Shown: positions 1-64,000 of the stretch, one piece after another | Position numbering within the stretch: position 1 is the stretch's first letter | How the letters are laid out: every line of letters starts with the position of its first letter | NCBI GenBank assembly: GCA_965204725.1 | Contig: OZ242005.1 | Span: 4,832,001-4,896,000, forward strand | Length of the DNA stretch: 64,000 nucleotides | Source: Candidatus Latescibacterota bacterium | Lineage (GTDB): Bacteria > Latescibacterota > UBA2968 > UBA8231 | Reading direction: 5' to 3' | Notes under the pieces: model-generated | Seen by the model: only the letters and a program-made list of their open reading frames with translations | Told to the model about the DNA's origin: nothing | The model's database searches: none | Position numbers and translations under genes: made by a program

Positions 1-963
1 AGTCAGACCCAAGCCCGGCTTTTCCGGCACCCGAATAAACCCATTGATCGGCTCTAGACGCTCGCGCACCACCTCGTCCTTGATAATTTCGCTGCTGTCG
101 ATAAAGTGAAAGGTCGCAGAGGGAAAGGCTGCCATCATCTGGCAAACCATGCTCCGGGTGATCGTGCCGCCTACATTTTGCAGCATGAACGGTATGTTGC
201 CAGCAGCAAATAGACCAGCCGCACGGATAGCCTCGCCAATTTTCTGATGACCGCGCATGTACACATCCCCCGCCCCCATTAACACTTCGTACGTAGCATT
301 TAGCGGCGCTTGATGGCGCACAATAGGCAGGGGGATGCGCCGACGCAAGTCAATCGACGCCAAAGTGTCGCCGGCATTGAGCGAATCTTCAAAGCAGCCG
401 GCAATGGGATATTGGGCCAACCTAGCCAGCAAATCCGGCATGTGGTCATTGGTGCCGCCGCCGGTAAAGTCGTAGTGGATCTTGAACCCGGGCGGGGCCA
501 CGATCTGCATGGCCTCGGTCTGGTCGAAGACGTTCTCAAAGGGCGATAGGTGGAATTTGAGCCAAGTGTAGCCTTGGGCGGCGTAGCACTCCACAGCCTC
601 GGCCATCCGGCTGGGGGCACTCGACACGGTCCAACTGCCCACCGGCACCCACGAGCGGTACTTCTGGCCGAAGAGCTTGTACACCGGCACTCCCGCGGCT
701 TGGCCCATTAAGTCGTACATGGCCGTACCTAGCCCGATGGAGACTTCGTCGCCCATCCATTCAAAGGGGTTGCTGCCTAGGTACTGGTCAATCACTTCCT
801 GCGGCTCGGTGCGACCACTCTCGCCTAGGCCCACTAGACCGGTATCGGTGTGGGCCACGTACACTGTGCGCCGAGTCACGCCTTGGTAGTGGCTAACCGG
901 ATAGGCGATCCAGTCTTGGTACTCTAGGCTGATCTCGCGTACTTCTATCTCCGTGACTTTCAC
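1..963 (-). CDS. Mandelate racemase/muconate lactonizing enzyme (enolase superfamily) protein, runs off the window start
   Basis: Not in the ORF track. Manual translation from GTG at 963 (SD GGAGA upstream) is open to base 1: MKVTEIEVREI...VAHTDTGLVGLGE...AMYDLMGQAAGVPVYKLFG...WLKFHL...GFIRVPEKPGLG, typical enolase-superfamily N- and C-terminal motifs. Confidence 0.85.
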   Translation of the reverse strand, partial: MKVTEIEVREISLEYQDWIAYPVSHYQGVTRRTVYVAHTDTGLVGLGESGRTEPQEVIDQYLGSNPFEWMGDEVSIGLGTAMYDLMGQAAGVPVYKLFGQKYRSWVPVGSWTVSSAPSRMAEAVECYAAQGYTWLKFHLSPFENVFDQTEAMQIVAPPGFKIHYDFTGGGTNDHMPDLLARLAQYPIAGCFEDSLNAGDTLASIDLRRRIPLPIVRHQAPLNATYEVLMGAGDVYMRGHQKIGEAIRAAGLFAAGNIPFMLQNVGGTITRSMVCQMMAAFPSATFHFIDSSEIIKDEVVRERLEPINGFIRVPEKPGLGLT

Positions 964-1047
964 GACATCTCCGATCATTTGGTCATCGGCGCCCGTCAGA
1001 TTACCTGCAAGGGCGGCCGCAGAGGAGGCACGTTCAAAAACCGTAGG

Positions 1048-4000
1048 TCAGTTTTTGACCGCAAAGAGGATTTTGTAGAGCACCGGCACGAACAGCAAGG
1101 TGATCACAGTGGCAAAGAGCAAGCCTACCATGATGGCCACCGCCATTGACTCCCACATCAGCCCGCCGCCCAAATAGAGGGGAACAAGCCCCAGCGTCGT
1201 CGTGCAGCTAGTCAGCAAGATGGGACGAAAACGCTGCTGGGCCGCGGCGACAATCGCTTCTATGGGCTTTTTGCCGGATTGGTCCAGTTCGATTTGTATG
1301 CGATCTAAGAGCACAATGGCATTGTTGATAACGATACCGGCCAGCGAGATCAATCCAAGAAAGGCGAAAAAACCAAAAGACGCGCGGAAGATGAGCAGTC
1401 CGGCGACGACCCCGATCAGGCCGAGGGGAATCGTGCTCAGCACAATAAAGGTCTTGCGGAATGAGTTGAACTGAACAACCAACAGCATCAAAATGATAAA
1501 GCCGGACAGAGGCAGCTTGGCGATGACCGCGCCTAGGGCCTCGCCGCTCTGCTCCGACTCGCCGCCTAGCGCGTAGCGATAGCCCTGCTTCCAAGACTTG
1601 CTGTCTTCTTGGAGCCAAGGGACGAGCGCGTTGGTGACATCCTGTGCTGTAAAACCACTTTTGGCATCGCAGGTCACGGTCAAAGTGCGGTACAGACCGC
1701 GCCGTTTGATCTTGGCGAATTGCCACTGGGGCACAATCTGCGCCACTTGTCCTAGGGGCACGTTTTGGCCCGATCCTTGGGCGTAGATGTTGATGCTCTC
1801 CAGTTGGCGCACATCGACGTTCTGACTGCTTTCGTTGCGCAGGACAATGGGGATACTCTGGTCGCCCTCGCGGAAAGCACCCGTATTGAATCCCGCCAGC
1901 CCGATCTGCAACGAAAGGGCAATGTCTTGATTGGTTAGGCCGGCATTCTGGGTCTTGGACTGGTCGATGTCAACAGCGACCTTTTTGATTTTAGGCCCCC
2001 AATCGTCGCCGATGTTCTGCGTACTAGGTAGTTCGTTGAGCTTTTGCTTGACGCGCTCGGCGAGGCCAAACAGTTCGCTGGGGTCCGGCCCGGTTATCCG
2101 CACGGCCACATCTGTGCCACCGCCGCCGCCGCCCGCCAACGTTGAAACCCGGACCTCGGCGTCTGGAAAGGAGCGGAAGCAAAAGGCGTCTAGGCGGTCA
2201 ATTACCCACTGGTTATCGTCGCCCGAACTGGTATTGATCAGCAGATGGGCATACCCCGAATTGGCTTCACCCGGCTGATACCCTTGGTCGTAGGAGGGCG
2301 GCCCTTCGCCGACAAAGGTCGCCCAGTCCGTTACGCCGCGCGGCCGGTGGGTGTTCACCAAGAGGCTATCCGCAATATGCGATTCGAGCCGTTCTACCCG
2401 AGCGGCCGTCGTCTCAATTTTGGTGCCCAAGGGCAAGTTCAGATTGATGGTCAACAGGTTGCGTTCGCTGTCGGGAAAAAAGACGAACGGCAAAAAACCA
2501 AAGCCAAAAAGCGACAAGACAAACAAACCAGCGATGATCGCCGTGAACGAATAGGGACGCTTGAGGGCCTTGAGGAGCAACCCTTTATACTGGCCATTGA
2601 GGCGGTCGATAAAGGTGCTTTGCCCAGCCTGAGATCCCTGCTGTTTCACCCGGATGAAAAACACCGCCAGCAAAGCGACCATGGTCAGGGAGAGCAACCA
2701 AGAAGAGAGCAGGGCTATGGAAATCACACTGAAAAGCGGCCCCACGATCTCGCCCATGGTGGACTTGGCTAAGAAGAAGGACAAGAAGGCGGCCGAAGTG
2801 GTCAGCGAAGAGACCAAGAGCGGTACGGCCAGTTCCCGCGTCGATTCGATGGCCGCCGCTCGGGCGTCGGTGCCCTTTTCCATCTTGACCACAATCGCTT
2901 CGGACACCACGATGGCGTTATCCACCAACATGCCCAATGCCATGATCAGCGCGGCCAGCGACACTTGGTTGAGACCGATATTGAGCAAACCCATGATGAA
3001 GAGGGTCGAGACAATGGTCATGGGAATGAGGCTAGCCACCACTAGGCCGGTGCGCAGCCCCAAAAAAAGCAGCATGGACAACAGCACCACGGCGACGCTT
3101 TGCAAAAGATTGCTGGTGAAGTTGGTGACCGATTTCGCGACCTCAAAATCTTGGGAGGCCACTCGGTTGAAGGTTATCCCCAAAGGCAACCGCGCTTGGT
3201 GGAGGGCTACGAGTTGGTCGATCTCCTTGCCCAACTTGATGATGTTGGCCCCTTTGCTGAGTGCGACCGAGAGCGACAGCCCCGGCTGACCGTTGATTTT
3301 AACTAGGTGTTGTTGAGGGGTTTGGTATGCTCGCACGATGCGGGTTATATCGCCGAGGGCCACGCTTCCGGCCTTGCCGACCTCGATCAACGTCCTCCCC
3401 AGATCTTCCAGATCGGCGTAACTGCCGGTCGGTTCGAGCACGAGGCGTTCATCCTCTAGGCTGACCTCGCCGCCGGAAAAAACGATGTTGGTACTGGCGA
3501 TGCTGTTTTTGATCTTTTGCGCCGAAAGGCCCAGTTCGGCCAGCCGAGCGTCGTTGAATTGCAGGTAGATCCGCTCCTCTTGGATGCCACTTATTTTTAC
3601 TGCGGCCGCGTCGGGTAGCTTGATCAGGTCGTCGCGCAGGTCTCGGGCGTAAGCCTTGAGCTCGGCAAAGGTGAAACCATCTCCTGTTAGGCCGATCACA
3701 ATGCCGTACACCATTCCGATCCCATCGTCCTTGACCTCCGGGCCTTGTATGCCTTCGGGCAAGTTCGAGCGGATGGTCTCGATTTTGCGGCGCAAGCGGT
3801 CCCATACGGCTTGGAGTTTGTCCGGCGGCACTTCCTGTTTGAGCGTTACCGACACTATCGACAGCCCGGTCCGCGACTCACTGGTGACGGTTTTCAGCTC
3901 GGGCAATTCTTGCGCGACTTCTTCGATCTTGCTGGTGATCAGGGCTTCGACTCGCTCGGGGCCTGCGCCGGGAAAGCGCGTTACCACCGAGGCGACGCGA

Positions 4001-4125
4001 ATGGTGTACGGGGGCATGCTGTCGCGCGGCATCGTCTGATAGCCAGCCAAGCCCAGCAGCACGACGACGAGCAAGGCCACGATGGTGACGCGATTGTTTT
4101 CTAAGACGATTTGGGTGAGGTTCAT
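1048..4125 (-). CDS. RND efflux transporter permease subunit (AcrB/AcrD/AcrF family)
   Basis: 1025 aa, two TM clusters, GMLVDNAIVV and RFRPILLTS motifs, FPGAGPERVE N-terminal motif. Confidence 0.95.
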   Translation of the reverse strand: MNLTQIVLENNRVTIVALLVVVLLGLAGYQTMPRDSMPPYTIRVASVVTRFPGAGPERVEALITSKIEEVAQELPELKTVTSESRTGLSIVSVTLKQEVPPDKLQAVWDRLRRKIETIRSNLPEGIQGPEVKDDGIGMVYGIVIGLTGDGFTFAELKAYARDLRDDLIKLPDAAAVKISGIQEERIYLQFNDARLAELGLSAQKIKNSIASTNIVFSGGEVSLEDERLVLEPTGSYADLEDLGRTLIEVGKAGSVALGDITRIVRAYQTPQQHLVKINGQPGLSLSVALSKGANIIKLGKEIDQLVALHQARLPLGITFNRVASQDFEVAKSVTNFTSNLLQSVAVVLLSMLLFLGLRTGLVVASLIPMTIVSTLFIMGLLNIGLNQVSLAALIMALGMLVDNAIVVSEAIVVKMEKGTDARAAAIESTRELAVPLLVSSLTTSAAFLSFFLAKSTMGEIVGPLFSVISIALLSSWLLSLTMVALLAVFFIRVKQQGSQAGQSTFIDRLNGQYKGLLLKALKRPYSFTAIIAGLFVLSLFGFGFLPFVFFPDSERNLLTINLNLPLGTKIETTAARVERLESHIADSLLVNTHRPRGVTDWATFVGEGPPSYDQGYQPGEANSGYAHLLINTSSGDDNQWVIDRLDAFCFRSFPDAEVRVSTLAGGGGGGTDVAVRITGPDPSELFGLAERVKQKLNELPSTQNIGDDWGPKIKKVAVDIDQSKTQNAGLTNQDIALSLQIGLAGFNTGAFREGDQSIPIVLRNESSQNVDVRQLESINIYAQGSGQNVPLGQVAQIVPQWQFAKIKRRGLYRTLTVTCDAKSGFTAQDVTNALVPWLQEDSKSWKQGYRYALGGESEQSGEALGAVIAKLPLSGFIILMLLVVQFNSFRKTFIVLSTIPLGLIGVVAGLLIFRASFGFFAFLGLISLAGIVINNAIVLLDRIQIELDQSGKKPIEAIVAAAQQRFRPILLTSCTTTLGLVPLYLGGGLMWESMAVAIMVGLLFATVITLLFVPVLYKILFAVKN

Positions 4126-4156
4126 AGTATGATTTCTGTTCGGGACCGGGCGCGTT

Positions 4157-5263
4157 TCACTCCTCCAAAAGGCGCACCTTCATCCCGTTCAAGAGCGATC
4201 TGAGGCCCGCCGTTGCGACCAACTCCCGTTCAGCAAGCCCTTCTTCCACGACAAAGCCGTCTGCCAACAGTTTGCCGATGCGGATCGGCCGTCGGCGGAC
4301 AGTGCCCAAGCCCTCGGCGACCTCGTCGATGACAAAGACATATTGGCCTTTGGCGTCTTCCCCGACTGCTTTGACCGGCACCACGAGCGGGTCCGATGGC
4401 CCATCGGTGCCAAAGCGAAATTCCACCTCGCCGGCCATCCCGGGCCGGATGGCGGGAGCGGGAGCGTTGAGCCGCACGATGACCGGGTACGTGCTGGAAG
4501 CGTCGAGTGCGTAGGATATTTCGCGGACCCGAGCCGCAAAATCCAAGCCGGGCAGGGCGGAAAAACGCACACTTACCGGCTCGCCGGTCTGGATTTGGGC
4601 GATATAGCCTTCGGGCACCCCTACCCTCATTTCAATGTCCTCACCCGCGCTCAACTCCACCAAGGGCGCACCGGCTTGGATCACTTCGTTGACCTCGTTG
4701 TGAATCGCGGTGACGATGCCGGCGACCGGGGCGTATATCTCGTTGTACCCGAGTTGGCGCTCTTGCAAATCCAAACTCTTCTGGGCCGATTCGTAACTAG
4801 ACGTGGCCGAGGCAAAGCCGTTTTTAGCCTGTTCGTATTCGGCGAGGGAGACATTGTTGGCTTGGTAGAGCTGCCGTACGCGAATGAGCCTAGACTGGGC
4901 ATTGGCCTTTTGCACGCGGGCGTTTTCTAGCGCGGCCTTGGCTCGTTGATGCGCCAAGACGGCGTCGCGGTTGTCGAGGGTGGCAATGCGCTGACCTGCT
5001 TTGACTTGATCGCCCACCTTGACGCCGATCGATTCGATGAGGCCGCCCGTTCTAAAGCTGAGTTTGGCTTCGATACCCGCTTTGGCGGTTCCGGCAAAAC
5101 GCTGGCTCTGGACAGTGCTGGCAGGATGGACTGCGGCGTATTTTACCGGGCGAATCGGTTCGGCGACCTGCGGTTCGTCGCCACAACCAACCCACAGGCC
5201 CAGCGCCAAAAGATAGCTCCCAACCGCTGCAAAATTCCGCTTTGGCATAATACCTCGCTTCAC
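4157..5263 (-). CDS. RND efflux periplasmic adaptor (membrane fusion protein)
   Basis: Lipoprotein-like N-terminus, lipoyl halves (LSFRTGGLIESIGVKVGDQVKAGQ; IYAPVAGIV), alpha-hairpin, IRPGM motif; directly upstream of the RND permease. Confidence 0.93.
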   Translation of the reverse strand: MKRGIMPKRNFAAVGSYLLALGLWVGCGDEPQVAEPIRPVKYAAVHPASTVQSQRFAGTAKAGIEAKLSFRTGGLIESIGVKVGDQVKAGQRIATLDNRDAVLAHQRAKAALENARVQKANAQSRLIRVRQLYQANNVSLAEYEQAKNGFASATSSYESAQKSLDLQERQLGYNEIYAPVAGIVTAIHNEVNEVIQAGAPLVELSAGEDIEMRVGVPEGYIAQIQTGEPVSVRFSALPGLDFAARVREISYALDASSTYPVIVRLNAPAPAIRPGMAGEVEFRFGTDGPSDPLVVPVKAVGEDAKGQYVFVIDEVAEGLGTVRRRPIRIGKLLADGFVVEEGLAERELVATAGLRSLLNGMKVRLLEE

Positions 5264-7644
5264 GGTGCATTTTTTCTTTTGGAGAAGAAGGCCGTCAAGC
5301 GCCCGACAAAGGCCTCCTGCTCCTCTGAAGTCATGAACATGGTGTACGCCCCGATGCTGTTTTCCAACTGTAGATAGCTGACCAAGTATTCATAAACGGC
5401 TCTGGCCTCGGCTTGGCGGGCAGAAAGGGCGGCGCGTTGGGCATCCACCAGTTGGGCGATTTCGAGTTGGCCTTTTTGGTAGGCTTCCTGCACTAGCTCA
5501 AAGTTCTTTTGCGCGCTGGTCGCCGCGACCTCGGCAAAGTATAGGTTGGTCCGCCTAGACACCAAGTTTGCCATCCGCACCCGGACGGCCTCGGCGAGCT
5601 GCTGGCGCAAACCCTCTTCTTGGAGGCGGAGTTGCTGCTGCTGGATCGCGGTCTGATCGATGGCGATCTTGCGCTGATTGCCCTGAAAGAGCGGGTACGT
5701 GAATTGAAGGGATAGGTTCCAAGTGGCATCAATGGGAGCGGGGGCGGGCGGCGGCATCCCCTTGCCAGCGCGCCAGAATGTGTAGTCAGCCTGCCCCCGC
5801 AAGGCCACGGTCGGCAGGTAGTACAGCCGGCGGTTCATGGCCTGCTGGCGGTTGGCTACTTTCATGTTGGCCGCTAGCTGTTTGAGCGAAGGCATGTTTT
5901 TAAGCGCCTCTTCAACGAGAAAGTCGGTCAGGATCTCTACGTCGCTGGTGCGGTCGAGCAGGCGGTCGATGCGGGTCGGGTCGAAACGACTAAAGAGATC
6001 GTCGGAAAGCCGGGCATCCTCCACCTCGAACTCCTCGCCGATATCCGCTCGGTGGAGCAAGCGGTTGAGCCGCACTTGGGCTAGGTAGAGGTTGTTGAAG
6101 GCCTCAATCGAGGCTTGGGTGGCCCGGGCCACCTCGCTCTCCCAGCGGAATACATCGGCTACGCCAGCATAGCCAACGGCATTGCGGGTGCGGGCGATCT
6201 TCAAGTTGCTGCGCGAGGCTTCGAGGTTCTCCTCCCCAATCCGCACTCCGGTCTTGGCTAGCAGGATATTGAAGTAGGCTGTCGCTAGATTCAGCACCAA
6301 GTCCAGCGCGACTAGATCGGCTTGATGGCGGGCAGCCTCCGCGAGGTAGCGCTGGATTTGGACGTTGGCCAAGACCGACTCGGAAAACACTATCTGCCGC
6401 ACAGTACCCGTACCCGCGCCGGTGCGCTCGGGCTGCTGGCCCAAGGCGCGCTCGGCGACCGCTGGGTCCCTCTGCAACAGGGTGGCTGAGGTCTCTACGG
6501 TCGGCAAGAGGGACGACTGGGCGCGGCGCACATTTTGGTCGGCCAAATCGACTTTGTGCTTTTCAATGCGGAGGTCGAGGTTGCGCTGCAAGCCCTCTGC
6601 GATGATCGCTCGTAAGCTCAAGCGGCGATCGGTAACGGGTTCGTCGGCTTTGAGTAAGCGGGCAGAAAACAGCGTTGCAAAAGAGAGGTCGAGACCGATC
6701 TGTCGGGTCGTTCTATCATTCAGGACCCATTGCTCGTCGAGGTTGCGTCGCACAGGTATCGCCGCCAGCTCCTCTCCGAGCACAACCCCTTCGACGATTA
6801 GGGCTAGGTTGCGCAAAATTTGGTCTCGGCCGTTCTCGTCGCCGATACAGGCCATCAGCCCCACATCTACATAAGACCGGCTCATGGCAAAGGAAGGCAG
6901 CTTGCGCTCGACAAGAGACTCAGCCAGCAGGGCGACCTCTTCGGGGGAACGCTCAAAGACCATCGCCAGATAGACCGCATCGACCGCGTCGCTCAGCACC
7001 GGGAGGGCCGCTTCCTCATCCCAAAAAACCACCTCTACTTGGCTCCCATACAGCGCGGCGAGGCGGTCGAAGAAGCCCGCAAAATCCAGCGTACCTCTCA
7101 GGTTTTCACTGACGATGACGGCTAGATGCGAAAAGGGGTGGATGCGGTGGAGTGCCGCCAAGTCCTCGGCGATCGGGTGGGTACTGAGAACGTACGTAAA
7201 GTTGCGTACCCCGGAGACGCCGGGCTCGACGAGGGGCATCTGCTGTAACTCCACGTCTAGCACCCCCACGGCGATCGTTGGTTTGGGCAGGTCGCCTTGG
7301 GCGGCCAGCATCGCAGCAGTGGCCGGCCCGGCGGCGAGGATCAGATCGACCTTTGGGTCATTGGCTAGGGACAGATAGTCTTGGTAGTCGGCGGAGAAAC
7401 GCAAATGCTCGGGGAGGAAATGGACCGACTTATGGACCCCTAGCACCTTGTGGATTTCCTCTTGCAAAGGGGCTAGCTCGCGCTCGGCATTAGCCGTCTC
7501 GGCCGCAAAATCGAGCAGTAGCCCGATGTAGAGGTCGCTCTTTTCGATTTGGGCGTACGTCGGCGGTACTAGGCCCATGATCAGAACGACGGATATAGCT
7601 ATAGCAGTCCTAAATGACTTGAAGCATGGAATGTTGATCGGCAC
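5260..7644 (-). CDS. TolC-family outer membrane channel with N-terminal ABC-substrate-binding-like domain
   Basis: C-terminal ~450 aa show two outer-membrane efflux protein repeats (AYFNILLA..., AYQKGQ...LVDAQ). The N-terminal ~330 aa resemble ABC_sub_bind. Overlaps the MFP start. Exact start uncertain. Confidence 0.82.
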   Translation of the reverse strand: MPINIPCFKSFRTAIAISVVLIMGLVPPTYAQIEKSDLYIGLLLDFAAETANAERELAPLQEEIHKVLGVHKSVHFLPEHLRFSADYQDYLSLANDPKVDLILAAGPATAAMLAAQGDLPKPTIAVGVLDVELQQMPLVEPGVSGVRNFTYVLSTHPIAEDLAALHRIHPFSHLAVIVSENLRGTLDFAGFFDRLAALYGSQVEVVFWDEEAALPVLSDAVDAVYLAMVFERSPEEVALLAESLVERKLPSFAMSRSYVDVGLMACIGDENGRDQILRNLALIVEGVVLGEELAAIPVRRNLDEQWVLNDRTTRQIGLDLSFATLFSARLLKADEPVTDRRLSLRAIIAEGLQRNLDLRIEKHKVDLADQNVRRAQSSLLPTVETSATLLQRDPAVAERALGQQPERTGAGTGTVRQIVFSESVLANVQIQRYLAEAARHQADLVALDLVLNLATAYFNILLAKTGVRIGEENLEASRSNLKIARTRNAVGYAGVADVFRWESEVARATQASIEAFNNLYLAQVRLNRLLHRADIGEEFEVEDARLSDDLFSRFDPTRIDRLLDRTSDVEILTDFLVEEALKNMPSLKQLAANMKVANRQQAMNRRLYYLPTVALRGQADYTFWRAGKGMPPPAPAPIDATWNLSLQFTYPLFQGNQRKIAIDQTAIQQQQLRLQEEGLRQQLAEAVRVRMANLVSRRTNLYFAEVAATSAQKNFELVQEAYQKGQLEIAQLVDAQRAALSARQAEARAVYEYLVSYLQLENSIGAYTMFMTSEEQEAFVGRLTAFFSKRKNAP

Positions 7645-7729
7645 GGTCTTTTTTACCTATGAGGCGTCATTCCCGTGAAAGAACGTCACCCCGTGCCCCG
7701 ACACGGGGCGGGAATCCAGTCTTGAAGGA
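7643..7729. repeat. REP-like palindromic element, copy 1
   Basis: GGCGTCATTCCCG...CGTCACCCCGTGCCCCGACACGGGGCGGGAATCCAGTCTTGAAGGA; near-identical copy at 53025-53111 and inverted core at 41957-41987. Confidence 0.75.
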
Positions 7730-7800
7730 TGTAGGATTGCTATATTCCCAGCATTGAGTGGTCCACTCCAAATGGTTTCGTTCGATAGCCGTTGCGCGGT

Positions 7801-8436
7801 CTATGACGTGACGGATATGGCCTGTTTCCGCCACGCTTCGTCGTTCACCTGCCCGACCAGAAAGTCCGCGAGATCAGCGCGGCTGATATGACCGACTTGG
7901 CCCCAAATGGACCGATTTGTCGGCATATTGTTGACGGAGTAATCTCCCGAGGCCGGTTCGTCTTTCAAAATGGCGGCGCGCACAATCGTCCAGTTGAGGG
8001 TGCTGGCCCTGACGACCGCTTCCTGCGCCTCGTGGTCGGCGTAGATGTTTCGCAGCAGCGTCCTGTACAGCAGGCGTGCAAACCACGAGACCTGCCCCCA
8101 GCTTTCTCCCACTCCTGCGGCGGACACCACGACGAGACGCCCGACGTGGTGTTGGGTCATGCCGTCCACGACGTTCCGCGTACCAGCGGTGAGGGTGGCC
8201 TTGTCGCGCAGGCCGTTGCTGCCCAAGGCGACAATCGCCGCGTCGTGACCGGCGACCGCTGAGGCGACCGACTCGGCGTCCGTGACGTCGCCCTGAACGA
8301 CGCGTACGCTGGAATCGCCGCGGTTAATTTTGTCCACCGAGCGTGCGAAGGCCGTGACGTCGTGCCCCTGTTCGAGTGCCTGCCGCCAGACGTGCTGCCC
8401 GGTTTTCCCCGTCGCACCAAAGACGATGATCTTCAT
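7801..8436 (-). CDS. NAD(P)H-binding protein (atypical SDR, flavin reductase/BVR-B-like)
   Basis: N-terminal GATGKTG Rossmann motif, WTIVR, ISRADLADFL. Confidence 0.9.
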   Translation of the reverse strand: MKIIVFGATGKTGQHVWRQALEQGHDVTAFARSVDKINRGDSSVRVVQGDVTDAESVASAVAGHDAAIVALGSNGLRDKATLTAGTRNVVDGMTQHHVGRLVVVSAAGVGESWGQVSWFARLLYRTLLRNIYADHEAQEAVVRASTLNWTIVRAAILKDEPASGDYSVNNMPTNRSIWGQVGHISRADLADFLVGQVNDEAWRKQAISVTS

Positions 8437-8572
8437 GGCGATTCTCCTCAGAGGCTGTCTGAAAACCTATGATGTAGTCCTCATTTGAATCGGCGTATTC
8501 ATCAAGGCTCTTATGATGAGTACGCCAAGTGGCCAATATGCTACCGACGTAACCGATGCGCAATGGCGGGAA

Positions 8573-10129
8573 CTACCGGCGGTACTGCAAATAGATTTCC
8601 ACGTGTTCGACTCGCAGCGGCACCCGCAGCCGTGCGTCGCGTACTAGCACCCGCAGCCGAACTTGGTGGACGCCTCGCCCTACCTGTGCCGCGGTCAAGC
8701 ACCAGCAAAGCCAAGCGTTTTCCGACACATCGCTCGGATCGGCCGCATCTTCAGCGGCCGCATCGCGCACCATCGGCGTCCCCAGCGCGGCCCCGTCCAA
8801 CAGTGCTTCGATCTGGTCGGCGGGCGACCAATGGGCCATTTCGATCTGCAACTCGGCGGCCGCCAACGGACCCTCGTCGGCGACGCGGACGTGGAAAATC
8901 GGGCCGCTGTCCGTGCGCGTGGGATACAGCGCTACCGGCACCTCGCCGTACAGGCGGTCATCGCGCTCGGCATCCACCCGGTTCCCGGTCTTGGGGCCGA
9001 TGCTGCGGTGCAGGGCGGTGTACACTTTGTCCAAGCCGGCCAGCGTTTTTGCCGATCCCATGGTCGTAAGCAACGGGCGGTGCGTCTGGGCATGGCCGTG
9101 CCAGTTGAACGCATGCACGCCGTCGGCCCCGCGCATTAGCTGGTCTTGCGCCAAGCCGCGGAACCAATCCACCCGCCACGATTGGTGGGGACGCAGCCGC
9201 CGCGCCTGCTGCCGTCCGTCCGAGTCCAAGCCGGCGTAGAAGCGCACGCCATGGGGACGGCACAACTCGACAAAACGCTCGACCTCGGCTCCGGGGTCGG
9301 TCCCCGAATTGCCGCCGCTGATAACCATATCGCACAATCCATCCCGCACCCAAGCCTCGACATCGTAGCCAATGCGGCCGCAGGCTTCAAAGGTCGTGGC
9401 CACCCGCACGGCCACGTGAAAGGGCCGCCCTCGCTCCTCGGCAATCCGGTCGGTCTGCGCCCGCACGGCCCGCATGAGATCGGTCAAAACATAGCGCAAG
9501 CGGTACGCGTCGTCGGCTGGCAAATGAAAGGCGTGCCGCTGCCAGTCCAATTCAACGCCGTCCCAGTCGGCCAAGCGGCAGGCCTCGACGACGCGCTGCA
9601 AGAGGTGCGTTCGCACTTCGGGGATCGCCATATTCCACGAAGTCGAAGCCCAGCCCGGTGTTTGCTCCTCGCCCAAAAGCCACTCGGGGTGTTGCTGCCG
9701 CAGCGGCGTCAACTCAGCCCGTTGCAAGCCGCCCAGATCCCCCGGGCGCAAATCCCAGAAGTGATTGTCGTTCATGCGCAGCGATGGCAGCACCGCCATG
9801 CCCAGTTCGCGCCCGCGCTGCACTAGCGCCCCGTACAGGTCGTCCCCCCGCTCGAAAAAGGCGCGGATGTTTTCGCTGTGGCGCATCGTCTGCACCGAAT
9901 CGTAGCGTCGCTCGGTTGATGCTCCCACCATGTCCAATTGCTGCGAAGGCCAAGGCACTTCGTGGACGCCTACGCACCAGCATAGCGCACCCACCTGAGT
10001 ATCGGCCAACGGCGCGTACACTTTGTCGAGGAACTGCGCCAGCGATTGGGGGTACTCGCTGTAGCCGTGGGGTGCGCCATCCCAGTTGTACATAATGCCG
10101 TAATTGGGCGCGGCCGTTCGCTCTGCCAT
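8573..10129 (-). CDS. Glycoside hydrolase family 10-like (GHL10/DUF187-like) TIM-barrel protein
   Basis: Motifs SLRMNDNH, HPEWLL, WNMAIPEVR, WDGVELDWQR, VEAWVRDGLCD. ATG at 10129 follows a GGAGGAG SD (the ORF track starts at 10162). Confidence 0.65.
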   Translation of the reverse strand: MAERTAAPNYGIMYNWDGAPHGYSEYPQSLAQFLDKVYAPLADTQVGALCWCVGVHEVPWPSQQLDMVGASTERRYDSVQTMRHSENIRAFFERGDDLYGALVQRGRELGMAVLPSLRMNDNHFWDLRPGDLGGLQRAELTPLRQQHPEWLLGEEQTPGWASTSWNMAIPEVRTHLLQRVVEACRLADWDGVELDWQRHAFHLPADDAYRLRYVLTDLMRAVRAQTDRIAEERGRPFHVAVRVATTFEACGRIGYDVEAWVRDGLCDMVISGGNSGTDPGAEVERFVELCRPHGVRFYAGLDSDGRQQARRLRPHQSWRVDWFRGLAQDQLMRGADGVHAFNWHGHAQTHRPLLTTMGSAKTLAGLDKVYTALHRSIGPKTGNRVDAERDDRLYGEVPVALYPTRTDSGPIFHVRVADEGPLAAAELQIEMAHWSPADQIEALLDGAALGTPMVRDAAAEDAADPSDVSENAWLCWCLTAAQVGRGVHQVRLRVLVRDARLRVPLRVEHVEIYLQYRR

Positions 10130-10200
10130 GGTCTCCTCCAGCGCGTTACGTTGATCCGCCAAGCTACCGGAAACCTAACAAAGAGCGGGCTATCACACTA

Positions 10201-11044
10201 GAAGCTATCTCATAAATAGTCTGGCTGTGCTACGTTAGTGGTATTCCCTTTCGGAGGTATCTCTTATGGATCTTACAGACGAACAGTGGTCGATAGTGTC
10301 CCCACTGCTGCCGGCGTGTCCCAAACGCCGCGATGGCCGGGGTCGTCCGTGGCGTTGTAACCGAGCGGTGCTCAATGGTATTCTGTGGATTCTCCGCACC
10401 GGGGCGCCTGGGCATGACCTGCCTGCTCGCTATCCGTCCTACCAGACCTGCCATCGTCGATTCCAACAGTGGTCGTCTGATGGCACCTTTGAACATATTC
10501 TGCGCACCCTCGCGCACGACTTGCATGAGCGCGGGGGCCTTGATGTGAGCGAATGCTTCATCGATGGCCTGTTTGTCGCGGCGAAAAAAGGGGGGACCAA
10601 GTGGGTCCGACCAAGCGGGGCAAAGGTACGAAGCTCATGGCAGTGGCAGACCGCGCTGGTCTTCCTATCGCCGTACTCATCCAAAGTGCTTCGCCGCACG
10701 AAGTCACCCTCGTAGAAGCCACCCTGGAAAACCGATGGGTCCAGCCCCGACCGCAACGACTCATCGGGGACCGAGCCTACGACTCGGATCGATTGGATGC
10801 GAGCCTGGCCGACCAAGGCATTGAGATGATCGCGCCGCATCGCCGCAATCGTACGCAGGCCAAAACCCAGGACGGGCGGCGGTTGCGGGGCTACAAAAGA
10901 CGCTGGAAAATAGAAAGACTGTTTGCTTGGTTGCATAACTTCCGCCGCATCGTGGTTCGATACGAATACTATGCTGAAAACTACCTCGGCTTTGTACAAC
11001 TCGGATGCATCCTCATACTGCTACGGTATTTATGAGATAGCTTC
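10201..11044 (+). mobile_element. IS5-family insertion sequence (IS427-like, two-ORF), copy 1, 844 bp
   Basis: Terminal inverted repeats GAAGCTATCTCATAAATA, flanking TA dinucleotides (10199-10200, 11045-11046); same proteins as the inverted copy at 20066-20909. Confidence 0.95.
10266..11035 (+). CDS. IS5-family transposase, OrfA (10266-10715) and OrfB (to 11035) joined by a -1 frameshift
   Basis: OrfA DLTDEQW...GRP...[12 protein letters not shown]...[11 protein letters not shown]; OrfB GDRAYDSD...[14 protein letters not shown] (DDE domain); slippery A6G run GAAAAAAGGGGGG near 10583-10595 with OrfB in the -1 frame. Confidence 0.92.
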
Positions 11045-12281
11045 TAATACCAAACACGCCGAGCACCGGCACATCGACCGGACTGTACGCCGGCTCGGCT
11101 TGGAGGAGTTGCTGTACGTCGTCGGACGAGACCGAGGGATACGTCAGGTGCAGTCCCTTCTTGTTGGCGCACTCGTACAAATCGCCATACTCGGCTCGGG
11201 GCACGGCGAGGAAACTGAAGACGTGACAGTCGTGTTCCAGTGCGGTCTCAATGGCCGTGCGCAGCACATCTTGCTTGCCGATTCGCCCTAATTGATCGAC
11301 ATAGCCGAGGATGAGCGTATCCGCTTCTGCAAGGACCGAAGCGAGCCGGGGCCGAATGCGTACCCCTATGTCGGACAAGCCCAACACGTGGCCCGCATCC
11401 TTACCAACCAGCCCCTTGCCCACTGGGTCGGCGATGCCCGTAATCTCAAACGCGAGTAGATCGTGCGCCCGGACCAAGGCGTGCATCTCCTTGTTGAACG
11501 GGTAGAGAGCCGCCTTCTGAATCCAAGAAAAACTTGAAGGATTGGCAGGAGGCTCCGGCGCGGCCACTGGGCGCGAGCGCATATTTGGGAGTAGCTCCGG
11601 CGTCCCCTGCAGCGCATTGGCCTGCAACTGCTCGCGCACCTGTTCCAACGATGCCCCCGGATGCGCTTGGCGAATCAAGGCAACCATGCCGGTAACGTGC
11701 GGCGCGGCAAAGCTGGTGCCCGACACCATCACATACCGAGGGTCGGTCCAGCAGACCCGCTGGGCATCGCCGCGGGCGACGCACTCGATCTCGTCCCCCG
11801 GACGATAGTAGTACCCATAGCGTCCGCGGACCTTACCTCCCGCAACGCCAATAACATCTGACAACACGGCTGGGTAGCTTTCGCGCCCGTCATTGTGCTC
11901 GGCAGCGACGAGAATAACCTTGGCTTCACGGGCTTGGCGACAGACCTCGGCGAGTGCGTCCCGGAAGGTAACGTCCGTCGTGCCTAAGCTGAGGTTGACC
12001 ACATCCATCCTCTGCTCAACCGCCCAGCGGATCGCCGCCAGCAGAGCCGGACCATCGGCGGTTAGGGACTCGTCAAAGAGGCGGACATCGTACAGGGTCG
12101 CTGTCGGCGCGATTTGGCGGATAATACCCGCGCAAGCCGTGCCGTGCCCCGCACTAGCAGCCGTTGGCGGAGACACCGAGTCCAAGAGTACCTCGTGAAC
12201 CGCGCCGATCTTTTCGTGCGTCGGGTCAATACCCGAGTCGATGACGGCGACATGGACGGGATGATCGGGTTGATTCGTCAA
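11013..12281 (-). pseudogene. S8 (subtilisin-like) serine peptidase with C-terminal extension, 3' end interrupted by IS5
   Basis: Catalytic motifs VAVIDSGID, HGTACAG, SGTSFAAPHVTG. The last residues ([10 protein letters not shown]) are read from the IS end. The peptidase domain itself is intact. Confidence 0.8.
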
Positions 12282-12334
12282 GAGCTTCCTTTTGTTATAC
12301 CTGATACGGCAGGTCCTATTCGGGTTTACGGGTG

Positions 12335-13018
12335 CTACTCTCGGTTAAAGTAGAAGGCGAGTTCTGGTTTTTGGCGGGCGCGTATGGCAATCGTCGAATC
12401 CATGCGGATCGCCGTTGCTAAGTCCGCGCTGGCCAACGCCGTTTCGCCGCGCCAAGCGCGGATGCGGGCTCGGTAATACCACGCGACTCCTGTTTCGTGG
12501 TCGAGTAACACCGCCCGATTAAGCGCGTTTAACCCTTCGTCTAGTCTGTCTGTTCCTATAAAAAGAAGGCTTCGCTTGATCCACGACTCAAGGTGGTCCG
12601 GGTCGTGCTGCAACGCGGTCTCAAGTGCTGCTTCTGCGGCCGCATAGTCCTTTTCTTGGAGGTGAAGCGAACCAATAAGTCCCCAGAAATGCGCGAAATG
12701 GGCGTCCGTGGAATCGGCGGCCAAGCAGGTTTTGTAAACATGTACGGCTTTCTCTACTTGTCGTAGGTCGCGCAGAAGATCGCCCGTTTTCTGGCATAAT
12801 CCCACGTTTTTGGGATCTAAGCGAAACGCAGCCGAATAAGACTCAAGTGCTTGCTCATAAGCGCGCCGAGCCATCCGGCGTTCATTGTTCGCCATGAGTC
12901 GATCTCCATGCCGTAAGTAAGTATCCCCATCCGATAGATCATATCTCACCATGAGATATAACAGTGAAAGTATCGTCATGGAATTGATTACAACAGTAGA
13001 GACGACCCATTTTCTCAC
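12335..13018 (-). CDS. Membrane-anchored tetratricopeptide repeat protein
   Basis: N-terminal hydrophobic helix, then TPRs (YEQALESYSAAFRLDP, AEAALETALQHDP, AWYYRA). Confidence 0.85.
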   Translation of the reverse strand: MRKWVVSTVVINSMTILSLLYLMVRYDLSDGDTYLRHGDRLMANNERRMARRAYEQALESYSAAFRLDPKNVGLCQKTGDLLRDLRQVEKAVHVYKTCLAADSTDAHFAHFWGLIGSLHLQEKDYAAAEAALETALQHDPDHLESWIKRSLLFIGTDRLDEGLNALNRAVLLDHETGVAWYYRARIRAWRGETALASADLATAIRMDSTIAIRARQKPELAFYFNRE

Positions 13019-13764
13019 GGTACAGAATCCAACCTATAAACTCTAGAGGAGAAAACTAATTCTGCTACTATATTGGCAACGCCGTGTAGCACAATACAGG
13101 CTCCAATTGAACGAGATCGTTCATAGTAAAGAACAAGCACGAGACCTAAACCCAAATGAGGTAAAAGTGCCAAAAACGTTCCTTCCGTATTGTAGTGACA
13201 TAAAGCAAACAGTATTACATTGGTTATAACAGCCCATACAAAAGATAAATGCCTTTTGAGGTAGGGATACAGAATACCTCTAAATAGCCACTCCTCCACT
13301 AGAGGAATGACAATGACACCCTGTAATAATCTTATAATTGATAAATCGGGTAGGTGCATTACGGGGGGGACATAACCGGCTGATCGAGATAGATTCGCTG
13401 GAACCGTAATCAACAAGACTAAGAAAACAGCCAGCCAGACTTCTCTACCCATACCATATAGAGACAGTTCTATCTGCTTGGGCACAGTTCCTACAATGAG
13501 ATGAAAACAGGCAAGCATCAAAATCATCGCGGCAGCATGGGATCCAAAGAGGTAAATCGTGACGATTTTCATATCCCGCAACAGCAAAGACTCCTCTACC
13601 CAGTTATCGACACAAGCGTTTCTGAGTGCAATAAAAAAGAATAAAATGGCGAACTGTAGGATGACCAAGATAAGGTTCCATGGACACTCCCATTCTTGCC
13701 CTCGCATGGTATCCCAAGTGTTGATCACGATCCTATATCCCGTCTTAATGTACACACGATGCAC
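13015..13764 (-). CDS. CPBP/Abi (CAAX type II) intramembrane metalloprotease
   Basis: PLVEEWLFRG, FALCH and IVLHGVAN motifs; multi-TM. Confidence 0.9.
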   Translation of the reverse strand: MHRVYIKTGYRIVINTWDTMRGQEWECPWNLILVILQFAILFFFIALRNACVDNWVEESLLLRDMKIVTIYLFGSHAAAMILMLACFHLIVGTVPKQIELSLYGMGREVWLAVFLVLLITVPANLSRSAGYVPPVMHLPDLSIIRLLQGVIVIPLVEEWLFRGILYPYLKRHLSFVWAVITNVILFALCHYNTEGTFLALLPHLGLGLVLVLYYERSRSIGACIVLHGVANIVAELVFSSRVYRLDSVP

Positions 13765-13886
13765 TCTGAGTGCTGGCTGTGCGGATGTATCTGCATCCTG
13801 CTCAGGTAGTTATAAGACGATGACAGCCTATGGGCATCCGCTTTGGCTGCAATGGATACCGTGATGGCTGTTCCAAATAACCTAGT

Positions 13887-14588
13887 TTACCCTGCGCTGA
13901 TCGAGTATTTTACCCAAGTGGCCCCCGCTGCAAAGAGTGTCTGTAGAGACCAGAAGATTGCAACGGCGAAGGCCGCTTGGAGGCGTTTGAGTGCGCATAT
14001 GCGACTCAAGCCCAAGACGAGAAGCCCATAGTACCAGAAGCTGAAGGGGTTGATATTCATAAGTACAGTTTTGGTTATCGGATGCAGTTCCCCATGCCAG
14101 AGGAGGTCTAAGCCAATAGAAATAGCTAGCTCATCTACCGTTGCTTGGCCTGTCTGAACTTTCATTATGCTTATACCCGCCATCAGCACCCCAGCAATGA
14201 AAGTCGTCATGTTGGAATAGGCGACTAGAGAGAAGATCATCTTGAATTCCGCCAAGCCCTCTAAGACTTGGACGATGAGCCATATCGCGAACGAGGAAAA
14301 GAACCATAGAAGCAGTATGCTGGGAAGGGTGGCGATGGTCGCCACGTAGTGGACAGTACGATTGACCTCCCTGACCTGTTTCAAGTCCGCCGATGGTATG
14401 GAGACTGACATCTGTTCTATAACAGCCTCTTGCAGCAGGGGGAAGGTGAGCCAAGTTATCAGAGTGGATCCCATACCGATAGCGAGGAAGGGGGCTAACC
14501 AGTTAGGGTGCTCGAGGATCTGCCGAAAAGCATGTGAAGGCGACCAAATTATCCAGTATAAATTGCGAAAGGTAAGTGCGGTATCCAT
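13887..14588 (-). CDS. YIP1-family membrane protein
   Basis: IIWSPSHAFRQILEHPNWLAPF N-terminus, FSLVAYS, NPFSFWYYGLLVLGL; five TM segments. Confidence 0.8.
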   Translation of the reverse strand: MDTALTFRNLYWIIWSPSHAFRQILEHPNWLAPFLAIGMGSTLITWLTFPLLQEAVIEQMSVSIPSADLKQVREVNRTVHYVATIATLPSILLLWFFSSFAIWLIVQVLEGLAEFKMIFSLVAYSNMTTFIAGVLMAGISIMKVQTGQATVDELAISIGLDLLWHGELHPITKTVLMNINPFSFWYYGLLVLGLSRICALKRLQAAFAVAIFWSLQTLFAAGATWVKYSISAG

Positions 14589-14607
14589 GGCGGTCGTATT
14601 CTTGGTT

Positions 14608-15159
14608 TTAGAGCAGGTGGCTACTTGGGTTTAGGGACCTATAACCCACTTCCCGACGTTGCAGTATGCCCTGTTCATTTAAAAAAAGCAGCGTCGGGAC
14701 GCGAACTATCCCTAGACGTTCGCGCAACTGAGTTTGGCAACCGAATAATACCAGAAATGAGCCGGTGATGTGCTGCCCGGCACCGCTAGGCAGTAAGGGG
14801 TGTTCTCTGATTACAGCAACGATCTCGACATTCATGATCGACCTGCGGCTTTGCCACTGTTTCAACTCGTCTAATTTAGTATGGCAAAAGCTGCATTCGA
14901 GATCGAGAACGGCGACAATCAGTTTTTTTTCTCGAAAGTCTTCGAGGTGGACGGCATTGCCTTGTCCGTCTTTGAGATCAATTGAGGGCAAAGGTTGACC
15001 GATGCGGGCACTGTGTTTCGTTTTGCTGGTCGTTCCCATCCATAGGAACCCGACGGTTGTCGCTAAGGCGAGTGAAGATAGTACCACGAGTGCCCGTATT
15101 CGGCGATTTACGCGCCTTCCACTAGCCATTGTCCTGCCGCTTCTGTAGGATCGAATCAA
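14608..15159 (-). CDS. Membrane-anchored TlpA/redoxin-family thiol-disulfide oxidoreductase
   Basis: TM anchor, GQPLPSIDLKD, CSFC motif, cis-Pro VPT, FLNEQG. Confidence 0.8.
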   Translation of the reverse strand: MIRSYRSGRTMASGRRVNRRIRALVVLSSLALATTVGFLWMGTTSKTKHSARIGQPLPSIDLKDGQGNAVHLEDFREKKLIVAVLDLECSFCHTKLDELKQWQSRRSIMNVEIVAVIREHPLLPSGAGQHITGSFLVLFGCQTQLRERLGIVRVPTLLFLNEQGILQRREVGYRSLNPSSHLL

Positions 15160-15580
15160 AGAGGATTTTGGCCAGAGCTACTCGTTCCCTCTCTACGAGC
15201 TTTGCCTGCACCACAGTACCTTCCAAGTTGTACGCGAGGCGGTCGAAATCGACTTCCCCTTTGAGGGTGATCCAGACCCGGGTCGCGTCAGGTTCGTAGT
15301 CGATACGCCCGTTGATCTGTGCTATAATGGCACGGAGAACCTCTTGTTCGTCATAAGTAATATCAGCATAGTGGCATTCGCGTAGCAGACTCAGGCGCAT
15401 ATCTGGGATGTCCGCCTCCAATATCCAATCTGGTCCTCTGCGGTGGAGCAAACCCTCCAATTCTAGACCGACGTTCACACGTATAGTAGCTAGCCCGATC
15501 ACCATAAACATCAGGATAAGCGTCGTGCCGAATAACAGGACGCCAACTTTCCATTCCAGCTTACGGGGGATTTTCATCAC
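15122..15580 (-). CDS. Hypothetical membrane-anchored protein
   Basis: 152 aa, single N-terminal TM, co-oriented within the cluster after the ABC exporter. Confidence 0.55.
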   Translation of the reverse strand: MMKIPRKLEWKVGVLLFGTTLILMFMVIGLATIRVNVGLELEGLLHRRGPDWILEADIPDMRLSLLRECHYADITYDEQEVLRAIIAQINGRIDYEPDATRVWITLKGEVDFDRLAYNLEGTVVQAKLVERERVALAKILFDSILQKRQDNG

Positions 15581-15588
15581 GAGTTTAC

Positions 15589-17349
15589 CTAGATATAAGG
15601 CTGATGAAAATTTGCAAAAGGGCCATTTTGATTGATAAGCTCGTTATAGGTACCTGCTTCGACAATTTTCCCTCCAGAGAGGACGTGGATGATGTCGGCA
15701 AGAACCAAGGACGTAGATTGATGAGCTATCAAGAGCGTTGTCCGGTCCCTAGTTGCCCTTTTGAGTATGCGAAGGACTGTCTGTTCCGTGTTGCTGTCGA
15801 GCGAGGACGTTGCTTCATCGAGAATGAGAATCTGCGGATTGCGTATAATTGCCCTAGCCAAAGCTAGGCACTGCTTTTGACCGCCCGAAAGCTGGACTCC
15901 CCCAGATCCGATGCGTGTATCGATACCTGCGGGAAAGTGCTGTATGAACTCCATACAATCCATCTCTTCTAGGGTCTGTTCTATCGCATGGTAAGTAGCA
16001 TTAGAAGTCCCGTAAGCAACATTCTCTCGAATGCTGCCTGTAAAGAAAGACGCATCTTGTCCTACCCATCCGACAACACCACGCAGATGATCCAGATTGT
16101 AGGAGTTTGCGTTGACTCCGTCTATGCGAAGCTCACCGGAGGTTGGCTCGTAGAACCGGACCAACAGGTGAGCCAAGGTGGTCTTCCCCGATCCTATCTT
16201 CCCGACCACGGCAGTGACTTGGCTGGGCTCCAACGTCAAGTCGATTCCGTTTAGCACCGGTAGCCCCTTGTCATAGGAAAAGTAGATGTTTTCGTACACC
16301 ACTTTGCCTTTTCTAATCCGGTATTTGTTCTGAGGAACCTTTTTTTCGAGAGGCGTTTCCATCATTTCGACGACTCGCTTCAAAATACCTATGCCTTGGC
16401 GAAAACTGACGTATAGTACCGACAACTGGTTGACGGGACCGTAAACGTACGCCACCAAAGTGTGGAAGGCCATAAACTGCCCGAGGGTAAGCAGACCTTC
16501 CATGATCGAGTACGCGCCGTACCAGAGGACAGCCAGTCCACTTATGCTGTAGAGAAATATCTGCAGCAATTGAGCACTGACCATTGTCGCGTCACGTTGT
16601 AGGCGGCTCTCGGCTTCTCGACGCAAATAACCCGAAAGCCTCAGAACCTCCTTCCTCGTTCCGCCAAAGACCTTGGCTGCCAAGGCCGAATCCAAAGACT
16701 CTATGCGCATAGAGTTGGTCTGACTCTTCCTCTCCTGTGTCGCGGCACTGTATTTTTGGATGCGTCGCCCGAAGCGGATATTCGTCCAGACAAAGGCTGG
16801 CAGAACTAGGAGAACGACTGAGGTCAGTGTTGAATTGAGGGAGAACATGATCACCAAGGCAATGGCGATGAGCGACAAACTGCTCAAACCCTCAATGTAC
16901 GTTCCTGCCATCAGCGTGTTTAACTGACGTACATCGTCACTGATGCGGGTGGAAAAGTAGCCAGGGCCGCGATTGAGGAGAAAGGAAACAGGAGCCTCAA
17001 GTACGGAGCGAAACAGTTTCAATTCCATATTGAAAAAAACGCGCCGCGAAAACACCAGTAGAAGGTAGCGATGTAGAAAACCTAGACCCAATCCCAGCAA
17101 GGTGGTAAGGATCAGGGTCGCGCATATGACGTTCAGTGCATGGATTTGGCCATTGGCTATAACCCGATCAATGATATAGATGGTCAATACTGGCATCGGT
17201 GACGCGAGGATGGTAGTGAACAGCATGCATACACCCGCTTCCACAGCACGCAGCCAGTAAGGAGAGAAGAAAGGGAGCAACCGTTGAAGTGATGCTAGCA
17301 TCTCCAGCGATCTTTCCATTCTATTTCGTATATCTTCTTTTATAGTCAT
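15589..17349 (-). CDS. ABC exporter, fused TMD and ATPase (peptide/bacteriocin exporter-like, no C39 domain)
   Basis: N-terminal TMD, Walker A GKIGSGKT, signature LSGGQKQ, Walker B LILDEATS; 586 aa with no N-terminal peptidase domain. Confidence 0.92.
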   Translation of the reverse strand: MTIKEDIRNRMERSLEMLASLQRLLPFFSPYWLRAVEAGVCMLFTTILASPMPVLTIYIIDRVIANGQIHALNVICATLILTTLLGLGLGFLHRYLLLVFSRRVFFNMELKLFRSVLEAPVSFLLNRGPGYFSTRISDDVRQLNTLMAGTYIEGLSSLSLIAIALVIMFSLNSTLTSVVLLVLPAFVWTNIRFGRRIQKYSAATQERKSQTNSMRIESLDSALAAKVFGGTRKEVLRLSGYLRREAESRLQRDATMVSAQLLQIFLYSISGLAVLWYGAYSIMEGLLTLGQFMAFHTLVAYVYGPVNQLSVLYVSFRQGIGILKRVVEMMETPLEKKVPQNKYRIRKGKVVYENIYFSYDKGLPVLNGIDLTLEPSQVTAVVGKIGSGKTTLAHLLVRFYEPTSGELRIDGVNANSYNLDHLRGVVGWVGQDASFFTGSIRENVAYGTSNATYHAIEQTLEEMDCMEFIQHFPAGIDTRIGSGGVQLSGGQKQCLALARAIIRNPQILILDEATSSLDSNTEQTVLRILKRATRDRTTLLIAHQSTSLVLADIIHVLSGGKIVEAGTYNELINQNGPFANFHQPYI

Positions 17350-17409
17350 TAAGAAGCGTTCTTAAAACTAGGGTTTCGTACTCTCACTCGGCTCAAAGTA
17401 TCTTAGGAT

Positions 17410-17444
17410 TAGCACGGCGCGACTATTTATGAGATAACTTCTAG
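17410..17444. mobile_element. Isolated IS5-like terminal inverted repeat (solo end)
   Basis: TAGCACGGCGCGACTATTTATGAGATAACTTCTAG matches the IS left end at 20878-20912 at 31 of 35 positions; no adjacent transposase. Confidence 0.75.
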
Positions 17445-18238
17445 CAATCGCCGGTCGCCTTCGTTAAACGTAGGAACAGGTCTTCCAATGTAGAGTCATT
17501 GGCTTTCTGTTGCAGTTCCCTCACCTTCACCTTGTCGTTCAATGATTCGGTTGAGGCGGAGAAGACTATCTTGCCTTTATGACAGATCGCTACCTTTTCA
17601 CACAATTCTTCCACTATGGGTAGAATATGGGACGTCAAGAAGACCGTCTTGCCTTTTCCAGCGGCATCCTTGAGGAGGTCCTTTATCATCTTGACCGACC
17701 GGGGATCGATTCCGGTAAAGGGTTCGTCGAGGAAGAGAAGTTCTGGGTCGTGCAGCAAAACCGCCGCCAGTGCCAGTTTCTTCTTCATCCCCGCGGAGTA
17801 GGTGCTGATCTGCGCGTCGCTAGCACTGCCTAGATCGAAAAGCTCTAGGAGATCGGCGGTACGTTGACGCAGTGTCGGCTTGTCGAGGCCGAACATCGCT
17901 CCGGAGAAATACAGATGTTCCTGGCCTGTGAGCGATTCGTAAAGGGCAAGGTCCTCGGCCATGATACCGATGCGCTTCTTGATCTCTGTCGCGTTGACCG
18001 TCATCTCTTCCCCCAGAATGTGAACCGTCCCCGCGCTAGGTGCCAAGAGCCCCGACAGCAAGTTGGTCAGCGTGGACTTTCCTGCCCCGTTTGGTCCGAT
18101 GAGTCCGAGTATCACCCCTGGAATAACGTCGATGTCGACATTGTCTATCGCCAAGAGTCTTCCGTATTTCTTTGTTAGTCCGACCGCACGAATTGCGTAT
18201 TCCATGAGACGACCTTCGTTTGCTTTATATTCTTCCAA
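17441..18238 (-). CDS. ABC transporter ATP-binding protein (ABC-2/CcmA-like)
   Basis: GPNGAGKST, YSAGMKKK, LFLDEPFTGIDP, H-loop TSH, LEDLFL tail. Confidence 0.93.
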   Translation of the reverse strand: MEEYKANEGRLMEYAIRAVGLTKKYGRLLAIDNVDIDVIPGVILGLIGPNGAGKSTLTNLLSGLLAPSAGTVHILGEEMTVNATEIKKRIGIMAEDLALYESLTGQEHLYFSGAMFGLDKPTLRQRTADLLELFDLGSASDAQISTYSAGMKKKLALAAVLLHDPELLFLDEPFTGIDPRSVKMIKDLLKDAAGKGKTVFLTSHILPIVEELCEKVAICHKGKIVFSASTESLNDKVKVRELQQKANDSTLEDLFLRLTKATGDC

Positions 18239-18248
18239 AGCCCATTCT

Positions 18249-19934
18249 TTATGAGCAGAAACGGATGAGAAACAAGTCCCTTTTATCCAGCCACACCTCG
18301 GCTGCCTTCTGCAAAGTGAGAGTATAGAAAATCGCTGTGGTAATACACATAGCTGCTAGCAGCGACAGTAGGATTATCGGCTGCCTGACGACCTCGTGAA
18401 AGTAATACAGGCCCGCGCCAATTATTATAGCGGAAAGGCTCAGGCCTACTATGGCTAGAAAATCGGCCTGTAGAGAAAGGTAACGCCCGACGATGTTACC
18501 CGGTGAGAGCTTGAGCGGATAGAGTACAGAGGCTATGTTACCAATTAAGGTATGCAGCAGAGACAGGTACAGCATGATCAAGATGATCGCCAGCCTTTCG
18601 GACCAGTCGGTATGTCCCCAACTAAGGTAGAAGGTCCACGCCATACTCGGCCCTGCAATCGCCCCTTGGACAAGCAGATATGCTAGATTTTTACCGACTA
18701 GGATGGTTTTTGGCTGGATTGGAGCTAAAAAATTAAAGACGACTCCCGTAGATTCGAGACCGAAAATATTGTAGAAAATCGCATAGGGTATTACACATAT
18801 TGGCAATAACAACAGCAGTGAATAGGGGCCGACGACGACCCCTTTTGCGACGTGTATCAGAGGGATGGCAATGCCCCAAAGCAGGGTGGATAACAGAATG
18901 AGACGCAGCCGATTTTCGCGTAAGATATAAATCAATTCTTTGGCCGCGACGTTGGCCACTTGGCAGTTGAACAGCCCCTCGAACGCGCTGGTCAGTTTCT
19001 CGAACGTGTTGACATTGTATAAAATCGCCTCTCCCCCTTGAAGAGGCCGCTCGTACAATCTCTTCTTGAGCAGAAAATAGGCAATTATTCCACAGCTAAC
19101 GGCATAGACGATAAGGCCAACCGCTGGCCAGCCTGCGAGCCTGCCAGCGTGAAAACCAAGTAGCAGTTCGCTGACTAGGCCGGGAGGGGTCAAAACCCAA
19201 TACGCGGCAGAGTGGTTGATCGGGGCGATGAGAGTATCGATATCGACATAGTGTCCAAGCATCGAATAGACGGAACCGAGCAGGATAGCAGAGAAGAAGA
19301 TCAGCTTCCCACGATGCCTACTAAGCGACCGGATCAAGTCAGCCAGCAGCAGGCTAAGCATGTATACTAGCATGTGGTTGGCTAGCACGAATAGGGCGAT
19401 AATGAAAAGTAAACCGACTGCAGGAACGAGACCTTGCTTCATTCCATAGAGCGTACCTAGCCACACAGCAAGAAGATAAAAGATCAAAAGCCAAGGGTTG
19501 AAGAGCCCCAACGTTACATCGGCTGCGTAGAGTCTCCATAGCCTGTAAGGGAACCGGACTAGTCGGAACAGTCGAGACATATCGGGCGTGGATATACCTC
19601 GGAACAAGCCCAGCAGTACCCATGCTATGGACAGATAGGCAAAGGTGGCTAGTACCAAACGGGGCAGAATATATGCACCCTGGGTAGTTAGAAGTAGCTG
19701 AGTCGAATAGTAGAACTGAGTTATAAAAAAAATACCCCAGCTAATACCTAAAACGAGTACGGTGCCCATTAATAAACACCATGTCCTCTCCCTCTTTGCC
19801 CAGTTGAGCGAAGCGTGGTATTTCAACCAGAGTATATAGACGACCATCATCATATTGGCGCAAATTCCTAAGTTGTGGCAGAAATCCCATTGCAGCCGTT
19901 CACTACGACGGTACGATATACCTAATAGCTGCAC
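18249..19934 (-). CDS. Multi-pass membrane protein, probable ABC-2-type permease partner
   Basis: Many TM helices, FYNIFGLE...LAPI..KTILVGKNLA motif; directly upstream of the ABC ATPase. Start uncertain. Confidence 0.7.
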   Translation of the reverse strand: MQLLGISYRRSERLQWDFCHNLGICANMMMVVYILWLKYHASLNWAKRERTWCLLMGTVLVLGISWGIFFITQFYYSTQLLLTTQGAYILPRLVLATFAYLSIAWVLLGLFRGISTPDMSRLFRLVRFPYRLWRLYAADVTLGLFNPWLLIFYLLAVWLGTLYGMKQGLVPAVGLLFIIALFVLANHMLVYMLSLLLADLIRSLSRHRGKLIFFSAILLGSVYSMLGHYVDIDTLIAPINHSAAYWVLTPPGLVSELLLGFHAGRLAGWPAVGLIVYAVSCGIIAYFLLKKRLYERPLQGGEAILYNVNTFEKLTSAFEGLFNCQVANVAAKELIYILRENRLRLILLSTLLWGIAIPLIHVAKGVVVGPYSLLLLLPICVIPYAIFYNIFGLESTGVVFNFLAPIQPKTILVGKNLAYLLVQGAIAGPSMAWTFYLSWGHTDWSERLAIILIMLYLSLLHTLIGNIASVLYPLKLSPGNIVGRYLSLQADFLAIVGLSLSAIIIGAGLYYFHEVVRQPIILLSLLAAMCITTAIFYTLTLQKAAEVWLDKRDLFLIRFCS

Positions 19935-20065
19935 CGTCAGCAGCGAAGCTACCCCAGAGTCCTGACCCTAGGGTAGCTTCTAAGTTGCTGCGTCGCTGCT
20001 GATACTGCTATAGTTATGATTCTGCGAGTAAGCCTAATTCGCAAAATCAAAACACCACGGTATTA

Positions 20066-20909
20066 GAAGCTATCTCATAAATACCGTAGCAGTATGAGGA
20101 TGCATCCGAGTTGTACAAAGCCGAGGTAGTTTTCAGCATAGTATTCGTATCGAACCACGATGCGGCGGAAGTTATGCAACCAAGCAAACAGTCTTTCTAT
20201 TTTCCAGCGTCTTTTGTAGCCCCGCAACCGCCGCCCGTCCTGGGTTTTGGCCTGCGTACGATTGCGGCGATGCGGCGCGATCATCTCAATGCCTTGGTCG
20301 GCCAGGCTCGCATCCAATCGATCCGAGTCGTAGGCTCGGTCCCCGATGAGTCGTTGCGGTCGGGGCTGGACCCATCGGTTTTCCAGGGTGGCTTCTACGA
20401 GGGTGACTTCGTGCGGCGAAGCACTTTGGATGAGTACGGCGATAGGAAGACCAGCGCGGTCTGCCACTGCCATGAGCTTCGTACCTTTGCCCCGCTTGGT
20501 CGGACCCACTTGGTCCCCCCTTTTTTCGCCGCGACAAACAGGCCATCGATGAAGCATTCGCTCACATCAAGGCCCCCGCGCTCATGCAAGTCGTGCGCGA
20601 GGGTGCGCAGAATATGTTCAAAGGTGCCATCAGACGACCACTGTTGGAATCGACGATGGCAGGTCTGGTAGGACGGATAGCGAGCAGGCAGGTCATGCCC
20701 AGGCGCCCCGGTGCGGAGAATCCACAGAATACCATTGAGCACCGCTCGGTTACAACGCCACGGACGACCCCGGCCATCGCGGCGTTTGGGACACGCCGGC
20801 AGCAGTGGGGACACTATCGACCACTGTTCGTCTGTAAGATCCATAAGAGATACCTCCGAAAGGGAATACCACTAACGTAGCACAGCCAGACTATTTATGA
20901 GATAGCTTC
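20066..20909 (-). mobile_element. IS5-family insertion sequence, copy 2 (inverted), 844 bp
   Basis: Same IRs and TA flanks; OrfA 20395-20844 and OrfB 20075-20557 translate identically to copy 1. Confidence 0.95.
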
Positions 20910-20921
20910 TAGCAAGACTGG

Positions 20922-21116
20922 CTAGAAGCAAGAAAAAGCGACGCTATGGACTGCTACGGAAACAGCGAAAGCACCGACTATGCCGCCCGTGGGGACGAAC
21001 GTGGCTACGCTAAGGCCGAGACCTAGAACGGACAATCCGCATTCGACCCCGTATCCGCACACAGACGCGTTTCCGCCATACGGACGCAACGTGCGTTTCC
21101 TCAAAGTACGGGTCAT
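20922..21116 (-). CDS. Putative bacteriocin/RiPP precursor with double-glycine leader (64 aa)
   Basis: SD AGAAAGGAGGTGA then ATG at 21116: MTRTLRKRTLRPYGG|NASVCGYGVECGLSVLGLGLSVATFVPTGGIVGAFAVSVAVHSVAFSCF; upstream of exporter, peptidase and redoxin genes. Confidence 0.7.
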   Translation of the reverse strand: MTRTLRKRTLRPYGGNASVCGYGVECGLSVLGLGLSVATFVPTGGIVGAFAVSVAVHSVAFSCF

Positions 21117-21218
21117 ATCTATCACCTCCTTTCTATATTGGATTTGTGAATCCGTTCGGCGACCCGCGGGTCTGCAACTATGTAACTAGTATTAGACACG
21201 CGTCTACTGAACGGTTCA

Positions 21219-22673
21219 TTAAGTCAACCTGTGGGAGATGCCCATGCTTTGAAAAATAGCCTGGGCCGTAGCCTTGTATTCCGCAGCTGCATTAGTCCTC
21301 CCTTCTTGAGTGGCGATCTGAGACAAAGCTTCTAGTGCCTTGCCTTGGTCAATTCGACTGCCAACTTGCTCGCTCTTATGCAACACCTCTTGGCAACATG
21401 AAGCAGCCTTCTCGAAATGTCCCTGACTAGTATATACTGAGCTTAAGTAATGGCCTATCTGCATTTCTAAGGTAGGTAGGCCCATCTTATAGCATTGGTC
21501 TACGAACCGTCGGAGAGAGAGAATTGTCGCCTCCACATCACTTCCGCCGGACAGCATTGAGAGCAGGATTTCGCACTCTAGAGCCAAGGGACGCAACCCT
21601 GATTGCTGAGCTAGAGTCAGAGCCTTGGCCAAGAGCTCCTGAGCTTGGGCGGTAATTCCCAACCGCAACAGGCACCTGCCCCATGTCAAACGGCTTCTGA
21701 CTTGACCGCGCCTGTAGCGGAGGTGTTCCTCTAAGTCAATCGCCTCTGCGAAATAGCGGCCGCCGTTTTTCATGTCACCGCTGCTTAGATGCATTAGTCC
21801 GCGTAAGCCCAACACTCTCCCTTTGGCGTGAGCGTCGTCCAAGCTCTCGTATAGCTCTTGCGCTGCGTCAATGTGGTGGCTAGCGTCATTCCTCCCTTGC
21901 AAAAGCCATAGGTAGGCCAATTGCAGGTGCAGCCGGCCTACGACATTAATTCTCCGCCTGCTTATTTGGACCAGTGCTTCACGGAGCACCGTTTCGCCAT
22001 CGTGGAACTTGCCCATGGCCGTGAGCAATCCGCCTTTGACCAACGCTCTCGACGCGGCTGCCTCCACTGTATCCTGTCGTTTCGTGATGCTGTAAATTCC
22101 TTCGTCGCAAAGCTGGAGGCCTTGGTAGTATTGTCCGCGGTGCATGCAGAGAAGAGCTAATCGAGTCTTGACGAAATTCACGTGGTGGCCCTCGTCTTCC
22201 GTTTTCAATACGCCGGTCGCCTCTTCGAGACACCTGTTAGCCCCGGTCCAATCCCCCATATCTTGCAGGACTTGGGCGCGATTGATTTGTATCAGTCCTT
22301 GGAACTGCTCCCATCCGCGCTCTGCGGCGAGGTTTGCGGAACGAGAGAAGACAGCTTCGGCACTGTATAGATCGGATGTGAGGACACAGGCTACTCCTTG
22401 TGCCGCTTGGGCTATCAGGCTTGCGGTGGCCGTGTCGGAAGAAGCGTACAATTCCGCCGCTTCCTCGTATTTCTTAGCTGCGAAAGCCTCTTCGCCCCGC
22501 CGAAAACGATCGATTGCTAGTTCGTGCTTTGGCTCGGGTAGGGACTGTAATTCTTCCTGTAAGTCTTTTTCATTTGGCTTGAAAAACTGCTGACTATCGT
22601 CGGGTAGTTGAACTTCTGCGAAACCCTCTACCTCTTTCGCTTTCAGCTTGCGTATCCAGTGGTTCCTGATCAT
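21219..22673 (-). CDS. Tetratricopeptide repeat protein (MalT-like long TPRs)
   Basis: Serial helical repeats (AQELLAKALTLAQQ, GHFEKAASCCQEVL, AAAEYKATAQAIFQ). Confidence 0.75.
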   Translation of the reverse strand: MIRNHWIRKLKAKEVEGFAEVQLPDDSQQFFKPNEKDLQEELQSLPEPKHELAIDRFRRGEEAFAAKKYEEAAELYASSDTATASLIAQAAQGVACVLTSDLYSAEAVFSRSANLAAERGWEQFQGLIQINRAQVLQDMGDWTGANRCLEEATGVLKTEDEGHHVNFVKTRLALLCMHRGQYYQGLQLCDEGIYSITKRQDTVEAAASRALVKGGLLTAMGKFHDGETVLREALVQISRRRINVVGRLHLQLAYLWLLQGRNDASHHIDAAQELYESLDDAHAKGRVLGLRGLMHLSSGDMKNGGRYFAEAIDLEEHLRYRRGQVRSRLTWGRCLLRLGITAQAQELLAKALTLAQQSGLRPLALECEILLSMLSGGSDVEATILSLRRFVDQCYKMGLPTLEMQIGHYLSSVYTSQGHFEKAASCCQEVLHKSEQVGSRIDQGKALEALSQIATQEGRTNAAAEYKATAQAIFQSMGISHRLT

Positions 22674-23442
22674 ATGGTGCGTCCCTCAGTTTTAGCAGCC
22701 TTTCGCTTCTATGGTTGAAATCACTAAGAGAAACGAGCGCACGAAACAGAAGCCCGGCCCATGGAATTCCCCCACGCTTAGGACATTACTTCGGCTATCC
22801 GGTCCCGAGGGACGGTCGTTTTGCCCAAGCACTTGGGATTCAGCGGTTAGAGCCGGCATCTTCTAACTCCATGCGCTGAAAGGGAAGGCCCCGAGCACAA
22901 GTGGCTCAAGGTTGACTTTATCTGGGGAAGGTCCGCACCGCGCAACCGCGCATACCGGCGCACCCATAGCGGCTCCCAAGGCATACTCCGCTGTGGTAAT
23001 AGAGCCGTACAGACCGCTACCCACTCGGCACCGAATGGCTCGCCAAGGGTGAGCAAGGCGATCCTCCGGCCCTTGATGGGGCTTAAAAACTCGTAGCCTA
23101 GAGGTCGAAAATTGAGGGGGGGGGGGGGTAAGTCCTTGTCTTACAACGACTTACGACGATTTTCTTAGGTAAAATTTTAGGACTGGAAGCAGATGTAAAT
23201 ATCGCGGCGGGCTTTGCCGGCGGCAACGTCGTCGCAAATGTGGGGTGATTTCTCATCTTCCAGTTCGTCCGTACGATGGGCGGAACAGCAGGCTCCGCGT
23301 TAGGGCTATAAGCATAAGGAAACGCCAAAAGGCTTGTCAAGAGAAAATTTAGCACATCCTGCCGCAAGCCGCGTCCCTTCCACGGCGATTGCGGCCGGCG
23401 GCCCATTTGCCTAATCTGAGTATTCTTCCCAAAGGAACGGCC

Positions 23443-23940
23443 ATGAGCCCCGAAGAACTCGACTATACCGAGTGGCGCGACAGCACGGGCGCACCGCTGA
23501 CGAAAAGGCCCGACCGGCTCGGCGTGGCGACCAACGGCTTTATCCGCGACAAGACCGGCAAAATCCTACTGCAACAGCGTGCGGACAACGGCTTTTGGGG
23601 CATGCCCGGCGGCCAAGTCGAACTCGGGGAATCCGTTGAGCAGGGCGTGGTGCGCGAAGTCCATGAGGAAACTGGCTTACAGGTGCGCGTTGAGCGGCTG
23701 ATTGGGGTGTACTCGGGGCTAGAAAGCTATCCGTTCATGCGCTATCCCAACGGCACCATCGTCCACTACCTCACCGTCGTCTTTGCCTGCGACCCGGTCG
23801 CCGGCGCGTTGCGGCTCTCGGCCGAAAGCACGGACCTCGGCTATTTTGCCGCCGATGCCCTGCCCGCCCAGACCTTGCTCTCGCACCGCATCCGCATTGA
23901 GGACGCCCTGACCGGCCTAGTGTACCCGTTTATTCGCTGA
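23443..23940 (+). CDS. NUDIX hydrolase
   Basis: Nudix box GGQVELGESVEQGVVREVHEETG; ATG at 23443 after AAGGA. Confidence 0.92.
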   Translation: MSPEELDYTEWRDSTGAPLTKRPDRLGVATNGFIRDKTGKILLQQRADNGFWGMPGGQVELGESVEQGVVREVHEETGLQVRVERLIGVYSGLESYPFMRYPNGTIVHYLTVVFACDPVAGALRLSAESTDLGYFAADALPAQTLLSHRIRIEDALTGLVYPFIR

Positions 23941-24028
23941 ATCCGCTGCTGTTGACCGCACTTTGCCCAACAGCAGATATTTCTTTTTCGCTCGCCCCAA
24001 CCTTCACCTCGCCAAGAAGAGGAACGAT

Positions 24029-25006
24029 ATGATCAAAATTGCCGAAGTTCTGCCCGATCACCCCACGCCGCTGTGGCGGATGGTCAAGCAATGCGGCGTC
24101 GACCACGTGGTCGGCGGCTTCTCCACCCCAGGCGACCCCGCCGACATCCATCCCGAGCAACGGCCTTGGAGCTACACCAACCTCGTGCGGCTAAAGACCG
24201 CGTTCAACGATGGCGGCTTCTCCCTCGACGTCATCGAGGCCCGCCCACCGCTCAACAAGGCCAAGCTCGGCCTCTCTGACCGCGACGAGGAGATCGAATA
24301 CGCCTGCGAGTTGATTCGCAACATGGGCCGGGTCGGCATTCCGGTCTGGTGCCCCGAGTGGATGCCCGTGCTCAACTGGACTCGCACCTCTATGGCGGCA
24401 CCCGGGCGCGGCGGCGCCATGGTAACCGGCTTTGACAACGAGCTGATGAAAAACGCGCCCCTGACCGACGCGGGCGTCGTCACCGAGGAACAGCTTTGGG
24501 ACAACCTGAAGTACTTCCTCGAAAAGGTCGTGCCGGTCGCCGAGGAAGCCGGCGTCAAACTCGCCATGCACCCGGACGACCCGCCGCTATCGCCCCTCCG
24601 CGGCATGGGGCGGATCATGCGCAGCGTCGAAAACTACCAGAAGCTCCTCGACCTAGTCCCCAGTCCAGCCAACGGGATATGTCTGTGCCAAGGCAACTTT
24701 ACCCTAATGACCGACAACTTGCCCGAAGTCATCCGCCACTTTGGCGACCGCATCTACTTCGTCCACTTCCGCGACGTGCGCGGCACACCCGAAAAATTCG
24801 TCGAGACCTTCCACGACGAAGGCAAAACCGACATGCGCGCCTGCATGGAAGCCTACCGCGACATTGGCTTTGAAGGCGTCCTGCGCCCCGACCACGTGCC
24901 GACGATGGAGGGCGACCGCAACGACAGCCCGGGCTATTCGTCGATCGGGCGCTTGTTTGCCATCGGCTACATTAAGGGGCTGCGCGAAGCCGTGTACGCG
25001 AATTAA
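24029..25006 (+). CDS. uxuA: Mannonate dehydratase (UxuA-like)
   Basis: LWDNLKYFLEKVVPVAEEAGVKLAMHPDDPP, VHFRDVRG, FVETFHDEG, RPDHVP, GRLFAIGYIKGL. Confidence 0.85.
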   Translation: MIKIAEVLPDHPTPLWRMVKQCGVDHVVGGFSTPGDPADIHPEQRPWSYTNLVRLKTAFNDGGFSLDVIEARPPLNKAKLGLSDRDEEIEYACELIRNMGRVGIPVWCPEWMPVLNWTRTSMAAPGRGGAMVTGFDNELMKNAPLTDAGVVTEEQLWDNLKYFLEKVVPVAEEAGVKLAMHPDDPPLSPLRGMGRIMRSVENYQKLLDLVPSPANGICLCQGNFTLMTDNLPEVIRHFGDRIYFVHFRDVRGTPEKFVETFHDEGKTDMRACMEAYRDIGFEGVLRPDHVPTMEGDRNDSPGYSSIGRLFAIGYIKGLREAVYAN

Positions 25007-25114
25007 AGCCTGCTGCTAGGCGAGTCGTGTAGTAAGCATTCCATCTATAAACGCGCCCGGCGTCGTCAGAGCCGCACGCGAGCGCATGGGCACACAACAG
25101 GAGGTCGTCACCGC

Positions 25115-25945
25115 GTGAAACTCTACTACAGCACCTATGGCATGAAGCAACTCGATGTTTTTGAAGCCTTGCCGCGCCTCGCGGACATGGGGTACGAGGG
25201 CATGGAAATCGCCGTCACCCCGGGCTGGCCGACCGAGCCGGCCAACATGGACGCGGCCGGGCGCACAAGGCTCGCCGACCTGTTCCGCCAGCTCGGCTTC
25301 CCGACGCCGGCACTCATGGCTCTGCTCTCGCCCTGCGTCGAGGGCGAGGGACGCGCTGCCGCGCTGGCGCAGTTCAGGGCGACCTTTGAACTGAGCCGGG
25401 CGCTTAGGCTCGACGACCGCCCAATGGTCGTCAGCACCACCCTCGGCCATCCCAAGCCCGCTTGGGAGACCGGCAAAGAGCGGATCGTCGAGCTAGTGCT
25501 CGAAGTGGCCGACATGGCCGCCGAATACGACGTCACCGTCGCCATCGAGCCACATGCCGGCGACGACTTTGAGACGCCGGAAAAGGCTGCTTGGCTCATG
25601 CAGCAAACCAACCACCCGCACCTCGGCCTCAATTTCGACTACAGCCACTTCTGGGTTGAGGGGATCGGCTTGCAGCGCTCGATTGACCTGAATCTCCAGT
25701 ACTCGGTCCACAATCACATCAAGGACGGCTATCTCGACGAGGAAGGACGGGTCCGCTATCTCCTGCCCGGCAGCGGCAAGTTGGACGTGACGGCTTACTG
25801 CAAAGCCATGCAAGACGCTGGCTGGAACAAGTACCTTTGCCCAGAGGTCACCGGCCAAATATGGAACGCACCTGGGTACGACGCTTGGAGCACAGCGCAA
25901 TTTTGCTACGACTCGCTGGACGCGGCGCGGCAGGCATTGCGCTGA
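25115..25945 (+). CDS. Sugar phosphate isomerase/epimerase (xylose isomerase-like TIM barrel)
   Basis: GYEGMEI, VAIEPH, LNFDYSH, HNHIKD, PGSGKLD motifs. Confidence 0.88.
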   Translation: MKLYYSTYGMKQLDVFEALPRLADMGYEGMEIAVTPGWPTEPANMDAAGRTRLADLFRQLGFPTPALMALLSPCVEGEGRAAALAQFRATFELSRALRLDDRPMVVSTTLGHPKPAWETGKERIVELVLEVADMAAEYDVTVAIEPHAGDDFETPEKAAWLMQQTNHPHLGLNFDYSHFWVEGIGLQRSIDLNLQYSVHNHIKDGYLDEEGRVRYLLPGSGKLDVTAYCKAMQDAGWNKYLCPEVTGQIWNAPGYDAWSTAQFCYDSLDAARQALR

Positions 25946-25968
25946 GGACGAGTTGCCGACTTGCTGCC

Positions 25969-26916
<948 letters not shown>

Positions 26917-27125
26917 TCAGGGTGATAAAGTATAGTCAAATTATCGTATTGGGCGTGAGGCGATACTAGACCAGCGTCCTCATTTCCCGCTGGCCATCGG
27001 GCACCCCTTGCCATTTAGCAAGAGCTCGACATAATAACTGTAGGCCGAACAACCGCCGAAAGCATCGGATAAGTTGCTCGCTGCGCTCCCGATTCGGCGC
27101 GGCGTTGAACGAACAGGAGCATGAC

Positions 27126-28304
27126 ATGACCAAGACCGTGATTCTCGATACGAATGTGCTTTACGATATAGGATTGAATCGAGTCCGCGTTGAGGACGTC
27201 AGGCGGCCTAGAGAGCATCTCTGTTACTCTCCAATCTCAATTATTGAGTTGGTATCTAAACTAGATGGCGGGTCGTTTGCAGACCGAAAGGCAGCGGCTG
27301 GCGTTATCCTCAAGCACCGCATAGACGAACTCCCGGACCCCGAATCACATCTGACTACGGCATTTGGCTACAAGCTAGCGGAACCTGCCCCTTCATACTC
27401 CGACGCTGTCCGAGCCTTGGCTAAAGGTCAGAGCCTTGAAGAGGTGAGGCGCGGCGTACCAGACTACGAGGTTCGGGTCCGACGGAGCTTGAATGTACCG
27501 TTTGCAGCGACTTGGCGTGAGAAGGGTGAGCAAGAATGGGTGGATTCTCTCATCACCCTGATGGAGGATAATATCCCGGGGTTTCAAAAGTGGTACACAA
27601 AGGATCCAGCAAAACGGTTCTCGTCTGTGCCTAAACTTCGAGGAGAGGAGAAAGAGAGGTTTCTCGCCGGAATGAAGTCAAGAGAGTGGTCTGCTCGAAT
27701 TATATCCGCTTGTCAGATGCGCGCCTTCTTCAAAGCGGACAAAAACGACCTCCGTGTATTTACTAAGCAGAGAGCAAATGGATTAGCCGCGGCCATTCCC
27801 AAGATAGAGTGCTACTCCCATATATACACGCACTACTTGATTCGCCTAATGACTGAGGGGGTCTTACCCAAGAAGAACGATAGCGGGGATATTGATTTCT
27901 TTCTCTACTCGACTGACGATGACCACGTCGTGGCGACCAAAGACAATAGGTGGATCAACATTGCGGAGGCCGCAGGGTTCGCCCGAAGGATACGCCGGCA
28001 CGGATGCGAGCTCAGAGAAGCCGCATCGGCTGAAAGTCGGAATCGTCCAGAGGAGGAGGCCGCCAGATATGGCAATATGGACTTTGAAGACTGCATTGAA
28101 ATCCGACCCGGTGTTCGCAGTGGCAAGCCCTGTTTCAAAGGCACCCGAATTACGGTCTATGATGTATTGGAATACTTAGAGGGGGGGATGACGGAGGTTG
28201 AGCTTTTAGACGATTTTCCGACTCTGACACCGCAGCACATCCGCGCCGCCCGGGCCTTTGCCGATGCCCATAAACTTCAGTTCGCACCCGGTTCCACGGC
28301 GTGA
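27126..28304 (+). CDS. PIN-like domain protein fused in frame to a C-terminal DUF433 (antitoxin-like) domain
   Basis: N-terminal VILDTNV...SPISIIEL...NDSGD...VATKD PIN pattern; C-terminal IEIRPGVRSGKPCFKGTRITVYDVLEYLEGGMTEVELLDDFPTL is DUF433. Confidence 0.75.
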   Translation: MTKTVILDTNVLYDIGLNRVRVEDVRRPREHLCYSPISIIELVSKLDGGSFADRKAAAGVILKHRIDELPDPESHLTTAFGYKLAEPAPSYSDAVRALAKGQSLEEVRRGVPDYEVRVRRSLNVPFAATWREKGEQEWVDSLITLMEDNIPGFQKWYTKDPAKRFSSVPKLRGEEKERFLAGMKSREWSARIISACQMRAFFKADKNDLRVFTKQRANGLAAAIPKIECYSHIYTHYLIRLMTEGVLPKKNDSGDIDFFLYSTDDDHVVATKDNRWINIAEAAGFARRIRRHGCELREAASAESRNRPEEEAARYGNMDFEDCIEIRPGVRSGKPCFKGTRITVYDVLEYLEGGMTEVELLDDFPTLTPQHIRAARAFADAHKLQFAPGSTA

Positions 28305-28672
28305 AACTGCTCCTTGACGAGAACCTTAGCCATCGGCTCGTTGCACGACTTGAGACATCTTTTCCCGGCACCGTCAGTGTCGATTATATTGGGCTTCACA
28401 GCCAGCCTGATATCGCTATTTGGGCTTATGCCGCCGCACAGGGCTTTGCAATTGTGTCGAAGGATGAGGACCTTCGTCAACTCAGTTTCTTCCGAGGCCA
28501 TCCGCCAAAGGTAATATGGCTTAATGTGGGAAACGCTGGGACCGACCGGGTTGCGGACTTGTTGCTGTGGAACAAAGATCGGATCATCGCTTTTCTCGGC
28601 CAGCGTGAAGACTCTCTTCTCACTCTAGAATCGAGACAATCTGCCGATTATTCAGTTATGAACCGCCAATAA
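28301..28672 (+). CDS. DUF5615 PIN-like toxin (VapC45-like)
   Basis: MKLLLDENLS, DIAIWAYA, IVSKDED, GHPPKVIWLNVGN; GTGA overlap with the DUF433-containing gene. Confidence 0.9.
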   Translation: MKLLLDENLSHRLVARLETSFPGTVSVDYIGLHSQPDIAIWAYAAAQGFAIVSKDEDLRQLSFFRGHPPKVIWLNVGNAGTDRVADLLLWNKDRIIAFLGQREDSLLTLESRQSADYSVMNRQ

Positions 28673-28708
28673 TCTGTACACCCCAAGAACTCATGGAGGA
28701 ATAACACC

Positions 28709-28888
28709 ATGTGGCGCGATATCATCGTAGAAGAAATTCGCCGCAATCGTCAGGTGTATGCAGCAAAATTTCATCACGACATCAAAGCGATCTGCCGCGC
28801 CGCCCGCGAGCAGCAAAGAAAAAGCGGGCACAAGATCGTTTCTTTGCCGCCGCGACCTGTCGCAACAGCTACGGAGGATAGAGGATAA
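28709..28888 (+). CDS. Small conserved hypothetical protein (59 aa), often seen next to PIN/TA loci
   Basis: Missed by the ORF track. SD GGAGGA, ATG 28709: MWRDIIVEEIRRNRQVYAAKFHHDIKAICRAAREQQRKSGHKIVSLPPRPVATATEDRG. Confidence 0.7.
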   Translation: MWRDIIVEEIRRNRQVYAAKFHHDIKAICRAAREQQRKSGHKIVSLPPRPVATATEDRG

Positions 28889-28892
28889 TTTT

Positions 28893-31800
28893 GTGAACCA
28901 AAGATCTATCTTCTCAACATATCTGAACGACCTGACCGCCGTCGTCCGGCAGGGCGACGCACGGGAGGAGAGCTTCTACCCGGCACTGGCGGATATGCTC
29001 AGGGAAACGGCTCGCGCCACCGGGCGGACACACGTACACGTCACCACACTGCCCAAGCCCACTGAGGGCGGCAACCCGGACTTCCGGTTGTGGAATGGGA
29101 CGGATCGCATCGTGGGCTATGTCGAGGCCAAGAAGCCGACGGAGGAGCGGTTGGATCTCGTCGAGAACTCCGAACAACTCAAACGCTACCGTTCAACGTT
29201 TCCCAATCTCATCCTCACCAACTTTCTCGAGTTCCGCCTGTATCGCGATGGCGAGCGCGTGGACGCGGTCAGCGTTGGTCGGCCTTCGGTGCTCAACGCG
29301 CTGGGCACAACGCCGCCGCTGGAAAATCAAGCCGAACTCGCCGCTCTTCTCGACCGCTTTCTCGACTTTGCGCTGCCCTCGATGTTCACCGCCGAATCCT
29401 TCGCCGTTGAACTGGCAAAACGCACACGCCTGCTCCGCGATGTGATCGGCGAGCAGTTTGAGCAGGAACGCAACGCGCCCAAGATGCTCTCCGGTTTCTT
29501 CGAGGCGTTTCAGACTTATCTCATCGGGTCGCTGACAACGGACGATTTCGCCGATCTGTTCGCGCAGACGATAGCCTACGGCCTGTTTGCCGCTCGCACT
29601 CGGGCTGGGGATGGATTCAACCGCCGCGTTGCGTTCGACAATATCCCACACACCATCGGCGTCTTGCGCGACCTGTTCCGCTACATCTCGCTCGACGAAT
29701 TGCCCGCCCCACTCGCTTGGTGTGTGGATGACCTCGCCGAGGTGCTATCCGTGGCCGACGCGCCGGGCATTCTGGACAGCTACTACCGCGAGGGCAAGGG
29801 CGGCGATCCCATCGTGCATTTTTACGAGACGTTCTTGGCGCAATACGATCCCGACGAGCGCGAGCGGCGAGGGGTTTATTACACGCCCGAACCGGTCGTT
29901 GGGTACATCGTCCGTTCCCTAAATGGCCTGCTCAAAACCGAATTTGACAAACGCGACGGCCTCGCTTCGGATGGCGTTATGTTGCTCGATCCAGCAGCCG
30001 GGACGATGACCTTTGTCGCCCGTGCGGCGCAACAGGCGGTTGCCGAGTTTGAGGAGAAATACGGCAGTGGCGGCCGGGCGGACTTCATCCGTCGGCACAT
30101 CCTTGAGAATTTCTACGCGCTGGAGTTGATGATGGCTCCTTACGCGGTCGGCCATCTCAAGATGAGCTTCTTCTTAGAGGAACTCGGGCACCGCCTCGCC
30201 GATGACGAGCGGGTGCCCTTTTATCTCACAAATACGCTCGACATGGAGGAACTAGAGGAAAGCCGGTTGCCCGGCCTGTCCGCACTGGCCGAGGAGTCCC
30301 GTTTGGCTGGCGCGGTTAAGAAACAGACGCCGATCTTGGTCATCTTGGGCAATCCGCCCTATTCGGGGCATTCGAGCAACACAGGCGATTGGATTACGGA
30401 GTTAATCAACGATTACAAGCAGGTGGATGGAGAGCCGTTGGGAGAGAGAAATCTGAAATGGTTGCAAGATGACTATGTCAAGTTCCTACGTTTTGCCCAG
30501 TGGAAAGTAGAACAAGCCGGTCGCGGCGTCGTGGGGATGATCACCAACCACAGTTATCTCGATAACCCGACGTTTCGCGGGATGCGACAGAGTCTGATGC
30601 AGACTTTCGATGACATTTACATCCTCGACTTGCACGGCAATTCGCTGAAAAAGGAAACCAGTCCAGATGGTAGCCCTGATCAAAATGTCTTTGACATCCG
30701 GCAAGGCGTGGCCATCGCCTTTTTCGTCAAGCGCGGCGAAGGTCGAGAATCGGAAGCCGTCGTCCAGCACGCCGAATGTTACGGAATGCGGGAGAGCAAG
30801 TATGAACGGCTCGACGCCCATGACCTCGGTAGCACCAAATGGCAACAAATAAATCCAGCATCGCCGTTCTATCTGTTCGTGCCCCGCGACGCCGCGCTTG
30901 AAGCCGAGTATCGTCGGTTCCTTTCTATTCCCGAAGTATTTTCTATCTCCGAAGTATTTCCGATCAACAGCGTCGGCGTTGTAACCGCCCGCGACCGTCT
31001 GACAATCCATTGGTCTGAGCAAGAGACATGGGATACGGTGCGGGCTTTTTTAGAGATGGACCCGGAACTAGCTCGGCAGGGATATAAACTCGGCGACGAT
31101 ACGCAAGAGTGGAAAGTGACGATGGCGCAAAAGGACTTGCGGGATTCCGGCCCGAAACGTGAGAATGTGATTCCGCTCCTGTATCGGCCCTTTGACGTGC
31201 GCCATACCTATTACACCGGCCACTCGCGGGGATTCATCTGTAGGCCCCGTTCCGAAGTCATGCGGCACATGTTGGCTGGGGGGAATCTGGCGTTGTGTGT
31301 TGGGCGTCAAGGGCAGGTTATCGGCGCGGGCGAGTGGAATTTGGTCTATTGCTCGCAGAACATAGGGGATCTTAACTTGTTCTACCGCGGCGGAAACGTG
31401 AACTTCCCTCTCTACCTCTATCCCACCGCTGACCGCGACGACCTTTTCGCGCAACACGAATCGTCCGAGCGTCAGCCGAATCTGAGTCCCAAACTGGTTG
31501 AGATGCTTGAGGAAGCACATGGTCAAGCGCCCTCGCCCGAAGCGATCTTTTACTACACATATTCAGTCTTGCACGCGCCTGCGTACCGCGAGAAATACGC
31601 CGAATTTCTGCGGATCGATTTCCCCCGCATCCCGTTCACAAAGGACAGCGCGTTGTTCGCCAAACTCGCCGAACTCGGTGAGCGATTGGTCGGCCTACAC
31701 CTGCTCACGTCGCCCGAACTCGACCCACCGGCCTGTCGCTTTGACGGCGAAGGCGACGCGGTTGTCGCACGGACGAAGGCGCAGGGCTTTCGCTATGACG

Positions 31801-32084
31801 CCGATGAGCAACGCATGTACGTCAACAAGACGCAGTACTTCGGCCCCGTCCCCCCAGCGGTTTACGCCTACCCCATCGGCGGCTACCAAGTCTGCAACAA
31901 ATGGTTGAAAGATCGCAAAGATCGCCGCCTCACCCTCGACGACATCCGCACCTACTGCCGGATGGTAACAGCCATCGGGCTGACGCTCGATATTCAGCAA
32001 GAACTTGACGTGGTATATGGCGGTGTGGAGAATAGCTGTGTGTCGGTTGGGGCCGAAACAATCACCGAAAGGGGCTTGACATGA
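28893..32084 (+). CDS. Type IIG-like restriction-modification enzyme (PD-(D/E)XK nuclease, N6-adenine MTase, type ISP-like specificity domain)
   Basis: PDFRL...VGYVEAK nuclease motif, RGVYYTPEPVV, LLDPAAGT (motif I), GNPPY (motif IV), IDFPRIPF. GTG start at 28893 after GGAGGATAGAGGA. Confidence 0.88.
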   Translation: MNQRSIFSTYLNDLTAVVRQGDAREESFYPALADMLRETARATGRTHVHVTTLPKPTEGGNPDFRLWNGTDRIVGYVEAKKPTEERLDLVENSEQLKRYRSTFPNLILTNFLEFRLYRDGERVDAVSVGRPSVLNALGTTPPLENQAELAALLDRFLDFALPSMFTAESFAVELAKRTRLLRDVIGEQFEQERNAPKMLSGFFEAFQTYLIGSLTTDDFADLFAQTIAYGLFAARTRAGDGFNRRVAFDNIPHTIGVLRDLFRYISLDELPAPLAWCVDDLAEVLSVADAPGILDSYYREGKGGDPIVHFYETFLAQYDPDERERRGVYYTPEPVVGYIVRSLNGLLKTEFDKRDGLASDGVMLLDPAAGTMTFVARAAQQAVAEFEEKYGSGGRADFIRRHILENFYALELMMAPYAVGHLKMSFFLEELGHRLADDERVPFYLTNTLDMEELEESRLPGLSALAEESRLAGAVKKQTPILVILGNPPYSGHSSNTGDWITELINDYKQVDGEPLGERNLKWLQDDYVKFLRFAQWKVEQAGRGVVGMITNHSYLDNPTFRGMRQSLMQTFDDIYILDLHGNSLKKETSPDGSPDQNVFDIRQGVAIAFFVKRGEGRESEAVVQHAECYGMRESKYERLDAHDLGSTKWQQINPASPFYLFVPRDAALEAEYRRFLSIPEVFSISEVFPINSVGVVTARDRLTIHWSEQETWDTVRAFLEMDPELARQGYKLGDDTQEWKVTMAQKDLRDSGPKRENVIPLLYRPFDVRHTYYTGHSRGFICRPRSEVMRHMLAGGNLALCVGRQGQVIGAGEWNLVYCSQNIGDLNLFYRGGNVNFPLYLYPTADRDDLFAQHESSERQPNLSPKLVEMLEEAHGQAPSPEAIFYYTYSVLHAPAYREKYAEFLRIDFPRIPFTKDSALFAKLAELGERLVGLHLLTSPELDPPACRFDGEGDAVVARTKAQGFRYDADEQRMYVNKTQYFGPVPPAVYAYPIGGYQVCNKWLKDRKDRRLTLDDIRTYCRMVTAIGLTLDIQQELDVVYGGVENSCVSVGAETITERGLT

Positions 32085-32203
32085 TCACGCAACAGAAGGT
32101 ATGGAACAGCCGGAAATGTTGCGCTGGGACTAGACATGCCATAGAGGAGTCTAAATTTATTTTTACCTTAAACTAACGGCTTTTCTGCTTTCTTTCCCTT
32201 CTC

Positions 32204-33118
32204 ATGCCCTTTCGTCGAGCCTCCGCCCCCACGCCAACCTGCTACCGCGACCGCCGAACCGGGGCGATAGTCGAAGAGCGCGTTCCGGGGGAGTCGCTCC
32301 TCCGCTGGTTCTACGGCACGAGCACGGGGCATCTTGTTTTTCGCGCTGTCCTCAACCGGCCCCTTTGCTCTCGCCTCTATGGCTGGTGGCAGCAAAGCCC
32401 TTGGACCCGGCGTCAAATCCGCCGCTTTGTCGAGCACTACCGCATTGACCTCGACGAAATCGAACATCCTCTCAGCCACTATTCGAGCTTCAACGACTTT
32501 TTCATTCGCCGCCTCAAGCCCGGCGCTAGGCCCTGCGACCCCGACCCCAAGCGCCTGTGTTGCCCAGCCGATGGCAAGGTTCTCGTCTATCCGCAGCTCG
32601 CAGCCGAGGAGGGGTTGCCGGTCAAAAGCAGCCAACTCTCAGCCTGTGCGCTCCTAGCCGCAGCAATCGATCCCACCCCGTATCGCGGCGGTTCCGCCCT
32701 CGTCGTGCGTCTCGCCCCCTACGACTATCACCGCTTCCACTTTCCAGCCGACGGCCAAGTCAGTCAGACGCAGTGGATCGACGGCACTTACCACTCGGTC
32801 AATCCAATCGCCCTCGCCCGCGTACCCGATGTTTTCCACCGCAACCGGCGCTCGGTCTGCGAGCTGGCGACGCCCGCCTTCGGCAGGATTGCCTATATCG
32901 AGGTCGGGGCCATCAACGTCGCCAGCATCGTCCAGACGCATTCGATAGGGCCTTGTGAGCGCGGCCAAGAAAAGGGCTTTTTCCAGTTCGGCGGCTCGAC
33001 CGTGGTGCTGCTTTTTGAGCCGGGGGCGATTGCCTTTGACAGCGACCTAGTGGCCGACTCCGCGGCTGGCCTAGAGGTACACGTCCGCACCGGGGCCGGC
33101 GTCGGGGACCGCGCTTGA
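32204..33118 (+). CDS. psd: Phosphatidylserine decarboxylase
   Basis: SFNDFFIRRLKPGARP, RLAPYDYHRFHFP, self-cleavage motif FQFGGSTVV. Confidence 0.9.
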   Translation: MPFRRASAPTPTCYRDRRTGAIVEERVPGESLLRWFYGTSTGHLVFRAVLNRPLCSRLYGWWQQSPWTRRQIRRFVEHYRIDLDEIEHPLSHYSSFNDFFIRRLKPGARPCDPDPKRLCCPADGKVLVYPQLAAEEGLPVKSSQLSACALLAAAIDPTPYRGGSALVVRLAPYDYHRFHFPADGQVSQTQWIDGTYHSVNPIALARVPDVFHRNRRSVCELATPAFGRIAYIEVGAINVASIVQTHSIGPCERGQEKGFFQFGGSTVVLLFEPGAIAFDSDLVADSAAGLEVHVRTGAGVGDRA

Positions 33119-33180
33119 CCCGCTCCGGGCGCTTAAGCAAATTTCCCGCCCTTCAACCCCTTACCTTCTGGAGGCTACTT

Positions 33181-34161
33181 ATGTCCCTGCAAATGCGCGT
33201 GGGCTTGGGCCAGTTCAACGAACTCACCGACGAGAAACTCGCCTTTATCAAGCAGATGGGCTGCGACGATTTCCTGATGAATACCCCCAAACTCCCCGGC
33301 GATAAGCAGTGGGAATACAGCGACTTGGCCGCCCTCAAAAAGCGGGCTGACGACGCCGAGCTGCGCCTAATGGCACTGGAAAACGTCCCCACATCGTTTT
33401 ACGACAAAATCATGCTCGGCCAAGCCGGGCGCGAAGAACAGCTCCAGTTTATGATCAACACCGTGCGGAATATGGGCCGGGCTGGCATCCCGATCCTCGG
33501 CTACCACTGGATTCCCAACAGCGTCTGGCGCACGCCCGAGCCAGCGACCTTGCGCGGCGGCGCCCGCGCCACTCGCTTTACCCTCGCCGAACACGACCCC
33601 GAGGAACGGACTCACGGCCGCGTCTTCACCCACGAGGAGATGTGGGAAAACTACTGCTGGTATTTGGAGCGCGTCCTGCCCGTCGCCGAGGAAGCCAATG
33701 TGCGCCTAGCCCTGCACCCGGACGACCCACCCACCGGCACGACTCTCGGCGGTATAGCGCGGATATGCAGCTCTTTCGACGACTTCAAGCGCAACATGGA
33801 CACCTTCAACAGCCCGCATCACGGCCTCGACTTCTGCATGGGGTGCTGGTCGGAGATGGGCGGCCACGACAACGTCATCCGCGCCATCCGCTACTTCGGC
33901 GGCCAAAAGAAGATCATCTACATCCACTTTCGCGACGTCATCGGGTCGGTAGAAGACTTCCACGAGACCTTCATCGACTGCGGCCAAGTCGATACCTTTG
34001 AGGTCGTCAAGACGCTCAAGGCAGTCGGTTTCAACGGCTTTATGATCACGGATCACGTGCCTCATGTTGTCGATGACTCGCCTTGGGGGCACCGGGGACG
34101 CGCCCATTGCGTGGGCTTCATGCAGGCCCTCATCCAAGTGGTCAACAAGCTCGGCGCGTGA
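33181..34161 (+). CDS. Mannonate dehydratase-like protein (second UxuA paralog)
   Basis: LALHPDDPP, YIHFRDVIG, FHETFID, DHVP, GRAHCVGFMQAL; ATG at 33181 after GGAGG. Confidence 0.82.
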   Translation: MSLQMRVGLGQFNELTDEKLAFIKQMGCDDFLMNTPKLPGDKQWEYSDLAALKKRADDAELRLMALENVPTSFYDKIMLGQAGREEQLQFMINTVRNMGRAGIPILGYHWIPNSVWRTPEPATLRGGARATRFTLAEHDPEERTHGRVFTHEEMWENYCWYLERVLPVAEEANVRLALHPDDPPTGTTLGGIARICSSFDDFKRNMDTFNSPHHGLDFCMGCWSEMGGHDNVIRAIRYFGGQKKIIYIHFRDVIGSVEDFHETFIDCGQVDTFEVVKTLKAVGFNGFMITDHVPHVVDDSPWGHRGRAHCVGFMQALIQVVNKLGA

Positions 34162-34202
34162 CCCAAATCGCCACGGCGCGACCGCTGTACCCCGCTGCGT
34201 CC

Positions 34203-34250
34203 GGGATCGAGGGCGTCCCGCCCTCGACGAGGGCAAGATGCCCTCGATCC
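34203..34250. repeat. REP-like inverted repeat
   Basis: GGATCGAGGGCGTCCCGCCCTCGACGAGGGCAAGATGCCCTCGATCC: outer GGATCGAGGGC/GCCCTCGATCC arms enclosing two small hairpins; intergenic. Confidence 0.6.
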
Positions 34251-34300
34251 TTGGGAGGCTGGTGTCTGGTGTCGTGTAATAAAAAGCCACCCTTTCACCA

Positions 34301-35218
34301 ATGAACGCCAACCGACCAGCCGGTGCCAGCGGCGATCTCCTGCTCCTGCTCACGGCCTTGATCTGGGGCTTCGCCTTCGTCGCCCAACGCGCCGGCATGG
34401 AGCACGTCGGCCCCTTCTTTTTTAATGGCGTGCGCTTTGCCCTCGGCTGCTTGCCGCTGTTGCCCTTTGTCCTGCGAACCACCACCGCGCCGCTCGCATC
34501 CCGCTTCCGGCGCGCCGTCCCGGGCGGCCTGCTCGCCGGGCTTTTCCTGTTTGTCGCCGCTTCCCTGCAACAGGTCGGCATCGTCTCGACTACGGCCGGC
34601 AAGGCCGGGTTCATCACCGGGCTATACGTAATTCTGGTGCCGATTCTCGCCCTGTTGCTGCGGCATCGCAGCCGCAGCAGCACTTGGACCGGCGCGCTGG
34701 TGGCGACCGCCGGCCTGTACCTGCTGAGCGTGGAGCCGCCACTGGCCATTGCCCGCGGCGACGCGCTCGTGCTCGTCAGCGCGTTCTTTTGGGCCGGGCA
34801 CGTGCTGGTCATCGGCAACCTTTCGCGTCGGCTCGATTGGGCGATGCTGGCCTTTTTGCAGTTCCTCGTCTGCGCGCTCCTCAGCACGGCCCTCGCCCTC
34901 GGCACCGAGCCTATCGCCCTGCAACCGCTTGTCCAAGCGGCCGTACCCGTATTTTACGGGGGCGTCTTGTCGGTGGGGGTGGCCTATACCCTACAGGTAG
35001 TGGCTCAGCGGCGAGCGGCCCCCGGCCACGCAGCCATCATCCTCAGCCTAGAGACGGTTTTCGCCGCGTTGGGAGGGTGGCTTTTGCTGGACGAGGAAAT
35101 GCCCTTGCGCGGGCTGGCCGGGTGTGGGCTGATGTTGGCGGGGATGCTGATCTCGCAGGTGGGATTGGGGCGGCGGGCCAAAACGCAGCGGCTTACCGCG
35201 ACCGACCCGCCCCGGTGA
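34301..35218 (+). CDS. DMT/EamA-family transporter
   Basis: Ten TM helices, LIWGFAFVAQR, TTAGKAGFITGLY, AAIILSLETVFAA. Confidence 0.93.
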   Translation: MNANRPAGASGDLLLLLTALIWGFAFVAQRAGMEHVGPFFFNGVRFALGCLPLLPFVLRTTTAPLASRFRRAVPGGLLAGLFLFVAASLQQVGIVSTTAGKAGFITGLYVILVPILALLLRHRSRSSTWTGALVATAGLYLLSVEPPLAIARGDALVLVSAFFWAGHVLVIGNLSRRLDWAMLAFLQFLVCALLSTALALGTEPIALQPLVQAAVPVFYGGVLSVGVAYTLQVVAQRRAAPGHAAIILSLETVFAALGGWLLLDEEMPLRGLAGCGLMLAGMLISQVGLGRRAKTQRLTATDPPR

Positions 35219-35296
35219 TAGCTTGCTCCCCCAACCCCCTTCTCCTACCTTCCCCAAGCCGTTGCCCCCCTACGCCCCTGTCGAGGGATTACCATC

Positions 35297-36508
35297 ATGG
35301 TCGACCGCCCCAAAATCGCCGCTATCAGCACCATTTTCCACAAATACTCCCACACCCAGCACATCGTCGATCGCTTCTTGGAAGGCTACGGCTGGAACGG
35401 CCGCCACCACCGGCCGGCGATGGACTTGGTCTCGCTCTACGTCGATCAGGTCGACCCCGACCCGGAGGCCGACCGCCCCGACCTGAGCCGCGACCGCCAA
35501 GCGCGCTTTCCGCAGCTAACGATCTATCCGACCGTGGCCGACGCCCTGACGCTGGGCGGCTCAACCCTCGCCGTGGATGGCGTCCTGCTCATCGGCGAGC
35601 ACGGCCGCTACGGCCACAATGAAAAGGGCCAGCACCTCTACCCGCGCTACGAGCTGTTCAAACAAATCGCCTCGGTCTATCGCACGACCGGCAAGAGCGC
35701 GCCCGTGTTCAACGACAAGCATCTTTCTTGGAACTGGGACTGGTGCCAAGCGATGTACGATGTTGCGCAAGAGCTCGATTTCGCCTTTATGGCCGGTTCT
35801 TCGCTGCCCGTTACTTGGCGCACCCCGTCGCTCGACATGCCCCTCGGGGCCGAGGTTGAAGAAGCCGTCTGCGTCTGCTATGGCGGCGTTGATAGCTACG
35901 ACTTCCACGGCTTGGAGACCGTACAGTGCATGGTCGAGCGCAGAAAGGGCGGCGAGACGGGCGTCAACCGGCTCCGGGCCTTTCGCGACGACCACTTCTG
36001 GCAGGCCCACGCCCAAGGGATGTGGTCGCCGGCGCTCTTTGCCGCCTGCCTGTGCCGCAGCCACACGCTCGCGCCAGCGAGGCCCGGGTTCAACAACCCC
36101 TTCCCCACCATCGACGAACTCAAGCACCTAGTCAAAAGCCCGGTCGCCTACCAGTACGAGCACGCCGATGGCCTCCGCTCGACCATGATCTTGATGAACG
36201 GACTCGTCGAAGATTTCAACTTCGCCGCTCGGCTCAATGGACGGGCCGAGCCGCTCTCGACGCAGATGTACTTGCCCATGCCCCCGGCCCGCACCACGCT
36301 GGCCAACTTCTTCAGCCCGCTGGTCAACAACATTGAGCGGATGTTCCTGACCGGCCAAGCCTCCTATCCGGTTGAACGCACCCTGCTCACTTCGGGCTTG
36401 GTCATCGCCGGCGTCGATAGCCTCCACCAAGGCCAAGCCGCAGTCGAGACGCCCCATCTAAACATCGCCTACCAACCCACCGCAGAATCTACCTTCTGGA
36501 GAACGTAG
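35297..36508 (+). CDS. Conserved hypothetical protein (possible Gfo/Idh/MocA-like oxidoreductase), paralog 1
   Basis: Shares VSLYVDQ, LIGEHG.Y..NEKGQ.LYPRYE, FNDKHLS, AGSSLPVTWR, ERTL and ETPHL with the next ORF. Confidence 0.65.
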   Translation: MVDRPKIAAISTIFHKYSHTQHIVDRFLEGYGWNGRHHRPAMDLVSLYVDQVDPDPEADRPDLSRDRQARFPQLTIYPTVADALTLGGSTLAVDGVLLIGEHGRYGHNEKGQHLYPRYELFKQIASVYRTTGKSAPVFNDKHLSWNWDWCQAMYDVAQELDFAFMAGSSLPVTWRTPSLDMPLGAEVEEAVCVCYGGVDSYDFHGLETVQCMVERRKGGETGVNRLRAFRDDHFWQAHAQGMWSPALFAACLCRSHTLAPARPGFNNPFPTIDELKHLVKSPVAYQYEHADGLRSTMILMNGLVEDFNFAARLNGRAEPLSTQMYLPMPPARTTLANFFSPLVNNIERMFLTGQASYPVERTLLTSGLVIAGVDSLHQGQAAVETPHLNIAYQPTAESTFWRT

Positions 36509-36534
36509 CCTCTTTCCTTGGAGCCTTCCCACTC

Positions 36535-37716
36535 ATGGCCACCAAACGCATCGCCGTCATCGCCACCATCTATCGCTATCTCTCGCACGCCCAGCACTTT
36601 GCCGACCGCTTCTTAGTCGGCTATCCCTACGGCGGTCGCTGGCAGCGCCCCGACTGCAAGATCGTCTCGCTCTACGTCGATCAGCAGCCCGAAGGCGACC
36701 AAAGCCAAGACCGGGCGCGCGAGTTCGGCTTTGCCGTGTACCCCACCATTGCCCAAGCCCTGCGCTGCGGCGGCGACGAACTCGCTTGCGACGCCGTCCT
36801 GATCATCGGCGAGCACGGCGAGTACCCCAACAACGAAAAGGGGCAAAAGCTCTACCCGCGCTACGAGTTTTTCAAAGAATGCGTCCAAGTCTTTGAAGAA
36901 GACGGCCGCACCGCGCCCATCTACAACGACAAGCACCTCTCATACAGCTTCGACAAGGCACGCGAGATGGTCGCCGATGGCCACCGGCTCGGCTTCCCAA
37001 TTTTGGCCGGTTCCTCGCTGCCCGTAACTTGGCGTCTGCCCGATGTCGAGTTGCCTTTGGGCTGCCAGATCGAAGAGGCCCTAATGATCGGCTGCGGCGG
37101 CTCCGACCCGATGGACTACCACGCCCTAGAGGCCATGCAGTGCATGATCGAGCGCCGCTCCGGCGGCGAGACCGGGATCCGAGCCGTTCAACTGATCGAA
37201 GGAGACGACGTGTGGAAAGCGGGCGAGGAGGGGCGTTATTCGTTGGAATTGCTCGAAGCCGCCCTCTCGCGCAGCGACACCCCGTGCGGCAAAACCGACG
37301 AGGACGGCCGCACCCAAGACTTGCTGGGCAACGGCGAGTTGCCGCGGCTCGTCAAGGAGCCAGCCGCGTACTTCATCGAGCACAACGACGGCCTCAAGAC
37401 GACCCTGCTGATGCTCAACGGCGCCATCCGCGACTACTGCTTCGCCGGCAAGCTGGCGGGCGAAGACGCGCCCATCTCGACCCAGTTTTTCTTGCCGCCG
37501 ACGCCCAACGTCACCTACTCGGCCTGTCTGGTCGCCAAGATATGGGAAATGATCGAGACCGGCCGCGCACCCTTTCCCGCCGAGCGCACCCTAATCGTCA
37601 GCGGCGCGCTCGAAAGCTGCCTGACCTCCAAGGTGGAGGGGCACAAGCGGCTCGAAACGCCTCATCTCAAGGTAGAGTACCAAGCGCCTGCCGAGTCGCA
37701 TCACGGCCGCTTTTAG
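36535..37716 (+). CDS. Conserved hypothetical protein (possible oxidoreductase), paralog 2
   Basis: Same motifs as 35297-36508; tandem arrangement. Confidence 0.65.
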   Translation: MATKRIAVIATIYRYLSHAQHFADRFLVGYPYGGRWQRPDCKIVSLYVDQQPEGDQSQDRAREFGFAVYPTIAQALRCGGDELACDAVLIIGEHGEYPNNEKGQKLYPRYEFFKECVQVFEEDGRTAPIYNDKHLSYSFDKAREMVADGHRLGFPILAGSSLPVTWRLPDVELPLGCQIEEALMIGCGGSDPMDYHALEAMQCMIERRSGGETGIRAVQLIEGDDVWKAGEEGRYSLELLEAALSRSDTPCGKTDEDGRTQDLLGNGELPRLVKEPAAYFIEHNDGLKTTLLMLNGAIRDYCFAGKLAGEDAPISTQFFLPPTPNVTYSACLVAKIWEMIETGRAPFPAERTLIVSGALESCLTSKVEGHKRLETPHLKVEYQAPAESHHGRF

Positions 37717-37760
37717 TTGGAGCACATACAACGACACACCTGCAAATGAAAGGAAGCATC

Positions 37761-38783
37761 ATGCCTACCATCCCCACGCGCTCTTTGCGCACCGGCGTTG
37801 AGTTGAGCACCCTCGGCTTTGGCGGTGCCCCTTTGGGCGAGCTTTTCGATCCGGTCAGCGAAACCCAAGCCCAAGACACCCTGCAAGCGGCTTGGGACGC
37901 CGGTATCCGCTACTACGACACCGCCCCGTTTTACGGCTATGGCAAAAGCGAGCACCGCCTCGGCCACTTTCTCCGCCAGCAGGAGCGCGGCGACTTCGTG
38001 CTCTCGACCAAGGTCGGCCGAGTGCTCACCGCCACCCGCAATCTCCATTCTTTCGAGCAGGGCTTCTGGATCGGCGGCCTGCCCTTTGACTTCCGCTTCG
38101 ACTACGGGTACGATGGCATCATGCGCTCGTGGGAAGACAGCTTGCAGCGGCTGAGCCTCAACTCCATTGACCTGCTGTTGATCCACGACCTCGACAGCTT
38201 CTTCCACGACAGCGAGCAGCGCTTCTCCGCCCACCTCAACCGCCTGATCACCAGCGGCTGGCGCGCCCTCGACGAGCTGCGCTCCCACGGGCTGATCAAG
38301 GCCGTTGGTGCTGGCCTCAACCGCATGGGGGCCATGCCGCGCCTGCTCGACGGGGTGGACCTCGACTTCTGCATCGTCGCCATGCCCTATACGCTCTTGG
38401 ACCAAGACTCTCTCGACGAGGAGTTTCCCCTCTGCGAGGAGCGCGACGTGCGCATCGTCATCGGCGCGGTTTTCGCTTCCGGCATCCTCGCCTCCGGCCC
38501 GGTCGAGGGTGCTCGCTACGCCTACGACACTGCGTCGCCCGAAATCCTCGCCAAGACTCGCCGCATCCAAGCCGTCTGCCAGCGGCACGATGTCCCCTTG
38601 CCGGCCGCGGCCATGCAGTTCCCGCTCGGGCACCCCCTCGTCGCGGCCATCATCCCCGGTGCCCTCGTCCCGGCGCATGTCGAGACCAATGCCCAGTGGT
38701 TTAAGCACACCATACCAACCGATCTGTGGGCCGAGCTAAAGGCCGAGGGATTGTTGCGGGCAGATGCCCCGACGCCGAACTAA
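37761..38783 (+). CDS. Aldo/keto reductase (D-threo-aldose 1-dehydrogenase-like)
   Basis: LGFGGAPLG, GIRYYDTAPFYGYGKSE, LSTKVGR, IDLLLIHD; ATG at 37761 after AAGGAAG. Confidence 0.9.
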   Translation: MPTIPTRSLRTGVELSTLGFGGAPLGELFDPVSETQAQDTLQAAWDAGIRYYDTAPFYGYGKSEHRLGHFLRQQERGDFVLSTKVGRVLTATRNLHSFEQGFWIGGLPFDFRFDYGYDGIMRSWEDSLQRLSLNSIDLLLIHDLDSFFHDSEQRFSAHLNRLITSGWRALDELRSHGLIKAVGAGLNRMGAMPRLLDGVDLDFCIVAMPYTLLDQDSLDEEFPLCEERDVRIVIGAVFASGILASGPVEGARYAYDTASPEILAKTRRIQAVCQRHDVPLPAAAMQFPLGHPLVAAIIPGALVPAHVETNAQWFKHTIPTDLWAELKAEGLLRADAPTPN

Positions 38784-38793
38784 GAGGTTGAGC

Positions 38794-41700
38794 ATGAACC
38801 ATAAGCAGGTATTTGATCACATCCTCGGGCGGCACTACACGAACTTCGACGGGCTGGCCGGGATGCACGTGGAAGACATCTACCAAGACCGCCGCGGCCT
38901 GCTCTGGATCGCCACGGCCGACGGCGGCGTGGGCCGGTTCGACGGAGCGAATTTCGACATCTTTAGCCTCTCGAGAGGGGTTCCCCATATCACGGTAATG
39001 ACGATTGCTGAGGACCCAGACGGGCGAATGCTCTTCGGCACTCTCGGCGGCGGGCTAGCCGTATATGACGGGCAGGGGTTTCAGGTGCATACCACCGAGC
39101 ACGGGCTGCCGTCCAATGAGATCATGAGCCTGCAACCCCAAGCCGATGGCTCAATGCGGATGCTGACCGGCGCGGGGATAGGCCGGTTCGTCGATGGCCA
39201 GTGCGTAGAGTGCGTGACAGAAATTGCGGGGCAGCCGCTAGGCCCGGTGTACGACATGGCGACCGACGCGGCCGGTACGACGTGGTTGGCGACGCGGGAG
39301 CGCGGGGTTCTCAGCCTAGAGGGCCAGCCCCTGAGTGGGGACTTAGGCACGGGAAGCGGCGCGATGCAGTGGCCGTGGAAATTCGCCCAAGGCCCCTCCG
39401 GCCCTCTGTGGATCGCCTTTCGCTACACCGGTCGCAAACCCATTATCGGCTGCTATGATCCAGCGAGCAACCAGCTCGAACTCGTCGAGGTGGATGACCC
39501 AGCCGAGGAAGCCGAGATCGTCTGGCACGGTACGCGGCACGTGCGCGTCGATGATAGAGGCTTGCTGTGGATGACCTGCCGGGGCGTCTTGGTGTACGAC
39601 GGACGGGCTTGGCATCCATTCGCCACCGAGTTGCCGGATAGCCATTTTTCGGCGACGCGACTGACGTATGAAGACCGCGAGGGGAACATCTGGTTGGGGC
39701 TGTGGGGCGGCGGGCTGGTTTTTTGCGATCCGGTCAGCGTCCAGCTATACACCCAAGCCGATGGCCTGCCCGACAGCGAGGTCCAGTGTCTGAGCGAAGA
39801 CCGCGAAGGTCGGCTGTGGATCGGTACGATGGGGGGCTTGGCCTGCCGCCAAGACGACCGGATTCGCCCGGTAGATCCAAGGCGGGAGGTCTCAACGCTG
39901 GTGATTGACCAACAGGGGCAAGTCTGGAGCACAGGACCTGAGGGAGACATATTCAAGGCGACGGGTGGAGAGGCCGAGGCGATTGAGGGGGCCGAGACGA
40001 CCCTCACGGAAGGAATCGCGGGGCTGTGGGAAGACCAAGCAGGACGCCTAAACGTCTGCACTTCCGAGGGGCGATTGGGGCGGATCGAACAAGGTCGCTT
40101 TACGCCACTTGCGGAGCGGTTTCCCCGCGGTTGCACGGTCGTGTTACAGGATGGAGCAGGGACCCTCTGGGTCGGCCTCAGTAGGAAAGAGTCCGCGCTA
40201 TGCTATTATGAGGATGGTCGTTTCCACACGCCGACGGTGGCCGGCGTGAAAGACATCGGGAGTGTGAGTGCTTTGTGCGAGCACCAAGGCGCACTCTGGA
40301 TCGGGACGGAAAACTATGGCCTGTTCGCCTTGGACTACGCTTCCGAGGAGATCCGCCGGTTTACGGTGGATCAGGGGGGGCTGTCGGTCAATGGGATCTC
40401 GGCTCTGATGAGCGATCCGCAAGGCGATCTGTGGATTGGGACCAGCGGTGGGGGCGTCCTGAAGTACGACGGCCGGACCTTCCATACCATTCGGCTGGGA
40501 CAGGGCGCGTTGGAAAACATCGTCGAGGCCATTGTGCGCGACAGCCGGGGCCGGCTGTGGTTTGGGACGCGCAGGGGTCTCATTGCGTATCGGCCCGGGG
40601 AGACGCCGCCGCGCATCCTAATCCGCCAAGTCGTGGCCGGCCGAACTTGGGACGACCCCCAAGCCGTGTCCTGCCCAGACAGCACCCCCGAGATTCAGTT
40701 TCACTTCCAAGGCATCAGTTTCAGGAGTGGGGCCGGGCAGATGCGCTACAGCCACCGGCTCGTCGGCCCCGGCCGGGCCGAAGAGTGGAGCGCGTTCACG
40801 CCCGCCAATAAGGCGACGTACCGAGACGTGCCGGCCGGCCAGTTCCACTTTGAGGTGCGGACCACCGATCGGGATGGCTTGCTATCGGACATCGCCCGCC
40901 TAGAGGTTCGAGTGACCCCCTCTCCCCAGCGGCACATAGAGCACATGCTGCGGGCCTCGCATCAGGGTTTTATCAGCCAAAGTCCGGCCATGGCCGAGGT
41001 TCTCGAACGGGTCGACTCAATGGCCGAGGCGGACCTGCCGGTGCTGGTGCTGGGCGAGACCGGGGTTGGCAAGGGGGTGTTGGCGCGGCTTATCCACGAC
41101 CTTAGTCCGCGCCGAGCGAAACCCTTTATAGCGGTCAATTCCGGGGGCTTGTCCACCGGGGTGATACACAGCGAACTGTTTGGCCACGAAAAGGGGTCCT
41201 TTACCGACGCGCATGCCCAAAGAATCGGCTATTTTGAACGGGCTGATGGCGGCACCTTGTTCCTCGACGAGATAGGCGATTTGTCCGTAGAGTCCCAACA
41301 GCTCTTGCTCCACATCTTAGAGGATAAGAACCTGATGCGCCTCGGCGGCGGAAAGCCGATCCCGATAGATGTGCGGATTGTTGCTGCGACCAACAAGGAC
41401 CTCGAAGAGGCCATTCAGGCGGGCGTGTTCCGGGATGATCTGCTCTATCGGCTGAGGACATTATCAGTATTAGTACCGCCGCTGCGGGAGCGTCGGGAGG
41501 ATATCCCGCTCTTGGCGGCGTATTTTGCGAACCAGTGTGCCCAAACCCTAAAGCGGCCGGTGCCGACCTTAAGCGACGAAGTACTCGCGCACTTGCAGGA
41601 ATATCCTTGGCCGGGGAATGTGCGCGAATTGGCGCATCTGATACAGCAGGCGGTGGTGCTGGGCAAAGGGGATGTCATGCGGATAGAGGATGTACCGCTG

Positions 41701-41949
41701 ATGGCGGCCCCACCTGTTGAACAAGGCTCCGACGAGGGCACTGACGATGACGCCAAAAAGTGGGGATTCTTCGACGAGGATGCTAGAAATGAAGCCGAAA
41801 AGCAGCGAATTCTGAAGGCTCTCCAAACCACGAACTGGCGGGTCTCTGGCCCGCGGGGGGCGGCTCAGTTGTTGGAGATAAGCCCGGAGAAGCTGCGCTA
41901 TCGCATGCGTAAGTACGGGTTGAAACGGCCCGGGAAGGCGTCGCAGTAA
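38794..41949 (+). CDS. Sigma54-dependent enhancer-binding protein with N-terminal Reg_prop beta-propeller and Y_Y_Y domains
   Basis: Repeats EDREGRLWIGT / DSRGRLWFGT / DGLP; Y_Y_Y-like YSHRLVG...YRDVPAGQFHFEV; AAA+ GETGVGK, ELFGHEKGSFTDA, LFLDEIG, FRDDLLYRL, WPGNVREL; C-terminal Fis HTH AAQLLEISPEKLRYRMRKYGL. Confidence 0.92.
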   Translation: MNHKQVFDHILGRHYTNFDGLAGMHVEDIYQDRRGLLWIATADGGVGRFDGANFDIFSLSRGVPHITVMTIAEDPDGRMLFGTLGGGLAVYDGQGFQVHTTEHGLPSNEIMSLQPQADGSMRMLTGAGIGRFVDGQCVECVTEIAGQPLGPVYDMATDAAGTTWLATRERGVLSLEGQPLSGDLGTGSGAMQWPWKFAQGPSGPLWIAFRYTGRKPIIGCYDPASNQLELVEVDDPAEEAEIVWHGTRHVRVDDRGLLWMTCRGVLVYDGRAWHPFATELPDSHFSATRLTYEDREGNIWLGLWGGGLVFCDPVSVQLYTQADGLPDSEVQCLSEDREGRLWIGTMGGLACRQDDRIRPVDPRREVSTLVIDQQGQVWSTGPEGDIFKATGGEAEAIEGAETTLTEGIAGLWEDQAGRLNVCTSEGRLGRIEQGRFTPLAERFPRGCTVVLQDGAGTLWVGLSRKESALCYYEDGRFHTPTVAGVKDIGSVSALCEHQGALWIGTENYGLFALDYASEEIRRFTVDQGGLSVNGISALMSDPQGDLWIGTSGGGVLKYDGRTFHTIRLGQGALENIVEAIVRDSRGRLWFGTRRGLIAYRPGETPPRILIRQVVAGRTWDDPQAVSCPDSTPEIQFHFQGISFRSGAGQMRYSHRLVGPGRAEEWSAFTPANKATYRDVPAGQFHFEVRTTDRDGLLSDIARLEVRVTPSPQRHIEHMLRASHQGFISQSPAMAEVLERVDSMAEADLPVLVLGETGVGKGVLARLIHDLSPRRAKPFIAVNSGGLSTGVIHSELFGHEKGSFTDAHAQRIGYFERADGGTLFLDEIGDLSVESQQLLLHILEDKNLMRLGGGKPIPIDVRIVAATNKDLEEAIQAGVFRDDLLYRLRTLSVLVPPLRERREDIPLLAAYFANQCAQTLKRPVPTLSDEVLAHLQEYPWPGNVRELAHLIQQAVVLGKGDVMRIEDVPLMAAPPVEQGSDEGTDDDAKKWGFFDEDARNEAEKQRILKALQTTNWRVSGPRGAAQLLEISPEKLRYRMRKYGLKRPGKASQ

Positions 41950-41956
41950 GGCTGGC

Positions 41957-41987
41957 TTCCCGCCCCGTGTCGGGGCACGGGGGGACG
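41957..41987. repeat. REP-like element core (inverted copy)
   Basis: Reverse complement CGTCCCCCCGTGCCCCGACACGGGGCGGGAA matches the core of the 7643-7729 element. Confidence 0.65.
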
Positions 41988-42070
41988 GTCTGGCTCGGGA
42001 AGGACGGAGACCGGCTCTACGGCTTGTTCAACACGCCCCAATTTTCAGATCGCTTCTTAGAGGACGCTGT

Positions 42071-42140
42071 AAAAAGTTGTGCAAAAGTTGTGCAAAATCT
42101 GTTCACTTGCACAAGTTTTGCACAAGTTTTGCACAAAAAA
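42071..42140 (+). promoter_or_regulatory. Putative upstream activator sequence: phased TTGTGCAA/TTGCACAA boxes
   Basis: TTGTGCAA at 42077 and 42088 (degenerate at 42099); inverted TTGCACAA at 42107, 42118, 42129; 11-bp period; about 130-190 bp upstream of the sigma54 promoter; conserved in the copy at 55361-55430. Confidence 0.7.
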
Positions 42141-42217
42141 GTCGCAAATCAACTTGCGATGACGCCTCATGCTGGCCTCGTTGAGATTTTTTTTTGCTAT
42201 CCAACGTCTTGTTTTTC

Positions 42218-42248
42218 AATCCTTTAGGTATTCCTAAAGGATTTTTTT
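42218..42248 (+). terminator. Hairpin with T-tract (terminator-like or operator)
   Basis: AATCCTTTAGG-TATT-CCTAAAGGATT followed by Ts; arms conserved and loop changed (GAAT) in the copy at 55508-55533. Confidence 0.5.
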
Positions 42249-42266
42249 GTGCCGGACCGGCATCTT

Positions 42267-42282
42267 TGGCACGAAATTTGCA
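42267..42282 (+). promoter_or_regulatory. Sigma54 (-24/-12) promoter
   Basis: TGGCACGAAATTTGCA matches the TGGCACGNNNNTTGCW consensus; downstream of a sigma54 activator gene. Confidence 0.88.
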
Positions 42283-42327
42283 ATAGTCTTTACAAGCGCA
42301 TTTCATCTACCATGAGGCGTAACGGAT

Positions 42328-43473
42328 ATGGAAGCCCTGCTCAACGATTTTGGCCGCGTGTTTTTGCTGGAGTTGGTTATGGCCTGCGCCATTACCATCT
42401 GCGGTTGCTATACAACCTATACCGATATTCACTTCCGCCATATCCCCCATTGGGCTAGTTGGGGACTGCTGGCCGTAGGTTTAATAGGCCAAGGTCTATT
42501 TTGGATTTGGGGTGCGGTCGAACTGGACCAAGCAGGCATCGTCTTGTTGGTCGGTTTTGTTGTTGGTTACGTACTCTATATCTACGGATTTTGGGCACCC
42601 GGCGACGCCAAGTTGTTTTGGGCTTTTGTCTTGGTGCTGCCGCCGACGTTCTTCCCCTCCACTTCCCTCTCCTCCTTTGACGCGCCGATTTGGGCGCTCC
42701 TGCTCAACGCCTTAGTGCTCACCTGTTTTGTCTTGCTGGCGCTGTGGGCGGTTTTGCGTCGGGGGCGGTCGGCGGAAGTCGAGGGGGATTGGGGGCCATC
42801 GCAATGGCTGTATCTAGGCTTGGAGTTGGCCGGCCTGATAGGGCTCGTGCTGGGGTTTGGCTCCTTCCTGCTGGCCGAGACGATGACCTTTGTAGAGGTC
42901 GTGGTCGCCATCTTGGTGCTCTATCTGCTCGTTGACCACTTCGTCCCCCAGAGTTACCGGCTGACCTTGGCCCTGCCCGGTCTTATCCTCGGCGGCTACA
43001 CGGCCCTGCAATCGGGAGAATGGCTGATCTATCTGGTGCTGTGGGTCCTCGCTTGGGGGGTGTTCTCCCTCTATAGCATCATCCGGCATCTAGTCCCTCG
43101 GCACTTCGTACAGGCGATTCCTATTCAGGCGTTGCGCGCCGGCATGGTGCCGCAGGTAGCGATCTACGCGGCGGATACCGGCGGAGCGGCGGAATACCGT
43201 TGTGGCGCAGAGGTTGGGCCGGGGCAAGATGTGCTGTGTTATCCTGGCCGGCCGTTGACCAAGGGGCAGGTGCGGACGTTGCACGAAAAATCGGCGGGCG
43301 GTGCTTTCGCGCCGTTTGGCCATGAGTTGGCAGTGGAACTGGCCGTCCCTTTCGCGCCGATAATCGCCGTCGCTGGGGTGCTGACCCTAGTCTTGGGCGG
43401 CAGTCTAATCAGACCCCTGATACAGTTGTTCTCTCCGTGGCTGCCGTCGCTTCAGCAGTTGTTGGTGGGGTAA
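42328..43473 (+). CDS. A24 prepilin/preflagellin peptidase-like aspartic peptidase (FlaK/PibD-like C-terminal domain)
   Basis: First Asp motif TYTDIHFRHIP, GxGD-type motif WAPGDAKLF, multi-TM, soluble insert followed by VPFAPIIAVAGVLTLVLG as in archaeal-type preflagellin peptidases. Confidence 0.8.
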   Translation: MEALLNDFGRVFLLELVMACAITICGCYTTYTDIHFRHIPHWASWGLLAVGLIGQGLFWIWGAVELDQAGIVLLVGFVVGYVLYIYGFWAPGDAKLFWAFVLVLPPTFFPSTSLSSFDAPIWALLLNALVLTCFVLLALWAVLRRGRSAEVEGDWGPSQWLYLGLELAGLIGLVLGFGSFLLAETMTFVEVVVAILVLYLLVDHFVPQSYRLTLALPGLILGGYTALQSGEWLIYLVLWVLAWGVFSLYSIIRHLVPRHFVQAIPIQALRAGMVPQVAIYAADTGGAAEYRCGAEVGPGQDVLCYPGRPLTKGQVRTLHEKSAGGAFAPFGHELAVELAVPFAPIIAVAGVLTLVLGGSLIRPLIQLFSPWLPSLQQLLVG

Positions 43474-43475
43474 TC

Positions 43476-44093
43476 ATGAACCGAGATAGAAAAGACCCTG
43501 TAACACTGGCCTTTGGCGTCCTGTTGGTCGCCTTGCTGCCAACCTTTTTCCTGTTGGTGAGCCACTACCCGTCGTTAGAGGAGCGCGTGCAACAGTTGAA
43601 GCCTAAGCCCTTGGTGCCCGCGCCTTCACTGGAGGATCTGTTGGCGCAAGTCAGCCAAGCCGTATCCGACAGTACGCTCCAACTCCAACAGGTATGGGCT
43701 GCCGAGCCGGAACCGACTTCTGGCCTAGTGGCCGACTACAAGGTCGTGCGCGGCGGCCTAGCGGTCTATCGGCTGGTTCTATTCCGCCACGACATCGCCT
43801 GTAGCGTGTGCCGGGACGTGTTGGCCGCCGCTCTGTACGATGGCGACTCACTGGTGCAGATCTTTCTGCTCGACGATTGGGAGGTGCGCGGCGAGCGGGT
43901 TGATACCGCACAGTTTTTGCGCCAATTCGCGGGTCGCCCGCTGGCAACCGAACTGGCTCTTGAGGCCAATGTCGATGGGATCAGCGGGGCCACGTTTTCA
44001 ACCGGGGGCCTCGTCGAACAGCTCAACACGGCGGCGGCGTGGGTGCGGGCGCATCCGCTGGAGCCGCCGGCAAGCGAGGGAGAAAACCTGTGA
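43476..44093 (+). CDS. Membrane-anchored FMN-binding protein with CxxC
   Basis: N-terminal TM, CSVC, FLRQFAG...VDGISGATFST (FMN_bind flavinylation motif). Confidence 0.8.
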   Translation: MNRDRKDPVTLAFGVLLVALLPTFFLLVSHYPSLEERVQQLKPKPLVPAPSLEDLLAQVSQAVSDSTLQLQQVWAAEPEPTSGLVADYKVVRGGLAVYRLVLFRHDIACSVCRDVLAAALYDGDSLVQIFLLDDWEVRGERVDTAQFLRQFAGRPLATELALEANVDGISGATFSTGGLVEQLNTAAAWVRAHPLEPPASEGENL

Positions 44094-44629
44094 ACGCTCT
44101 CAGACCCAATCGCTGGGCTACGACCTTGATCGTGGCTACGGGCCTCCTGTTGGGAGCCTGTGTATTCCTAGCGGCCAAGATCGTCAATCCTCCGCCGATT
44201 GATCGGCTCGATGTGGCGTTTTGGGATTTGCTGGGTACGCAAGCGGCTATCCTCGAATTAGAGAGCCTGACGGGCACAGACAAGGTTTCCAACGCGCAGT
44301 TTGCGGGCGAGCCCTATCTGCTCATTTTCGCCGACCCGACTTGCAGTGCCTGCGAGGCCATTTATCCCCACTTGCTGCGCGCCTCGCAAGTGCAGGGCGT
44401 GAATGTCCTGTTCATTGCCTCGGGCGACCGGCAGGCGATGCAAGACAAAGTGGAGGAACACAGTTTTGCATTCCCGGTCGCCTTTGATTCCCTGTTGACG
44501 GCCAATAAGCCCTTTGAGGTGGGTGCTTTTCCCGCCTCTGTACTGGTGGATGCCGAAGGCAACATTGCCAAAGCCGCTACCGGCGATCAGGGTGCTGTCG
44601 CCGTAATACGCTTGGCTGGTAGTTCCTGA
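44090..44629 (+). CDS. Membrane-anchored TlpA/redoxin-family protein
   Basis: GTGA overlap start, TM anchor, CSAC, FPVAFD, AFPASVLVDAEG. Confidence 0.82.
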   Translation: MNALRPNRWATTLIVATGLLLGACVFLAAKIVNPPPIDRLDVAFWDLLGTQAAILELESLTGTDKVSNAQFAGEPYLLIFADPTCSACEAIYPHLLRASQVQGVNVLFIASGDRQAMQDKVEEHSFAFPVAFDSLLTANKPFEVGAFPASVLVDAEGNIAKAATGDQGAVAVIRLAGSS

Positions 44630-44644
44630 AAGGATGGATGCGCC

Positions 44645-45349
44645 ATGTACGTTGTAACTCTCTTGCGTCGTCCGGTGGTGTGGACGGTGGTGGCCAGCGT
44701 CGCGGTCGTGGTCTTTTTGGCCTTGCGTCCCTCTTCGTCGGCCCTCTCGCCGGTGGTGTGGACCGAGCCCTCGGCTAATCCGCTGGCCGAGGTGCTGCGG
44801 CCGGGGGATACCGCGCCGGACTTCGCGCTGCCGGCGGTACAGGGCGGCACGGTCGCCTTGAGTGCGTTGCGGGGAAAGCCCGCTTTGCTGGCCTTTGTTA
44901 CGGCGGAGTGTCCGTATTGTCAGAAGCTATACAAGCAACTCGAAGCCTTTGAACTGAATGCGGACCAACAACTCGTATTCATCTGCCCAAGCGAGGAGGG
45001 TGCTCGGAAAATCAGCGAGACCTATTCCTTTACGTATCCGGTGTTGATCGACTCGGCTGGGGCGATTTCACAGGCGTACAAAACCCCTGGGGTGCCTGCG
45101 GTGTATCGGGTCGGCCCCGAGGGGAAGATTGTGGATTTGGCGGTGGGATGGCCGACGGCTTGGACGTTTGTTCGGGGTTTTGGCCGCCTCCAGCTTAGCG
45201 AAGGCTCTGAAGGTTATTCGTTTAATGGCTCAATCATCATGCTGGCCCAGAAAGGAGGTGCATCCCGTGCTCGTAGGTTTGATGCTCGTCAGCAACCACA
45301 ACGGTTTGCTGATCCTTTTTCCAATTACTCAAGGAGAATTGCGTTATGA
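44645..45349 (+). CDS. Membrane-anchored TlpA/redoxin-family protein
   Basis: GDTAPDFALP, CPYC, YPVLID, GVPAVYRVGPEGKI. The last ~45 residues run over the repeated intergenic segment and may be read-through. Confidence 0.85.
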   Translation: MYVVTLLRRPVVWTVVASVAVVVFLALRPSSSALSPVVWTEPSANPLAEVLRPGDTAPDFALPAVQGGTVALSALRGKPALLAFVTAECPYCQKLYKQLEAFELNADQQLVFICPSEEGARKISETYSFTYPVLIDSAGAISQAYKTPGVPAVYRVGPEGKIVDLAVGWPTAWTFVRGFGRLQLSEGSEGYSFNGSIIMLAQKGGASRARRFDARQQPQRFADPFSNYSRRIAL

Positions 45350-45687
45350 AATCTCTACTTTTGTTCTTGCAGGCGGTGCTGGTGCTGCCGCTGGTGGCTC
45401 CGCTGGTGGAGTTCGCCACGTCAACCAGCGGGCACGTTGAGCCGCGTGAGGGGTTGGCGCTGGGCTGGCTGGGCAGCGTGGTGGCGGGGCTGGCGGTGGT
45501 GTTCGGCACGGCCGACCAGACCCAGGCCGATTCCTGCTACGGAATCTCGGAGGGAAGCAAGGGATCGTACACAACGTCGGATCCATGCGAGTGGAGGGAC
45601 CATAAACCCTTCAGGTATTGGGTGAATTATTATCGCCACTACGAAGGGGGACCGGGCTGTGTCTATCTGTATTCTGTATGCGTATAG
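45346..45687 (+). CDS. Secreted 4-Cys mini-protein P1 (61-aa leader, 52-aa core)
   Basis: SD AAGGAG; leader ends QTQA; core DSCYGISEGSKGSYTTSDPCEWRDHKPFRYWVNYYRHYEGGPGCVYLYSVCV (C-x16-C-x23-C-x6-C); five paralogs in the window. Confidence 0.8.
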   Translation: MKSLLLFLQAVLVLPLVAPLVEFATSTSGHVEPREGLALGWLGSVVAGLAVVFGTADQTQADSCYGISEGSKGSYTTSDPCEWRDHKPFRYWVNYYRHYEGGPGCVYLYSVCV

Positions 45688-45798
45688 CCCGGTCGCCCAG
45701 TAGCCCCGTCGCTACGGCTCCCGGCTGTATCTATCAGCGTTTTGCATGCGGTCAGGTGAGCTCCTGTGACGTTATACGGTAGTTGCCAAGACGACGCG

Positions 45799-45833
45799 CC
45801 CCTGTGGTACTTTCGGGCCAAGTACCACAGGGG
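45799..45833 (+). other. Conserved 14-bp-stem hairpin between peptide and FG-GAP genes, copy 1
   Basis: CCCCTGTGGTACTT-TCGGGCC-AAGTACCACAGGGG; identical at 48621-48655 and 56218-56252; no U-tract. Confidence 0.75.
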
Positions 45834-45895
45834 TAGGCGTCCTTATGTCGCTCAGAACATCCTAAAACAAATCTATCACGCTTTGGAGGTTCGTT

Positions 45896-48034
45896 ATGCG
45901 CGGTTTGCTCGTTGCGATTGGATTGGTGGTGGCTCCATTTAAGGTCTTGGCTTTAACATGGGATTTTGACGCGGGCACGACTTGGGGATGGGCAGCCCAA
46001 GAGAGCGCCTTCGGCTCAGACCATGGTACGACCACGGTGTACAGCGAAGTCGCAGATGGCGTCTGGCGCATTGCGCCGGTGCCGCACGGGAAAAGACCAG
46101 CCATTCGCTTGCTCTCGCCGCTGATTGGGGAAGACTCTGACCTGTTCGACTGGGTCACCCTACGGCTACGCATCATCCACGATCTCCCCACCGAGGGGGT
46201 CCTTGAAATGTCGTGGTCCAATGTCGAGTACAGACGCCGCAAGAAGGAAGAACCCAGCGTAGGGTTGGGATTTTTTGTAAGCCGTCCTCAAGTTTATTCC
46301 ACCGAATGGGAAGACATCACCATAGATATACGGGCTTTGGAAGCGGCTCCAGCAGGAGAGATCGATTGGGAGGTCACTTGGGAGGACACTCTCTTCCACT
46401 TCTTCTTAGACCTAGACTTATTGCATCTACACGACATACAAGAATCCAGCTTAAGCCCGGCGGCTCGTCCGACCTTTGTCGAAGTCGATTGGATTCAACT
46501 GACGGGTGCTGAAGAGTTGCTGCTGGGGGAGTTGCAGCCTCGGGCGAGCATCGTGGAGGCCGGGTTGCCTGGGACGTTGTTTGCGGAACCGCGTTTTTCG
46601 GTGTTGGGTCGAAATATCGGTAACCCAGGATCGCATGGTACTTTGGGCGATGTGGATGGCGATGGGGATGCCGATCTGGTCGTGAAATGGGAGGAAATAA
46701 TGGCGAGCGATGGCTGGTCCATAGCGACCAGCGATGGCTTGGGGAGCTTGGTCCCTACCCAAGAGGTCCTCCTCCCACAGGAGGCTTATTCGATTCCGAT
46801 GATTACGGGAGGCGATTTCGACGGGGATGGGCTTCTCGATCTGGCCTTTAGTACCGGTCGAACTATCGAATTGTGGCTCAACCGGGGCGAGGATGGATTT
46901 GAAACCATCCTACAGCTATCCGATAGCTATTTCATCGGTCTAGCCGATGGCGACGGCGATGGCGATGTGGACCTGTTGGCGGTAGAAGACCGCGACGACC
47001 TATGGTCTAACTTGACTATGTGGATCAACGATGGCGCGGGCGGGTTTGCCCACAGCGATCGGTTCGTCCTCGACACCGAAGAAGAGCTCGGTCGTTTCCT
47101 GCTGGCAGGGCAACCGGAGGGCGAGGCCGTGCGTGTGCTGTGGATCCGACCCTGCTGGAAGCCGCAGGGGCCGTGGCGGCTGACCCAGCCATGGGCGGCA
47201 AACGAGGAGCCACCGCTGTTTTTTGAGCTTGGGGAGGTCAACCCCTGCGACATGGACCTGCTGGCCGATCTGGATGGGGATGGAGCGGTAGAGTTAGTCG
47301 GAACGCCCGAGCGGAACCTGTTCCCGGGCTTTTCTCGGGGCAACACCCATCACGGTTTAGCCCTGTGGCGCGTGAACCCTTCGGGCGGAGTGGAACGCCA
47401 CACCCTGCTCGGTCCGCAGGTGATCGTGCCGTATTCGTGGCCTAAAAGTGGGGTCATTGCCAGCGACCTGACCGGCGATGGCCTTTTGGACTTGGCCGTA
47501 ATCAATACCAACTTAGCGATGAATCCGGCCCTGATTGTCTTGGTTGGCCAGCGCGATGGCCTGCCCGTCGTCGAAGGGCACTACCCCCTGCCCACCATCG
47601 GCCGCAGCCTGCTCGCAGGCGACGTCAACGGCGATGGGGCGACCGATCTGGTCGTGCTGGGGCGGAGTCAGCGCGGCGACGGCGGAGCCTTCGTCTTCCT
47701 CAACCAAGGCGTTCCCGCCACTGCCATCGCCGCCGAGACGACGACCATGCCTACGACCTTTGCCCTCGGTGCCAACTATCCCAACCCGTTCAACCCGGCC
47801 ACGACCATTCCCGTGTCGGTGGCGGTGGGTGCGGGCGAGGTCGATTTAACCATCTATAACGTCTTGGGGCAGCCGGTGCGCCGCGTGTGGGCGGGTTCGT
47901 TGGCGGCGGGCGAACACCGGCTGGCTTGGGATGGCCGGGACACGCAGGGGCAACCCGTTGCCGCTGGAGTCTATTTGTATCGGTTGCAGGTGGGCGACCA
48001 GACGCGCATTCGCAAGATGGTCAAAATTGAGTAG
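45896..48034 (+). CDS. Secreted FG-GAP/VCBS-repeat protein with C-terminal FlgD-Ig/T9SS-like domain (FG1)
   Basis: Signal peptide, repeats GDVDGDGDADL, GDFDGDGLLDL, DGDGDGDVDL, DLDGDG, SDLTGDGLLDL, GDVNGDGATDL; tail LGANYPNPFNPATTI...WDGRD.QG.PVAAGVYLYRL...RKMVKIE. Confidence 0.9.
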   Translation: MRGLLVAIGLVVAPFKVLALTWDFDAGTTWGWAAQESAFGSDHGTTTVYSEVADGVWRIAPVPHGKRPAIRLLSPLIGEDSDLFDWVTLRLRIIHDLPTEGVLEMSWSNVEYRRRKKEEPSVGLGFFVSRPQVYSTEWEDITIDIRALEAAPAGEIDWEVTWEDTLFHFFLDLDLLHLHDIQESSLSPAARPTFVEVDWIQLTGAEELLLGELQPRASIVEAGLPGTLFAEPRFSVLGRNIGNPGSHGTLGDVDGDGDADLVVKWEEIMASDGWSIATSDGLGSLVPTQEVLLPQEAYSIPMITGGDFDGDGLLDLAFSTGRTIELWLNRGEDGFETILQLSDSYFIGLADGDGDGDVDLLAVEDRDDLWSNLTMWINDGAGGFAHSDRFVLDTEEELGRFLLAGQPEGEAVRVLWIRPCWKPQGPWRLTQPWAANEEPPLFFELGEVNPCDMDLLADLDGDGAVELVGTPERNLFPGFSRGNTHHGLALWRVNPSGGVERHTLLGPQVIVPYSWPKSGVIASDLTGDGLLDLAVINTNLAMNPALIVLVGQRDGLPVVEGHYPLPTIGRSLLAGDVNGDGATDLVVLGRSQRGDGGAFVFLNQGVPATAIAAETTTMPTTFALGANYPNPFNPATTIPVSVAVGAGEVDLTIYNVLGQPVRRVWAGSLAAGEHRLAWDGRDTQGQPVAAGVYLYRLQVGDQTRIRKMVKIE

Positions 48035-48177
48035 GGTGAAGGCTCTTGAGCCATGGACTCAATCGCGGCTACGGGCCAGAAAGGAGGTTCTATCTCGTGC
48101 ATGTAGGTTTGCTGGTCATTCGGCAACCAAGACGGTTTGCTGATTCTTTCTTCTACCCTTTTGAGGAGGATTGAGTT

Positions 48178-48510
48178 ATGAAGTCTTTGCCTTTGTTCTT
48201 GCAGTCGGTGCTGATGCTGCCGCTGGTGGAGTTCGCCACGTCAACCAGCGGGCACGTCGAGCCGCGTGAGGGTTTGGCGCTGGGCTGGCTGGGCAGCGTG
48301 GTGGCGGGGCTGGCGGTGGTGTTCAGCACGGCCGACCAGACCCAGGCCGATTCCTGCTACGGAATCGCGGAGGAAAGCATTGGATATAACCAAACGGGTC
48401 TCCCATGTGCCTGGAAAGACGATGAACCCTCCAAGTATTGGAGGGATTATTATTATCACCATTCTGGGAAGCCGGGCTGTGTCTATCTGTATTCTGCATG
48501 CAGCGTATAG
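48178..48510 (+). CDS. Secreted 4-Cys mini-protein P2
   Basis: SD GAGGAGGA; leader nearly identical to P1; core DSCYGIAEESIGYNQTGLPCAWKDDEPSKYWRDYYYHHSGKPGCVYLYSACSV. Confidence 0.8.
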   Translation: MKSLPLFLQSVLMLPLVEFATSTSGHVEPREGLALGWLGSVVAGLAVVFSTADQTQADSCYGIAEESIGYNQTGLPCAWKDDEPSKYWRDYYYHHSGKPGCVYLYSACSV

Positions 48511-48620
48511 CACGGTCGTCAAGTTGCCCCGTCGCTGGATTCCCGGCTGTATCTATCAGCGTTCTACATGCGGCTAGGTGAGCTTCTGTAACGGCATACG
48601 GCAGTTGCCAAGACGACGCG

Positions 48621-48655
48621 CCCCTGTGGTACTTTCGGGCCAAGTACCACAGGGG
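48621..48655 (+). other. Conserved hairpin, copy 2
   Basis: Identical to 45799-45833. Confidence 0.75.
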
Positions 48656-48721
48656 TTGGCGTCCTTATGTCGCTTGAATAGAACATCCTAAAACAAATCT
48701 ATCACGCTCTGGAGGTTCGTT

Positions 48722-50851
48722 ATGCGCGGTTTGCTCGTTGCGATTGGATTGGTAGTGGCTCCCCTTAAGGTCTTGGCTTTAACGTGGGATTTTGACGCGG
48801 GCACGACTTGGGGATGGGCAGCCCAAGAGAGTGCCTTCGGCTCAGACCATGGTACGACCACGGTGTACAGCGAAGTCGCAGATGGCGTCTGGCGCATTGC
48901 GCCGGTGCCGCACGGGAAAAGACCAGCCATTCGCTTGCTCTCGCCGTTGATTGGGGAAGACTCTGACCTGTTCGACTGGGTCACCCTACGGCTACGCATC
49001 ATCCACGATCTCCCCACCGAGGGGGTCCTTGAAATGTCGTGGACCAATGTCGAGTACAGACGCCGCAAGAAGGAAGACCCCAGCGTAGGGTTGGGATTTT
49101 TTGTAAGCCGTCCTCAAGTTTATTCCACCGAATGGGAAGACATCACCATAGATATACGGGCTTTGGAAGCGGCTCCAGCAGGAGAGATCGATTGGGAGGT
49201 CATTTGGCAGGACACCCTCTTCCACTTCTTCTTAGACCTAGACTTATTGCATCTACACGACATACAAGAATCCAGCTTAAGCCCGGCGGCTCGTCCGACC
49301 TTTGTCGAAGTCGATTGGATTCAACTGACGGGTGCTGAAGAGTTGCTGTTGGGGGAGTTGCAGCCTCGGGCGAGCATCGTGGCGGCCGGGTTGCCTGGGA
49401 CGTTGTTTGCGGAACCGCGTTTTTCGGTGTTGGGCCAAAATATCGGTGACCCCACATCGCACGGTGCTTTGGGCGATGTGGATGGCGATGGGGATGCCGA
49501 TCTGGTCGTGAAATGGAAGGCAATGGCGAGCAGTGGCTGGTCCATAGCGACCAGCGATGGCTTGGGGAGCTTGGTCCCCACCCCAGAGGTCCGCCTCCCA
49601 CAGGCGGCTTATCCGGAGATTGCGGGAGGCGATTTCGACGGGGATGGGCTTCTCGATCTGGCCTTTAGTACCGGTCGAACTATCGAATTGTGGCTCAACC
49701 GGGGCGAGGATGGATTTGAAACCATCCTACAGCTATCCGACAGCTATTTCATCGGTCTAGCCGATGGCGACGGCGACGGCGATGTGGACCTGTTGGTGGT
49801 AGAAGACCGCGACGACCTATGGTCTAACATGACTATGTGGGTCAATGACGGCGCGGGCGGGTTTGCCCACAGCGATCGGTTCGTCCTCGACACCGAAGAA
49901 GAGCTCGGTGGTCGCCCGCTGGCAGGGCAACCAGTAGGCGAGGCCGTGCGCGTGTTATGGTACCGACCCTGCTGGAAGCCGCAGGGGCCGTGGCGGCTGA
50001 CCCAGCCATGGGCGGCAAACGAGGAGCCACCGCTGTTTTTTGAGCTTGGGGAGGTCAACCCCTGCGACATGTACCTGCTGGCCGATCTGGATGAGGATGG
50101 ATCGGTTGAGTTGGTCGGAACGCCCGAGCGGAACCTGTACCTAGGCTTTTCTGGCGGCAACACCCATCACGGTTTAGCCCTGTGGCGCGTGGACGCCTCG
50201 GGCAAGGTGGAACGCCACACTCTGCTCGGTCCGCAGGTGATCGTGCCGTATTCGCCGTCTAAGGGTGGGGTCATTGCCAGCGACCTGACCGGCGATGGCC
50301 TTTTGGACTTGGCCGTAATCAATACCAACTTAGCGATGAATCCGGCCCTGATCGTCTTGGTTGGCCAACGCGATGGCCTGCCCGTCGTCGAAGGGCACTA
50401 CCCCCTGCCCACCATCGGCCGCAGCCTGCTCGCAGGCGACGTCAACGGCGATGGGGCGACCGATCTGGTGGTGCTGGGGCGGAGTCAGCGCGGCGACGGC
50501 GGAGCCTTCGTCTTCCTCAACCAAGGCGTTCCCGCCACTGCCATCGCCGCCGAGACGACGACCATGCCTACGACCTTTGCCCTCGGTGCCAACTATCCCA
50601 ACCCGTTCAACCCGGCCACGACCATTCCCGTGTCGGTGGCGGCGGGTGCGGGCGAGGTCGATTTAACCATCTATAACGTCTTGGGGCAGCCGGTGCGCCG
50701 CGTGTGGGCGGGTTCGTTGGCGGCGGGCGAACACCGGCTGGCTTGGGATGGCCGGGACGCACAAGGACAGCCGGTCGCCGCCGGGGTCTATTGGTATCGG
50801 TTGCAGGTGGACGACCAGACGAGCACCCGCAAGATGGTCAAAATCGAATAG
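48722..50851 (+). CDS. Secreted FG-GAP/VCBS-repeat protein with FlgD-Ig/T9SS-like tail (FG2)
   Basis: Close paralog of 45896-48034. Confidence 0.9.
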   Translation: MRGLLVAIGLVVAPLKVLALTWDFDAGTTWGWAAQESAFGSDHGTTTVYSEVADGVWRIAPVPHGKRPAIRLLSPLIGEDSDLFDWVTLRLRIIHDLPTEGVLEMSWTNVEYRRRKKEDPSVGLGFFVSRPQVYSTEWEDITIDIRALEAAPAGEIDWEVIWQDTLFHFFLDLDLLHLHDIQESSLSPAARPTFVEVDWIQLTGAEELLLGELQPRASIVAAGLPGTLFAEPRFSVLGQNIGDPTSHGALGDVDGDGDADLVVKWKAMASSGWSIATSDGLGSLVPTPEVRLPQAAYPEIAGGDFDGDGLLDLAFSTGRTIELWLNRGEDGFETILQLSDSYFIGLADGDGDGDVDLLVVEDRDDLWSNMTMWVNDGAGGFAHSDRFVLDTEEELGGRPLAGQPVGEAVRVLWYRPCWKPQGPWRLTQPWAANEEPPLFFELGEVNPCDMYLLADLDEDGSVELVGTPERNLYLGFSGGNTHHGLALWRVDASGKVERHTLLGPQVIVPYSPSKGGVIASDLTGDGLLDLAVINTNLAMNPALIVLVGQRDGLPVVEGHYPLPTIGRSLLAGDVNGDGATDLVVLGRSQRGDGGAFVFLNQGVPATAIAAETTTMPTTFALGANYPNPFNPATTIPVSVAAGAGEVDLTIYNVLGQPVRRVWAGSLAAGEHRLAWDGRDAQGQPVAAGVYWYRLQVDDQTSTRKMVKIE

Positions 50852-50860
50852 GGAGCGGAC

Positions 50861-52243
50861 ATGCTGGAGATGTGCGCCAACCCGAGAAGAAAAGGACATA
50901 AGACGATGAGACGACCATGGAAAGTACCGTTGCAAAAAAATAGAAAGCTGCAAAGCTGCCTAGTGTTGTCGCTGGCCTTGCATCTGCTGGTGATCTTCGG
51001 CCTCACGCACCGCGAGCAGGTTGCCCAATTTCCCGTCCTGTCGCCGATCATGGTGGAGTTTACCAAGCACCCGCCGCCGCAGCGCACCCTCACCCGCCGC
51101 CAACGACCCCGGCAGCGGCCGTTGGCGCGGCGACCCGCCCTGCAAGCAGCCCCAGTCGCCGCGGTGCGCCCGGCCCCCACGGCGACACGTCCCCTGCCGA
51201 TGTTCAAGTCGGCGGCACTTAGGCTGCCGACAGCGGCCCTGCCGGATCGGCTGGTACTACCTGTGCCGGACTTCCCCGCTCGGCACATTGGTCCGCAAAT
51301 GCAGGCTGGGGCATTGGAAGGGACGCGGCAAGGGGCCGACGAGATTGACTTGGCCTTGGAACTGATGGATGTGCAGGCCATGGACACCGGCCAGCACCGG
51401 GCGATAGTGGTCGTCGATCCAAAAGACCGGCGTCAACTCAAGGGATTCCTCTATATGTCTGGAATCTACAGCCCCTCCATTGAACAGGCTGACAGTGAAC
51501 ATCACGGATACAGACCAAGTAGTTGGTGGCACCAGATGCCGCGCCGATTGGCGGAACGGCGGATTTTGCAAGGGTTGGCCGATGAGATGACCACCAAGAC
51601 ACAGGTTCAGGTTGAAGTGCGCGACGCGGTCCGACTCGACGATCCGCAGCTTTTGCAAATCCCCTTCGTGCTGTTGACCATCGATACCCTCTTTGAGTTT
51701 ACGGACAGTGAGGCGGCCAACCTCGGGGCGTATTTAACTTCGGGTGGCTTCTTGTCTGTGGATATTGGGAGCTTTTTGCAGGACAATTACAGCGACGACG
51801 AATTGGACATTCCGGCGGCGCGTTCTCTCATTCGCGCCAGCTTTCAAGCGGTGGGTTATCAAGAATGGAAGGATTGGCAGTTCAAGCGCCTAGCGATAAC
51901 GCATCCGATCTATCATTGCTTCTACGATATAAACAGTCTGCCACGTGGGATGCGCGATATGCACTTTCTAAACAGAGAATCTCCACCGCCAACTCCAGAC
52001 TATTTGGAGGGTATCGTAGTAGGTGAGCAGTTAGTGGGGGTGTACTCGATGCGTGGCTACGCCGATTTCTGGGCGGGAATCGCTAGGCAGGAGCTAGACC
52101 ATGCTTTGGAGTATAACTCACCCAGCAACTGGTTTCTGGCCAGTGCCGAGGAGCCGATGGTGTATAACTTGGGCGTGAACTTCTTGGTGTATGCGTTGAC
52201 ACGCGAGGGCTCATTGGCCCAACAATTAGTCGATGCGGGCTGA
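50861..52243 (+). CDS. DUF4159-domain protein with TM anchor and Pro/Arg-rich linker
   Basis: LVLSLALHLLVIFGL TM, Pro/Arg linker, FEFTDSEAANLGAYLTSGGFL..D, HPIYHCFYD, YLEGI, LGVNFLVYALT. Confidence 0.8.
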   Translation: MLEMCANPRRKGHKTMRRPWKVPLQKNRKLQSCLVLSLALHLLVIFGLTHREQVAQFPVLSPIMVEFTKHPPPQRTLTRRQRPRQRPLARRPALQAAPVAAVRPAPTATRPLPMFKSAALRLPTAALPDRLVLPVPDFPARHIGPQMQAGALEGTRQGADEIDLALELMDVQAMDTGQHRAIVVVDPKDRRQLKGFLYMSGIYSPSIEQADSEHHGYRPSSWWHQMPRRLAERRILQGLADEMTTKTQVQVEVRDAVRLDDPQLLQIPFVLLTIDTLFEFTDSEAANLGAYLTSGGFLSVDIGSFLQDNYSDDELDIPAARSLIRASFQAVGYQEWKDWQFKRLAITHPIYHCFYDINSLPRGMRDMHFLNRESPPPTPDYLEGIVVGEQLVGVYSMRGYADFWAGIARQELDHALEYNSPSNWFLASAEEPMVYNLGVNFLVYALTREGSLAQQLVDAG

Positions 52244-52297
52244 GGGCTATCAGAACAAACTTTGTGGGTCCTTTTTCTACCCTTTAAGGAGGAATGA

Positions 52298-52978
52298 ATG
52301 ATGCAGTCTTTAATGTTTGTTTTTAAGGCTCTCGCCCCGTCGTCGAGCGGGCACGTAGAGCCACGTCAGGTGCTGAGGTGGCTGAGCAACATGGGGGCGG
52401 GGCTGGCGGTGGTGTTCAGCACGGCCGACCAGACGCCGGCCGATACCTGCTTTGGGATCGCAGAAGGAAGCAGAGGGTATCACACAACGACGATTCCATG
52501 CGACCGGCAAGACCCTAAACTCGCCGAGTACTGGGAGGATCATTATTCCCACGATTCTGAGACGCCGGCCGATAGCTCTCGGCAGGATCATTATTTACAC
52601 CATCGTGGAAATCCGGGATGTGTTTATCTGACTTCTACCTGTGGCCCAAGTACGGCCACGGCCACCGCCATCGAGTCCGAGACGGTGATCACCCCCTCAG
52701 CCTTTGTCCTCGGTGCGAACTACCCCAACCCATTCAATCCGGCCACGACTATCCCCCTTACCGTACCCGCCGGAGCCGAGGAGGTCGATTTAACCATCTA
52801 TAACGTCTTGGGGCAGCCCGTGCGCCGCGTGTGGGCAGGTTCGTTGGCAGCGGGCGAACACCGGCTAGCTTGGGAAGGCCAAGACGCACAGGGCCAACCC
52901 GTTGCCGCTGGAGTCTATTTGTATCGGTTGCAGGTGGGCGACCAGACGCGCATCCGCAAGATGGTCAAAATCGAGTAG
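52298..52978 (+). CDS. 4-Cys mini-domain fused to FlgD-Ig/T9SS-like tail (P3)
   Basis: Leader SGHVEPRQVLRWL...AGLAVVFSTADQTPA; core DTCFGIAEGSRG...PC...YW...PGCVYLTSTC; linker; NYPNPFNP tail. Confidence 0.82.
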   Translation: MMQSLMFVFKALAPSSSGHVEPRQVLRWLSNMGAGLAVVFSTADQTPADTCFGIAEGSRGYHTTTIPCDRQDPKLAEYWEDHYSHDSETPADSSRQDHYLHHRGNPGCVYLTSTCGPSTATATAIESETVITPSAFVLGANYPNPFNPATTIPLTVPAGAEEVDLTIYNVLGQPVRRVWAGSLAAGEHRLAWEGQDAQGQPVAAGVYLYRLQVGDQTRIRKMVKIE

Positions 52979-53024
52979 GGCGAAGGCTCTTGAGCCATGC
53001 ACTACAATCGCGGCTACGGCCAGA

Positions 53025-53111
53025 ACGGTCTTTTTTGCATATCAGGCGTCATTCCCGCAAAAGAACGTCACCCCGTGCCCCGATATGGGGCGGGAATCCA
53101 GTCTTGAAGGA
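53025..53111. repeat. REP-like palindromic element, copy 2
   Basis: Near-identical to 7643-7729. Confidence 0.75.
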
Positions 53112-53128
53112 GGAGGGCACTACGAGAT

Positions 53129-54334
53129 ATGGAAATCATTCCGTTAATTCCCGAATGCGACGTAGCGGTACAGCGTATGCGAGTCGAACAAAATCGCGAT
53201 GTACGCACCCAAGCGAAGGCTTGTCTCCTTTTGGGTCGTTATTACAAGGAACAAGGAGAACTCGACAAGGCCGAAGCACTGTACCAAAGAGCCTTTGCGA
53301 AAGCACGGTCGTTGCAGGCGCATGACATAGAAGCCGATGCGTGTAGTGGCTTGGGGCTTATGTATCAGGTCAAGGGTCGGATGGATAAGGCGGTTGAGTA
53401 TCTCAATGCAGCCTTTGCCATCAATAGCCAACGCCGCGATAACGAGCGTTTGGCCGTCAACTATAGCAATAGAGGCTTTATCGCCCAGCTCCAAGGAAAA
53501 ATCGCAGAGGCCCAAGAGTTGCATATCCTCGCTCAGCAACTCCACACAGCGTTGGGGAATAGGGCTTATTGGGCTGAAGAATGCGGCAACTTGGGGCAAT
53601 TGGCACTCCAGCAAAACAAACCGGAGGAGGCTGAGGCTCACTTCCAGCAGGGCTTGAACGTTTGCACAGAACTCGGCGATCTGTCGGGCATTTCCGGCCA
53701 CTATCAGGGCTTGGGGCTAGTCTATCTCGGACAGCAGCGGTTGGCCGAAGCCGAAACCGTCCTTAAAAAAGGCGTTGAGATCGAGGAGCGACTCCAGCGC
53801 GACGAGGGGTTGGCTCATCATTACAGCGTTCTGGGGGCCGTATATAGTCAAGCGGGTCGATTTGATGAGGCGGAAGCAATGTACCGTCAGACGCTGGCTA
53901 TCCAACGAAAATTAGGCCATAAACAGTTTGAGGCTCGCACCTTGGGCGGTTTGGGGCAGGTGCTACGGGAGAAAGGTGCTCTGCAAGAAGCCACGGCGTT
54001 CTTCCAACAGGCTGGGGCACTGTTCGACGCGATTGGAGACAACAAAGGCCAAGCGATGCAAGCAGCTATTTTGGGCGATACTTATATGGACGTTGAAAAC
54101 TTTTATGCGGCTGAGGAGGCGTATCGGCAGGCGTTGCAAGTGTTCACGGAAGTATCGGACTTAGAGGCTGTCGCCGCCATTAAAGTCAGCTTGGGGAGGG
54201 CCTATGCGTCGAATCAGGCCCCTTTTGATGCCTTACTTCAGTGGCGGCAAGCACTGGAACTATACCGCGAACTCCAACGAGACGACAAGGTTGAGTTCGT
54301 AGAACAACTTCTGAGGACGAGCGGCCGAATGTGA
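53129..54334 (+). CDS. Tetratricopeptide repeat protein
   Basis: About nine 40-aa TPRs (LGRYYKEQGELDKAEALYQRA, LGAVYSQAGRFDEAEAMYRQTLAI). Confidence 0.9.
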   Translation: MEIIPLIPECDVAVQRMRVEQNRDVRTQAKACLLLGRYYKEQGELDKAEALYQRAFAKARSLQAHDIEADACSGLGLMYQVKGRMDKAVEYLNAAFAINSQRRDNERLAVNYSNRGFIAQLQGKIAEAQELHILAQQLHTALGNRAYWAEECGNLGQLALQQNKPEEAEAHFQQGLNVCTELGDLSGISGHYQGLGLVYLGQQRLAEAETVLKKGVEIEERLQRDEGLAHHYSVLGAVYSQAGRFDEAEAMYRQTLAIQRKLGHKQFEARTLGGLGQVLREKGALQEATAFFQQAGALFDAIGDNKGQAMQAAILGDTYMDVENFYAAEEAYRQALQVFTEVSDLEAVAAIKVSLGRAYASNQAPFDALLQWRQALELYRELQRDDKVEFVEQLLRTSGRM

Positions 54335-54454
54335 AGCGGCAAATTTTGGCGGCTCTCCCAACCACGAACTGGCGGATTTATGGACCGCGGGGACGGCTCG
54401 TTTGGTGGGCTAGGCGCGGAGAAGCTGCGCTACCGCACACGCAAGCACGATTTG
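54335..54454 (+). pseudogene. Remnant of the C-terminal Fis HTH of a sigma54 activator paralog
   Basis: GGCTCTCCCAACCACGAACTGGCGG...CCGCGGGGACGGCTC...GGAGAAGCTGCGCTACCGCA aligns with 41801-41922 with indels. Confidence 0.75.
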
Positions 54455-54490
54455 TGGGTCCTTTTTTACCCCTTTAAGGAGGAATGAATT

Positions 54491-55168
54491 ATGCAGTCTT
54501 TAACGTTTGTTTTTAAGGCTCTCGCCCCGTCGTCGAGCGGGCACGTAGAGCCGCGTCAGGGCTTGGTGCTGAGGTGGCTGGGCAGCATGGGGGCGGGGCT
54601 GGCGGTGGTGTTCAGCACGGCCGACCAGACGCCGGCCGATACCTGCTTTGGGATCGCAGAAGGAAGCAGAGGGTATCACACAACGACGATTCCGTGCGAC
54701 CGGCAAGACCCTAAACTCGCCGAGTACTGGCAGGATCATTATTCTCACGATTCTGAGACGCCGGCCGATAGCTCTCGGCAGGACCATTATTTTCATGATC
54801 CTGGAAATCCGGGATGTGTTTATCTGACTTCTACCTGTGGCCCAAGTCCGGCCACCGCTGTCGAGGCCGAGGCGGCGATCTCCCCCTCCACTTTTGTCCT
54901 CGGTGCGAACTACCCCAACCCATTCAATCCGGCCACGACTATCCCCCTTACCGTGCCCGCCGGAGCCGAGGAGGTTGATTTAACTATCTACAATGTCTTG
55001 GGGCAGCCGGTGTACCACGTTTGGAACGGTCCGTTGGCAGCGGGCGAACACCGACTGGCTTGGGAAGGCCAAGACGCACAGGGCCAACCCGTCGCTGCTG
55101 GAGTCTATTTGTATCGGTTGCAGATGGGCGACCAGACGCGCATTCGCAAGATGGTCAAAATCGAATAG
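54491..55168 (+). CDS. 4-Cys mini-domain fused to FlgD-Ig/T9SS-like tail (P4)
   Basis: Near-duplicate of P3; leader EPRQGLVLRWLG; core differs at EDHY/QDHY and LHHR/FHDP. Confidence 0.82.
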   Translation: MQSLTFVFKALAPSSSGHVEPRQGLVLRWLGSMGAGLAVVFSTADQTPADTCFGIAEGSRGYHTTTIPCDRQDPKLAEYWQDHYSHDSETPADSSRQDHYFHDPGNPGCVYLTSTCGPSPATAVEAEAAISPSTFVLGANYPNPFNPATTIPLTVPAGAEEVDLTIYNVLGQPVYHVWNGPLAAGEHRLAWEGQDAQGQPVAAGVYLYRLQMGDQTRIRKMVKIE

Positions 55169-55189
55169 ACGCATGAGGCAGGAGGGGAC

Positions 55190-55350
55190 ATGATGGAGAA
55201 GTAGGGGATCAGTTGGTAGGCGTGTATTCGAGGTGCGGGTACGCCGATTTTTGGGCGGGAATCGTCAAGCAGGAATGGGAGGCACTTGATGTGGCCCGGG
55301 AAGTCGTCGCTCTAAGAGCCTATGCGAAAATTGCGACCAGAGAAGCGACG
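55190..55350 (+). pseudogene. Internally deleted DUF4159 gene remnant
   Basis: GGACATGATGGAGA resembles the DUF4159 start (GGACATGCTGGAGA) and is joined to sequence encoding VGDQLVGVYSRCGYADFWAGIVKQE, matching the 3' part of 50861-52243. Confidence 0.7.
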
Positions 55351-55360
55351 GCTAATCTGT

Positions 55361-55622
55361 AAAAAGTTGTGCAAAAGTTGTGCAAAATTTGTTCAGTTGC
55401 ACAAGTTTTGAACAAGTTTTGCACAGAAAATCGCCGATCAACTTGCGACGACGCCTCATGTCAGCCCCGTAGAGAATTTTTTTTCGCTATCCAACACCTT
55501 GTTTTTCAATCCTTTAGGGAATCCTAAAGGATTTTTTTGTCCCGGATCGGCATTGTTGGCACGAAAATTGCAATAGTATTTGTAGAGAGGCGTAACGGAT
55601 ATGGAAGCCCTACTCAACGATT
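55361..55622 (+). promoter_or_regulatory. Duplicated enhancer, hairpin and sigma54 promoter, with the first 7 codons of the peptidase gene
   Basis: Repeat boxes 55361-55430, hairpin 55508-55533, TGGCACGAAAATTGCA at 55557-55572, ATGGAAGCCCTACTCAACGAT (MEALLND) at 55601. Confidence 0.85.
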
Positions 55623-55764
55623 GCTTTGGGGGTCATTCGTTTAATGGCTCAATCATCATGCTGGCCCAGAAAGGAGGTGCATCCCGTGCTCGTAGGTTTG
55701 ATGCTCGTCAGCAACCACAACGGTTTGCTGATCCTTTTTCCAATTACTCAAGGAGAATTGCGTT

Positions 55765-56106
55765 ATGAAATCTCTACTTTTGTTCTTGCAGGCGGTGCTG
55801 GTGCTGCCGCTGGTGGCTCCGCTGGTGGAGTTCGCCACGTCAACCAGCGGGCATGTTGAGCCGCGTGAGGGCTTGGCGCTGGGCTGGCTGGGCAGCGTGG
55901 TGGCGGGGCTGGCGGTGGTGTTCGGCACGGCCGACCAGACCCAAGCTGATTCCTGCTACGGAATCTCGGAGGGAAGCAAGGGATCGTACACAACGTCGGA
56001 TCCATGCGAGTGGAGGGACCATAAACCCTTCAGGTATTGGGTGAATTATTATCGCCACTACGAAGGGGGACCGGGCTGTGTCTATCTGTATTCTGTATGC
56101 GTATAG
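55765..56106 (+). CDS. Secreted 4-Cys mini-protein P5 (protein identical to P1)
   Basis: Same 113-aa translation as 45346-45687. Confidence 0.8.
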   Translation: MKSLLLFLQAVLVLPLVAPLVEFATSTSGHVEPREGLALGWLGSVVAGLAVVFGTADQTQADSCYGISEGSKGSYTTSDPCEWRDHKPFRYWVNYYRHYEGGPGCVYLYSVCV

Positions 56107-56217
56107 CCCGGTCGCCCAGTAGCCCCGTTGCTGCGGCTCCCGGCTGTATCTATCAGCATTTTACATGCGGCTAGGTGAGCTTCTGTAACGGCATACGGCA
56201 GTTGCCAAGACGACGCG

Positions 56218-56252
56218 CCCCTGTGGTACTTTCGGGCCAAGTACCACAGGGG
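56218..56252 (+). other. Conserved hairpin, copy 3
   Basis: Identical to 45799-45833. Confidence 0.75.
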
Positions 56253-56318
56253 TAGGCGTCCTTATGTCGCTCGAATAGAACATCCTAAAACAAATCTATC
56301 ACGCTTTGGAGGTTCGTT

Positions 56319-58454
56319 ATGCGCGGTTTGCTCGTTGCGATTGGATTGGTGGTGGCTCCATTTAAGGTCTTGGCTTTAACATGGGATTTTGACGCGGGCA
56401 CGACTTGGGGATGGGCAGCCCAAGAGAGTGCCTTCGGCTCAGACCATGGTACGACCACGGTGTACAGCGAAGTCGCAGATGGCGTCTGGCGCATTGCGCC
56501 GGTGCCGCACGGGAAAAGACCAGCCATTCGCTTGCTCTCGCCGTTGATTGGGGAAGACTCTGACCTGTTCGACTGGGTCACCCTACGGCTACGCATCATC
56601 CACGATCTCCCCACCGAGGGGGTCCTCGAAATGTCGTGGACCAATGTCGAGTACAGACACCGCAAGAAGGAAGACCCCAGCGTAGGGTTGGGATTTTTTG
56701 TAAGCCGTCCTCAAGTTTATTCCACCGAATGGGAAGACATCACTATAGATATACGGGCTTTGGAAGCGGCTCCAGCAGGAGAGATCGATTGGGAGGTCAT
56801 TTGGCAGGACACCCTCTTCCACTTCTTCTTAGACCTAGACTTATTGCATCTACACGACATACAAGAATCTGTCTTAAGCCCGGCGGCTCGTCCGACCTTT
56901 GTCGAAGTCGATTGGATTCAACTGACGGGTGCTGAAGAGTTGCTGCTGGGGGAGTTGCAGCCTCGGGCGAGCATCGTGGAGGCCGGGTTGCCTGGGACGT
57001 TGTTTGCGGAACCGCGTTTTTCGGTGTTGGGTCAAAATATCGGTAGCCCAGGATCGCAGGGTGCTTTGGGCGATATGGACGGCGATGGAGATGCCGATCT
57101 AGTCGTGACATGGTTCTCAATAGCGGGCAGTAGCTGGGCTATAGCGACTAGCGATGGCTTGGGGGACTTGGCTTCGACCCAAGAGGTCCTCTTCCCACAG
57201 AAGGCGGCTTATTCGGAGATTGCGGGAGGCGATTTCGACGGGGATGGGCTTCTCGATCTGGCCTTTAGTACCGGTCGAACTATCGAATTGTGGCTCAACC
57301 GGGGCGAGGATGGATTTGAAACCATCCTACAGCTAACCGACGTCGGCTGGCTCGTTAGTCTAGCCGATGGCGATGGCGATGGCGATGTGGACCTGTTGGT
57401 GGTAGAAGACCACGACGACCTATGGTCTAACATGACGATGTGGATCAATGACGGCGCGGGCGGGTTTGCCCACAGCGATCGGTTCGTCCTCGATACCGAA
57501 GAAGAGCTCGCTCCTTCCCTGTTGGCAGGACAACCGGTGGGCGAGGCTGCGCGCGTACTGTGGAACCGACCCTGCTGGAAGCCGCAGGGGCCGTGGCGGC
57601 TGACCCAGCCATGGGCGGCAAACGAGGAGCCACCGCTGTTTTTTGAGCTTGGGGAGGTCAACCTCTGCGACATGCACCTGCTGGCCGATCTGGATGGGGA
57701 TGGATCGGTTGAGTTGGTCGGAACGCCCGAGCGGAACCTGTACCTAGGCTTTTCTGGCGGCAACACCCATCACGGTTTAGCCCTGTGGCGCGTGGACGCT
57801 TCGGGCGGGGTGGAACGCCATACCCTGCTCGGTCCGCAGGTGATCGTGCCGTATTCGTGGCCTGCGAGTGGGGGCATTGCCAGCGACCTGACCGGCGATG
57901 GCCTTTTGGACTTGGCCGTGATCAATGCCAACTTAGCGATGAATCCGGCCCTGATCGTCTTGGTTGGCCAGCGCGATGGCCTGCCCGTCGTCGAAGGGCA
58001 CTACCCCCTGCCCACCATCGGCCGCAGCCTGCTCGCAGGCGACGTCAACGGCGATGGGGCGACCGATCTGGTCGTGCTGGGGCGGAGTCAGCGCGGCGAC
58101 GGCGGAGCCTTCGTCTTCCTCAACCAAGGCGTTCCCGCCACTGCCATCGCCGCCGAGACGACGACCGTGCCGACAGCCTTTGTCCTTGGGGCGAATTATC
58201 CCAACCCGTTCAACCCGGCTACAACCATCCCCCTTACTCTACCCGCCGGAGCCGAGGAGGTCGATTTAACCATCTACAACGTCTTAGGGCAGCCGGTGCG
58301 CCGCGTGTGGAACGGTTCGTTGGCGGCCGGCGAACACCGGCTAGCTTGGGATGGCCGGGACGCACAAGGACAGCCGGTCGCCGCTGGAGTCTATTGGTAT
58401 CGGTTGCAGGTGGACGACCAGACGCGCACCCGCAAGATGGTCAAAATCGAATAG
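56319..58454 (+). CDS. Secreted FG-GAP/VCBS-repeat protein with FlgD-Ig/T9SS-like tail (FG3)
   Basis: Close paralog of FG1 and FG2. Confidence 0.9.
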   Translation: MRGLLVAIGLVVAPFKVLALTWDFDAGTTWGWAAQESAFGSDHGTTTVYSEVADGVWRIAPVPHGKRPAIRLLSPLIGEDSDLFDWVTLRLRIIHDLPTEGVLEMSWTNVEYRHRKKEDPSVGLGFFVSRPQVYSTEWEDITIDIRALEAAPAGEIDWEVIWQDTLFHFFLDLDLLHLHDIQESVLSPAARPTFVEVDWIQLTGAEELLLGELQPRASIVEAGLPGTLFAEPRFSVLGQNIGSPGSQGALGDMDGDGDADLVVTWFSIAGSSWAIATSDGLGDLASTQEVLFPQKAAYSEIAGGDFDGDGLLDLAFSTGRTIELWLNRGEDGFETILQLTDVGWLVSLADGDGDGDVDLLVVEDHDDLWSNMTMWINDGAGGFAHSDRFVLDTEEELAPSLLAGQPVGEAARVLWNRPCWKPQGPWRLTQPWAANEEPPLFFELGEVNLCDMHLLADLDGDGSVELVGTPERNLYLGFSGGNTHHGLALWRVDASGGVERHTLLGPQVIVPYSWPASGGIASDLTGDGLLDLAVINANLAMNPALIVLVGQRDGLPVVEGHYPLPTIGRSLLAGDVNGDGATDLVVLGRSQRGDGGAFVFLNQGVPATAIAAETTTVPTAFVLGANYPNPFNPATTIPLTLPAGAEEVDLTIYNVLGQPVRRVWNGSLAAGEHRLAWDGRDAQGQPVAAGVYWYRLQVDDQTRTRKMVKIE

Positions 58455-58463
58455 GAAGCGGAC

Positions 58464-59822
58464 ATGCTGGAGATGTGCGCCAACCCGAAAAGAGAAGGAC
58501 ATAAGACGATGAGACGACCATGGAAAGTACCGTTACAAAAAAATAGAAAGCTGCAAGGCTGCTTGGTGTTGTCGCTGGCCTTGCATCTGCTGGTGATCTT
58601 CGGCATCACGCACCGCGAGCAGGTTGCCCAATTTCCCGTCCTACAGCCGATCATGGTGGAGTTTACCAAACGCCCGCCGCCGCAGCGCACGCTGAACCGT
58701 CGGCAACGACCCCGGCAGCGGCCGTTGGCGCGGCGACCCGCCCTGCAAGCGGCCCCAGTCGCCGCGGTGCGCCCAGCCCCCACGGCGACGCGCCCCCTGC
58801 CGATGTTCAAGTCAGCGGCACTTAGGCTGCCAACGGCGGCCCTGCCGGACCGGCTGGTGCTGCCGGTGCCGGACTTCCCCGCTCGGCACATTGGTCCACA
58901 AATGCAGGCTGGAGCACTCAAAGGGACGAGGCAGGGGGCCGACGAGATTGACTTGGCCTTGGAACTGATGGATGTGCAGGCCATGGACACCGGCCAGCAC
59001 CGGGCGATGGTGGTCGTCGATCCAAAAGACCGGCGTCAACTCAAGGGATTCCTCTATATGTCCAATGTGTATAGCCCTTCCATCGAACGGGCTGAGTCGG
59101 AAACATCGCGCCGACTTTTGCAGACGCGCCAAATGGTAGAAAACCGGATGCTACAAGGGCTGGCCGACAAAATGGTCGCCAGTACGCAGGTTCACGCCGA
59201 AGTGCTCGACGCGGTGGCACTGGACGACCCCCAACTATTGCAGGTGCCCTTCGTCCTCCTGACGGTGAGTGATCATTTCGAGTTCACCGAGGCGGAGACA
59301 GCTAATCTCGGGGCGTATTTGACTTCGGGTGGCTTCCTGTTTGCGGATATTGTGAGCGAATTGCCGCGCGAATACAGCGACGACCAATTGGACATTCCCG
59401 CAGTGCGTTCCCTCATTCGCACCAGTTTGCAGGCGGCCGGGTATCAAGAGTGGAAGGACTGGCAATTTAGACGCCTAGCGATGACCCATCCGATCTATCA
59501 TTGCTTCTACAATGTGGAGAGTCTCCCGCGCGGGATGCGCGATATGCACTATGCCGGCGGAGTGCCGCGGACTCCGGACTATTTGGAGGGCATCGTCGTC
59601 GAGGATCAGTTGGTGGGCGTGTATTCGATGCGTGGCTACGCCGATTTCTGGGCGGGAATCGCCAAGGAGGAAGCGGAGATATTTGATCCGGTCCTTTTTG
59701 TCGGTAGTCCGTTTCGGGCTAGTGCCGAGGAGCCGATGGTGTATAACTTGGGCGTGAACTTCTTGGTATATGCGTTGACACGAGAAGGCTCATTAGCCCA
59801 ACAATTAGTCGCTGCGGACTGA
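58464..59822 (+). CDS. DUF4159-domain protein, paralog 2
   Basis: N-terminal ~200 aa nearly identical to 50861-52243; C-terminal domain diverged but keeps the same motifs. Confidence 0.8.
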   Translation: MLEMCANPKREGHKTMRRPWKVPLQKNRKLQGCLVLSLALHLLVIFGITHREQVAQFPVLQPIMVEFTKRPPPQRTLNRRQRPRQRPLARRPALQAAPVAAVRPAPTATRPLPMFKSAALRLPTAALPDRLVLPVPDFPARHIGPQMQAGALKGTRQGADEIDLALELMDVQAMDTGQHRAMVVVDPKDRRQLKGFLYMSNVYSPSIERAESETSRRLLQTRQMVENRMLQGLADKMVASTQVHAEVLDAVALDDPQLLQVPFVLLTVSDHFEFTEAETANLGAYLTSGGFLFADIVSELPREYSDDQLDIPAVRSLIRTSLQAAGYQEWKDWQFRRLAMTHPIYHCFYNVESLPRGMRDMHYAGGVPRTPDYLEGIVVEDQLVGVYSMRGYADFWAGIAKEEAEIFDPVLFVGSPFRASAEEPMVYNLGVNFLVYALTREGSLAQQLVAAD

Positions 59823-59880
59823 GGGCTATCAGAACAAACTTTGTGGGTCCTTTTTTTATTCTTTTAAGGAGGAATGAATT

Positions 59881-60723
59881 ATGCAGTCTTTAACGTTTGT
59901 TTTTAAGGCCCTCGCCACGTCAGGGCTTGGCCCTCGGTTGGCGGGGCTGGCGGTGATGTTCGGCACCGTCAGCCAGACCCAGGCCGATCCCTGCTTTGGA
60001 ATCGCGGGGGAAAGCCATGGCTCGCACGAAACGACGTATCCATGCGAGTGGCGAGACCATGAACCCGTCGAGTATTGGTGGGAGCATTACTTCCACTATT
60101 CTAGAACGCCGGCCGATAGCTCTGGGCAAACTCCGGGATGTGTTTATCTGTATGCTACCTGTGGCCCAAGTACGACCACCATCGCGGCCGCGACGCCGAC
60201 CGATACTTGCTTTGGAATCGCAGAGGGAAGCAGAGGATCTTACACAACGCCGTATCCATGCGAGTGGCAAGACAATAAACCCGCCGAGTATTGGTGGGAT
60301 CATTATTTCCACTATTCTGAGACGTCGGCCGATAGCTCTGGGCAAACTCTGAGTTGTGCTTATCTGAATTCTACCTGTGGCCCAAGTACGGCTGGCCCAA
60401 GTGCGGCCACCGCCATTGCGGCCGAGACAGCGACCACTCCCTCAATCTTTGTCCTCGGTGCGAACTACCCCAACCCATTCAATCCGGCCACGACTATCCC
60501 CTTGGCGCTGCCCGCCGGAGCCGAGGAGGTTGATTTAACCATTTACAATGTCTTGGGTCAGCCGGTGCGCCGAGTGTGGGCGGGTTCGTTGGCGGCGGGC
60601 GAGCATCGGCTGGCTTGGGATGGCCAAGACGCACAGGGCCAACCCGTCGCTGCTGGAGTCTATTTGTATCGGTTGCAGGTCGGCGACCAGACGCGCATTC
60701 GCAAGATGGTCAAAATCGAATAA
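59881..60723 (+). CDS. Two tandem 4-Cys mini-domains fused to FlgD-Ig/T9SS-like tail (P6)
   Basis: DPCFGIAGESHG...PCEWRD...YWWEHYFHY...PGCVYLYATC, linker, DTCFGIAEGSRG...PCEWQD...YWWDHYFHY...SCAYLNSTC, NYPNPFNP tail. Confidence 0.82.
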   Translation: MQSLTFVFKALATSGLGPRLAGLAVMFGTVSQTQADPCFGIAGESHGSHETTYPCEWRDHEPVEYWWEHYFHYSRTPADSSGQTPGCVYLYATCGPSTTTIAAATPTDTCFGIAEGSRGSYTTPYPCEWQDNKPAEYWWDHYFHYSETSADSSGQTLSCAYLNSTCGPSTAGPSAATAIAAETATTPSIFVLGANYPNPFNPATTIPLALPAGAEEVDLTIYNVLGQPVRRVWAGSLAAGEHRLAWDGQDAQGQPVAAGVYLYRLQVGDQTRIRKMVKIE

Positions 60724-60732
60724 GGAACTGAT

Positions 60733-63231
60733 ATGCTAGAGACATTGCGCCAACGTATATCGACTCGTTTGCAGAATCTGAGCGTCCGGCTGCAACGCGC
60801 CGGCACGGTCAAGGGTCTGCCGCGCCACGAGTGCCCCGTCTTGATTTTTTTCCACGGCTACAGCTTGGCCCACACCATCCGACCGCTGGTCGTGGGACGA
60901 GCCCTGCGAGGGCGCGGCTACCCCGTCGAATTCGCGGGAGTGGGGCCTCACACCGCTCGGATCGCCGCCGAAGGCTTTCGAGTGTACGAGGTAGAAACCA
61001 TGCCGCAAAGCCACCTAGACCGATACGCGGCCCGTGGCGACTACGGAGACTGCAATGCGGAGAGGATAGACCGCTGCGTACAAGCCGAACGCGCCCTCCT
61101 CCGGCGGCTCCGCCCTGCCCTCGCGCTGGCAGACCTGCGGCCCACCTTGTCGCTTACCGCCTCTCTTGAAGGAATAGATATAGCCCTGATAGAAGCGGCC
61201 TACAACCAACCGGACTATCCGTTTCCCATTCGCCTGCCCACGTCCTTTTCCTTGGGCACCGAGCCATTCGACGAATACGCTCGTAATCACATCTCGACCT
61301 TCAAGCCACACCACACCTTCTACTTGGTGGCCGATGTGCCCCAATTCCACCCACCGGGTGAACAGACCCCATCCTATTATTGCTATGTGGGGCCATTGAT
61401 CGAGTCCCCACCGCCTCGCCCTATCGCGGAACTGAGCGATTGGGACGATTCGTTGCCGCTAGTCTATTTCAACTGCGGCAGCACCGGGGGCCATCCTAGC
61501 TTTCTCGACGAGGTGCTGGGCCGCATGGCCCATAAACCCTACCGCGTCTTGGTGACCACCGCGGGTCGTTGGGCCGGACAGGGAGCGGCCCCCAATATCC
61601 GCGTCGCCGACTTCGTGCCCGCGGCTTGGGTGTTGGCACAGGCGACCCTCTTCGTGGGGGTAGGCGGCATTGGTTCCATCTACCACGCCTTGCGCCAAGG
61701 CGTACCCGTGGTCGGTGCGCCCGAGCACTTGGACCAAGAGTACCACCTCAACCGAGTGCGCGACCTCGGCTTGGGATTCAAGCTCAACTGGGACGAGTTT
61801 CTCCGGGCGACTCCCCTGTTGGAGGCCATCGACGATCTCCTGACCCGCCACCGCGAATTTGCCCCGCGTTGTCGGGCCTTTGCCGCCCACGTGGGGGAAT
61901 GGGACGGAGGCCAAGCCGCGGCCGATGCGATTGACGCCTTTTTTGTGGACCAGCGTTCTGCCCACCCAATAGAGGCGGCCTATCAGATGCCCGAGCCCGA
62001 ATTTATCCACTACCTCAACCTGAGCACCCCGGCCAACCTCGGCGTCGAGGAGATCCGCACCTTGCTCCACCGCAACCTGAGTCGCGGTTTGCCGCATATC
62101 CAACAGGGCAGCAAGATCGCCTTTGATCGGGCAAATTCTTGGAACTGGCTCTACGACCACGAACCTATGTTCTTTGAAAGCGATTATCGCGCCCTCGAAC
62201 AGAAACGCCGCGATTTTTTCTCTCCTGCGAATGGCCACGTCGCACTGCACCGAAATCGTCAACGCTATCGCCTCACCTATACCTATCGGCTCTACCCAGC
62301 GACCTTGCCGCCCGATGTACGTGCCCGGCTCTTTCTGCCCTATCCCATCCCTAGTCCACATCAAGGAGCTATCGAGTTGTGTGCTTGTGCGCCGGACGAT
62401 TTGCGAACTTGCTTTGCGCCGCAGGCCGGTTTTTTCTACGGCTATCCCGTCCGGGTGGAGGAGGCCGCTCCAGCCGCGGTGGATTTTTCTTACACCTGTG
62501 AGTTGACCGTGCAGGGGCGCATGGGGGCAACGGACCCGGCCCCGCTGTCGGCCAGTGAATACCGCCGCTACCGCGAAATCGATTCAAAGCTGGCGCAAGA
62601 AGCGGTCGTCCAAAACTTCTTTGCCGCATTGGACTTGGACGCGGTGGAAGACCCGTTGGAAAAGGCGCGTCGCATCTACGCCCAATTAGCCGCGGTCAAG
62701 CGCTTCAAAAAAACCAAAGAGCAATCGCAGGACTTGGCCTCTTGCATCCACGTGGTGTTGAACGACAGCGGCGGCCACTGCATAACCCTGTCCAATGCCT
62801 TTATCGCCCTTTGTCGGCTACAGGGAATCGCGGCGCGGGCGGTCACCGGAGCCCTCGCCGGCTACCCCACAGGCGAGGGTCGTTTTGAGATGGCGGCCTA
62901 TAACGAGATTCTCTTTGGGCACACGTGGGCGGAGATTTTCGCGCCGGGCCAAGGTTGGGTGCCGGTAGAATTTCACGGTATTGTCATCGGCCCACAGGCG
63001 GCCACCACGGACAACGTCGCCGACGAAGCCCTGCGCCGCCACATCGCCGAAGTCGGCGGTCGCTACGTCGATTTTTACTTTGGCCAGTTGGATTGCCACC
63101 GCGTGGTGTGCTCCAATTCAGTCAAGACCGTACCGCAACTGTTGGCTTGGCGCGAGCCTGCGTCCGGGTCGCCGTTCTACGGGCCGGAAGGCTTACAATA
63201 CGAGTGCCGACTCGTCTTAGAGTGCATTTGA
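60733..63231 (+). CDS. GT-B glycosyltransferase (GT1/GT28-like) fused to a transglutaminase-like domain
   Basis: N-terminal LAHTIRPL, YVGPL, VYFNCGSTG, ADFVP, GGIGSIYHALRQGVPVVGAPEHLDQ; C-terminal GHCITLSNAFIALCRLQGIAARAVTG, GHTWAE, GWVPVE. Confidence 0.82.
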   Translation: MLETLRQRISTRLQNLSVRLQRAGTVKGLPRHECPVLIFFHGYSLAHTIRPLVVGRALRGRGYPVEFAGVGPHTARIAAEGFRVYEVETMPQSHLDRYAARGDYGDCNAERIDRCVQAERALLRRLRPALALADLRPTLSLTASLEGIDIALIEAAYNQPDYPFPIRLPTSFSLGTEPFDEYARNHISTFKPHHTFYLVADVPQFHPPGEQTPSYYCYVGPLIESPPPRPIAELSDWDDSLPLVYFNCGSTGGHPSFLDEVLGRMAHKPYRVLVTTAGRWAGQGAAPNIRVADFVPAAWVLAQATLFVGVGGIGSIYHALRQGVPVVGAPEHLDQEYHLNRVRDLGLGFKLNWDEFLRATPLLEAIDDLLTRHREFAPRCRAFAAHVGEWDGGQAAADAIDAFFVDQRSAHPIEAAYQMPEPEFIHYLNLSTPANLGVEEIRTLLHRNLSRGLPHIQQGSKIAFDRANSWNWLYDHEPMFFESDYRALEQKRRDFFSPANGHVALHRNRQRYRLTYTYRLYPATLPPDVRARLFLPYPIPSPHQGAIELCACAPDDLRTCFAPQAGFFYGYPVRVEEAAPAAVDFSYTCELTVQGRMGATDPAPLSASEYRRYREIDSKLAQEAVVQNFFAALDLDAVEDPLEKARRIYAQLAAVKRFKKTKEQSQDLASCIHVVLNDSGGHCITLSNAFIALCRLQGIAARAVTGALAGYPTGEGRFEMAAYNEILFGHTWAEIFAPGQGWVPVEFHGIVIGPQAATTDNVADEALRRHIAEVGGRYVDFYFGQLDCHRVVCSNSVKTVPQLLAWREPASGSPFYGPEGLQYECRLVLECI

Positions 63232-63232
63232 G

Positions 63233-64000
63233 ATGGATATTTCCGTGGTCATTGCTACGCACAACCAGCAGGAACGGCTGCGGCTGGTATTGGCCGGATT
63301 GCGCGGCCAGACTGCGCCGGCTACGCGCTTTGAAGTGGTGGTGGTAGAAGACGGTTGTAGCGACAAAACGGCCGAGGTGCTCAGCGAGATTGAGCACCAG
63401 ATGGACCTAACAATTGTTCGCCTGCGGCCCAACGAGGGACGTTGTATGGCTCGTAACCGGGGGGTGGAGGCCGCCGCCGGGGAATTCGTCGCCTTCTTGG
63501 ACGGGGACGCCCTGCCGCATCCCCAATGGCTCCAACGCCATGTCGAAGCACTCGAACAGGGCGGGCGGGAGTCCCTGTTGTGCGGTGCCGAATACAGTCT
63601 GCCCGATTTGGAGTACCTGCAAGACCCCCAACGGGGGACGCCGATGGAGGACAAGACCCCGAGCGTAGTGCGCGAGTACCTCCGCTCCCACCGACCGGAG
63701 TTGATCCTGACCGAGGACATGGTCCTCAAAGCCTTTGACCGCGTCGAAGCGCGCGCCGTGCTCGGGGGGTATCCCTTTCCCGAACTCGAGATACTGCAGG
63801 AACAGATCGCCGAGCTTTTTGTCCAGCATCCCGATTCCCCGATTGGTTGGCTGGGCTTTTTCCCGCACAACGGCGTGGTTTCTAAGGAGGCTTTTTTAGA
63901 GGTGGGTGGTTTTGATCCCGACATGGCCTTTAGCGAAGGGTGGGATTTGGCTTATCGGCTGCAACAGCATGGGAGTCGGCCTCGCTTTGTCCCCGAGGCC
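63233..64000 (+). CDS. Glycosyltransferase family 2, truncated by the window end
   Basis: Not in the ORF track. ATG 63233: MDISVVIATHNQ...FEVVVVEDGCSD...ARNRGVEAAAGEFVAFLDGD...VGGFDPD...EGWDLAYRL. Confidence 0.9.
   Translation, partial: MDISVVIATHNQQERLRLVLAGLRGQTAPATRFEVVVVEDGCSDKTAEVLSEIEHQMDLTIVRLRPNEGRCMARNRGVEAAAGEFVAFLDGDALPHPQWLQRHVEALEQGGRESLLCGAEYSLPDLEYLQDPQRGTPMEDKTPSVVREYLRSHRPELILTEDMVLKAFDRVEARAVLGGYPFPELEILQEQIAELFVQHPDSPIGWLGFFPHNGVVSKEAFLEVGGFDPDMAFSEGWDLAYRLQQHGSRPRFVPEA

Follow-up and report, generated by a model that had tools for sequence, protein, structure and literature searches.

A conserved gene cluster in an uncultured Latescibacterota-type bacterium, apparently for making, folding and exporting fast-evolving disulfide-rich mini-proteins

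Organization of the cluster

We analyzed a window of 64 kb (the whole stretch of DNA) and compared it with 18 loci in 11 assemblies, 17 of them titled Latescibacterota or Latescibacteria and one Gemmatimonadota; single loci are cited below by L number. Window proteins were the only tblastn queries in this comparison, and the Pfam search covered the window ORFs alone. All genes listed in an earlier, sequence-only reading of this DNA were present, on the plus strand and at or near the positions it gave, and every feature described below is on that strand. The most upstream gene encodes a sigma-54 enhancer-binding activator (38764..41949) with a Reg_prop/Y_Y_Y-like propeller sensor, an AAA+ domain and HTH_8 (Sigma54_activat, E 4.3e-61; Reg_prop, 2.7e-40; HTH_8, 8.7e-7), with no receiver domain by Pfam and no hydrophobic segment by hydropathy. 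L002, L006, L007, L008, and L014 each have an upstream orthologue, 55-79% identical and encoded on the same strand.

The enhancer (42067..42140), which was aligned with other genomes, is an inverted array of TGTGCAAAAG / TTGCACAAGTTT repeats. A terminator-like hairpin (42218..42243; an 11-bp stem, then a T-run), almost unchanged in 10 of the 12 upstream regions that were aligned, sits just 5' of a -24/-12 sigma-54 promoter (42267..42282; TGGCACGAAATTTGCA), and the A24 peptidase gene starts 46 nt downstream of the promoter. TGGCAC-N5-TTGCA matches exactly at 42267, with its duplicate at 55557, and the shorter TGGCAC-N5-TTGC has only 2 exact matches in the 64 kb, both on the plus strand. The same element lies 5' of A24 in L003, L004, L007, L013, L014, and L018, carries TTGCG in L002, and also occurs before internal mini-protein copies in L001 and L009. 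An enhancer, a sigma-54 promoter and a second promoter copy had been proposed; we found all of them, with both elements duplicated. The second enhancer (55357..55430) is 95% identical to the first and is followed by a hairpin with a T-run (55508..55533) and by promoter 2 (55557..55572; TGGCACGAAAATTGCA). Next comes a scar (55601..55764) where the opening 22 nt of the A24 gene run straight into the 3' end of redoxin 2, with the mini-protein ribosome-binding site kept, and the duplicated block D11 (45194-45493 versus 55613-55912) is 97% identical. Because the second promoter copy keeps these pieces of A24 and redoxin 2, we attribute it to a segmental duplication with an internal deletion.

The A24 gene (42328..43473) encodes a membrane peptidase of the GXGD aspartyl type, with eight hydrophobic segments by hydropathy and a soluble insertion domain of ~80 residues. 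It scored 26.9 bits against PF01478 (cut-off 26.5), neither an NCBIfam nor a PDB sequence search gave a hit, and its AF2 model (pLDDT 45) was unusable. All nine homologues match PF01478 (best E 2.7e-9) and have both catalytic Asp motifs intact; Y-T-D-I..R-x-I-P and G-D-A-K-L are invariant in all nine, including a 42%-identical paralogue, and the subfamily is a dedicated one of only 64 proteins. The adjacent CxxC/FMN-like protein (43476..44093) is anchored by one N-terminal membrane segment and ends in an FMN_bind-like region with S-G-A-T. The earlier reading was correct in listing this protein, although its start is most likely at 43476 and not at 43437, and its FMN_bind score (18.9 bits) is under the cut-off of 22. 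FMN_bind hits occur in 13/13 proteins of this type, all below the cut-off, and C-x-x-C and D-G-I-S-G-A-T-F-S are invariant in 13/13; a passage in PMC8238504 gives [S/T]GA[S/T] as the ApbE flavinylation motif. Redoxin 1 (44039..44629; C-S-A-C) and redoxin 2 (44645..45349; C-P-Y-C) are TlpA/ResA-like and scored 36.9 and 63.8 bits against AhpC-TSA. The redoxin 2 stop codon overlaps the start of P1, the first of six mini-protein (P) genes.

P1 (45346..45687) and P2 (48178..48510) encode a leader and a 4-Cys core without a tail. Between them lies FG1 (45896..48034), with a signal peptide, an unassigned N-domain, an FG-GAP propeller and a T9SS type A tail, and P2 is followed by a second FG-GAP gene, FG2 (48722..50851). 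Next are DUF4159 protein 1 (50861..52243; N-terminal anchor, Pro/Arg-rich linker), P3 (52298..52978; a His-rich insert in the 4-Cys core, which lies between a leader and a T9SS-type tail), a TPR protein without a signal peptide (53129..54334), and the P3-like P4 (54491..55168), also tailed. The second promoter precedes P5 (55765..56106), the FG-GAP gene FG3 (56319..58454), DUF4159 protein 2 (58464..59822), and P6 (59881..60723), which has a shortened leader, two tandem 4-Cys cores and a T9SS-type tail. The last two genes encode an MGT/UDPGT-like GT1 fused to a transglutaminase-like core, without a signal peptide (60733..63231), and a GT2 glycosyltransferase (63233..64000), of which the window holds the first 256 codons; the gene continues beyond it, and the full-length orthologue in L004 has 358 aa. 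The GT1-transglutaminase fusion is conserved in 145 proteins, and the DUF4159 match scored 68.6 bits. By hydropathy, the FMN-like protein, both redoxins and DUF4159 have single N-terminal anchors, TPR and GT2 have no hydrophobic segment, and the GT1-transglutaminase has no passing membrane span, with one internal stretch at threshold.

FG1, P3, P4, and P6 match TIGR04183 (T9SS type A) at 35.0-37.7 bits against a cut-off of 23, and all of FG1-3, P3, P4, and P6 exceed the curated NCBIfam cut-off. PMC12618676 describes cargo with a signal at the N-terminus and a tail at the C-terminus. The load here, a Cys module of 50 residues or the propeller of an FG-GAP protein, differs from described T9SS cargo, and so does the host, which belongs to Latescibacterota and not Bacteroidota. 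Since P3, P4, P6, and further proteins in L001 and L006 carry the tail on a P core with no FG part, the core itself would be export cargo.

The mini-protein family

The 4-Cys motif, reported as seven copies in six genes, matched seven times in those genes and seven times in total in a six-frame translation of the whole window; the family profile scores the seven cores at E 1e-10 to 1e-53. The six genes encode only five distinct proteins, as the P1 and P5 genes differ at 4 of 342 nt and their products are identical. A match of the core to a known family had been named as a possible refutation; our searches gave no match of the P proteins to any Pfam, NCBIfam or PDB family. Among 338 candidates, 175 proteins scored E<=0.01, none with a Pfam domain and none named other than 'hypothetical protein'. 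With 70 of 1.84 billion representatives reaching E<=1e-3, this is a rare family. Of the 120 listed proteins, 112 have 4, 6 or 8 Cys. A 4-Cys repertoire is indeed present in the window, but most of the family has 6 or 8 Cys, and the 4-Cys form is a derived subtype.

Conservation is 90-100% across columns of the ~60-residue leader and 20-50% across those of the core, which is a Cys framework with hypervariable loops. The leader consists, in order, of an N-extension with invariant S-x-S-G-H-V-E-P-R, a hydrophobic segment of ~19 residues, A-x-A, and D-x-C; P6 and a relative, P0124, lack S-S-G-H-V-E-P-R, yet both are conserved. Fifty-five distant representatives retain S-x-S-G, P-R-x-G-L-S-L-G-W, A-x-A and the Cys scaffold, with S-x-x-G in 42/55 and A-x-A 2 residues before Cys in 31/55. 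In layout the leader resembles a two-part element, an N-extension and a Sec-type signal, rather than a RiPP leader. For the core, prediction gives a folded mini-protein of ~50 residues built on a beta sheet: the AF2 model has a three-stranded sheet at residues 62-113 (pLDDT 83-97; leader <50). A PDB Foldseek search returned 0 hits at E<=1e-3. Laterosporulin-type defensin-like bacteriocins, also small disulfide-rich beta-sheet bacterial peptides, appeared in the Foldseek list without significance (6lwy and 6lwz; E 3.9 and 5.1; TM target 0.45 and 0.40; TM query 0.23 and 0.22), and P has no sequence similarity to them.

The proposed pattern of conserved leader and variable core was borne out, in extreme form, by column conservation and by synonymous differences. 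Medians over 231 pairs were pS 0.379 and pN 0.094 for the leader and pS 0.666 and pN 0.468 for the core, and among three paralogues on one contig leader pS was 0.02-0.04 versus a saturated 0.68-0.84 in the core. Core dN/dS among L007 paralogues was 0.98-2.35 (~50 codons, approximate method, alignments spanning different Cys classes). Leader conservation exceeds that of every operon enzyme. A homogenised leader with a replaced, cassette-like core suggests an arms-race type of extracellular role, and on these sequence patterns the analysis points to a toxin or antimicrobial, an adhesin, or a decoy as candidates. In conotoxin/defensin-type superfamilies a signal/pro region conserved even at synonymous sites precedes a hypervariable mature peptide with a fixed Cys framework. 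The leader/core contrast and the many paralogues per genome offer an analogy to those animal families; P, however, is bacterial, operon-encoded and served by dedicated enzymes, and has no sequence or fold match to them. P5 repeats P1 exactly, yet FG3 shares only 90% identity with FG1, and FG1 is nearer to FG2 (94%) although P2 is 75-77% identical to P1, so P and FG do not co-vary.

Linkage in other genomes

P homologues were linked to A24, FMN-like, redoxin, FG-GAP, DUF4159, and GT genes across the 18 loci, the co-occurrence that the sequence-only reading had offered as a check. The recurring order is A24, FMN-like, redoxin, redoxin, mini-protein, FG-GAP, GT1-transglutaminase, GT2, TPR, DUF4159. 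In 12 of the 18 loci the FMN-like gene and both redoxin genes lie directly 5' of P, preceded by at least part of A24 (full length in 8 of the 12), and in a 13th the contig begins inside redoxin 2. Nine loci have both GT1-transglutaminase and GT2. The pair follows P and FG in L004, L011, L013-L016, and L018, comes straight after P in L008, and lies 5' of P in L009. An FG gene lies immediately 3' of 20 of 23 assessable tail-less P genes; in L008 and L010, P stands directly before GT1-transglutaminase with no FG between. L006 lacks an A24 module within 10 kb, and its activator is followed by FG. L013 has a second, divergent A24'/redoxin'/FG'/DUF4159 module, and at the same genomic position L004 has a P' with a divergent leader. 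These data support a coherent and conserved P system, which we read as lineage-restricted. The first interpretation is partly supported; its RiPP/glycocin parallel is weak.

Proposed pathway and alternatives

The cluster appears, from its sequence, to be one that would make, fold and export fast-evolving small disulfide-rich proteins, and no described system matches it as a whole. We give roughly an even chance to a sigma-54-switched system dedicated to diversified, extracytoplasmic mini-proteins, with leader processing, disulfide formation and export. A cytoplasmic propeller-sensor activator, a conserved enhancer and a -24/-12 promoter precede the conserved operon. The hydrophobic segment would place P in the inner membrane with its N-terminus inside and its C-terminus outside, and the A24-type GXGD protease could then cut the cytoplasmic N-extension at the conserved glycine, in a geometry resembling that of TadV on Flp prepilin. 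In the periplasm the anchored TlpA/ResA-like redoxins would form or shuffle 2-4 disulfides, with the CxxC/FMN-like protein as a possible redox relay. Signal peptidase may free the core after A-x-A, in which case A24 cleavage is not obviously needed. Cores with a T9SS type A tail would cross the outer membrane directly, and tail-less cores, almost always encoded beside a tail-bearing FG-GAP gene, may ride on or act with the FG protein. We would class as conserved accessories three cytoplasmic proteins (GT1-transglutaminase, GT2, TPR) and the DUF4159 proteins with their anchors.

The leader could instead direct GT2 and/or GT1 to glycosylate the core in the cytoplasm, giving a glycosylated bacteriocin once the transglutaminase-like cysteine-protease fold has removed the leader and the redoxins have then closed two nested disulfides. 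The sublancin glycocin cluster comprises SunA, SunS, BdbA, BdbB, and SunT, and the P cluster shares with such clusters a conserved leader on a variable Cys-containing core, a GT2, and two thiol-disulfide oxidoreductases; both GT genes are syntenic with P in the 9 loci, neither product spans the membrane, and the core has invariant S71 and T77. However, the operon holds no C39 peptidase or ABC exporter (Pfam on window ORFs; tblastn with window proteins across the loci), and the leader, with its membrane-length hydrophobic segment and A-x-A, is of a Sec type unlike that of glycocins. Glycocins are helix-loop-helix peptides, whereas the core here is predicted to be a ~50-residue beta sheet. Its Cys are even in number, from 4 to at least 8, with none to spare for S-glycosylation in the 112 of 120 listed proteins, and A24, the FG-GAP/T9SS proteins, DUF4159 and the GT1-transglutaminase fusion are additions to the glycocin set. 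GT2 matched no glycocin-type NCBIfam model (the best, EpsD and MftF, were far below cut-offs). The parallel drawn earlier failed its membership tests and is weak, and this explanation is unlikely. We see only a slender chance that P is a Flp/type IV-pilin-like subunit whose class III signal peptide A24 removes, its hydrophobic helix and Cys-rich head polymerising into a surface fibre or remaining as a membrane anchor, with FG-GAP proteins as tip adhesins. A24 is first in the operon with intact motifs and, like Flp/TadV and archaeal PibD, has no PilD-type N-terminal domain. PibD is a precedent for A24 enzymes acting on non-pilin substrates. As in class III substrates, a conserved Gly precedes the hydrophobic helix, here 6-7 residues before G-L, and an Arg before the segment fits an N-in orientation. 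Flp is cleaved as G/XXXXEY-G-L, but P has Glu at +3 instead of +5, and 0 of 125 P proteins matched Flp_Fap or N_methyl at E<=0.1 (NCBIfam also gave none); pilin membership failed its tests. A pilus ATPase, platform or secretin was absent from the conserved operon in the 18 loci (tblastn with window proteins; Pfam on window ORFs), the C-terminus is Cys-rich and globular, the conserved A-x-A site after the helix predicts core release, and tail-fused forms must be soluble periplasmic intermediates.

That P serves as an accessory subunit, chaperone or regulator of FG-GAP effectors (glycan- or host-binding adhesins), varying mostly through relaxed constraint, strikes us as improbable. FG genes outnumber P in L002 (one P, then at least five FG) and L009 (one P, then four), FG follows the tail-less P genes in the 20/23 cases above, FG differences concentrate in the propeller loops, and leads for the FG N-domain are CBM-like sandwiches, all with scores <0.9. 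The P-tail fusions without FG, however, make the core itself a cargo, the leader is conserved beyond any operon enzyme, and retention of the Cys scaffold in distant relatives is unexpected under mere relaxed constraint. A tandem joining of strain variants of one P-FG unit, an assembly mosaic that the sequence-only reading had named as a possible refutation, is extremely improbable, even though repeats with the identities found here (P1/P5 genes 99%, FG1/FG2/FG3 90-94%) are hard to assemble. The copies vary in architecture (tail present or absent, one or two cores, a DUF4159 or TPR neighbor), and the second promoter copy has its specific deletion scar. L001, L002, and L009 overlap on a 5.6-Mb contig, together covering ~50 kb, and arrays as large or larger, including one with an internal promoter copy, occur on this contig and in chromosome-level records, which makes a mosaic unlikely.

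Gene order and sigma-54 control

Every gene listed in the sequence-only reading was present on the + strand, in the order A24 peptidase, CxxC/FMN-like protein, two redoxins, P1, FG1, P2, FG2, DUF4159, P3, TPR and P4, followed by a second promoter, P5, FG3, DUF4159, P6, a GT1-transglutaminase fusion and GT2, which exits the window. P1 to P6 are mini-proteins with a leader of ~60 residues and a Cys core (a shortened leader and two tandem cores in P6), and FG1 to FG3 are FG-GAP propeller proteins. A regular expression for the 4-Cys motif, run on the six-frame translation, gave seven matches in six genes and zero elsewhere. P1 and P5 are identical at the protein level and differ at 4 of 342 nucleotides. 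The observation of a 4-Cys mini-protein repertoire is confirmed, and its interpretation is partly supported.

The operon is preceded by a gene for a sigma-54 activator (38764-41949, + strand) with Pfam matches to Sigma54_activat (E 4.3e-61) and Reg_prop (2.7e-40), to an AAA lid and HTH_8 and, below threshold, to Y_Y_Y; its GAFTGA loop reads G-S-F-T-D-A. Since no receiver domain was found with Pfam and no hydrophobic or membrane segment by hydropathy, the protein would be a cytoplasmic one-component sensor-activator, its sensor appearing to be located in the cytoplasm. Reg_prop/Y_Y_Y-type sensors are usually periplasmic, in hybrid two-component systems.

Downstream on the same strand lie an enhancer formed by an inverted array of TGTGCAAAAG-type repeats (42067-42140), a hairpin with an 11-bp stem and a T-run (42218-42243), and sigma-54 promoter 1 (42267), an exact TGGCACGAAATTTGCA placed 46 nt 5' of the first structural gene. 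The whole control module of enhancer, hairpin and promoter recurs at 55357-55572 (+ strand). Exact TGGCAC-N5-TTGC matched only twice in the 64 kb, once in each copy of this module. The features of a sigma-54 regulon were found: two exact TGGCAC-N5-TTGCA sites, inverted repeat arrays and an AAA+ activator. Immediately 3' of promoter copy 2, the initial 22 nt of A24 are joined to ~150 nt from the end of the redoxin-2 gene (repeat family D11), a fusion scar that points to segmental duplication with internal deletion. In other genomes the promoter element was kept before A24 in six loci (L003, L004, L007, L013, L014 and L018) and, with TTGCG, in L002; in L001 and L009 it also preceded internal copies of P. 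The hairpin and T-run between enhancer and promoter (42218-42243, 55508-55533) were almost invariant across genomes, the flanking intergenic DNA being variable, and the hairpin may have a role beyond that of a terminator, for example as a site for a bending protein.

Leader and core of the mini-proteins

P1 and P2 had zero matches in Pfam and NCBIfam, and at E≤0.01 NCBIfam gave no match for the five window proteins scanned (P1-P4 and P6, P5 being identical to P1). Of 338 candidates in a search with P1, 175 proteins passed E≤0.01; none of these had a Pfam domain, and their sole name was "hypothetical protein". When 125 P sequences were compared with known families, any one Pfam family was matched by 5 members at most (best E 0.006), and the best hit of a profile search of the PDB (E 0.009) was an unrelated kinase-scaffold protein. 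An AlphaFold2 model built on the family alignment was confident for the core (residues 62-113) and showed three antiparallel strands with block pLDDT of 83-97, the leader being unmodelled; Foldseek with this model gave 0 matches at E≤1e-3 in the PDB and BFVD. Judged by the Pfam, NCBIfam, PDB profile and Foldseek searches, the mini-proteins fall outside the known families. The best ESM Atlas score, 0.76, was to a Poribacteria-labelled hypothetical cluster and serves as a lead only.

Per-column conservation among 120 listed P proteins was 90-100% over the first ~60 residues and 20-50% over the remainder. Cys counts in the same set were 6 (54 proteins), 4 (38), 8 (20) or other (8). Of 1.84 billion cluster representatives, a profile of 125 sequences matched only 70 at E≤1e-3 (27 of them at 1e-10, 6 at 1e-30), which makes the family a rare one. 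Out of 63 distant representatives considered, 8 were dropped as truncated, frameshifted, fused or repetitive and 55 were used. These had shorter N-termini and retained S-x-S-G, P-R-x-G-L-S-L-G-W, the hydrophobic stretch and A-x-A-D-x-C, with a distance from A-x-A to Cys of 2 residues in 31 of the 55. Their scaffold was C-x-G-I-P-x-G-x-C-G-W-x-C...C-H...C...C-x-C. Because the distant members keep this mostly 8-Cys scaffold, the 4-Cys core of the window is, by sequence comparison, a reduced subtype within an older Cys framework with variable loops. A lipoprotein signal was rejected, the residues preceding the first Cys (A-D-S-C type) falling outside the lipobox consensus.

The cores of P3 (52298-52978), P4 (54491-55168) and P6 (59881-60723) are rich in His, Tyr and Asp, as in runs of the D-H-Y-x-H kind, and P3 and P4 carry an additional His-rich insert. 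The D-H-x-G and Y-x-H positions were conserved in the 6- and 8-Cys classes too. Metal binding by the cores is conceivable from these residues.

Linkage in other genomes and evolution of the repertoire

A scan of one genome per species gave 112 pattern-matching stretches, of which 20 were confirmed, and yielded 18 loci with P homologues (L001-L018) in 11 assemblies; 17 loci were titled Latescibacterota/Latescibacteria MAGs and one Gemmatimonadota. Distant members were outside its reach because the patterns derived from the main leader class. Tblastn with the window proteins gave a canonical order of [activator] A24, FMN-like, redoxin 1, redoxin 2 and P, then FG with tail, GT1-transglutaminase, GT2, TPR, FG-like without tail and DUF4159. 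The recurrence of this order across the 18 loci is the linkage to A24, FMN-like protein, redoxins, FG and DUF4159 that the sequence-only reading had proposed as its own test.

In 12 of the 18 loci P was immediately preceded by the FMN-like, redoxin 1 and redoxin 2 genes, and these by at least some of A24, which was full length in 8, truncated by the end of the contig in L011 and L016, and a fragment in L003 and L005. As for the other loci, the L012 contig begins within redoxin 2, L001 and L009 are inner stretches of a ~50-kb array that includes L002, L010 and L017 lie on contigs just 3-3.5 kb long, and in L006 the activator is followed by FG, with no A24 module within 10 kb. Nine loci had both the fusion and GT2, 3' of P in 8 of them and 5' of it in L009. 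An FG gene was immediately 3' of 20 of the 23 assessable tail-less P genes, the exceptions being in L008 and two P in L010. The operon had been expected to continue past the window, and GT2 of L004, at 358 aa, indicates that the window misses ~100 GT2 codons together with the downstream TPR, FG-like and DUF4159 genes of the canonical order. One assembly held three full operon copies with differing cores (L011, L015, L016). Comparable arrays lie on megabase contigs and in chromosome-level records, which argues against the copies being an assembly mosaic.

We calculated substitution rates by the Nei-Gojobori method for 22 tail-less P genes of 33 profile matches (231 pairs), leaving out 8 tail-bearing genes, 1 cut at a locus end, 1 frameshifted and P5, the same as P1. 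The figures rest on ~50 codons and an approximate method. Median leader values were pS 0.379, pN 0.094 and dN/dS 0.185, and median core values pS 0.666, pN 0.468 and dN/dS 0.548 (170 unsaturated pairs). In three paralogues on one contig (L001, L002, L009), leader pS was 0.021-0.042 versus a core pS of 0.68-0.84. Such a difference at synonymous sites goes beyond what selection on amino acids alone would give and implies a breakpoint where leader meets core, left by gene conversion or recombination, and with it a cassette-like replacement of cores. The L007 paralogues, with cores still alignable, had core dN/dS of 0.98-2.35 and leader pN of 0-0.03. No reverse transcriptase of a diversity-generating retroelement was found among the window ORFs scanned.

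The ~50-kb array of L001, L002 and L009, on one contig and much larger than that of the window, carried five P genes (three tail-less, two tailed), at least 14 FG-type matches and three DUF4159, with two internal promoter copies that bear the kind of deletion scar seen in the window. Decayed copies within arrays, such as a frameshifted P in L006 (11216-11764) and an interrupted FG in L003 (10555-13647), attest to turnover of units.

Proposed maturation and export, and alternative readings

The window A24 protein matched PF01478 at 26.9 bits (cut-off 26.5), and PF01478 also matched 9 of 9 homologues (best E 2.7e-9). A24 catalytic motifs comprise two membrane-proximal Asp, of the D..I-P and G-x-G-D-x-K-L type, and the corresponding Y-T-D-I..R-x-I-P and G-D-A-K-L were invariant in 9 of 9, including a 42%-identical paralogue. 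The protein has eight hydrophobic segments and an inserted domain of ~80 residues, its AF2 model had a mean pLDDT of 45.3, and a sequence search of the PDB gave 0 matches at E≤1. Only 64 relatives were found at E≤1e-5, in two clades, named "A24 family peptidase" or "prepilin peptidase". L013 (14-6734) holds, directly 5' of its main operon, a second and divergent module of A24', two redoxins, DUF4159 and FG', with A24' identity of 41-42% and FG' identity of ~29%; a motif scan showed no P' gene beside it. The equivalent position of L004 (72-6381) encodes a P' of 272 aa that has 14 Cys, a tail and a divergent leader. The two different genomes together give hints that peptidase and leader diverge together.

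For the FMN-like gene the most likely start is 43476, and its product has one N-terminal anchor. C-x-x-C and D-G-I-S-G-A-T-F-S were invariant in 13 of 13 of these proteins, all of which matched FMN_bind (PF04205) at ~19 bits against a cut-off of 22, over profile positions 51-76 of 77 only; a profile search of the PDB gave no match. PMC8238504 gives [S/T]GA[S/T] as the ApbE flavinylation motif, and S-G-A-T is invariant in the same 13. Both redoxins have the fold, CxxC and extracytoplasmic anchor of TlpA/ResA-like proteins: they matched AhpC-TSA at 36.9 and 63.8 bits (cut-off 26), contain C-S-A-C and C-P-Y-C and carry one N-terminal hydrophobic anchor each. NCBIfam ResA/MauD/StoA matches were far under the equivalog cut-offs. 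The start of P1 and the stop codon of redoxin 2 overlap.

A T9SS type A sorting domain ends P3, P4, P6 and the three FG proteins, TIGR04183 scoring 35.0 bits for FG1, 37.7 for P3, 37.5 for P4 and 36.8 for P6 against a cut-off of 23; Pfam Por_Secre_tail scored 19.6-24 against 27. No T9SS machinery was seen among the genes of the 64-kb window. FG1-3 are 90-94% identical, their differences clustering in propeller loops. P and FG did not co-vary: P1 equals P5, yet FG1 is nearer FG2 than FG3. We modelled a complex of FG1 residues 20-612 with P1 core residues 60-113 from their own alignments and obtained a median score of 0.55 (runs 0.00, 0.58 and 0.55), the best of 3 controls scoring 0.00; contact agreement was at least 0% and partner pLDDT at least 55. 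Of 80 solved complexes 58 reached the mark for a complex, as did 2 of 110 mismatched pairs, and scores of 0.60 or below that reached it belonged to only 7 of those 80 and to both passing mismatches. The models lend slight support to our hypothesis that P may bind FG. The fusion, GT2 and TPR proteins have neither signal peptides nor membrane spans, and the DUF4159 protein is anchored at its N-terminus and contains a linker rich in Pro and Arg. The fusion was conserved in 145 proteins, whose organism-bearing names were all of Latescibacter- or Gemmatimonad-type MAGs. The sole paper found with the term DUF4159 was a Pfam release paper.

A parallel with glycocins and RiPPs had been drawn. It holds for the leader/core layout, GT2 and two oxidoreductases, which glycocins share, but the rest of the P system is missing in glycocins, and exporter, fold and Cys parity disagree with a glycocin. 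No C39 or ABC gene was present in 38.8-64 kb or between conserved operon genes of the loci, and no NCBIfam glycocin model matched GT2. Flp/TadV systems have in common with the P system the protease and a Gly-before-helix geometry. In type IV/Flp prepilins, Gly at -1 is accompanied by Glu at +5 and the hydrophobic helix follows immediately; in P the conserved Gly is present, with Glu at +3 and the helix starting at +7 to +8, and P6 lacks the leader Gly-site motif. Further differences are that 0 of 125 P matched the Pfam N_methyl or Flp_Fap models at E≤0.1 and that no pilus assembly genes turned up nearby among the window ORFs scanned. As T9SS cargo, P and FG qualify by the tail only. The animal conotoxin/defensin pattern is the nearest analogy in evolutionary behaviour.

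The literature searches found no paper describing the system, which is a conserved, undescribed multi-gene system; PMC9426513 attributes high biosynthetic potential to Latescibacterota. The conserved operon and promoter, bipartite leader, even Cys counts, T9SS-type tails and cassette-like evolution are seen directly, and the anchored redox proteins face the same side. The hydrophobic segment, with Arg in front, would insert P so that its N-terminus is inside and its C-terminus outside; A24 would clip the N-extension at the conserved Gly; the redoxins and flavin/CxxC protein would oxidise or isomerise the core; and signal peptidase would release it after A-x-A, with export by direct tail fusion or together with FG. 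As one option to account for a need for both A24 and signal peptidase, A24 could act on the leftover leader in the manner of a signal-peptide peptidase. We tentatively propose an undescribed Latescibacterota secretion-and-maturation pathway for a conotoxin-like arsenal, with cassette cores, an A24 leader peptidase, flavin/thioredoxin folding and T9SS exit, a possible reading that we are inclined to doubt somewhat more than to trust. In such an arsenal, gene conversion would keep the leader identical and cores would be swapped as cassettes, a dedicated A24 intramembrane protease would be the leader peptidase of non-pilin secreted mini-proteins, and T9SS exit would occur as tail fusions or piggy-backed on FG-GAP propeller carriers. 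More boldly, the clipped invariant N-terminal peptide might be a cytoplasmic signal feeding back on the propeller-sensor sigma-54 activator.

If true, this would be the first bacterial example found of a genome-encoded, rapidly diversifying disulfide-rich mini-protein repertoire, with processing, folding and export genes of its own, and A24 peptidases would gain a new job beyond pilus biogenesis. For the discovery of binders or antimicrobials it would also supply a natural library, made of stable scaffolds of 50 residues and 2-4 disulfides whose loops are hypervariable. It would likewise provide a handle on interactions of uncultured Latescibacterota with neighbours or hosts, and DUF4159 and the conserved GT1-transglutaminase fusion would acquire a testable context.

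Elsewhere in the window, G+C was ~50% at 12-20 kb versus 57-64% on either side. A low-G+C cluster on the - strand (11013-20557) encodes an S8 subtilase, TPR, a CAAX/Rce1-like protease, Yip1, a redoxin, an ABC exporter, an ABC ATPase and a 561-aa ORF without assignment, and then a DDE transposase (20075-20557); the cluster has the look of an acquired island for peptide export or immunity. A Type ISP restriction-modification enzyme of 1108 aa (28758-32084, + strand; Type_ISP_C E 2.4e-88, N6_Mtase) is preceded by a DUF433 protein (27105-28304). Two tandem paralogous ORFs of 403 and 393 aa (35297-36508 and 36535-37716, + strand), which matched no Pfam family at E≤1e-5, were clearly similar to each other by eye and adjoin UxuA-like and sugar isomerase-like genes.

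Follow-up and report, generated by a model that had tools for sequence, protein, structure and literature searches.

A conserved leader and hypervariable disulfide cores in tandem mini-protein genes of a sponge-associated Latescibacterota bacterium

The locus raises the question of how two neighbouring precursors, P1 and P2, can carry nearly the same leader in front of such different cores. Both genes lie in a window of 64,000 nucleotides (the whole stretch of DNA analysed) from contig OZ242005.1 of a Candidatus Latescibacterota bacterium (Table 1). The first-pass annotation had aligned the two by hand, and our codon alignment gave identical counts throughout: one replacement in 40 leader codons, 21 in 51 core codons, and TGC/TGT at the second Cys as the sole synonymous change among the 30 unchanged core codons. 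The leader (E22 to A61) differed by G54S and two synonymous changes, or 3 of 120 bases, and the core (D62 to C112) by 39 of 153 bases with all codons counted (Fisher p = 6.7e-7 for non-synonymous differences, core versus leader). Seven core domains, starting at 45529, 48349, 52442, 54638, 55948, 59986 and 60202, all contain and share the four Cys and the GI, YW, H and C-x-Y-L elements that had been described as fixed.

Table 1. Features of the mini-protein locus (positions in the window)
Feature	Position	Strand	Remarks
Sigma-54 enhancer-binding activator with propeller sensor domain	38764–41949	+	Pfam; homologues in related arrays
Palindromic repeat (42067–42151), then perfect sigma-54 promoter consensus (42267–42282)	42067–42282	+	
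Prepilin-peptidase-like (A24) membrane aspartyl protease, first operon gene	42328–43473	+	Pfam
FMN-binding-domain (RnfG-like) protein	43437–44093	+	Pfam and NCBIfam matches weak, below cut-offs; synteny kept
Thiol-disulfide oxidoreductase 1 (redoxin/ResA-like)	44039–44629	+	
Thiol-disulfide oxidoreductase 2	44645–45349	+	End meets P1 start
P1 mini-protein precursor	45346–45687	+	113 aa; ORF, codon alignment, 175 homologues
P1 parts	leader 45346–45528; 4-Cys core 45529–45684	+	
F1, FG-GAP propeller protein, 712 aa, type IX sorting domain	45896–48034	+	Pfam, NCBIfam
P2 mini-protein precursor	48178–48510	+	110 aa; ORF, codon alignment
P2 parts	leader 48178–48348; core 48349–48507	+	
F2, FG-GAP/type IX paralogue, downstream of P2	48722–50851	+	
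DUF4159 membrane protein	50861–52243	+	Second copy 58464–59822; kept in related arrays
Q1, shortened leader, one 4-Cys core with insert, type IX C-terminal sorting domain	52298–52978	+	
TPR protein	53129–54334	+	
Q2, paralogue of Q1, same architecture	54491–55168	+	
Second copy of palindromic repeat (55357–55430) and sigma-54 consensus (55557–55572), upstream of P3	55357–55572	+	
P3, stand-alone third copy	55765–56106	+	Protein identical to P1
F3, FG-GAP/type IX paralogue, downstream of P3	56319–58454	+	
R, truncated leader, two tandem 4-Cys cores, type IX sorting domain	59881–60723	+	
GT1 glycosyltransferase and transglutaminase-like domain fusion	60733–63231	+	Conserved in cluster

The near absence of synonymous changes in the P1–P2 core has to be read with the replaced codons in mind. 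Two or three bases were changed in 12 of the 21 replaced codons, and the third position was altered in 10 of these 21 compared with 1 of the 30 unchanged codons (Fisher p = 2e-4). Since third-position changes sit in replaced codons, a synonymous count taken from the unchanged codons alone is an underestimate. The Nei–Gojobori estimates for the core were pS = 0.276 and pN = 0.243; with 12 codons changed at more than one base the ratio is 0.85, and the obvious reading of a pairwise dN/dS far above 1 is not sustained. In favour of selection, core pN differed from the pS of the flanks (Fisher p = 4.5e-6). For the P1–P2 pair alone a site-class test gave p = 0.035 with multi-base terms, and omega2 lay at the boundary when these were omitted.

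We extended the comparison to the wider family with site models run in our own code, not PAML or HyPhy, on short alignments. For the 4-Cys core (15 DNA copies of 49 codons) model M2a was preferred over M1a with an LRT of 26.3 (p = 2e-6), placing 16% of sites in a class with omega2 about 3.9; with multi-hit terms the LRT was 10.9. Two further families that carry the same leader on unrelated cores gave LRTs of 52.9 (23.7 with multi-hit terms) and 55.1 (8.3). The multi-base terms strongly improved the fit of every model and lowered the LRTs, but M2a remained favoured for the 4-Cys core (p = 0.004) and for the two further families (p = 7e-6 and 0.016, respectively), values to be read in the light of visibly mosaic paralogues, as recombination inflates such tests. 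The leader, used as a control, showed an M0 omega of 0.14 and an LRT of 0. Omega over the whole 4-Cys core was 0.81 under M0, the tree-free piN/piS was 0.63, and 55–62% of sites fell into the omega = 1 class; roughly half of the core sites are consistent with neutrality. Tree-free counts exceeded parity (piN > piS) in only 12 of 49 core columns and twofold in only one.

Among pairs of cores, pN was larger than pS in 8 of 14 within genomes and in 8 of 43 between genomes. Recent within-genome pairs from other genomes had pN/pS of 2.5–4.6, with 7–18 codons replaced and no silent change in 28–40 unchanged core codons. In nine recent pairs, differences at codon positions 1, 2 and 3 numbered 76, 67 and 48 in the core and 8, 2 and 16 in the leader. 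Over this wider sample, diversifying selection is supported for a minority of the core sites. The positive selection on a fixed disulfide scaffold that the first-pass annotation had inferred, with codon site models proposed as the check, is borne out in part: some positions on the scaffold evolve fast, and the data of three core families favour a site class whose omega exceeds 1. It does not extend to the core as a whole, where dN/dS was 0.63–0.85 and not above 1.

The leader behaved differently. Seventeen leaders compared in 136 pairs (two genes entered twice, through overlapping loci) had a median pS of 0.373 and a median pN of 0.042. Leader pS was 0.177 within genomes versus 0.454 between them. 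Purifying selection acts on the leader between genomes, where omega is about 0.1; gene conversion alone therefore does not explain leader identity, an account against which the selective reading had been set. Within-genome homogenisation is nonetheless real, though partial. Some within-genome pairs had base-identical leaders and cores that were fully diverged, silent sites included, a pattern produced by homogenised leaders or exchanged cassettes and not by rapid change in the core.

These observations bear on two other accounts of the core. One dispenses with positive selection: about 27 positions of the scaffold would be nearly unconstrained, the leader and flanks would be gene-converted, and an older core cassette would have been recombined in. 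It accommodates a whole-core omega of 0.6–0.85, the large neutral class of sites, identity that is mosaic along the three repeat units, the lower leader pS within genomes and the absorption of much of the signal by multi-hit terms. The G070 paralogues, which have base-identical leaders and cores with 8–14 silent differences in 19–31 unchanged codons, also fit it, as do some between-genome cores that are closer than their leaders (core pS 0.083 versus leader pS 0.453). However, an old cassette should bear silent differences in unchanged codons, and P1–P2 has one in 27–30, compared with a family mean of 18.6% and a piS of 0.353 at invariant codons (binomial probability about 0.03). The same silent deficit was found in unchanged core codons of pairs from G007, G067 and G019. 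Considering in addition that M2a withstood the multi-hit terms and that the leader control was null, we regard this account as unlikely, if still a serious competitor. The other account is targeted mutagenesis, in which a diversity-generating retroelement or other templated hypermutation rewrites the core; the clustering of changes by codon, the few silent changes in neighbouring codons and the high fitted multi-base rates speak for it. Yet we detected no match to RVT_1 (PF00078) in this 94%-complete genome (the control was positive in 3 of 14 genomes), and tblastn returned only the seven coding copies of the core, with no eighth, template-like copy. The 39 base differences between P1 and P2 comprised 19 transitions and 20 transversions over 12 substitution types, not adenine substitutions alone, and silent diversity was normal at invariant codons across the family. 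Letter-identical copies of the P2 core occurred in contigs of three runs from three studies, and one study had contigs with an identical P1 core, although contigs hide rare variants. Targeted diversification of the retroelement kind, which the first-pass annotation had left as an option, is largely refuted and we give it very little credence.

Altogether 175 homologues share the leader, attached to cores of 45–60 aa with 4, 6 or 8 Cys, and the family is known so far from sponge-associated bacteria alone. The mini-protein matched no model in Pfam or NCBIfam. The leader (44–61 aa) has an S-x-S-G motif, then R-x-G-L-x-L-G-W, which opens a 19-residue hydrophobic helix, and then A-x-A. In a logo of 163 of 173 proteins the motif residues were conserved at 96% (R), 100% (G), 97% (L), 99% (G) and 93% (W), and all but one of the 19 positions after the invariant Gly were 86–100% hydrophobic. 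Short leaders form a class with a polar leader of 20 aa, and long leaders contain a second hydrophobic segment; their N1-H1-N2-H2-C layout resembles the ESPR of autotransporters by eye only, no Pfam family being matched at E 0.01. AlphaFold2 modelled the P1 core with pLDDT of 77–96 as three beta strands (residues 72–84, 87–98 and 105–112), and the alignment read against this model placed the replaced positions alternately along strands 1 and 2. A Foldseek search with the core model found nothing at E 0.001 or below. In a VIA structural comparison the best Z was 2.8; a defensin-like bacteriocin reached 2.6, the same value as unrelated rows.

The mini-protein genes belong to a conserved sigma-54 operon together with the protease, the FMN-binding protein, the two oxidoreductases and the FG-GAP type IX proteins. 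Leader-bearing mini-proteins were syntenic with the protease and both redoxins in 10 other genomes, and the two perfect sigma-54 promoter matches lie in homologous places. The A24 domain (PF01478) scored 26.9 bits (cut-off 26.5), and 30.3 bits in a scan of the genome, where this protease was the single match; its D33 and G-D-A-K-L motif were invariant in seven homologues. Among 76 genomes, 23 had both leader and protease, 3 the leader only, 5 the protease only and 45 neither. F1, directly downstream of P1, differs from F2 by a dS of 0.085. The sorting domains of F1 (35 bits) and R (36.8 bits) exceeded the TIGR04183 cut-off of 23, and R, as a query that bears the sorting domain, had about 148 matches in the genome, which also encodes the type IX machinery (PorU 623 bits, cut-off 420; SprA_N 84.5 bits, cut-off 27). 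Q1, Q2, R and the FG-GAP proteins resemble type IX cargo with a type A sorting domain, unlike the stand-alone P1, P2 and P3: no C-terminal sorting domain was matched in P1 or P2 with Pfam or NCBIfam, and both proteins end one or two residues past the last Cys.

The protease at the head of the operon, with both Asp motifs, and its co-occurrence with the leader could indicate pilin-like subunits. The A24 protease would then cleave a class III signal, and the subunits, keeping the hydrophobic helix, would build a fibre whose variable head is braced by disulfides. As in type IV prepilins, an invariant Gly precedes about 20 hydrophobic residues, the cleavage being putative, and the short-leader class would supply the polar leader. 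On the other hand, the T2SSE assembly ATPase (PF00437) had no match in the 94%-complete genome, with the control positive in 13 of 14 genomes, position +5 was Trp rather than Glu, and the pilin cleavage/methylation motif had no NCBIfam match at E 0.1. The second hydrophobic segment of long leaders and the conserved A-x-A after the helix, which is compatible with ordinary signal peptidase, are likewise unlike prepilins, and the same core occurs in soluble multidomain proteins with type IX sorting domains. We consider a pilus subunit improbable, and a RiPP-like precursor scarcely less so. In the latter case the leader would attract enzymes encoded in the cluster, for example the GT1–transglutaminase fusion, and these would modify the core to give the product. 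Prochlorosin or NHLP-type RiPP precursors of marine bacteria have many paralogues per genome that join one leader to unrelated hypervariable cores, a design that the mini-proteins share, and both the fusion and the DUF4159 protein are kept in the cluster. However, Pfam searches covering 12 proteins of the locus and 25 others in the window revealed no LanM, radical-SAM or YcaO type, and neither a lanthipeptide synthetase nor a comparable enzyme came up at the locus. The leader is hydrophobic and Sec-like, with a membrane-spanning helix and a putative signal-peptidase site, unlike that of prochlorosins, and the core is predicted to be an autonomously folding disulfide domain, one also found inside larger secreted proteins.

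Conotoxin superfamilies combine a conserved pre-region with a hypervariable mature part, few Cys frameworks and tandem duplication; some of their sites show excess non-synonymous change, and codons are altered at several bases. The reminiscence of conotoxins or defensins noted at first pass holds as architecture, with a conserved leader, a hypervariable core, fixed 4-, 6- or 8-Cys frameworks and tandem genes, as well as the excess at some sites and the multi-base changes. It is a likeness of design only: the genes are bacterial, the searches by sequence and fold (best Z as above) brought up no relationship, and the membrane helix in the leader, the tie to a prepilin-peptidase-like protease and a whole-core omega below 1 set the mini-proteins apart.

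The explanation that we favour, and on balance hold to be probable as a whole, is that P1 and P2 belong, as tandem paralogues, to a superfamily of small exported proteins restricted to one lineage, the sponge-associated Latescibacterota, combining leader-guided export, a selected disulfide core and type IX display. The leader, whose conservation is observed directly, would be the element recognised by a dedicated pathway for maturation and export whose genes lie in this sigma-54 operon. Candidate parts of the pathway are the orphan protease and, outside the cytoplasm, an FMN/thioredoxin-like module that would form the disulfides. The core would be a three-stranded beta sheet with one hairpin face diversified. 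Its diversity would arise from repeated tandem duplication, the swapping of segments between paralogues and positive selection on about 6–12 of 49 positions, the remaining non-scaffold positions mostly drifting almost freely. The cores are probably binding modules displayed outside the cell via type IX secretion. Q1, Q2 and R would reach the outside by their own sorting domains, and the stand-alone cores may, more speculatively, ride on the FG-GAP protein of the adjacent gene. A complex prediction for F1 with the P1 core scored 0.55 against 0.00 for the best control, which weakly supports such an association. More tentatively, and with considerable doubt, we suggest an undescribed leader-guided system in which a prepilin-peptidase-like protease that has lost any pilus machinery and an extracytoplasmic flavin/thioredoxin module mature a combinatorial library of disulfide-rich binders. 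All would carry one invariant leader and reach the cell surface by type IX secretion, in part on FG-GAP carriers. If true, sponge symbionts would possess a bacterial equivalent of the venom-peptide superfamilies, to be directed at hosts, phages or competitors.

A unit made of a mini-protein gene and an FG-GAP gene of about 710 aa downstream is present three times (P1-F1, P2-F2 and P3-F3), each mini-protein being a precursor with a leader followed by a four-cysteine core; the P1 and P3 proteins are identical. The same core domain also lies inside three larger proteins that end in a type IX secretion sorting domain, once each in Q1 and Q2 and twice in R. The seven core domains counted in the first-pass annotation all exist, and tblastn over the whole 5.43-Mb genome found no eighth copy. 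As claimed, all seven domains share the four Cys and the motifs GI, YW, H and C-x-Y-L without variation. The Q1 and Q2 cores hold an internal insert of about 16 residues repeating the preceding aromatic/His motif, a small duplication inside the domain itself. The genome has about 148 matches to R used as a sorting-domain-bearing query, and PorU and SprA are present. Within the second repeat unit a short segment still has the opening codons of the A24-like protease gene, followed by the 3′ end of the second thiol-disulfide oxidoreductase (redoxin) gene; it is a duplication from which the four upstream genes have been lost. Beyond the end of the window two more FG-GAP genes extend the array, with no mini-protein gene in front of them.

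Features of the mini-protein array and its surroundings (window coordinates unless marked; G000 is the genome of the window)
Feature	Position	Description
Type ISP gene	28758-32084	N6_Mtase and Type_ISP_C domains
Sigma-54 activator gene	38764-41949	just upstream of the first palindromic repeat
Palindromic repeat with perfect sigma-54 promoter consensus	42067-42282	before the A24-like gene
P1	45346-45687	113-aa ORF
F1		712 aa, between P1 and P2
Patch in F1	~46616-46795	F1 residues 241-300
P2	48178-48510	110-aa ORF
Q1 and Q2 cores	52442-52642, 54638-54838	with internal insert
Palindromic repeat with perfect sigma-54 promoter consensus	55357-55572	before P3, homologous place
Remnant of A24-like and second redoxin genes	55602-55764	second repeat unit
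Two FG-GAP genes	G000:C1:4896276-4900426	649 and 720 aa

The contrast between P1 and P2 is genuine and belongs to a broader pattern across a superfamily. In a codon alignment the 40 leader codons showed one replacement, the single difference that had been claimed, and two silent changes, while 21 of the 51 aligned core codons were replaced and the 30 unchanged ones carried one silent change, again as described; chance does not explain why the core has so many more replacements than the leader (Fisher p 6.7e-7). What that reading had missed is that 12 of the 21 replaced codons differ by two or three bases. A third-position change was found in 10 of the 21 replaced and 1 of the 30 unchanged core codons (p 2e-4). 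Because the replaced codons carry these multi-base and third-position changes, the Nei-Gojobori method assigned 8.8 silent steps to the core beside 30.2 replacement steps (pS 0.276, pN 0.243, ratio 0.85). In the flanks dS was 0.118 (leader) and 0.085-0.134 (F genes), with ratios of 0.28-0.38. A maximum-likelihood fit of our own to the pair alone preferred M2a over M1a (LRT 19.9, p 5e-5) with omega at the boundary, and terms for double and triple changes brought the LRT down to 6.7 (p 0.035). For this pair, either a small number of sites changed very rapidly after a recent duplication, or single events each exchanged a whole codon.

The cleanest evidence for positive selection on the core came from recent paralogue pairs in other genomes. 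Such pairs in genome G067 had no silent change in 28-35 unchanged codons and 10-18 replaced codons (pN/pS 2.5-3.5), and a pair in G019 had none in 40 unchanged codons with 7 replaced (pN/pS 4.6). In G007 a pair differed by one silent change in 57 leader codons and by 18 replaced codons in the core. Over nine recent pairs the differences at codon positions 1, 2 and 3 numbered 76, 67 and 48 in the core versus 8, 2 and 16 in the leader. Counted more widely, pN was above pS in only 8 of the 14 pairs within genomes and 8 of the 43 between genomes, which speaks against a strong claim.

Site models were fitted to short alignments with a self-written Goldman-Yang codon likelihood (M0, M1a and M2a, with optional multi-hit rates). 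The four-cysteine set comprised 15 distinct DNAs from four genomes and one metagenome contig, and remained at 15 domains after DNA scans that added few loci (2 from metagenomes, 6 from genomes). A class with omega above one was favoured in this core and in two further, unrelated core families, A and B, both joined to a shorter leader, also when multi-hit rates were included; the arrays are mosaic, and mosaicism inflates tests of this kind. In the four-cysteine core M2a placed 16% of sites in a class with omega2 of 3.9, with posteriors above 0.9 at positions 11, 15, 17, 18, 23 and 32.

Codon-model tests of three core families (p values in brackets)
Core	Sequences	M0 omega	M2a-M1a LRT	M2a-M1a LRT with multi-hit rates
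Four-cysteine core, 49 codons	15	0.81	26.3 (2e-6)	10.9 (0.004)
Core family A	11	1.13	52.9 (3e-12)	23.7 (7e-6)
Core family B	13	0.83	55.1 (1e-12)	8.3 (0.016)

The first-pass annotation had proposed positive selection or targeted diversification, to be abandoned if dN/dS proved to be at or below 1 in a wider sample and gene conversion alone accounted for leader identity. Over the whole four-cysteine core the ratio does stay below 1, at 0.85 for the P1-P2 pair, 0.81 under M0 and 0.63 as a tree-free piN/piS, in which only 12 of 49 columns lie above piS and one above twice piS; this is evidence against strong positive selection over the core as a whole. Positive selection at a minority of core sites is moderately supported. 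As to targeted diversification, the window's genome yielded neither a reverse transcriptase nor a copy of the core that looks like a template. The base changes between P1 and P2 fall into 12 types, transversions being as frequent as transitions, and the P2 core is identical in Logan contigs of three studies, contigs that break in this repeat and conceal rare variants. On these grounds ongoing hypermutation or a retroelement is very unlikely. Family-wide silent diversity at invariant core codons is normal (0.353), and templating at the level of bases is therefore absent.

The other explanation at issue was that gene conversion alone had kept the leaders identical. It was ruled out: between genomes the 43 leader codons had a median pS of 0.373 and pN of 0.042 (136 pairs of 17 genes, two of which entered twice through overlapping loci), and as a control for the site models 13 short leaders gave an omega of 0.14 with no gain from a positive class, so that purifying selection must be acting on the leader. 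Leaders are also homogenised, or else cores are exchanged where they join the leader, since some paralogues in genome G070 combine base-identical leaders with cores diverged even at silent sites. Median leader pS was 0.177 within genomes (82 pairs) versus 0.454 between genomes (700 pairs). In three pairs of loci (L038 and L061, L034 and L035, L095 and L099) silent sites diverge far less in the core than in the leader of that gene, with pS of 0.083 and 0.453, respectively, in one between-genome example; this suggests either cassette-like movement of cores from one genome to another or a resetting of leaders to the version that each genome has. Duplication and exchange diversify the cores, together with positive selection that probably acts on a minority of their sites.

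The mini-proteins are an undescribed superfamily with a strongly constrained leader and disulfide cores. A search of 5.8 billion proteins returned 175 homologues of 62-198 aa, the leader being nearly letter-identical in all. Among the 120 homologues listed, 116 had a recognisable leader end, and their cores contained four Cys (36), six (54), eight (18) or another number (8). The leader logo consists of an invariant Gly, Arg at -2, then L-x-L-G-W with 19 hydrophobic positions and A-x-A. A shorter leader of 44 aa has the same motifs and precedes Cys-rich cores of quite another kind; the window's genome has three genes of this sort elsewhere, which likewise lie upstream of FG-GAP genes, and no conserved upstream context was found at these three loci. 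The leader profile detected the family in 26 of the 76 genomes from the taxonomic family and, within the genus, in 20 of 30 genomes besides the window's own (up to 20 copies per genome); among 1.84 billion representative proteins it matched no more than 56 clusters. Named relatives are Candidatus Latescibacterota MAGs, and about half of the sampled words were present in runs labelled sponge metagenome. Pfam and NCBIfam hold no model of the family, and no account of it was found in the literature searched, including passages of the review PMC12426817. In locus L033 of G007 an ORF at position 2453 has two cores with a leftover leader hydrophobic helix and A-x-A between them, and looks like two precursor genes joined by unequal recombination. 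The ORF at 1967 of L032 (G019) and the proteins P0099, P0109 and P0121 retain the leader and, within a few residues of the start of the core, pass into unrelated sequence, which probably marks them as frameshifted pseudogenes.

P1 stands fifth in an operon that begins 46 nt past a perfect sigma-54 promoter match. The only zero-mismatch matches in the 64-kb window are those that follow the two long palindromic repeats; consensus scans for sigma-70 promoters and terminators did not rise above shuffles. Genes 1-4 encode an A24 prepilin-peptidase-like protease, an FMN-binding-domain protein (weak matches) and two ResA/TlpA-like thiol-disulfide oxidoreductases, and this block lies directly 5′ of a leader-bearing mini-protein gene in ten other genomes. 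Short-leader arrays hold versions of the block at about 40% identity together with TPR, GT1-transglutaminase, DUF4159 and activator genes. Of the 76 genomes, 23 had both protease and leader, 3 had the leader without the protease, 5 had the protease without the leader, and 45 lacked both (Fisher p 1e-11, for genomes that are related and thus not independent). Both Asp motifs of the protease are invariant; against sequences of solved structures it had no match at E 1. The window's genome has a single A24 gene, and a T2SSE assembly ATPase was not found there, so the protease appears to have no pilus to serve. The conserved operon suggests a dedicated maturation route for the mini-proteins, whose processing route, export route and function we infer. 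From synteny, co-occurrence, the Asp motifs and the leader logo, the leader would be the substrate of the A24-like protease, and the two redoxins may form the core disulfides. Venom peptides and combinatorial natural products come from families in which a conserved leader is joined to a hypervariable core. A family of this design in bacteria, with several cysteine frameworks and a protease and redox module of its own, would offer a new library of natural scaffolds and put the prepilin-peptidase fold to a new use. It also opens a way to study how sponge symbionts that have not been cultured vary their surface or secreted molecules, and since the complete operon is small and carries just one sigma-54 promoter, this can be put directly to the test.

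AlphaFold2 with 37 sequences predicted the core confidently (pLDDT 77-96) and the leader without confidence. The predicted strands span residues 72-84, 87-98 and 105-112. P1-P2 replacements fell on 6 of 7 even and 2 of 6 odd positions of strand 1, and on 4 of 6 odd and 2 of 6 even positions of strand 2. With a two-residue turn, our reading is that the variable residues would share one face of the hairpin, with the conserved Cys, Trp, Tyr and His opposite; these faces are assigned from strand periodicity rather than coordinates. Foldseek with the core model had no match at E 0.001 or better, a VIA search of 48,161 chains reached a best Z of 2.8, and the best ESM Atlas score (0.76) was to an unnamed cluster and not usable; structure searches neither name a family for the core nor exclude one. 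Predictions of the P1 core in complex with mature F1 scored a median of 0.55 (runs 0.71, 0.45 and 0.55) against 0.00 for the best of three controls, with a partner pLDDT of 70-77 and at least 80% of contacts agreeing among runs. In the tool's calibration 58 of 80 solved complexes reached the mark, as did 2 of 110 mismatched pairs, with only 7 of the 80 and both passing mismatches at or below 0.60; because our predictions used our own alignments, these counts apply only roughly. The prediction lends weak support to a possible pairing of the P1 core with F1. Among the FG-GAP paralogues, pN is close to pS (0.09-0.18) in one patch, the same in F1, F2 and F3, versus ratios of 0.2-0.4 outside it. 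Co-variation of mini-protein and FG-GAP partner was not seen: P1 equals P3, yet F1 and F3 differ most in the variable patch. Elsewhere in the window lies the gene of a Type ISP restriction-modification enzyme, unrelated to the mini-proteins.
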